Notes: generated from the letters alone by a model not told the origin. A stretch of DNA of 20,000 nt from Chiloscyllium plagiosum (GCF_004010195.1 NC_057749.1:17524645-17544644); one strand, 5' to 3'. Counted from the first letter of the stretch, positions 1-20,000 are shown. Numbers and translations are program-made.

Positions 1-591
1 GTTCCTGGGAACGATTTAGTTTTTCTGGTGGCTGGATGGTAATCTGTTGAAGTTTCCCACTTGCTTTTAACATCTGAGACCCAGTCGGGTGTTGACACGA
101 CATCATTTATCTGAAGTTAACTTTCCCACTCACACTAAAATTACATTCCTCGGTACAAAATCCAACCCTTAAAGGATCACAATCTGATTCTCAAACCTGT
201 GGAGACATGTTCATTTCCTGAGAAATACCTTTGTGTTATAAAGTCATACTTAACCACTTCTGCTTAGCAATATAATCACCCATTTCCAATCCTTCTCACT
301 ATCTCTGTCCATTTATTGACATCAGCATTTATGTTCTATCCTTTAATTTGTTTTTATTACAGGGAGACTTATTAAAAGGCTGAGTAGTGACACAGAGGGG
401 TGGGAAATAGAACCAACAGTAAATCATTAGATAGTGGCTAAATCCAAATCTAAGGCCACAAAAGCTGGTAACATCTGAGGAAGAGTTGTGTAGGTTTGAG
501 GTTCTGGGAAAGGAAGAGGAAGTGGAGGACATGGACTGATGGTTGCAATGCATAGAGAAGGGAAATAGTATCGAATATTATGTGGAGCCTG

Positions 592-1016
592 GTGTCCACT
601 CTAACGCAGCAGAAATGATCGTGCCCATCTCTCAGACAATCATACGATCAAGTCCTGCTCCAGAGACTGACTCTAGATTGACATCCCAACTCCACTGCAT
701 CCACAGAGACATCACCTGATGGATGGGATGTTAAACTGAACCCCACCTGACCTCTCAGGTGGATGGGAAAGACCCTGTGGTACCCTTTGTGGAATATCAA
801 GAGAGATCTTTCCAGTGATCCGAACAAAGTCTATCCCTCAACAAGGATCACTTAAACAGAGGATCTCACAATCACCATCACATTCCTGTTCATGGGATCT
901 TGCTGTATGCAAATTGACTAATCTTTTATTAGAAAAGTGACCACACTCTAAAAGCACCAGATTCGTTGCAGGGAGAGAGCTCCTGAACTTGTGAAAGAGA
1001 AGCAAGTCTTTTCTTT
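592..1016 (+). mobile_element. Old DeuSINE (SacSINE1-like) copy
   Basis: Deu-domain-like block GGATGGGATGTTAAACTGAACCCCACCTGACCTCTCAGGTGGATGGGAAAGACCCTGTGG, then TATCCCTCAAC...CATCACATTCCTGTTCATGGGATCTTGCTGTATGCAAATTG, and tail CCTGAACTTGTGAAAG...GCAAGTCTTTTCTTT. Recognised from recalled consensus; boundaries approximate. Confidence 0.75.
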
Positions 1017-1374
1017 AGGGCAATAGTGGAACTGAGAAAGTGTTGTTAAAGACATGTGAAAACTTGCAATGAAGAGCAGTCAAAGTGGCAGGCTGGGTTT
1101 GTAGGAAGAAATAAAGCTAGGATCCGAGTGTAATTTCAGATTCCTTTTCTTGTCTGCTTCAAAAAATTGTGAAAAAACTGTGAACACAAATTCACTTTGA
1201 ACATTATTCTCACCTGAATACATTGCCATGTCCTCCCTTGGCATATTCCAGTTTGTCAGTAGAATGCAGACTTTACATAGGAGATCTGACAAATCACATG
1301 GCCAGAAGCTCACCCATCGATGAATTCAAACTACTTTTTAACACCCAGTGGTAAAGTAAGTCCCACAGATAAGC

Positions 1375-1494
1375 AAGGGCTTTTGCCCGAAACGTCGATT
1401 TTACTGCTCCTCGGATGCTGCCTGAACTGCTGTGCTCTTCCAGCACCACTAATCCAGAATCTGGTTTCCAGCATCTGCAGTCATTGTTTTTACC
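1375..1494 (+). mobile_element. Short PLE 3'-terminal fragment starting at hammerhead stem II (CUGANGA core absent)
   Basis: AAGGGC-TTTT-GCCC-GAAACGTC...GGATGCTGCCTGAACTGCTGTGCTCTTCCAGCA...CCAGCATCTGCAGTC, homologous to the copies at 8269-8351, 11917-12011 and 12250-12365. Confidence 0.75.
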
Positions 1495-1599
1495 CCCAGA
1501 CATGTTCCTGACCCGCTCAGCCGTCTACGCACAACGTGAGAACCTGTGGTCAGTTAGCTCTGTGGATCTGTGTATGTAATGTGACAATGCTGTCACTTT

Positions 1600-2081
1600 G
1601 CAGAATTATATTTTATTTTGCTCAAAACATGCATAACCTACAGTCAATCCATGTCAGATTCTGTAAATCCCACTTTAGAAATAGAACTATTTCTGACTCA
1701 AGACAGGGACACAGACAGACTTTAACCTCACACCTTTAATACGTTGTCTGAGCTGTGATGCCCCTATTGTTAGAAAAACTGAAGTTATCTTGAGAATATG
1801 ACTTAAAAGGAGTTCTGGGATTTACATATTAATGAACTGACACTAGAAAAACCATTCTAAAAGATAAAAGACATAATCTAAGTTTGTTTGATGTATTTCA
1901 GTTGCATGACACTGTAACCCTTTGCTATAAATTCTGTATCCTATGGTCCTGCTCCACAACCACCTGATGAAGGGGCAGTGCTCCGAAAGCTAGTGCTTCC
2001 AAACAAACCTGTTGGATTATAGGCTGGTGTGTGTGATTTTTAACTTTGTTCACCCCAGTCCATCACCGTCTCATCTGAATC
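1600..2081 (+). mobile_element. PLE 3' UTR / pseudo-LTR fragment nested in the solo LTR
   Basis: 8-bp TSD GTCACTTT (1592-1599 and 2082-2089). Homologous, in reverse orientation, to the 3' UTR of the GIY-YIG-bearing element at 7927-9100. Contains a hammerhead motif. Confidence 0.8.
1961..1995 (+). ncRNA. Minimal type I hammerhead ribozyme motif (PLE-type), intact core
   Basis: CAC|CTGATGA|A|GGGGC-AGT-GCTCC|GAAA|GC|TA|GTG. Stem I CAC/GTG, stem II 5 bp (one G-U), helix III replaced by the palindrome AGCT. Predicted cleavage after A1992. Confidence 0.75.
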
Positions 2082-2401
2082 GTCACTTTAAGAGGTTATT
2101 TTGAAGAGAGGTTGTAAGGCAGAGGTGTTGAGCTGGCTACTGAAGACCACTTGAGTGGACAGCATATGAGGCCTTGGGTTTTTTTAATGCAGCCTGAATG
2201 GGGGTGGCCAGCTTTCTCAGATTAGGATTTCTTGGTTTTGGTTTTTCAGTAGCGTCAAAGCTATTGGAGTCTCAACGGAATTGGAAGCTTCAATGAAAGT
2301 CTCCTGGCTGCTATTCTCTCTGAATGTTCTCTTGCTGTTGTTTTCCCCCCTGGATGGGAGAATTGCATGTGAGAATCTGTGTCTGAATTTACCTTTTTGC
2401 C

Positions 2402-2500
2402 AAGGTTTCAGTCTTGTTGAACTCTGTTGCTTTTCCTATCTGACTGGGGTCAGTTTCACACTGATCACCTTGAGAAACCCTCTGAAGTTGGATATTGCTT
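2402..2500. repeat. 99-nt dispersed duplicate, copy A, followed by a 30-nt LINE RT fragment (2501-2530)
   Basis: 90/99 identical and ungapped to 3490-3588. Bases 2501-2530 translate HKFANDTTIV, resembling the KFADDTT RT motif. Confidence 0.85.
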
Positions 2501-2834
2501 CACAAGTTCGCTAATGACACCACCATAGTCAATGTTTATGGGGTGTTACTATACTGAAACGGTTAATTAGTGATAGATACTGTTTCTATTATTTGGTCAA
2601 GTTTTCCAGCAGTTGCTATTCTACATTCTATCTTTTGTCTGTATTTTAACCAGAGTGTTTAAATAAATTGTGTTTTGCTTTACATGGAATGGATTGACCA
2701 GTCACATCACATCTGGAATATACACCACACCAACTTTCAAAATAAGCAAAAGTTAGGGTCCAGGCTACCCACATAAATACTTTGAGGGGGGTCTGGCTTG
2801 GTCCAATACAGTAACCTGTCTCCTGAGGGTATGT

Positions 2835-3007
2835 CTTTGAGGAGAAAGTGAGGTCTGCAGATGCTGGAGATCAGAGATGGAAATGTGTTGCTGGAAAAGC
2901 GCAGCAGGTCAGGCAGCATCTAGGGAACAGGAGAATCGACGTTTCGGGCTAATCCTGTTCCCTAGATGCTGCCTGACCTGCTGCGCTTTTCCAGCAACAC
3001 ATTTCCA
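2835..3007. mobile_element. Palindromic short PLE-derived insertion
   Basis: Perfect 59-bp inverted arms 2874-2932 and 2953-3011 with a 20-nt spacer. Exact 16-bp TSD TCTCCTGAGGGTATGT (2819-2834 and 3008-3023). Confidence 0.9.
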
Positions 3008-3335
3008 TCTCCTGAGGGTATGTGTATGTCTCCTGTGATTCGTTTATTTCACTGTGGAACCAACAGGATCTGCAACTCGATTTCTCATGGCCATTTGGTC
3101 AGTTTTGACACTGTTTGGCTGATCAAACTATTAAACAAGCAGGGAAGGTGATGCCACAATCTCCACCAATAGGCAATCCTGACTGAAGTCGTGTTGAGAT
3201 TTCCTGTTAAGCAGTTCAGTGGGTCTGATACTGCAACATTGCACTGTCTGCAGCACATCCATTAACACTGAAACATCAGCAACAAATCCCACCCTTGGAC
3301 AAGGCACTATATCTGTGCAATAGAGCTGGTAATAT

Positions 3336-3434
3336 AGAGCTTTGACAAAGGGTCAGTTAGACATGAAACGTCAGCTCTTTTCTCTCCTTACAGATGCTGG
3401 CAGACCTGCTGAGATTTTCCAGCATTTTCTCTTT
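3336..3434 (+). mobile_element. Short PLE 3' fragment with a decayed hammerhead
   Basis: 9-bp TSD TGGTAATAT (3327-3335 and 3435-3443). AGAGCT|TTGACAA|A|GGGTC-AGTTA-GACAT|GAAA|CG|TC|AGCTCT has a 6-bp stem I and two substitutions in the core. Confidence 0.75.
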
Positions 3435-3489
3435 TGGTAATATCCTAATTGGATTATAGACTCATGTTTGTCTATCATCTTTTCTGTCA

Positions 3490-3588
3490 AAGGTTTCAGT
3501 CTTATTGTGCTCTGGTGCATTTCCTATCTGATTGGGGTCAGTTTCACACTTATCACCTTGAGAAACCCCCGGAAGTTGGATATTGCTT
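3490..3588. repeat. 99-nt dispersed duplicate, copy B, directly abutting the 5' end of the Rex1-like LINE
   Basis: 90/99 identical to 2402-2500. Confidence 0.85.
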
Positions 3589-4358
3589 GGAAAAAGGACC
3601 TGGAAAAATGGTGCACTGAGAACAACCTAGCTCTCAATGCCGGCAAAACCAAGGAACCCTCATTATTGACTTTGGCGTGATGTTACTCATGCTCTCCCTA
3701 CACATTAACAGCACAGAGATGGAACAAGTGCAGAGTGTCAAGCTCCTGGGAGTGGTCATCCACAACAAGCTTTCTTGGACTCTTCATGTGGCTGCATTGG
3801 TTACAAAGGCTCAACAACGTCTCTTCTTCCTCAGGCAGCTGAGGAAATTTGGCATGACGGTGAATCCCCTTGCCAACTTTTAAAGGTGCACCATCGAGAA
3901 CATTCTGTCTGGATGCATCACTACCTGGTATGGCATCTGTACCACTCAAGATCGGAGACAGTTACAGAGAGTGGTGAACTCGGCTCGGACATTACAAAGG
4001 CCAACCTCCCATCTATAGAATCCATCTACCAGGCCCGCTGTCAAGGAAAGGCCCTGGGCATTCTCAAAGATCCACCCCACCCTGGCAATGTTTTTCTACA
4101 ACCTCTACCATCGGGGAGAAGGTACAGAAGCCTGAACACAGTCAGATATAGTTTCTACTCCACTGTTGTTAGAATACTGAATGGACTCTCAAACTCTTAA
4201 CATTCGCCTGTCCCTGTGTTTTTGTTTTTGCCGCTGTTTACCTATTTATTTACTATCTATGCTTCTTTGCGATCTGTCTGTATTGCTCACAAGACAAAGC
4301 TTTTCACTGTGTCTCAGTACACGTGACAATAAATTCAATTCAATTCAATTCAGTTCAA
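3589..4358 (+). mobile_element. 5'-truncated Rex1/Babar-like LINE (RT thumb plus DUF1891-like C-terminus), pseudogenised
   Basis: Across frameshifts and a stop it reads KDLEKWCTENNLALNAGKTKE / EQVQSVKLLGVVIHNKLSWTLH..KAQQRLFFLRQLRKFG / LPSIESIYQARCQGKALGILKDPPHPGNVFLQPLPSGRRYRSL. It ends in AATAAA plus a (TTCAA)n tail. Confidence 0.85.
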
Positions 4359-4524
4359 CTATTTGCAGCTTCCCAGGCTCTGGGTAAATTCTTCCGTTGG
4401 GGTAAAATTTGCTGAGGACAACGGTTTGTGCTGTGGACAGGGGGGGGATTGTGTAGCAGAACATCACAAAAAGGAGGTAACCTCCCATCACAAACTACAT
4501 AGACCACGTGTTTCCAAGCCTTTT

Positions 4525-4840
4525 GGGGCGGCACGGTGGCTCAGTGGTTAGCACTGCTGCCTCACAACACCAAGGACCCGGGTTCAATTCCTGCCTCGGG
4601 CAACTGTCTGTGTGGAGTTTACACATTCTCCCCGTGTCTGGGATGCTCCGGTTTCCTCCCACAGTCCAAAGCTGTGCAGGTCAGGTGAATTGGCCATGCT
4701 AAATTGCCCCTAGTGTAAGGTGCATTAGTCAGTGGTGAATGTAGGGGGGTGGGTTGCTCTTCAGAGGGTTGGTGTGGACTTGTTGGGCCGAAGGGCCTGT
4801 TTCCACGCTGTAGGTAATCTCATCTAATCTAATCTCTAAT
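4525..4840 (+). mobile_element. HE1-type V-SINE (tRNA-derived), near full length
   Basis: A box TGGCTCAGTGG, B box GGTTCAATTCC, V-domain (TGTGTGGAGTTTACACATTCTCCCCGTGTCTG...CTCCGGTTTCCTCCCACAGTCCAAAG), CR1-like tail GAAGGGCCTGTTTCC and (TAATC)n end. Possible TSD CTTTT (4520-4524 and 4841-4845). Confidence 0.92.
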
Positions 4841-5254
4841 CTTTTCACACAAGGACAGTCCCAGTGAGGAACAAACTGCCTAAGGAATAATCCCAGCCCA
4901 TCATTGGAACCCTTCAAGACTGGGCATGCAGAGGTTGGGCTGTGTTTTGGCAATATTTCCATGGCTTTCATCTGCTGAAGATTTTTCAGATTGTGTGCCT
5001 TTATCTTGGGCTATTCTGCCACTTCACAGCGAATGAGGGAATGACTCTTTGAAAAGGCACTGCCTTCATCTGCTCAGGTATGGGAGTCAAGTCCTACAGA
5101 TCGAATGGATGGTCTCTGCTAGCTATTTCAAAATGGCTGCAACGTGATGAAACGGGCTGGGTTTGGGGCTGGGGGTGATGGTGGGGTACAGCTGATTGTG
5201 GTAATGAGCCCCTGTGCTATCCTCTTGTTAGGAAGATATAATGCATGGAGTGTC

Positions 5255-5490
5255 TGTGTTCATGAATGGATCCGAGACCCTGGGTTCACACCTCTCACGG
5301 CAGTTTGAGAATTTCAGCTCAGTTTAATAAAGCTGGAAATAAAAAGAATGCAATATGAGTAAAAGTGACTGTAAAACTGTCAAAAAAACCCATAAAAATT
5401 TCAAAAAGTGACCACAAAACTGTCAGACTGTTGTTAGAAAATAAACCTGCTTAATCTGGTCTGGAGATACATCATTCACAATCATTGAGT
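5255..5490 (+). mobile_element. Highly decayed tRNA-derived SINE, related to 17630-17950
   Basis: CTGGGTTCACACCTCTCACGGCAGTTTGAGAATTT...AATAAAGCTGGAAATAAAAAG...AAAGTGACCACAAAACTGTCAGACTGTTG resembles the head and body of that family. Confidence 0.5.
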
Positions 5491-6100
5491 TTTGAGTCAG
5501 TTAATATTAGCCTCTTTAATATGAATGCACTGAATTTTGAGACTTGTATAAATGACTGTGTGTCTTGCTTTGTACATACTGACTGACTGAGCTGCCTGCT
5601 GTGGTGGGCTCCTCTTCCCCATTGTATTGGTCCTGAGTCCAGTGGTACCTATTGGCCTCAAATCTGCGTCAGAACCTCACCAGAAATTGGGCAGGAGTTA
5701 GTTTTGTCAAGTGTCGTAGTGAGTGTCTCTCTCTGGGGCCTGGTGAGTTTTCTATGTAATTGTTCCAAACTCAATCATTAACTATGCCACACGCCTCATG
5801 ACCCATGCCCTATGATGCTCCCGCCCACCCATCCAATGGACATCTGGTCTTCTGACCACCCACCTCCCCCCACAATCACCCCGCACCCAACCCTGTACTC
5901 GCTGAAACCAGATGTATTCCCACCTTCCGAGAGGGAATGCTCAATGCTCAATGCCCAGGGGGAAGTGGCAAATAAGGGAATGTCTGTGCCCCACTTTACA
6001 CACAGGGACCTGGAGGTCATGTTGGGCACTCAGATATGGAGGAGGCTCATTCTCATCCTACCCTCCAGGACTGACAGAGGAGACCATGACAGCACCCCCT

Positions 6101-6310
6101 GCCAGCCTGGGTCAGAGGTTGGCAGCTTGGGTCAGAGGTTGCCAGTCTGGGTCAAAGGTTACCAGCCTGGATCAAAGGTTGCCAGCCTGGGTCAGGGATT
6201 GGCAGCCTGGGTCAGAGGTTGCCAGCCTGGGTCGGAGGTTGGCAGCCTGGGTCAGAGGTTGCTAGTCTGGTTCAAAGGTTACCAATCTGGATCAGGGGTT
6301 GGCAGTGTGG
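6101..6310. repeat. 20-bp minisatellite, about 10.5 copies (GCCAGCCTGGGTCAGAGGTT)
   Basis: Exact 20-bp periodicity visible from 6101. Confidence 0.95.
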
Positions 6311-7064
6311 GCAGTATGATCTCCGGTATCTGGATGAATGGCCACCACTCAGGATGAGAATTCTCTGTGCTCTTCAATGACCTGCTCCTCCACCAGGGTA
6401 AGTGCAGCCACCTTTTCTCCAATAACTCACCCTGTCTCCATCTCTGCTCCTGTACCCACCTCCCACCAAGGCCCAGGCTTACCCCCCTCACCATTGCCAG
6501 CACCATCTTCCCTTGCTTACTGTCACTGTGCCCCCACACACACCACTACCCCTGCATGTCCTCTCTGCCCTGCCTACTCCCTCCCCTCCCCCTGCTTCCT
6601 CTCCTTTCCTAGTGGGGAGCAGCTGAGCTCCCAGTGGGACAGGACAAGTGAGATTGTTGGTGGTGTCTCTGACATTCTGCTCCCCAATGCAGACAGCACT
6701 GGCCTGGACTGACATTGGAGGCTGTTGGTAACTCTGTCCCAGGAGCCACTGACTGAAGCCTGGTGCCCTTGGCTTGGTTTAGGATCACTCCCTGAGCCCT
6801 GGCTCCCTGTTTGCTGCTCCCGTGGGGGGTTTGCTGTGGGAGTGGGGGACAGTGATGTGGCACACTGCCGGATTGAAAGGTGCCCACCCCCTGAGCTGGT
6901 GATCACTGACCAGCTTAACCAGCTGCCTGGGTCTGTGTCTGTGTCTGTGTCACACTACACAGCCACGGGGAAGGGGGCTGTCAGTCTGTTAGCTCTGGCT
7001 GAGGGAGGGAGGTGTGGGAAGGTGAAGAAAGGTGAAGGAGGGATGCTGTAGGAGTCTGAGTAGG

Positions 7065-7295
7065 TTCAGGGTGAGAGAGGGAGGGAGGGTGTGAGGGAGT
7101 GTGAGAGGGAGTGAGGGAGTGTGTAAGGGTGGGAGTGGGTGTGAGAGAGGGATTGAGTGAGGGAGGGAGTGGGTGTGTGAGGGGGGATTGGGTGTGTGAG
7201 GGAGGGATTGGGTGTGTGTTGAGGGAGTGGGTAGGTGTGTGAGTGAGGGAGGGAGTGGGAGAGTGAGTGAGGGATTGAGTGAGTGAGTGAGTGCT
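7065..7295. repeat. G/A/T low-complexity tract (GAGT/GAGG/GTGT cryptic repeat)
   Basis: Essentially C-free on the + strand, with recurring GTGTGAGGGAGGGATTGG-like words. Confidence 0.9.
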
Positions 7296-8144
7296 GAAAG
7301 AGCAGGTGAGGAGCAGTGAGATGCAACCTGGTCCAATCCAGGAGCTGATGTGACTCTGTGTGCAGTGTTCCTATAGCAGCACTCCGAGAAAGGCAGGGCC
7401 ACATGGAGAGTGAGTGAGGGAGTGGGCAGGAAGGGGATTGTGACGTGTTCCTGATGATGTAGTGAGGCTGCTCTGAGCTGGATGCCAATGCCCGTGAACA
7501 TGGGGTATGAACGATGCCCACATTCCCCACTCCCTTCATGGGGTATGTCCTGAGACGTTGGTGTTAGGTGTCCAAGGTAGAGAGAGCTGGAGGAGCGGGC
7601 AGTGAGTAGGAGTCACTGGGTAAGCTGCTCAGACTTCCACATCAGGAATTCTGAGAGTCTGGTTTCTCTCCAGGGTGGGAGAATGGGAAGGTGCATTAGC
7701 GTGAAGTAAGATTAATTAATAATGAGAGTAACAGTCAGTGATTAATCCCCATTAATTGACTCTCACCTACTGAAAATCCTGTCTGTGGGAGTTGGTTGAA
7801 AAATGCAAGGTTCCAGTCACAATGTTGAGAAAGACCTCATTGGGCACCATGCCTGATTTTCCCACATCATTTGGGAGGTTGGGAAGTTGGAATGTTATTC
7901 ACCAGAAGAGCTACAGATATTCCTGACTTAAAAATCACGCAACACAGGTTATAGTCCAACAGCTTTGTTTGGAAGCACTAGCTTTCGGAGCGCTGCTCCA
8001 TCAGGTGATTGTGGAGAATAAGATTGTAAGACACAGAATTTATAGCAAATATTTACGGTGTGATGCAACTGAAATCATACATTGAAAAAGACCCGGATTG
8101 TTTGTTAAGTCTCTCATCTTTTAAATTGGGCATGTTGGTTTCAG

Positions 8145-8349
8145 GAGAAAGTGAGGTCTGCAGATGCTGGAGATCAAAGTTGAAACTTTATTGCTGGAAC
8201 AGCACAGCAGGTCAGGCAGCATCCAGGGAACAGGAGATTCGACGTTTCGGGCACAGGCCCTTCCTGAAGAAGGGCCTGTGCCCGAAACGTCGAATCTCCT
8301 GTTCCCTGGATGCTGCCTGACCTGCTGTGCTGTTCCAGCAATAAAGTTT
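8145..8349. mobile_element. Young palindromic PLE-derived insertion nested inside another PLE
   Basis: Perfect 83-bp inverted arms 8181-8263 and 8269-8351 with a 5-nt loop. Exact 14-bp TSD CATGTTGGTTTCAG (8131-8144 and 8350-8363). Confidence 0.93.
8261..8294 (+). ncRNA. Minimal type I hammerhead ribozyme motif, intact core
   Basis: TTC|CTGAAGA|A|GGGC-CTGT-GCCC|GAAA|CG|TC|GAA. Stem I TTC/GAA, with the palindrome ACGT in place of helix III. Predicted cleavage after C8291. Confidence 0.75.
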
Positions 8350-8611
8350 CATGTTGGTTTCAGTCCTTTCATATGTAAATCGCAGAACTTTCTTAAAGTT
8401 ACATTCTCAAGTGAACTTTAACAATAGGTGCCATGTCGGCCCAGATAATGCATTGAAGGTGTGAGGTGCCCTGTGTGAGGCTGTCAGTGCCCCAATGTTC
8501 AGACTGATCTTATTTCTAAAAAAAAGGGATTTACAGAATCTTACATGGATTCATGCAGTTTCTGAGCAAAATAAAATGTAATTCTGCAAGTACAAATTCA
8601 CCCCACAAACT

Positions 8612-8802
8612 TATGTGTGTGTGTGTGTGTGTGTGCATGTGTGGATGTGTGTATAAAATGGTATAAGTCTGTGAGAGGGTGCGTGTGGGGGTATGGGTCT
8701 GAGTGTGGGGGATGTGTGTGTGTGAGCATATGAGAGAGAGAGGGTCCACGTAAGTGTATGGGTCTGTAGGTGTGTGTGCGCGCGTCTGCGTGTGTGTGTG
8801 TA
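8612..8802. repeat. (TG)n-rich compound microsatellite in the PLE 3' UTR
   Basis: Several TG runs and a short GA run. Confidence 0.9.
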
Positions 8803-8815
8803 TAGTGCAGTGGGG

Positions 8816-9083
8816 TCACCTGTAGTATGACATGAACCGAAGGTCCCGGTTGAAGCCATCCCCATGGGTACTGAATTTGCCTATCAGCCTCTATTCGGCC
8901 ACTCTGTTGTTTTCTGTCCCAAAGTCTGCCTCGGAGGACGGTCACCCAAAGATGTGAGGTTGAATGTCCCGGACTGCTAAAGTGTTCTCTGACTGGGAGG
9001 GAACACTCCTGTCTGTTGATTGTTGTGTGGTGCCCATTCATCTGTTACTGTAGCCTCTGCTCGGTCTCACCAATGTACCTTGC
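8816..9083 (-). pseudogene. C-terminal GIY-YIG endonuclease remnant of the PLE ORF
   Basis: YIGETEQRLQ*QMNGHHTTINRQECSLPVREHFSSPGHSTSHLWVTVL, a frameshift, then RVAE*RLIGKFSTHGDGFNRDLRFMSYYR*. YIG at 9069-9077, a GFN variant of the terminal GLN motif, and two internal stops. Confidence 0.88.
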
Positions 9084-9764
9084 TGAGAGCATCTTGCCTG
9101 CAGATATTCCTGAGAATGTTACCCTGCACTTTCAGCTTCATGCCAGTAGATGGTGGGCTTGCTCCACAATGACGAGAATTCTCATTAATCCCCATCTCCC
9201 ACATGGACCCAGGAAAAGCAAACAGTCCCTTCACTTTGACTTTTGCTTGTTTCTCTGTATGTATCTTTGTCCCGTTATAATAGGATAATTTGAATTGTTG
9301 TCCAGGATCCTTCTCTTCCATCCTATAAACTGAAGTCACTGTTTTTGATTCAGTCCCTTTCCCAGTTCAAACAGCCCTTCCTAATCCTAACCTGATACAT
9401 GAGGTTGGTGCAGGTTGTGTTTGTGTTTGGATTTCCCTGTTCCTGCGAACCATTCCAGTGACCGTGGTTGATGTGTTGTACTCCCAGGATGTTGATCGCT
9501 CAGAGGTGCCCCCCTCCCTGCAACTAGCAACGTTGAGAAATGGAATTATCCAGGTCACTTCCAAACAGCTGCACTGGGAGTCCACCTCAGCAGCTACCCC
9601 TGTCAGTGTAATGATGTTGTCAGACCGAGCTCCCCCGTGTTCCTGTGAAGTTACAGTGAGACGGAGGAAGATGAAAGAATGACTTTCAGAAAGCAGAGAA
9701 GCAGTACAGTCAGACAGGCAGGGTTTTGTAATGCAACGTTGGTAGTGTTGTCACATTGAGGGGG

Positions 9765-10205
9765 TGAATGGGACTGAACAGAGTCAATGCAGGAAGGATG
9801 TGCATGAAGACCGACGAGTCCAGAACCAGGCAGCACACTCTAAGGATCTGAGGACAGCCCTGTCGGACTGAGAGAAACGTCTCCACCCCGAAGGTGATGA
9901 GGCTCTTGGTTTCACTAAACGCAGAAAGCAGCTGAGGCCAAAACATTGTATGATTTCAACAAGGAGTTGGATATCGCATTTGGGGCTAAAGGGATCAAAG
10001 GAGTTGGGGGGAAAAGCAGGAACAGACCATTGAGTTGGATGCCAAGAGTGTGGTGCTGGAAAAGCACAGCAGGTAAGGCAGCATCTGAGGAGCAGGTGAA
10101 TCGATGTTTCGGAGAGTTGGATGGTCAGCCATGATCATACTGAATGGTGGTGCAGGCTCGAAGGGCAGAATGGCCTCCTCCAGCTCCTATTTTCTGTGTT
10201 TCTAC
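9765..10205 (+). mobile_element. CR1 LINE 3' fragment with a nested PLE piece
   Basis: DFNKELDIAFGAKGIKG, and 3' UTR CAGCCATGATCATACTGAATGGTGGTGCAGGCTCGAAGGGCAGAATGGCCTCCTCCAGCTCCT. Confidence 0.85.
10042..10113 (-). mobile_element. 72-bp PLE 3' fragment
   Basis: 10-bp TSD GAGTTGGATG (10032-10041 and 10114-10123). Homologous to the palindrome arms and truncated in hammerhead stem II. Confidence 0.85.
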
Positions 10206-10519
10206 ATGTCAATGTAACGTGGTGCAGCCATCAATGAGCTAAATATACTTCCCTTTCAGCTCATTATAAATATTTCATAGACATTGTAAACAGCTTCAAA
10301 TGGCACTGCTTTATAAGCTATCAAATATTATTGACAATTTCTCTTTTGTGACTGAACTCATCACAACCCCTCCGAGAAAAAACATTTCTAAAGCGAAAAG
10401 CTTTTCCAGTTCCTTCCTCACAACTCCAGCCTGGAAATCAGCTAGACGGCCTTTCCCTTTAAATATCCCAGCAATGAACCAGCGATGAATGTGTTTTTCA
10501 CTCACTCAGGACCTTGATC

Positions 10520-10790
10520 TCCCACTGGTGACCAACTGTGACTCCTAGTCCAGCAATCGCTCTATTTTAAAATCTGTAATTTCACATCCCACCTTGACCT
10601 CAGACCTTTCTCTCTCCCTGACCTTCTCCAGCTCCTCAAGGTGTCTGGAACTTCTCTAACTCTGGCCTTTTATCTATCTTCAGAGGACCTGACTCTGAGC
10701 TCTTTCCTATCTAATCCTCCCTCACTTCTGTTAAAATATTCTTCATTAAAACCTACGTCCTAGACCTTTCCTAATATCACATTTTGTGGC
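10520..10790 (+). mobile_element. Old L2 LINE 3' fragment
   Basis: GTCCAGCAATCGCTCTATTTTAAAAT...CCTTCTCCAGC...AACTCTGGCCT...TTAAAACCTAC matches my recollection of L2 ORF2 ends. Highly diverged. Confidence 0.55.
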
Positions 10791-10804
10791 AGGTTGTCAT
10801 ATTT

Positions 10805-11091
10805 GAATCATAGCATCATGTACATTGTGGAAGCAGGCCGTTCAGCCCATCAAGTCTATACCAACCCTCTGAAGAGCATCCCACCCAGACCCAACAGCGT
10901 AGCGTATCCCTGCATTTCCCATGGCTAATCCACCTAACCTGCACATCTTTGGACTGGGGAAGGAGACTGGAGCACCCGGAGGAAACCCATGCAGAGACTG
11001 GGAGAATGTGCAAATTCCGAGGCTGGAATCAAACCCAAATCCCTGGAGTTGTGGGGCAGCAGTGCTAACCACTGAGCCGTCGTGCTCTCCC
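10805..11091 (-). mobile_element. HE1-type V-SINE
   Basis: The minus strand reads GCACGACGGCTCAGTGGTTAGCACTGCTGCC...GGGTTTGATTCC...GCACATTCTCCCAGTCTCTGCATGGGTTTCCTCCGGGTGCTCC. Homologous to 4525-4840. Confidence 0.9.
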
Positions 11092-11129
11092 AGTATGTGT
11101 ACAGTAAAGTGCTGAATGACCATGTGAGG

Positions 11130-11305
11130 TCTCTCTCTCTCTCTCTCTCTCTGTTTCTCTATCTTTCTATCTCTTTCTCTCTATTTCCCTCTCTCTTTCT
11201 CTCTATGTCTTTCCCCACTCTCTCTCTCTGTCTCTGTCTCTATTGCTCTATCTTTCTATCTCTCTCTCTCTCTATCTCTCTCTTTCCCTCTCTCTCTCTC
11301 TCTCT
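11130..11305. repeat. Imperfect (CT)n microsatellite
   Basis: About 175-bp pyrimidine tract. Confidence 0.95.
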
Positions 11306-11907
11306 GTTGTGGCTGAGGATCAGATGTGCTGTCAGTGACTGCACCCACCACAATGCACCAGGCAGGGTACACAGCATTTCGACTGAGTCACCCCCTGTGA
11401 GAATGAACCTCCTGCTGGCAGGAATGAGTCTTGGGGAAATGACAACTCACTCTTTACTGCTCATTCAAACTAAGCTGCAGGTGGCAGCAGTGATGTTCAA
11501 AGATTTACACAAACCCAAGCTGGATTAAAGCACGGCAAATTACAGCAAGTGTACTTAATGGAATTGATGTCAGGTTAACATGAGCATTTGAATCTCTGCC
11601 ACTCTTGGTCAGTGATTAAAATATGATTCTGTGTGATAGAAGCTGACTGATCTATTTGCAAGTTAGTAAGCTCACAGCTGATGCTGCAGAATGTAACATT
11701 TCCATTCCCTTTGTACATCATTGGAGTCTCTGTTGTAACTGACTGTTACTGCCTGACACCTCAATACTGCCATCGTTTACGTTGTTACAAACGATGCGTA
11801 ACTGAGACCGTCTCTTAAATATTGAAGTTCACCCCCATGCTGCAGTCATCCGTAGGTGAAACAGGTTTGGGTTTTTTGATACAGAATGTGGTTAGCTCAG
11901 TCCATGA

Positions 11908-12006
11908 AGGATTCAGTTCCTGAAGAAGGGCTTATGCCCGATACGTCGATTCTCCTGCTCCTTGGATGCTGCCTGACCTGCTGCGCTTTTCCAGCAACAC
12001 ATTTTC
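11908..12006 (+). mobile_element. Short PLE 3' fragment with a hammerhead carrying GAAA->GATA
   Basis: 14-bp TSD AGCTCAGTCCATGA (11894-11907 and 12007-12020). TTC|CTGAAGA|A|GGGC-TTAT-GCCC|GATA|CG|TC|GAT. Confidence 0.88.
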
Positions 12007-12205
12007 AGCTCAGTCCATGACATGCCTGATGTTTGCTGTCAGTAACAATGGGAGTGCAGTTTGAATCCCCACAGAGACTGAGGTACGTGTCTAATCCCAC
12101 AGCAATAGCTTGGCATGATTAACAACCCAGTGAGGATGCCAAGTGACAGAGAGAGAGAATGCTAATATAAACTCTCTTCCTCATATGGCTTTTTTCTCTC
12201 TGTCC

Positions 12206-12372
12206 AAGGAGCAGGAGAATTGACGTTTCGGGCATGAGCCCTTCAGTGATTCCTGAAGAAGGAACGTTGATTCTCCTGTTCCTTGGATGCTGCCTGACCT
12301 GCTGTGCTTTTCCAGCAACACATTTTCAGCTCTGATCTCCAGCATCTGCAGTCCTCACTTTCTCCTAGAAGA
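12206..12372. mobile_element. Asymmetric palindromic PLE-derived insertion
   Basis: 16-bp TSD TTTTTTCTCTCTGTCC (12190-12205 and 12373-12388). A short inverted left arm and a full right arm ending CTCACTTTCTCC. Both hammerheads are internally deleted. Confidence 0.88.
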
Positions 12373-12771
12373 TTTTTTCTCTCTGTCCTCAGCCCTTTCC
12401 ACCAACTCCATCCCTTCCCCCCGAGCTACCATCTCAGGTTAATGTTCACAATCAGAGTGTTCTATTTCCCCCTCAGCTCAGCCTCTAGCTGATGTTCCCT
12501 GTCATCTAAGTGTCTGCCCCAGCCTTTCGACGTGTGCAACTTGGCGTCTGGTTGTATTGATGTTTGATTCTGGAAGTCGCTGCTGCTCCCTGTGACATCA
12601 GGAAGAATGAGGCAGACATAAGCTTCTAGCCCCACACTCTGTCCGTGACCAAGACCCCTTCCCAAAACCACACCCAACTCTGCAACTCTATCCACCTCAG
12701 CCTCACTTCAGTCTATTTGCTGTCCAGTCCCTCGTCCGTGCTGTCAGTACGTCTAGATTGGACTATTCTAT

Positions 12772-12989
12772 CGACCTGTGACCTCTTTTCCTTCACAATG
12801 CAGACATCTGACCTTGAACAACATCCTGCTTCTCTTTGAATAATCTCACACCCCTCCCCGTTGTTCACTGACTGAGTGAGCGACCTGTGACCTCTTTTCC
12901 TTCACAATGCAGACATCTGACCTTTGAACAACATCCTGCTTCTCTTGAATAATCTCACACCCCTCCCCGTTGTTCACTGACTGAGTGAG
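12772..12989. repeat. Head-to-tail duplication of a 109-bp unique segment
   Basis: 12772-12880 and 12881-12989 are identical except for two single-T indels. Confidence 0.95.
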
Positions 12990-13036
12990 CTCAGGGTTAA
13001 TATTCTCATCGTCTTGTTGAAGTCTGTCCATGACCT

Positions 13037-13420
13037 TGAGGTTGAGAGGTGACCTTATAAAGGTTTATAAAACCATGAGGGGTATAGATAAGGTGAACTG
13101 CAGGTGTCTTTTCCCTGGGGTGGGGGATTTCAAGACTAGGGGCACATTGTTAAGGAGAGAGGAGAGAGATTTAACAAAGACATGAAGGACAGATTTTTTT
13201 TAACACAGAGCATGGCTCAGTTACGGGATGAACTTCCAGAGGAAGTGACAGATGTGGGCACAGTTACAACATTGAGAAGACATTTAGATAAGTACATGAG
13301 TAGGAAATGTTTGGAGGGACATGGGTCCAGTGCAGGCAGGTGGGACACGTTTAGTTTCGGATTATGATCGACGTAGACTGGTTGGAGTGAAGGGTCTGTT
13401 TCCATGCTGAATAACTGAAT
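13037..13420 (+). mobile_element. CR1 (HER1-like) LINE 3' fragment
   Basis: RLRGDLIKVYKTMRGIDKVN...FKTRGH...DELPEEVTDVGTVTTLRRHLDKYMSRKCLEGHG, and tail GAAGGGTCTGTTTCCATGCTG. Confidence 0.9.
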
Positions 13421-13664
13421 AACCTCTCCCCACTATCTCTGTCGACTCTCTAATGGCTCTGTTCCCTTTGTCTCTGGTTTGGTGTTTACTCCCTTGACTG
13501 GCAGAGTCAATGTAAACAAGCTTCAGGCTGAATGTAATCCACACACCAGGCAGATACATAGGTCACTTATTCACCTCCTGTTGAATGTGAGCCATCTCCC
13601 GTCCCAAACTTCAAAATCTTTTTGGTGCTGTTTATATTGAAAGCACAGCTCCGAAAGCCTCCCA

Positions 13665-13740
13665 GGATTCAATAGCTCCTTGTGAAATACCTTGGAACAT
13701 TTTGCAATGTTAATGGATCTGTCCCTCAATAAGTTGTTAA
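13665..13740 (+). mobile_element. Possible L2-type 3' tail remnant
   Basis: GCTCCTTGTGAAATACCTTGGAACATTTTGCAATGTTAATGG...AAGTTGTT resembles the L2 tail (TGTGAAGCGCCTTGGG...AAAGGCGCTATATAAA). Confidence 0.4.
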
Positions 13741-14281
13741 TGTATAAGGCAACTGGGAATGAGGATAAGCAGAAATCAACTCCAGCGCTTTCTCCAAACC
13801 ATTCCCAATCCATCAATGCCATTTTGAAGGTAGGGTGTCTGCTTTCCACAGTATACCAAGTGTCTTCTCAATGATGATTTATACTGTGTTAAAATAACCT
13901 TTCTCAGTTCATGGTAAAAAGCCCTTGAGGGGTGTCTTGTAGTTTGATTGACGATTTACCTTGTGTGTGTGAATGTTCTGAATATTCCTATCTTCCTATT
14001 TTAACACCAGTGGCAGATTGATTAGATACTTTCAATAGCGCCGCTTGGAAAATTGTAGGATTCATTATTTGAAATTCTTCTTCTCATTGACACTAGCTTA
14101 TTCATTTTGTGTAACAAGTCCATCGAAGTGCAGTGCAGTTGTCGCTGTTGGTTTGGTGGAGTTCCGAAGTCACTCGCTATATTGTTCATACCCACACTCT
14201 GACCAGCGACCCAAGAACCAATTAGAGAGTTGTCATCAGACAGATCACCTTCCACATCCACTACTGGTTGCAATTGCATGA

Positions 14282-14347
14282 GCTAATCATTTCCTTGTTG
14301 CTGATCAGTCACTTGTTACTAATCAGTCACTTGTTGCTGATTAGTTC
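14282..14347. repeat. 18-bp tandem repeat, about 3.7 copies (CTTGTTGCTGATCAGTCA)
   Basis: Full units start at 14294, 14312 and 14330. Confidence 0.9.
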
Positions 14348-14369
14348 CCTGTTGGCAGTTGAATATTAT

Positions 14370-14634
14370 CGAATTTTGAGAAGATGTGTAGCTCAGGTTG
14401 AGGTTCTGGATGTAGATTTGCTCACTGAGCAGGAAGGTTTGTTTTCAGACGTTTCATCACCAGACTAGGTAACATCTTCATTGAGCCTCCGGATGAGGCA
14501 CTGGTGGTATGGCCCGTTTTCTATGTATATGTTTGAGTTTTCTTGGTGCCCACTCAGACTCACTGAAGATGTTACCTAGAATGTGCTGAAACATCTGAAA
14601 ACGAACCTTCCAGCTCAGCGAGCACACCTACATC
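14370..14634. mobile_element. Older palindromic PLE-derived insertion of another family, with two decayed hammerheads
   Basis: Imperfect inverted arms at about 14406-14486 and 14558-14637. 14-bp TSD with 2 mismatches (14356-14369 and 14635-14648). Motifs TCA|ATGAAGA|T|GTTACC-TAGTCT-GGTGAT|GAAA|CG|TC|TGA (- strand, 14445-14484) and TCA|CTGAAGA|T|GTTACC...|GAAA|CA|TC|TGA (+ strand, 14560-14598). Confidence 0.82.
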
Positions 14635-14813
14635 CAGTCGAATGTTATTTTATCACACCTTGGTGCAGTGCCATCTGTCCTTACAGATCCCCCCCACTGC
14701 TTCCAAAGCAACAGTGTTAGCACAACTTACAATGAGTTTCAGTAATTTAAAAAAAAATACAGAAATTCCTTCCTCCATTCTTTGTTTGTAAAGACAATCC
14801 TTTTCACAATTCA

Positions 14814-14909
14814 GTCAAGAATGTGGTGCTGGGAAAGTACAGCCAGTCAGGCAGCATCCGAGGAGCAGGAGAATCAGTTTTTCAAGCATAAGTTCTTCAT
14901 CAGGAAAGG
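14814..14909 (-). mobile_element. Short PLE 3' fragment with a decayed hammerhead
   Basis: 15-bp TSD with 2 mismatches (14799-14813 and 14910-14924). The minus strand begins TTCCTGATGAAGAACTTATGCTTGAAA. Confidence 0.8.
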
Positions 14910-14969
14910 CCTTCTCACAACTCAACCAAGTAAATTACAAAATAAATGTGGCCTTTACTTTGGAAGGAA

Positions 14970-15058
14970 TCTAAACAGAAAATACTGAAGATATGCGGCA
15001 GGTCTGACAGTATCTGGAGTGAGAGAGTTGTCTTAATGTTTCAGGTCTCTGATCCTTC
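14970..15058 (-). mobile_element. Very decayed PLE 3' fragment
   Basis: AAACAGAAAATACTGAAGA..GCAGGTCTGACAGTATCTGGAG..AATGTTTCAGGTC..GATCCTTC is similar to the reverse complement of 3336-3434. Confidence 0.55.
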
Positions 15059-15230
15059 CGCATGCTGCAGCAGGTTATGAATACATAAAAGGAAGATGGT
15101 ACAGGTAAACGTAGGTAATAATGGGACACATCATGAAACAGAACAAATGAGCCAAGCTCGAAATGGTTTCAATGCTGCTGTCTGGAAAATGGCAGCAATG
15201 ATTACTGTCTTAAATTGTAGAATTCAGTGT

Positions 15231-15467
15231 AGGAGCAAATTATAGCAGATGCTGGAATCTATACTGAAAACAACAAATGCTGGAGATCACAGCAAGTCAG
15301 ACAGCATCCATGGAGAGAGACCAAGCTAATGTTTCAAGTCCATTTCTCTCTCTCTCTGTGTCTCTCTCTGTCTCTCTATCTCTGTCTCTCTCTCTGTCTG
15401 TCTCTATCTCTCTCTTTCCCTCTCTCTCTATGGATGCTGCCTGCCCCACAGTATTTGTTGTTTTCAC
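15231..15467. mobile_element. Old palindromic PLE-derived insertion with an internal (CT)n expansion
   Basis: Arms TGAAAACAACAAATGCTG..CAGCATCCATGGAGAGAG and CTCTCTATGGATGCTG..CAGTATTTGTTGTTTTCA. 16-bp TSD with 3 mismatches (15215-15230 and 15468-15483). CT tract at 15343-15429. Confidence 0.72.
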
Positions 15468-16164
15468 TTGTAGAACTCGATGTTGAGGGTGGTAAGTTGC
15501 GAAGGGCTGAGTTAAAAGATACAGTGCAGTTCCTGGAGATTCAGTTGAATTTCATTGGAAGGAAGGATTTTCAAGTGATCATCGTGATTGGGATCAAGTT
15601 GATCCACTAGGATAGGAAAATGAAATGGGGATATTGTGAACTGGGTTTGATCTATGACAAAGGGAAGGACTTGCATGACCTACTGATTATTCAAGTGGCA
15701 TTTTGATATTTTTCTTCAAAGTAACTGTAATTGTGGCTATTATTCACACAGACTGATCTCAGTGTTTAAATGGCTTGGAACTGAATGTAAGATCAGAGGG
15801 AAAAGGGTTTCAATGAACGGCCAACAGCAGGTATCACACAGAGGAACAAGTTTCAATGAAAGCACAGCTGCATTAAATACATTATCAGCAATTCATTTCC
15901 AATCAACAGTAATTACTGGAAGCCTTTAAGCATCTGTTGGTTTGGTAAACTTAAACAAATCAGATGTTGCTTGTCTTGAAATGATTTCCATTGCTAATTA
16001 TTACTGCAGGAGCTAACAGAAACCTCTTCAAACAAATATCAGCAATTAACAATGACAGTGACACGCCATTGGAAGCAGCTGGCTGCATTGGTGCAGATTA
16101 CATTGGCAAGAAACCTGATCATTTTCTTGTAGTCCTGAGCAGAGCAACATAGGTCCATACGTGT

Positions 16165-16245
16165 TGCAAACTGATTGTGCTAGTGGCAGTGTGCAAACTG
16201 ATTGTGCTAGTGGCAGTGTGCAAACTGATTGTGCTCGTGGCAGTG
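16165..16245. repeat. 27-bp tandem repeat, 3 copies (TGCAAACTGATTGTGCTAGTGGCAGTG)
   Basis: One mismatch, in copy 3. Confidence 0.95.
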
Positions 16246-16599
16246 ACTGTAACATCATGGTAGACCCAGAGACTTGGGGGCGAGATGTGGTGTAAAGGGT
16301 TAATTTAAGATGTGATTTGCTAATGAGATACAGCGCACCTCAACCTAAAGCAATACAATGTCATGTGATCCTACTCTCATACAAGCTCATGGTGAGAAGA
16401 AGAAGCAGTGAGATGTTTCTCAAATCGAGTTAATTCTTTCCTCAGCCAACTCTGTAAATGTTCTTTCACATCACAGCAACACCAAGAATACTATAGTGAC
16501 CACTACACTGGTCTGTTACTGTTGACTGACCAAGATCAATACCACACAGAGGAAGTTGAGTTGGAGAGACCGAGGATTTAAATCCAGGAATTTGGGGGA

Positions 16600-17063
16600 G
16601 AGAGGATGTTACTCGGACTGGAGAGTTTGAGTTATGAGGAAACGCTGAATAAGCTGAGGCATTTTTCACCGGAGTGTAGGAGGTTGAGGGGTGACCTTAT
16701 GGAGGCTTATAAAATCATGATGGATACAGGTAAATAGCAAAGCTCTTTTCCTTAGGTTGGGGGAGTTTAAAACTAAGGGGCATATTTTTAAGGTGAGAGG
16801 AGAAAGATTTTAAAAAGACGCAACAGACAACTTTTTTACACAGAGCGTGGTTCGTGTGTGGAATGAACTGTCAGAGGAAATGGTGGATGCAGGTACAGTT
16901 ACAACATTTAAAAGACATTTAGATAGGTCCATGGACAGGAAAGGTTTAGAGGGATATGGACTAAGTGCGGACAAATGGGACTCGTTTAGTTTGGGAAACT
17001 TGGTTGGCATGGATGTGTTGGACTGGAGAGTCGGTTTCTGTGCTGTGTGACTCTAAGACTCTG
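16600..17063 (+). mobile_element. CR1 (HER1-like) LINE 3' fragment
   Basis: GLESLSYEETLNKL..RRLRGDLMEAYKIM..VVRVWNELSEEMVDAGTVTTFKRHLDRSMDRKGLEGYG, with tail TGACTCTAAGACTCT. Homologous to 13037-13420. Confidence 0.92.
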
Positions 17064-17208
17064 TAACTGACATTTTGCATTTAGCATAAGTAAAACTAAG
17101 TGGCAGTTTTCATTCAGACTTGGCCAAGGCATAGATGCAGTCGGGTAACTAGTCTGAACTGATTTTTTAGCCAGAAGTATCTGATGTAGCTCATTGATAA
17201 GCATTTTA

Positions 17209-17320
17209 AAGATGTTACCCAATATGCTGACGAAACGACTGGAAATGAACCTTCCAGCTCAGCGAGCAAACCTACATCTAGAACCTCAACCTGAGGGCTA
17301 CAAATCTTCTCAAAACTTGC
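17209..17320 (+). mobile_element. Short PLE 3' fragment (same family as 14370-14634), truncated within the hammerhead core
   Basis: AAGATGTTACCCAATATGCTGACGAAACGACTGG...CCTTCCAGCTCAGCGAGCAAACCTACATC. Confidence 0.78.
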
Positions 17321-17379
17321 TGTTTTACAGCCAATTACCACTGAAGCAGTCTGGACATTGTTGTAATTTATACTAAAAA

Positions 17380-18005
17380 GTCATGGGAGTGACTGTCACT
17401 GACAATATCAACTTGTGTTATTCATCTTCAATTACCCTTGAACCAGATGCCTCGCTTAGCCACTTGAGAGGGTTATTCAGTGTGGGTCTGGAGTCACATG
17501 TAGGCCAGACTGGGTAAGGATGGCACATTTCCTTCCCTAAAAACATGGTAAGCTCTTAGAACAGTCAGGACATTTCACAATCACTGTTACTGCCTATAGA
17601 TGTTTATTTGGGGGGGGGTGGTTTGGGAGGGTGTAATGATAATATTGCTAGTGTAGCAATCCAGAATGCCAGGCCAATGTATTGGTGACATGGGTATAAA
17701 TCCAGATGGTGACATTTCGATTTGTTAAAATCTGGATTAGAGAGCTGGCCTCACATGACCATATAACCACACACCCCATCTGGCTTACTAATGTTCTTCA
17801 GGGAATGAAATCTGCCATCCTTACCCGGTCTAACCTGCATGTGACTCCAGACCCACAGCAATGTGGTTGCCTCTTAACTGCCCTCTGGGTTATTAGAAAT
17901 GGGGAATAAATGTTGGCCCAGCCAGTGATATCCTGTCAATGAATTAAAAAGTACCCAATTTATTTAGTTGACCCCAACTGCTTTGGTAAGATTCGAACTC
18001 ATGCC
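17380..18005 (-). mobile_element. Decayed tRNA-derived SINE interrupted by an opposite-strand relative
   Basis: Core GTGGGTCTGGAGTCACATGTAGGCCAGACTGGGTAAGGATGGCACATTTCCTTCCCTAAA at about 17482-17541, and a B-box remnant GATTCGAACTC near 17990. Confidence 0.6.
17630..17950 (+). mobile_element. tRNA-derived SINE (shark family with a GTGACTCCAGACCCACAGC core)
   Basis: Decayed A and B boxes, core AAATCTGCCATCCTTACC..ATGTGACTCCAGACCCACAGCAATGTGGTTG, and tail AATAAATGTTGGCC..AATGAATTAAAAA. Confidence 0.78.
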
Positions 18006-18044
18006 TATAAAAGTATTCCATGTGATATTTTATGTTCACCCAGG

Positions 18045-18200
18045 AGGTGGCCAGGCCTTAGCATTAGTATGGATAGCCCTCCCCCAGCAGTGCGCTGGGT
18101 AATAACAGCCTGGATCTAGTGCTCAACTCTCTGAGATGGCCCTCAAGGTCCCAGAGCCTTACTCTGAGAGCCGCCTTAGTAAGGAGCCATGGCTGATACC
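18045..18200 (-). mobile_element. Decayed 5' half of a DeuSINE (SacSINE1-like)
   Basis: CAGCCTGGATCTAGTGCTCAACTCTCTGAGATGG...GAGCCATGGCTGATAC resembles the reverse complement of the SINE head. Confidence 0.5.
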
Positions 18201-18445
18201 AGCTTGGGCACTGGGGCAGAGGAGCAGCAACTTTTAGAGTTTGTTTACAAGAGATGTAACTCAGGACAGGTAGAGCTTGTGGTGTACTGACTAAACAACA
18301 GCTGGGAGAGAGTTAGGGTTGTGTGCGTGAGGGAGTGTCAGCCATGCCAGTTGTGTGCCATGGCATTGCCAGGGAGCGGTGGTATCGGATTGGCAACAGT
18401 TGTCCAGGTATGGCCTTTCAAAGATGGTGCAGACTCAAGAGGTGA

Positions 18446-18478
18446 TGCACTTTTGGCCAATATCCACTAGGGGGTGAG
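18446..18478 (+). promoter_or_regulatory. Candidate CTCF site
   Basis: Core CCACTAGGGGGTGA at 18464-18477, plus TGCAC starting 18 nt upstream, a spacing similar to the CTCF upstream motif. Motif match only. Confidence 0.35.
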
Positions 18479-18724
18479 CTTATGCAGGTACCTGGTAAGA
18501 TGGGGCTAGAATCAGAGATGAAAGATACCATAGAGGTGGGTACATGGTTAATTTAAATCCTTAGTAAGAGACAGTGAGAAATCTCTCTAAGAGTTCCCTC
18601 AAAAGACTTGATGTAACTCAATCTTGAATCAATAAAGTGTAAGATTCAGCCTAGGGTCACCATACTGAGATGAACTTTCAATTCCAGATGTAATGAATTG
18701 AATTCCAACTCCAGTTGCTGTACT

Positions 18725-18985
18725 AGACTCAAGAGCAGATGTAAGCCATTCAGCCCCTCAAACCTGCCCTGTTATTTAATAAGAACATACAGACCTGCAT
18801 GTGTTCTGAGTACCACATTCCCATCCACCCCACCTGCGTTACCTTCGGATGCGTTGTTTAACAAGAATCTACCCAGCTCTGCGTTAAAAATATTCAGTGA
18901 CTGAGTGGGACAGTTCAAAGTTCACAAACCTCCTCATCTCTGTCCTAAAAGAGCAACCTCCTAATTTTAAAATAGTATCCGTGTT
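18725..18985 (-). mobile_element. Old CR1 3' fragment
   Basis: AGCAGATGTAAGCCATTCAGCCCCTCAAACCTGC..AACAAGAATCTA..TTAAAAATATTCA..CTCCTCATCTCTGTCCTAAA is the reverse complement of a CR1 tail like 9765-10205. Confidence 0.7.
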
Positions 18986-19119
18986 GTGTGAACGCTTTTC
19001 CCTTGACCACACCCCCATTAATCTGAGGCCCTGGATTTGAATGCAGTGGTATAATCAGTCTACCACCACCTTCCTCTGTCAGTGATGACAAAGTATAGGA
19101 GTCCAACTTCTAATGTATT

Positions 19120-19418
19120 ATTTTTAAATCATTCACGGGACGTGGGTGTCACTGGCTGGTCCAGCATTTATTGCCCATCCCTAATTACCCAGAGGGCAAT
19201 TAAGAATTGATCATATTGCTGTGGGTCTGGAGTCACATCCAGACCAGGTAAGGATGCCAGATTTCCTTCTTTAAAGGTTATCAGTGAACCAGATGGGTTT
19301 TTCTTGATAATCAACAATGGTTTCATCATCATCATTAGGCTCTTAATTCCAGACCCATTTTATTGTATTCAGAGTCCACCATTTGTCCTGGTGGGATTCA
19401 CCCTGCGTTCCCAGAACT
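19120..19418 (-). mobile_element. tRNA-derived SINE (same family as 17630-17950), interrupted at its head by the Tx1-like LINE
   Basis: CCAGCATTTATTGCCCATCCCTAATT..GCTGTGGGTCTGGAGTCACAT..GGTAAGGATGCCAGATTTCCTTC..GTGAACCAGATGGGTTTT. Confidence 0.85.
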
Positions 19419-20000
19419 CTTTTAATTTCAAAAATATACTTTATTCATAAAATTATTTGGATATCTATACAATTGGTCATGCCATTCTTATGCACACATT
19501 CCATTTCTTTACATACAGAGATCTGAATTAATCATTCATATACAGGTCTGTATGTTTACCATCCCTATATGTAGTTGAGGCGTCAGCGGAGCCCCATTAC
19601 TGCGTGGGCCCCCTGTTCTTCTTTAGGCAGGCAGATGTTAAACGGTGGTCTTTCCCCACCGCGCCTTGGCGGCAGCTTCCCCAAGCTTCAGCACGTCCCT
19701 CAATACATAGTCCTGGACCTTGGAATGTGCCAGTCTGCAGCACTCAGTCGGGGTCAACTCCTTCAGCTGGAAGATCAACAAGTTTCGGCCAGACCAGAGA
19801 GCGTCCTTCACCAAGTTGATGATCCTCCAGGCACAGTTGATGTTCGACTCGGTGTGCGTCCCGGGGAACAGGCCGTAGAGCACAGAGTCCCGAGTCACGA
19901 CGCTGCTCGGGACGAACCTCGACAAACACCACTGCATTCCTCTCCAGACTTCTTCTGCGTAGGCACATTCCAGAAGGAGGTGTGTGACAGTCTCGTCCCC
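19419..20000 (-). mobile_element. 3' end of a Tx1/L1-clade LINE that continues beyond the window
   Basis: ORF2 C-terminus, a 3' UTR of about 200 nt, AATAAA at 19440-19445 (-) and a short A-rich end. Confidence 0.88.
19638..20000 (-). CDS. Tx1-like ORF2 C-terminus (partial; end of the CCHC zinc knuckle)
   Basis: Open for 120 codons from the window edge: GDETVTHLLLECAYAEEVWRGMQW...KDALWSGRNLLIF...AAAKARWGKTTV*. The ETxxHLLLEC and WxxRN motifs are typical of L1/Tx1 ORF2. Confidence 0.85.
   Translation of the reverse strand, partial: GDETVTHLLLECAYAEEVWRGMQWCLSRFVPSSVVTRDSVLYGLFPGTHTESNINCAWRIINLVKDALWSGRNLLIFQLKELTPTECCRLAHSKVQDYVLRDVLKLGEAAAKARWGKTTV

What the first reader, a model, noticed from the sequence alone, without database searches (positions are those of the whole stretch)
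1375..17320. About four PLE families share one minimal hammerhead-ribozyme architecture with covarying stems
Seen: motifs at 1961(+), 3336(+), 7976(-), 8261(+), 11917(+), 14445(-), 14560(+) and ~14905(-), plus partial ones at 1375, 2940, 10110, 12250 and 17209. They fit stemI-CUGANGA-N-stemII-GAAA-(CG|GC)-UH-stemI. The stems differ in sequence but keep pairing: stem I is CAC/GTG, TTC/GAA, AGAGCT/AGCTCT or TCA/TGA; stem II is GGAGC/GCTCC, GGGC/GCCC or GTTACC/GGTGAT. Helix III is reduced to the palindrome ACGT or AGCT. Established: PLE pseudo-LTRs carry minimal type I hammerheads thought to work as dimers. Inference: about 13 such loci in 20 kb would imply a very large genomic load of ribozyme-derived sequence, which ordinary repeat annotation would hide.
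Basis: partly seen in the sequence, partly recalled or inferred. Interest (0 to 1): 0.75.

Follow-up and report, generated by a model that had tools for sequence, protein, structure and literature searches.

The report
Penelope-type retroposons carrying minimal hammerhead motifs
This stretch of shark-like DNA is littered with copies of Penelope-type jumping genes and their short parasites, each carrying a stripped-down hammerhead ribozyme motif of a kind already described in other animals.

Summary
The sites are real. All 13 belong to four repeat families (A-D), as 16 arms from 12 insertions. Only 2 of the 8 "full" motifs are intact, 1961-1995(+) and 8261-8294(+); 300 shuffles gave none. The rest are decayed or 5'-truncated copies, but other genome copies of every family carry an intact motif.

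The architecture is the published minimal hammerhead of Penelope-like elements (PLEs): an extra base after A9, G10.1-C11.1, a palindromic 15.2/16.2 and no loop III (PMC4209133). Family D has the known U3-A8 core variant. Stems differ completely between families yet always pair.

Family B is the 3' end of an autonomous PLE: an endonuclease remnant lies at 8781-9128(-), and a full copy has an inverted terminal repeat. Family C is probably another PLE lineage. A and D are short non-coding riders, and no autonomous partner was found for them.

All four show PLE insertion marks: 8-16 bp target duplications, 5' truncation, two alternative 3' ends and head-to-head arms. One 209-nt hairpin has 40 identical copies.

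Self-cleavage was not shown. Rfam finds no hammerhead. This is a new member of a known kind.

The parts
1371..1500 (+). Family A copy, 5'-truncated inside helix II (starts AAGGGCTTTTGCCCGAAACGTC). It lacks the CUGANGA box and has the long 3' end.
   Evidence: (D5); no target duplication found
1560..2068 (+). Family B copy, the 3' UTR part of a PLE. It holds an intact minimal hammerhead at 1961-1995: cac-CUGAUGA-A-GGGGC(AGU)GCUCC-GAAA-GC-UA|GUG, cut after A1992. The short 3' end lies at about 2045 and the tail runs to about 2068. The 5' limit is approximate.
2835..3007 (.). Family A hairpin insertion. The left arm is antisense with the long end and the right arm is sense with the short end. The arms are 59 nt and 100% complementary. 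The junction lies inside the hammerhead, so no complete motif remains. It is flanked by a 15-16 bp target duplication (2819-2834 / 3008-3023).
   Evidence: (I15)
3336..3434 (+). Family D element, about 99 nt. It starts exactly at the helix I 5' strand: AGAGCU-UUGACAA-A-GGGUC(AGUUA)GACAU-GAAA-CG-UC|AGCUCU (3336-3378). It has the U3-A8 core. Target duplication of 8-9 bp (3327-3335 / 3435-3443).
7927..9100 (-). Family B insertion, a 5'-truncated PLE copy. It holds an endonuclease (GIY-YIG) remnant, a 3' UTR, a decayed hammerhead at 7965-7996(-) and a 3' end at about 7928. A 13 bp target duplication flanks it (7914-7926 / 9101-9113). It carries a nested family A hairpin.
8781..9128 (-). Reading frame with one TAA stop, read as X for the search. 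It is related to the C-terminal GIY-YIG part of shark RT-endonuclease proteins.
   Evidence: Pfam itself gives no hit on it
8145..8350 (.). Family A perfect hairpin: 83-nt arms, 100% complementary, loop CTGAA. The descriptor-intact hammerhead lies at 8261-8294(+) next to the apex, with a helix I of only 3 bp. The left end is the long 'tail' end in antisense and the right end is the short end. A 13-14 bp target duplication flanks it (8131-8144 / 8350-8363). There are 40 places in the genome that are 100% identical.
   Evidence: (I3)
10042..10113 (-). Family A copy, 5'-truncated inside helix II, with a 10 bp target duplication (10032-10041 / 10114-10123).
11908..12006 (+). Family A copy starting just 5' of the CUGAAGA box. 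The core is mutated (GAUA for GAAA). It has the short 3' end and a 14 bp target duplication (11894-11907 / 12007-12020).
12206..12372 (+). Family A copy with a short inverted 5' arm, a deletion inside helix II and the long 3' end. A 16 bp target duplication flanks it (12190-12205 / 12373-12388).
   Evidence: (I1, I2)
14392..14637 (.). Family C head-to-head pair. The antisense arm carries a motif at 14445-14485(-) with C3 changed to A. The sense arm carries a motif at 14560-14598(+) with a broken helix II.
14820..14912 (-). Old, decayed family A copy.
   Evidence: (D7, I7)
17209..17310 (+). Family C copy, 5'-truncated inside the CUGANGA box, with the long 3' end. The right limit is approximate.
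   Evidence: (D15, I6)

Best explanation
The window holds at least 12 insertions of Penelope-type retroelements from four families. Each family ends in the same terminal module: a minimal type I hammerhead motif, then about 45-65 nt of RNA, then an optional 20-45 nt 'tail'.

What each family is:
- Families B and C are 5'-truncated copies of autonomous PLEs (reverse transcriptase plus GIY-YIG endonuclease). This is shown for B and likely for C.
- Families A and D are short non-coding riders made of little more than this module. They start at, or a few bases before, the 5' strand of helix I. That they are copied by the PLE enzyme is inferred.

How they insert (inferred by analogy with the Anolis PLE PAc):
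- The PLE enzyme nicks the target and starts reverse transcription inside the RNA, at one of two nearby sites downstream of the hammerhead. This would give the two alternative 3' ends.
- Extension often stops early, which gives 5' truncation.
- A second, inverted copy is often laid down head to head. In the short families this yields hairpins.

What the hammerhead does (inferred):
- It has no helix III of its own. ACGU or AGCU can pair only with a second copy, so any cleavage would need a dimer or the element's protein.
- Its retention across families, with every stem changed and only the core kept, says the source elements are selected to keep it.
- Most genomic copies, including 6 of the 8 in this window, are dead relics.
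For: Motif:
- 2 strict hits in the window against 0 in 300 shuffles.
- 17 context-distinct strict hits (16 distinct motif sequences), from families A, B and C, in 301,549 nt of window plus loci.
- Family D is intact in 5 of 5 other copies.
- Features the descriptor tolerated or left open rather than required match the published description (PMC4209133, text read): a base after A9 (A, A, U, A in the four families; the descriptor allowed 0 or 1) and G10.1-C11.1 in A, B and C (it accepted any standard pair). The palindromic 15.2/16.2 was required by the descriptor.
- Family D has U3-A8, a variant reported there.

Between families, in real copies L043, L052, L080 and L092:
- Helix I is GAUUC/GAAUC, CAC/GUG, UCA/UGA and AGAGCU/AGCUCU.
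- Helix II is GGGC/GCCC, GGAGC/GCUUC, GUUACC/GGUGAC and GGGUC/GACUU.
- All are paired, and three to four pair types occur at most positions.

Within family C, N7 is the one freely varying core base (A30/T14 of 46). The other non-CpG core positions are at least 89% constant.

PLE link:
- The translation of 8781-9128(-) matches shark proteins.
- Their long relatives carry RVT_1 and GIY-YIG.
- The translation aligns to the GIY-YIG stretch of P0015.
- The genome holds many RT-EN copies: 78 matches from 69 scored candidates.
- One copy, L091, reads: inverted 200-bp terminal copy with hammerhead, then ORF, then 3' UTR, then hammerhead, then end.
- PLE ORF fragments lie upstream on the same strand of C copies in L077, L084 and L090.
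- C copies show a 5'-truncation profile.

Insertion marks:
- Target duplications of 9-16 bp flank 7 of 12 window insertions.
- 29 of 30 hairpin loci have duplications of 11-21 bp.
- 3' ends are bimodal in A, B and C.
- These match the PLE features stated in PMC8557442 (passages) and PMC11167929 (main text).
Against: - Rfam finds no hammerhead family, even at E<=10.
- Only 2 of 8 window motifs are intact.
- Helix I is only 3 bp in B, C and the 8261 copy.
- Within-family covariation is weak: B scores 0.223 against 0.182 in shuffles, and C has 3 double-change cells. The tool warns that relatedness alone can give such values.
- In the young hairpin the motif is locked in an 83-bp perfect duplex (-187.8 kcal/mol).
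- The laid RNA reads show no pile of ends at the cut site (section 6), although that poly(A) single-cell library suits the question poorly.
- Pfam sees no domain in the window's own endonuclease remnant.
- A Pfam GIY-YIG scan of the genome gave one weak hit.
- No autonomous partner was found for A or D.
- Published PLE hammerheads cleave poorly in vitro (PMC4209133), and cleavage was not needed for insertion in vitro (PMC11167929).
Confidence: 0.8

Rival explanations
1. The motif is kept not as a self-cleaver but as a structured RNA handle. It could be a binding or positioning site for the PLE protein, a stop for reverse transcription, or part of a promoter. It would look like a hammerhead because it descends from one.
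For: - The retroposed units of A and D begin at the 5' edge of the motif, not at the cut site.
- 8261 is a recurrent boundary in reads and contigs (sections 5 and 7).
- No read ends pile up at the cut site.
- In the Anolis PLE, cleavage needed the protein and was dispensable for insertion in vitro (PMC11167929, main text).
Against: - The bases kept across four families are exactly the catalytic core.
- The only core change is the isosteric C3-G8 to U3-A8 swap, which is hard to explain without the hammerhead fold.
- N7, the one base that is free in a hammerhead, is the one that varies.
Confidence: 0.15
2. The hairpins are miniature inverted-repeat DNA transposons or microRNA genes, and the hammerhead likeness is incidental.
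For: - The palindromes are long and perfect (I3, I15).
- Weak Rfam matches to miRNA precursor families fall on them (mir-1253 at 50.5 bits against a cut-off of 103).
Against: - Target duplications vary from 9 to 16 bp in the window, and from 11 to 21 bp among 29 loci.
- Single arms occur alone with 5' truncation.
- The same arms sit at the 3' end of PLE copies in B and C.
- All miRNA matches are far below the gathering scores.
Confidence: 0.03
3. The matches are chance, found by a reader who was looking for the pattern.
For: - The core boxes are short.
Against: - 0 hits in 300 shuffles against 2 in the window.
- The imperfect sites are copies of families whose other members are intact.
Confidence: 0.01

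Closest known systems
Minimal hammerhead motifs (min-HHR) in the terminal repeats of metazoan Penelope-like elements (Cervera and De la Pena 2014, PMC4209133)
   Same: Type I topology with no helix III or loop III, palindromic 15.2/16.2, an unpaired base between A9 and 10.1, and G10.1-C11.1. Helix II is the longer stem and helix I is short. A U3-A8 variant exists. Each genome holds many consensus families, mostly as solo copies, with some pairs on opposite strands.
   Different: That paper names fishes, coelacanth, Xenopus and reptiles, and I saw no cartilaginous fish in the parts I read. Here helix I is as short as 3 bp in two families. In families A and D the motif sits at the very 5' end of a roughly 100-200 nt unit. 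Perfect hairpin copies are amplified as such.
Poseidon PLE of Anolis carolinensis, PAc (Frangieh et al. 2024, PMC11167929)
   Same: A hammerhead lies shortly upstream of two adjacent internal start sites of reverse transcription, which gives an optional 30-40 bp tail. The enzyme nicks and extends both DNA strands in vitro. No RNA-seq ends were seen at the cut site.
   Different: In PAc the ORF starts inside the hammerhead. Here short frames from ATGs in the motifs of A and B stop within about 9-17 codons (read by eye, no call). The distances from the cut site to the ends are about 46-63 nt (short) and 76-105 nt (long). No biochemistry exists for these elements.
Metazoan non-LTR retrozymes (Cervera and De la Pena 2020, PMC7229834; Li et al. 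2026 preprint, 10.64898/2026.07.22.740005)
   Same: Non-coding, hammerhead-bearing and proposed to be non-autonomous derivatives of PLEs.
   Different: Retrozymes are defined by head-to-tail tandem units with canonical type I hammerheads, and they give circular RNA. No tandem arrangement is seen in the window. Copies here are solo or head-to-head.
Schistosome Sm-alpha / Sj-alpha SINE-like elements with hammerheads (as summarised in PMC6765202)
   Same: Short interspersed non-coding retroposons whose 5' part is a hammerhead.
   Different: Those carry a promoter and a canonical hammerhead with loop contacts, and they cleave well. That last point is recalled, not checked here.

Membership tests
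PLE minimal hammerhead (min-HHR) | Conserved core C3U4G5A6N7G8A9 ... G12A13A14 ... U16.1 H17 (or the U3-A8 variant) | tested here: met
   Intact at 1961-1995 and 8261-8294. Intact in other copies of A, B and C and in 5 of 5 other D copies, with U3-A8. 6 of 8 window sites fail.
PLE minimal hammerhead (min-HHR) | One unpaired nucleotide between A9 and 10.1 | tested here: met
   A in families A, B and D; U in family C. All strict hits use bulge=1.
PLE minimal hammerhead (min-HHR) | G10.1-C11.1 closing pair of helix II | tested here: met
   G-C in A and B. In C it is G-C in 16 and G-U in 26 of 45 distinct rows, which is CpG decay. D has G-U.
PLE minimal hammerhead (min-HHR) | No helix III or loop III; 15.1-16.1 plus a palindromic 15.2/16.2, so that two copies can pair | tested here: met
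   ACGU in A, C and D; AGCU in B. Dimer pairing itself is not shown.
PLE minimal hammerhead (min-HHR) | Open helix I of about 4-5 bp | tested here: inconclusive
   5 bp in A (L043) and 6 bp in D, but only 3 bp in B, C and the 8261 copy.
PLE minimal hammerhead (min-HHR) | Sits in the terminal repeat of a PLE | tested here: met
   B: L091 has the motif in both the inverted upstream copy and the 3' end. C: ORF fragments lie upstream in 3 of 50 copies. Not shown for A or D.
PLE minimal hammerhead (min-HHR) | Site-specific self-cleavage (as dimer or protein-assisted) | not testable with these tools
   No pile of read ends at the cut site, from a library that suits the question poorly.
Rfam hammerhead families | Score at or above the family's gathering threshold | tested here: not met
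   0 matches at gathering. No hammerhead among 21 matches at E<=10. I recall that the curated models expect a helix III.
Penelope-like element (autonomous) | [quoted passage not shown] | tested here: met
   For family B only. The window remnant P0001 relates to shark proteins. Relatives P0015 and P0036 pass Pfam RVT_1 and GIY-YIG. P0001 aligns to the GIY-YIG stretch. The genome holds copies with frames of 450-800 aa, most of them broken.
Penelope-like element (insertion marks) | 5' truncation, an inverted 5'-truncated copy at the 5' end, an optional 30-40 bp tail at one end, and variable target duplications (PMC8557442) | tested here: met
   The 8145-8350 hairpin has the tail on one arm only.
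Metazoan non-LTR retrozyme | Head-to-tail tandem units, each with a type I hammerhead | tested here: not met
   No direct tandem copies of A-D in the window.
MITE (DNA transposon derivative) | Terminal inverted repeats with a target duplication of fixed length; no 5'-truncated single arms | tested here: not met
   Duplications of 9-16 bp and 11-21 bp. Solo truncated arms occur.

The most novel reading that the evidence does not exclude
The perfect 209-nt hairpin (8145-8350; 40 identical places) may be a currently active 'foldback' rider of a PLE. Both of its ends are PLE reverse-transcription start sites: one is the long 'tail' site and the other is the short site. That would be a natural footprint of the two-strand nick-and-extend reaction so far seen only in vitro for the Anolis enzyme.

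The two arms may be remade from one template at each round. They differ together from older relatives (CCTGTG/CACAGG against CTTATG/CATAAG).

As a further possibility, its transcripts form 83-bp perfect double-stranded RNA that locks the ribozyme and could feed small-RNA silencing of the family.
Probability: 0.25. Interest if true: 0.6.

Novelty: new member of a known kind. Interest (0 to 1): 0.4.

Why it matters
It extends the minimal-hammerhead/PLE association to a cartilaginous-fish-like genome. It also shows the scale there. About 0.4 arms per kb and about 3% of bases in 226 kb of sampled flanks consist of this terminal module alone.

It gives a natural data set for open questions on how PLEs insert: four families with two alternative 3' ends, hundreds of head-to-head junctions, and a hairpin family that is still identical across 40 places. 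These bear on internal initiation, the origin of the tail, and the origin of inverted copies.

It does not change what is known about hammerhead ribozymes. For annotation, it explains many long palindromes and miRNA-like hairpins in such genomes as retroposon structures.

Tried and rejected
- **Rfam:** scans at gathering and at E<=10 gave no hammerhead. Only sub-threshold miRNA-type hits fell on the palindromes.
- **Pfam GIY-YIG scan of the genome:** one weak hit among 150 scored of 14,403 candidates. This was useless for finding PLEs. The protein route worked instead.
- **Pfam on 112 long frames from the window and loci:** only three RVT_1 hits, not next to the motifs.
- **Pfam on P0001-P0005:** nothing found, although the database lists PF26215 for two of them.
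- **Sequencing runs:** no RNA holder was listed.
- **Laid reads:** run X20 gave no reads. The contig runs X1 and X15 show only that the repeats are abundant.
- **Cross-family MAFFT alignment:** it misaligned family C. The between-family pair table is therefore read by hand from real copies rather than counted by the tool.
- **Dimer cofolding:** it gave only trivial domain-swapped duplexes and says nothing on helix III.
- **Continuity of a C copy with a PLE ORF downstream in L073:** rejected. The C copy ends at its usual long end before the ORF.
- **Lunse et al.:** the paper is not held. It is cited only through the review PMC6765202 (passages).
- **Earlier findings of this scan:** nothing.
- **Papers on sharks:** searches for Penelope + shark + hammerhead ribozyme and Penelope + Chiloscyllium + transposable elements listed no paper on these elements in sharks.

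Full report
**What is there.** The window is repeat-rich vertebrate DNA. The closest protein relatives of its one recognisable coding remnant are shark proteins.

They fall into four families.
- Family A (1371-1500, 2835-3007, 8145-8350, 10042-10113, 11908-12006, 12206-12372, 14820-14912) shares the body GGATGCTGCCTGACCTGCTG...TTCCAGCA.
- Family B is at about 1560-2068(+) and 7927-9100(-).
- Family C is at 14392-14637 and about 17209-17310.
- Family D is at 3336-3434.

Seven of the 12 insertions are flanked by direct repeats of 9-16 bp. None was found for the other five.

**Check of the motif.** I wrote a strict descriptor. It required a helix I of at least 3 bp; CUGANGA or UUGANAA; 0-1 extra base; a helix II of at least 4 bp; GAAA; a palindromic dinucleotide; U; and H.
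- It finds two sites in the window, 1961-1995(+) and 8261-8294(+).
- It finds none in 300 dinucleotide-preserving shuffles.
- The other six 'full' sites each carry one to several defects, and the five 'partial' ones are truncated within the motif.
- Rfam does not see any of them, at gathering or at E<=10.

**The families' other copies carry the intact motif.**
- In 301,549 nt of window plus fetched loci, the descriptor finds 17 context-distinct hits (16 distinct motif sequences), from families A, B and C. The 30 identical hairpin copies count once.
- Family A's older and solo copies read (G/C/T)ATTC-CTGA(A/T)GA-A-GGGC-TTWT-GCCC-GAAA-CG-TC|GA(A/T)TC. One young copy (L043) has a perfect 5-bp helix I.
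- Family B (32 copies, about 85% alike) has the majority line cac-CTGATGA-A-GGAGC-AGC-GCTTC-GAAA-GC-TA|GTG.
- Family C (46 copies) reads tca-CTGA(A/T)GA-T-GTTACC-TAGTAT-GGTGA(C/T)-GAAA-CG-TC|TGA.
- Family D reads AGAGCT-TTGACAA-A-GGGTC-AGTTA-GACTT-GAAA-CG-TC|AGCTCT in 5 of 5 further copies. The window copy has one helix II change.
- Minimum-energy folds of real copies of A, B and D give helix I plus helix II.

**Why this is a hammerhead and not a look-alike.** Cervera and De la Pena (PMC4209133; I read parts 1-2 of the text) list features of PLE minimal hammerheads that emerged beyond their search pattern. These are a base between A9 and 10.1, G10.1-C11.1, palindromic 15.2/16.2, many consensus families full of compensatory changes, and a U3-A8 variant of the C3-G8 core pair.
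- All of these are seen here.
- My descriptor tolerated or left open the first two rather than requiring them: it allowed 0 or 1 extra base and accepted any standard closing pair. It did require the palindromic 15.2/16.2.
- Between families, every stem base differs while every cell pairs. At 2.1/1.1 the pairs are C-G, C-G, A-U and U-A. At 10.4/11.4 they are C-G, G-C, A-U and U-A (read by hand from L043, L052, L080 and L092).
- Family D's U3-A8 stands beside older D-like relatives that have CTGA(A/G)GA.
- In family C the one freely varying core base is N7 (A30/T14 of 46). Losses elsewhere are mostly at CpG.

Within families the signal is modest.
- B: 88.2% of cells are paired, one pair splits AU13/GC8/GU7, and the covariation score is 0.223 against 0.182 in shuffles (3 of 500 reach it).
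- C: 94.6% are paired, with three double-change cells.
- The tool warns that relatedness alone can give such values.

**The PLE link.**
- The 5' part of the B(-) insertion, 8781-9128(-), translates with one TAA read as X into a frame related to shark proteins.
- One of these, P0004, reads YIDD...CxxC...VVYLIRC...YIGET. I recall this as the RT motif C and GIY-YIG pattern of PLEs.
- 61 longer relatives at E<=1e-5 mostly list PF00078, and some list PF01541. My own scan confirms RVT_1 plus GIY-YIG in P0015 and P0036.
- The window frame aligns to residues 706-773 of P0015, inside its GIY-YIG hit.
- The genome holds many such ORFs: 78 matches from 69 scored of 103,423 first-look candidates, at 63-80% identity to P0006, most with stops.
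- One copy, L091, reads from left to right: a 200-bp inverted copy of the 3' end with the motif on the minus strand; an ORF of 338+371 codons with one stop; the 3' UTR; the motif, with GAAA decayed to AAAA; and the end. The two terminal copies are 91.5% alike.
- This is the arrangement Craig et al. describe for PLEs: an inverted 5'-truncated copy adjacent to the 5' end (PMC8557442, passages).
- For family C, PLE ORF fragments lie upstream on the same strand in L077, L084 and L090. Copies thin out with distance from the 3' end, from 50 copies to 22 at 300 nt, 10 at 550 nt and 4 at 750 nt.
- For A and D I found no ORF. Their dependence on a PLE is inferred.

**Insertion marks shared by all four families.**
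- The 3' ends are bimodal. In A they lie at about 91-96 and about 124-138 of the query, in B at about 105-110 and 123-136, and in C at about 84-90 and at 115 or beyond. That is a short end, and a long end 20-45 nt further on.
- This matches the optional 30-40 bp 'tail' of PLEs (PMC8557442). It also matches its explanation by two adjacent internal start sites of reverse transcription in an AC-rich stem-loop downstream of the hammerhead (PMC11167929, main text read).
- The regions here are also AC-rich (CCAGCAACACA; CAAACCTACATCCAGAACCTCAACC; CCACCCCAGTCCAACAC).

**The hairpins.**
- 8145-8350 has 83-nt arms that are 100% complementary, with a 5-nt loop.
- 40 places in the 3.56-Gb genome are 100% identical over 208-209 nt. 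These are the 40 scored of 988 candidates, and they include the window's own.
- All 30 fetched loci have different flanks, and 29 show direct repeats of 11-21 bp, with a mode of 14.
- The left end is constant: (C)(T)(T)CG-AGGAGAAAGTGAGG, the complement of the long end. The right end stops at the short site with 0-5 extra bases. One locus (L002) has the long end on both sides.
- So the tail sits on one arm only, as described for PLEs.
- Junctions of independent hairpins lie at or within a few bases 5' of the CUGA box (L005, L046, L079, L088). In family D they lie at the AGCT of helix I (L094, L095).
- 8261 is a recurrent boundary in reads and contigs (sections 5 and 7).
- Why the retroposed unit begins at the 5' edge of the motif rather than at the cut site is unexplained.
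- As RNA the hairpin would bury the motif (-187.8 kcal/mol). The intact-looking 8261 motif also owes its 3-bp helix I to the inverted arm.

**Load.** In 226,200 nt of flanks around unrelated target loci there are 86 arms (A 52, B 23, C 8, D 3). That is 0.38 per kb and 3.3% of bases. The window has 0.8 per kb. The flanks are not a random sample, because B flanks often hold B's own inverted partner. Whether standard annotation hides it was not tested.

**RNA.**
- Raw poly(A) single-cell reads of the same species label lay on the stretch: 1,456 reads from about 2% of run X19.
- 98% of these run on into unlike sequence, so they come from many copies inside longer transcripts.
- No place shows a pile of ends.
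- This says the copies are transcribed passively. It neither shows nor excludes cleavage. The Anolis study likewise saw no ends at the cut site (PMC11167929).

**Mechanism and status of each step.**
- Shown: the families, their motif, the insertion marks, and the PLE identity of B.
- Likely: the PLE identity of C.
- Inferred from the literature: internal initiation at two sites, two-strand priming as the source of inverted arms, and cleavage only as a dimer or with protein.
- Not shown: any cleavage.

**Comparison and novelty.** This is the known PLE minimal hammerhead, found in a shark-like genome and in at least four families. Two of these are very short riders. Two searches listed no paper on such elements in sharks. 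The 2026 preprint sampled one cartilaginous fish, and only for tandem retrozymes. I file it as a new member of a known kind. Supplements of the cited papers, which hold the species lists, were not read and may already include cartilaginous fishes.

Noticed in passing
window 8261; L094 and L095 junctions; one search list: The retroposed units of families A and D begin at the 5' strand of helix I, or 1-4 nt from the core, and not at the predicted cut site. Independent hairpin junctions cluster there too. No known step of hammerhead processing gives an end at that place.
   Followed up: partly
window 8181-8351 against older hairpins such as L088: Both arms of the young hairpin carry the same novelty (CCTGTG/CACAGG where relatives have CTTATG/CATAAG). 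This suggests either that the arms are remade from one template at each round, or that the family is very young.
   Followed up: no
window 14960-15060 and 15221-15465: Two further hairpin-like relatives of family A/D (arms ...cagcatc... / ...gatgctg...). The second is split by a CT-rich microsatellite. Only a decayed GAAAC remnant is left, and BLAST with the A-D queries did not pick them up.
   Followed up: no
window 4524-4812(+) and 10821-11092(-): Two copies of a tRNA-like SINE in opposite orientation (inverted repeats I13 and I17).
   Followed up: no
window 6060-6340: Tandem array of a 20-bp unit (TGCCAGCCTGGGTCAGAGGT-like), about 14 copies (D2).
   Followed up: no
window 12772-12990: An exact 109-bp tandem duplication (D16 and D17).
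   Followed up: no
window 13038-13361 and 16680-16996: Two copies, 77-83% alike, of another dispersed repeat that is unrelated to the hammerhead families (D9 and D14).
   Followed up: no
window 17481-17933 and 19144-19247: Another inverted-repeat family (I4, I20, D18), not examined.
   Followed up: no
L073 23-1284(-): A PLE reverse-transcriptase frame of a lineage distant from family B (29-35% to P0056). It lies directly downstream of a complete family C copy, which looks like an insertion next to a pre-existing PLE.
   Followed up: partly
Runs of four other coded organisms hold 0.15-0.31 of the sampled words of 7900-8420, so near-identical copies of part of the stretch may exist in other species.
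   Followed up: no

What the first reader, a model, noticed from the sequence alone, without database searches (positions are those of the whole stretch)
2819..15483. Miniature tail-out palindromic PLE insertions with long TSDs: a MITE-looking retro-system
Seen: five insertions (2835-3007, 8145-8349, 12206-12372, 14370-14634, 15231-15467) consist only of two oppositely oriented copies of the PLE 3' terminus. They are joined at or near the hammerhead and flanked by 14-16 bp TSDs. In the two youngest the arms are 100% identical within an insertion but differ between insertions (GAGATGGAAATGTGTTGCTGGAAAAGCGC versus TGAAACTTTATTGCTGGAACAGCAC). Junctions and arm lengths differ each time. Inference: each palindrome forms de novo at insertion, with both nicked target strands priming reverse transcription on the same source RNA (twin priming), rather than being a fixed MITE. 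Inverted pseudo-LTRs are known for PLEs, but ORF-less palindromes as a frequent product appear poorly described to me.
Basis: partly seen in the sequence, partly recalled or inferred. Interest (0 to 1): 0.75.

Follow-up and report, generated by a model that had tools for sequence, protein, structure and literature searches.

The report
Head-to-head mini Penelope retroelement insertions
These short hairpin-shaped inserts in a shark-like genome are two head-to-head stubs of the end of a Penelope-like jumping gene, apparently built anew at each landing; this is a known layout shrunk to its minimum, and its abundance could help settle how these elements make inverted repeats.

Summary
The five palindromes are real, with 14-16 bp target duplications (three perfect, two decayed), and come from three Penelope-like element (PLE) families. 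Empty copies of one host site carry a single TSD copy (294 raw reads). Centres differ. No shared centre dominates: the best-supported alternative centre has 4 reads, against roughly 80,000-fold summed arm depth. A fixed MITE is therefore not supported.

The layout is the textbook PLE one cut to its minimum: an inverted 5'-truncated copy, head to head, with a 34-43 nt 'tail' on one arm only. Single-arm TSD-flanked stubs with the same two outer ends sit alongside.

Best reading: both nicked target strands prime cDNA at the element's two start sites, and the short cDNAs are end-joined near the hammerhead. The arms overlap, which fits dual priming (two templates) better than classic same-RNA twin priming. 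Same-RNA use is not shown. Self-priming fold-back, the published proposal, fits 4 of 5 copies; copy 2 argues against its simple form.

No autonomous partner was found for the three families. Verdict: new variant of a known kind.

The parts
2819..2834 (.). c1 left TSD copy (16 bp; right copy 3008-3023)
   Evidence: 16/16 identical, 0 of 200 shuffles
2835..2949 (-). c1 long arm, family A: tail to hammerhead stem II 3' strand (+103 to -12 relative to the GTC cut site)
2950..2952 (.). c1 3-nt filler at the centre
2953..3007 (+). c1 short arm, no tail (+5 to +59; a further 4 nt shared with the TSD)
   Evidence: 59/59 complementary to the long arm; microhomology
3008..3023 (.). c1 right TSD copy
8131..8144 (.). 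c2 left TSD copy (14 bp; right copy 8350-8363)
   Evidence: 14/14; the empty site has one copy
8145..8263 (-). c2 tail-bearing arm, family A (+98 to -23)
8261..8349 (+). c2 tail-less arm with a complete minimal hammerhead motif (-31 to +58/60); shares 3 nt (TTC) with the other arm at the centre
   Evidence: upstream family sequence from the loose ends
8350..8363 (.). c2 right TSD copy
12190..12205 (.). c3 left TSD copy (16 bp; right copy 12373-12388)
   Evidence: 16/16
12206..12244 (-). c3 short arm, family A, with an internal outer end (+19 to -23) and 3-nt microhomology to the TSD
12249..12372 (+). c3 tail-bearing arm, stem II largely deleted; 4-nt filler at 12245-12248
12373..12388 (.). c3 right TSD copy
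14356..14369 (.). c4 left TSD copy (12/14 to 14635-14648)
   Evidence: 7 of 200 shuffles reach this score
14370..14548 (-). c4 tail-bearing arm, family B, reaching about 100 nt upstream of the cut site
14559..14634 (+). c4 tail-less arm; 10-nt filler at 14549-14558
14635..14648 (.). c4 right TSD copy (decayed)
15215..15230 (.). c5 left TSD copy (13/16 to 15468-15483)
15231..15344 (-). c5 tail-bearing arm, family C
15345..15429 (.). (TC)n array at the c5 centre
15421..15467 (+). c5 tail-less arm, decayed, with an internal deletion
15468..15483 (.). c5 right TSD copy (decayed)
11908..12006 (+). single-arm family A stub, no tail, with a perfect 14-bp TSD (11894-11907 / 12007-12020)
10042..10113 (-). 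single-arm family A stub, no tail, 10-bp TSD
   Evidence: 5 of 200 shuffles
14812..14909 (-). single-arm family A stub, no tail, decayed TSD of about 15 bp
1372..1490 (+). single-arm family A stub with tail, no convincing TSD
17209..17320 (+). single-arm family B stub with tail, no convincing TSD
7925..9107 (-). host PLE (a fourth family) into which c2 is inserted: broken GIY-YIG C-terminus at 8822-9107, 3' UTR, minimal hammerhead and tail
   Evidence: tblastn to RT+GIY-YIG proteins, E 3e-19 to 3e-22
1560..2050 (+). paralogue of the host PLE 3' end, empty at the c2 site
   Evidence: alignment gap of 219 = 205 insert + 14 TSD

Best explanation
Each palindrome is one PLE insertion event in which both copies are extremely short. 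The GIY-YIG endonuclease cuts both target strands 14-16 bp apart. Each 3' end primes reverse transcription of the pLTR end module, helped by 2-4 nt of pairing. One end starts at the distal site (about +98 from the hammerhead cut site, giving the tail). The other usually starts at the proximal site (about +60, no tail). Both cDNAs stop within or just upstream of the hammerhead motif, probably because the template begins close upstream (run-off from the 5' pLTR) or the RT stalls there. The two cDNA ends are then joined by microhomology or with a few filler bases. The templates are most simply two RNAs of the same active subfamily in a dimeric particle, or two pLTR copies of one tandem RNA (dual priming). 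If only one strand is extended, a single-arm stub with a TSD results. Shown: structure, TSDs, empty site, two outer ends, varied centres. Inferred: enzyme, priming order, number of RNAs, reason for shortness.
For: The empty site has one TSD copy: gap of 219 = 205 + 14 against a window paralogue. Joint 8130>8350 'skips 219, both 14' is seen in 294 raw reads and in contigs of all three other runs. Two outer ends occur in the window: 4 of 10 family A arms near +98 to +104, 5 of 10 near +58 to +64, 1 of 10 at +19. Both ends are major read classes: 28,360 loose ends with unlike flanks at 8143/8144, and 8,001 at 8351. Tail-less single arms with TSDs show that the proximal end is a primed end. Exactly one arm carries the tail in 5 of 5 palindromes (34-43 nt in c1, c2, c4, c5). 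Microhomology at short-arm outer ends is 4, 2, 3, 3 and 0 nt (12 against 1.8 expected, P about 6e-5). In c2 each arm holds sequence the other lacks, so neither is a simple copy of the other. A PLE protein cleaves and extends both strands in vitro, starts at two adjacent internal sites that define the tail, uses uncleaved RNA and is modelled as a dimer (PMC11167929). Penelope is transcribed from a promoter inside its pLTR (PMC2377424 passages).
Against: 4 of 5 copies have nested arms, which fold-back explains equally well. c2's centre also reads as a 3-bp stem with a 5-nt loop on the bottom strand. Only five palindromes were seen whole, and only 15 of 965 joints were shown. One centre form (8224>8312) occurs in three runs, at contig depths of 1,004 and 328 (single-copy depth about 34 in X5 and 5-22 in X9), so some centres may recur or be multi-copy. 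No RT ORF was linked to families A-C. [quoted passage not shown] 24,693 reads run upstream of -31 with 0.61 consensus agreement, so not all copies stop at the hammerhead.
Confidence: 0.55

Rival explanations
1. Self-priming fold-back: one cDNA (or an antisense template) folds back near the hammerhead and copies itself. The hairpin is integrated, and endonuclease trimming removes the tail from one end.
For: Proposed for head-to-head PLE repeats in PMC3846280 (discussion). The tail is ascribed to EN-mediated resolution in PMC8557442. Arms are nested in c1, c3, c4 and c5, and perfectly identical in c1 and c2. c2's centre can be drawn as a 3-bp stem with a 5-nt loop.
Against: In c2 the arm that reaches further inward lacks the 38-nt tail that the other arm has, so simple copying cannot supply it. 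Three centres carry filler rather than a priming stem. Tail-less ends also occur on single arms. c3's arms differ at a site polymorphic in about half of family reads (8302; weak, since a later transition could explain it).
Confidence: 0.22
2. One reading: one RNA molecule, one pLTR copy, primed from both target strands and copied twice over the same stretch.
For: Arms are identical within c1 and c2 but about 9% different between them (10 of 110). c2's alleles are a minority of family reads (about 16-30% at several sites). The one-tail rule would fit ordered use of two sites on one RNA.
Against: Twin priming on one L1 RNA gives adjacent fragments with at most 1-10 bp overlap (PMC11702581 passage; PMC2837659). 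Here 40-85 nt are copied twice, which needs displacement of the first cDNA. Identity is equally expected from two RNAs of one active locus.
Confidence: 0.12
3. A fixed palindromic master (true MITE, or a SINE-like hairpin RNA) is itself mobilised.
For: The hairpin shape and TSDs. One centre form is seen in three runs at raised contig depth. Short reads under-sample hairpins (general knowledge).
Against: All five centres differ, TSDs are 10-16 bp and unrelated in sequence, and ends are asymmetric. The best-supported alternative centre listed has 4 raw reads. At most 3,283 of 156,846 reads lie end to end on the stretch, which caps copies of c2's whole structure at roughly 1,200-16,000 against 80,000-160,000 arms (a loose bound).
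Confidence: 0.07
4. Two separate insertions at one spot, or later deletion, recombination or gene conversion within longer inverted PLE copies.
For: The region is dense with PLE ends (14 events in 20 kb). Microhomology-mediated deletion of PLE copies is described (PMC3846280).
Against: One TSD frames both arms. The arms always belong to the same family, and in c1 and c2 to the same haplotype. All five are head to head. c1 and c2 are too young (perfect arms and TSDs) for much later reshaping.
Confidence: 0.04

Closest known systems
Endonuclease-positive PLE insertion units with an inverted pLTR and a one-sided tail (Pen2a_Av etc., PMC3846280; Fig. 2 of PMC8557442; D. virilis Penelope, PMC2377424)
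   Same: Head-to-head inverted 5'-truncated copy, 30-40 bp tail on one end only, variable TSD (8-10 bp in the rotifer examples), small overlap or filler at the inverted junction.
   Different: Here both copies are cut down to 40-180 nt with no ORF, TSDs are 14-16 bp, and the family has on the order of 100,000 arms.
PAc (Poseidon from Anolis carolinensis) in vitro, PMC11167929
   Same: Two adjacent RT start sites downstream of the hammerhead define the tail; both DNA strands are cut and extended; uncleaved RNA is the template (the arms here span the cut site).
   Different: The passages read do not treat palindromic products. Initiation there is described as non-homologous to the target, while 2-5 nt microhomology is seen here. 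The clade of families A-C is not established.
Minimal hammerheads (min-HHR) in metazoan PLEs, PMC4209133
   Same: CUGANGA core, unpaired base before stem II, G-C first pair, palindromic helix III bases. That paper reports many solitary motifs and, in Schistosoma, pairs 100-700 bp apart on opposite strands.
   Different: The text read does not describe those pairs as TSD-flanked palindromes, gives no mechanism for them and does not cover sharks.
L1 twin priming and dual priming (PMC2837659, PMC11702581)
   Same: Inverted cDNAs inside one discrete TSD (12-18 bp for L1), microhomology at the second primer, end-joining at the centre.
   Different: Twin-primed L1 arms do not overlap beyond a few bases. 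Here both arms start at the element end and overlap almost wholly, as in the postulated two-RNA dual priming.
Non-LTR retrozymes (bioRxiv 10.64898/2026.07.22.740005)
   Same: Short ORF-less hammerhead-bearing PLE derivatives in vertebrates, one chondrichthyan included.
   Different: Retrozymes are defined as direct tandem repeats; these are inverted pairs or single stubs.
MITEs
   Same: Short, non-coding, hairpin-forming, high copy, TSD-flanked.
   Different: No fixed terminal inverted repeats, no fixed centre or length, no constant short TSD.

Membership tests
EN+ Penelope-like element insertion | PLE-type RT plus GIY-YIG ORF linked to the terminal module | tested here: inconclusive
   Shown only for the host family (8822-9107). 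For family A, a 40-aa arm peptide found one unrelated host-gene model, and none of the 138 proteins searched (137 besides that one) gave an ORF match to the arms. Families B and C were covered only by that tblastn.
EN+ Penelope-like element insertion | Minimal type I hammerhead motif in the pLTR | tested here: met
   Core motif found by pattern at 8264, 14563 (decayed), 14872(-) and, in the host family, 1964; features match PMC4209133. No Rfam hammerhead family hit. Cleavage was not tested, and family C shows only the 3' half.
EN+ Penelope-like element insertion | 30-40 bp tail on one end only | tested here: met
   34-43 nt in c1, c2, c4 and c5; c3 has a tail on one arm; both ends are major read classes.
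EN+ Penelope-like element insertion | Inverted 5'-truncated copy adjacent head to head | tested here: met
   5 of 5 palindromes.
EN+ Penelope-like element insertion | Variable-length TSD made at insertion | tested here: met
   10-16 bp. The empty site with one copy was shown for c2 only, in paralogous host copies.
EN+ Penelope-like element insertion | Partial tandem (direct pLTR) arrangement | not tested
   None seen in the window; no whole genome is held.
MITE | Fixed terminal inverted repeats and uniform length | tested here: not met
   Asymmetric ends, lengths 167-265 bp, five different centres.
MITE | Constant short superfamily-specific TSD | tested here: not met
   10-16 bp TSDs unrelated in sequence.
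MITE | Many copies sharing one internal junction | tested here: not met
   No centre joint above 4 raw reads among the 15 best-supported of 965 joints. A minority of multi-copy centres is not excluded.
Non-LTR retrozyme | Two or more hammerhead units in direct tandem | tested here: not met
   No such tandem array in the window.
L1-type twin priming product | Two inverted, non-overlapping fragments of one RNA | tested here: not met
   The arms cover the same 40-85 nt.
L1-type twin priming product | Both arms from the same RNA molecule | not testable with these tools
   Sequence identity cannot separate one RNA from two RNAs of one locus.

The most novel reading that the evidence does not exclude
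Shark PLEs routinely integrate through a dimeric particle that primes both target strands. Each half uses a different one of the two start sites with 2-5 nt of target pairing, on the 5' pLTR of short or freshly started transcripts, so ORF-less run-off palindromes are a main product. The many thousands of young copies would then be a natural record that decides between dual priming and self-priming as the origin of PLE inverted repeats and explains the one-sided tail.
Probability: 0.3. Interest if true: 0.6.

Novelty: new variant of a known kind. Interest (0 to 1): 0.38.

Why it matters
How PLEs make their inverted repeats and one-sided tail is named as unresolved in PMC8557442, and PMC3846280 proposes self-priming. 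Tiny, young, very numerous palindromes show both primed ends, the centre and the TSD within one read length. A census could therefore test dual priming against fold-back without new experiments. They also look like MITEs or microRNA hairpins (one search gives sub-threshold miRNA matches) and could be misannotated as such. No function for the host is suggested.

Tried and rejected
No whole genome is held, so no census of copies was possible. Pattern scans for shark-derived contigs gave 0 loci in viral contigs and 9 in metagenome contigs, all 9 chance matches limited to the pattern. Rfam gave 17 matches to E 5, none a hammerhead family and all under their gathering scores. Folding five arm sequences as RNA gave z-scores from -0.94 to +0.13 and no complete hammerhead monomer fold, which is uninformative for a dimer-type motif. 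Pfam found nothing in the 61-aa GIY-YIG fragment or the 40-aa arm peptide. The word-index search with the GIY-YIG fragment scored none of 8 candidates. The full phmmer search found 18 proteins, of which P0008 and P0014 are repeat-driven false hits. No autonomous partner was found for families A-C. An assembly artefact was considered and rejected: TSDs, fillers and aged arms argue against it, although no listed contig spans c2. Hammerhead cleavage as the cause of the inner ends was rejected: none of 10 family A arms ends at the cut site. Literature: 9 searches found no paper devoted to ORF-less PLE palindromes or to shark PLE structure. Subscription papers and Repbase/Dfam entries were not searchable, and no supplements were read.
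Full report
Observation. All five inverted pairs are present. c1 (2835-3007) has 59/59 complementary arms and c2 (8145-8349) 83/83. c3, c4 and c5 are older: 22/25, 69/79 and 40/46. TSDs are 16/16, 14/14 and 16/16 for c1-c3, each reached by 0 of 200 shuffles. They are 12/14 for c4 (7 of 200) and 13/16 for c5 (best window 1 of 200). The five come from three families. The centres differ: 3-nt filler (c1), 3-nt overlap (c2), 4-nt filler plus a stem II deletion (c3), 10-nt filler (c4) and an 85-nt (TC)n array (c5). The genome is shark-like by inference: a Chiloscyllium gene model carries a family A peptide, and close relatives of the host element's ORF are named from sharks.

The window holds 14 PLE-end insertions: 5 palindromes, 7 short single arms and 2 longer copies of a fourth family. 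Four of the 7 single arms have TSD candidates: 14/14 at 11908-12006 (0 of 200 shuffles), about 15 bp decayed at 14812-14909 (0 of 200), 10/10 at 10042-10113 (5 of 200) and 9/9 at 3336-3434 (9 of 200). The other three have none that convinces. c2 lies inside a longer PLE on the minus strand. Its broken GIY-YIG C-terminus (8822-9107) matches RT-bearing proteins at E 3e-19 to 3e-22. One of them (P0012) has a cysteine motif upstream of GIY-YIG like that described for Neptune/Nematis PLEs (PMC8557442 section 6). This host carries the same kind of minimal hammerhead and end module. Families A-C are assigned to PLEs by that shared architecture, not by a linked ORF; no partner ORF was found.

Empty site. 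A paralogue of the host at 1560-2050 aligns across c2 with one gap of 219 nt, which is the 205-nt insert plus one 14-nt TSD. Four runs were laid on 7760-8600. The same joint (8130>8350, skips 219, 14 letters fit both sides) appears in 294 raw reads from 132 starts, and in 1, 1 and 5 contigs of the other three runs (two of them other species labels). These are mostly paralogous host copies, so they show the pre-insertion sequence rather than an orthologous allele. Only c2 was tested with reads.

Fixed MITE test. In raw run X19, 156,846 reads were laid. Summed depth on mirror bins of the two arms is about 81,000, against 0-1.8 on the unique flank. The call found 965 joints and showed 15, plus 12 filler rows. 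Seven different centre-type joints appear among these, the best with 4 raw reads. Only 3,283 reads lie end to end on the stretch, which caps c2-like whole copies at about 1,200-16,000 (loose). Against this reading, one centre (8224>8312 with 5 letters between) occurs in three runs, at contig depths of 1,004 and 328, far above single-copy depth, though with only 1 raw read. It may be a recurrent microhomology junction or a multi-copy form. Short reads under-sample hairpins (general knowledge).

Two outer ends. Relative to the hammerhead cut site, 4 of 10 family A arms end near +98 to +104, 5 near +58 to +64 and 1 at +19 (ends of the divergent single arms read from the alignment). Reads agree: 28,360 loose ends at 8143/8144 with consensus agreement 0.33-0.34 (unrelated flanks) and 8,001 at 8351 (0.39). 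A further 11,113 at 8340 (0.49) probably mark a divergent subfamily. In all 5 palindromes exactly one arm has the tail, which is 43, 38, 39 and 34 nt in c1, c2, c4 and c5. This is the 30-40 bp one-sided tail of PLEs (PMC8557442 section 6 and passages). Frangieh et al. map it to two adjacent RT start sites, with a protein that cuts and extends both strands, uses uncleaved RNA and is modelled as a dimer (PMC11167929, first two of four parts read). Short-arm outer ends share 4, 2, 3, 3 and 0 nt with the TSD (P about 6e-5), which suggests primer pairing. That departs from the non-homologous initiation reported in vitro.

Inner ends. All 10 family A arms end between about -35 and +5, none at the cut site, so ribozyme cleavage does not set the end. 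Genome-wide, 24,693 reads continue upstream of -31 with 0.61 agreement, so a part of the family is longer. [quoted passage not shown] Run-off from the 5' pLTR of the transcript is therefore a plausible cause of the stubs. This is inferred; stalling at the structure is the alternative. Very short PLE insertions are known (median 128 bp de novo in Chlamydomonas; PMC9977147 passage).

Mechanism. Best reading (0.55): both target 3' ends prime cDNA at the two start sites, and the two short cDNAs are end-joined. The arms copy the same stretch. Fold-back self-priming (PMC3846280 discussion and passages) fits the four nested copies (0.22). c2 is the discriminating case: one arm reaches 8 nt further inward and the other 38 nt further outward, so neither is a plain copy of the other unless the tail was trimmed afterwards. 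c3's arms differ at a site split 49:51 in family reads (8302), a weak hint of two templates. That the palindromes form at insertion, by any of the first three routes, I put at about 0.9.

Known versus new. The head-to-head inverted truncated copy, the one-sided tail and variable TSDs are standard for PLEs. Solitary min-HHRs and opposite-strand pairs 100-700 bp apart were noted in Schistosoma (PMC4209133, first two of four parts read). Vertebrate retrozymes are direct tandems (bioRxiv 10.64898/2026.07.22.740005, part 1 and passages). PMC8969392 passages add only the standard description. Earlier notes of this scan on the same genome reach similar readings; they are unchecked and not counted as support.

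Verdict: real, a new variant of a known kind, interest 0.38. Its value is as a large natural data set for an open mechanistic question.

Noticed in passing
window 7925-9107 (-) and 1560-2050 (+): Two copies of a fourth PLE family with a long 3' UTR and its own minimal hammerhead. The first keeps a broken GIY-YIG C-terminus followed by a (CA)n stretch. Read depth at its end reaches about 24,000 in run X19.
   Followed up: partly
joint 7945>8143: An opposite-strand joint between the host family's 3' end and the family A tail appears in 16 raw reads and in 16, 9 and 4 contigs. Family A may insert at or near host-family ends; a rough estimate puts this within a few-fold of chance.
   Followed up: no
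window 11908-11916 and 12245-12249: The bases just upstream of the hammerhead differ from the family's majority upstream sequence. They could be filler, micro-inversions or a spliced leader (D. virilis has an intron ending at the hammerhead).
   Followed up: no
window 12257-12263: Hammerhead stem II is deleted in c3's long arm, apparently across the small hairpin.
   Followed up: no
window 3336-3434 (+) and 14973-15060 (-): Single-arm stubs related to c5's family; the first has a 9/9 TSD candidate.
   Followed up: partly
P0001: A shark gene model includes a 27-aa stretch translated from a family A arm; exonisation or misannotation.
   Followed up: no
window 12772-12990: Two-copy 109-bp tandem duplication, 98% identical.
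   Followed up: no
window 6100-6305; 16165-16245; 14294-14345: Minisatellites of period 20, 27 and 18.
   Followed up: no
window 2400-2510 and 3485-3590: A repeated stretch of about 100 bp, seen by eye; the second copy abuts a LINE-like fragment at 3590-4350 ending in short pentamer repeats (family not tested).
   Followed up: no
window 4527-4840; 13035-13410; 16590-17040; 19420-20000: By eye, a tRNA-type SINE-like element, two CR1/L2-like 3' fragments and a LINE-like coding fragment; names recalled, not tested.
   Followed up: no
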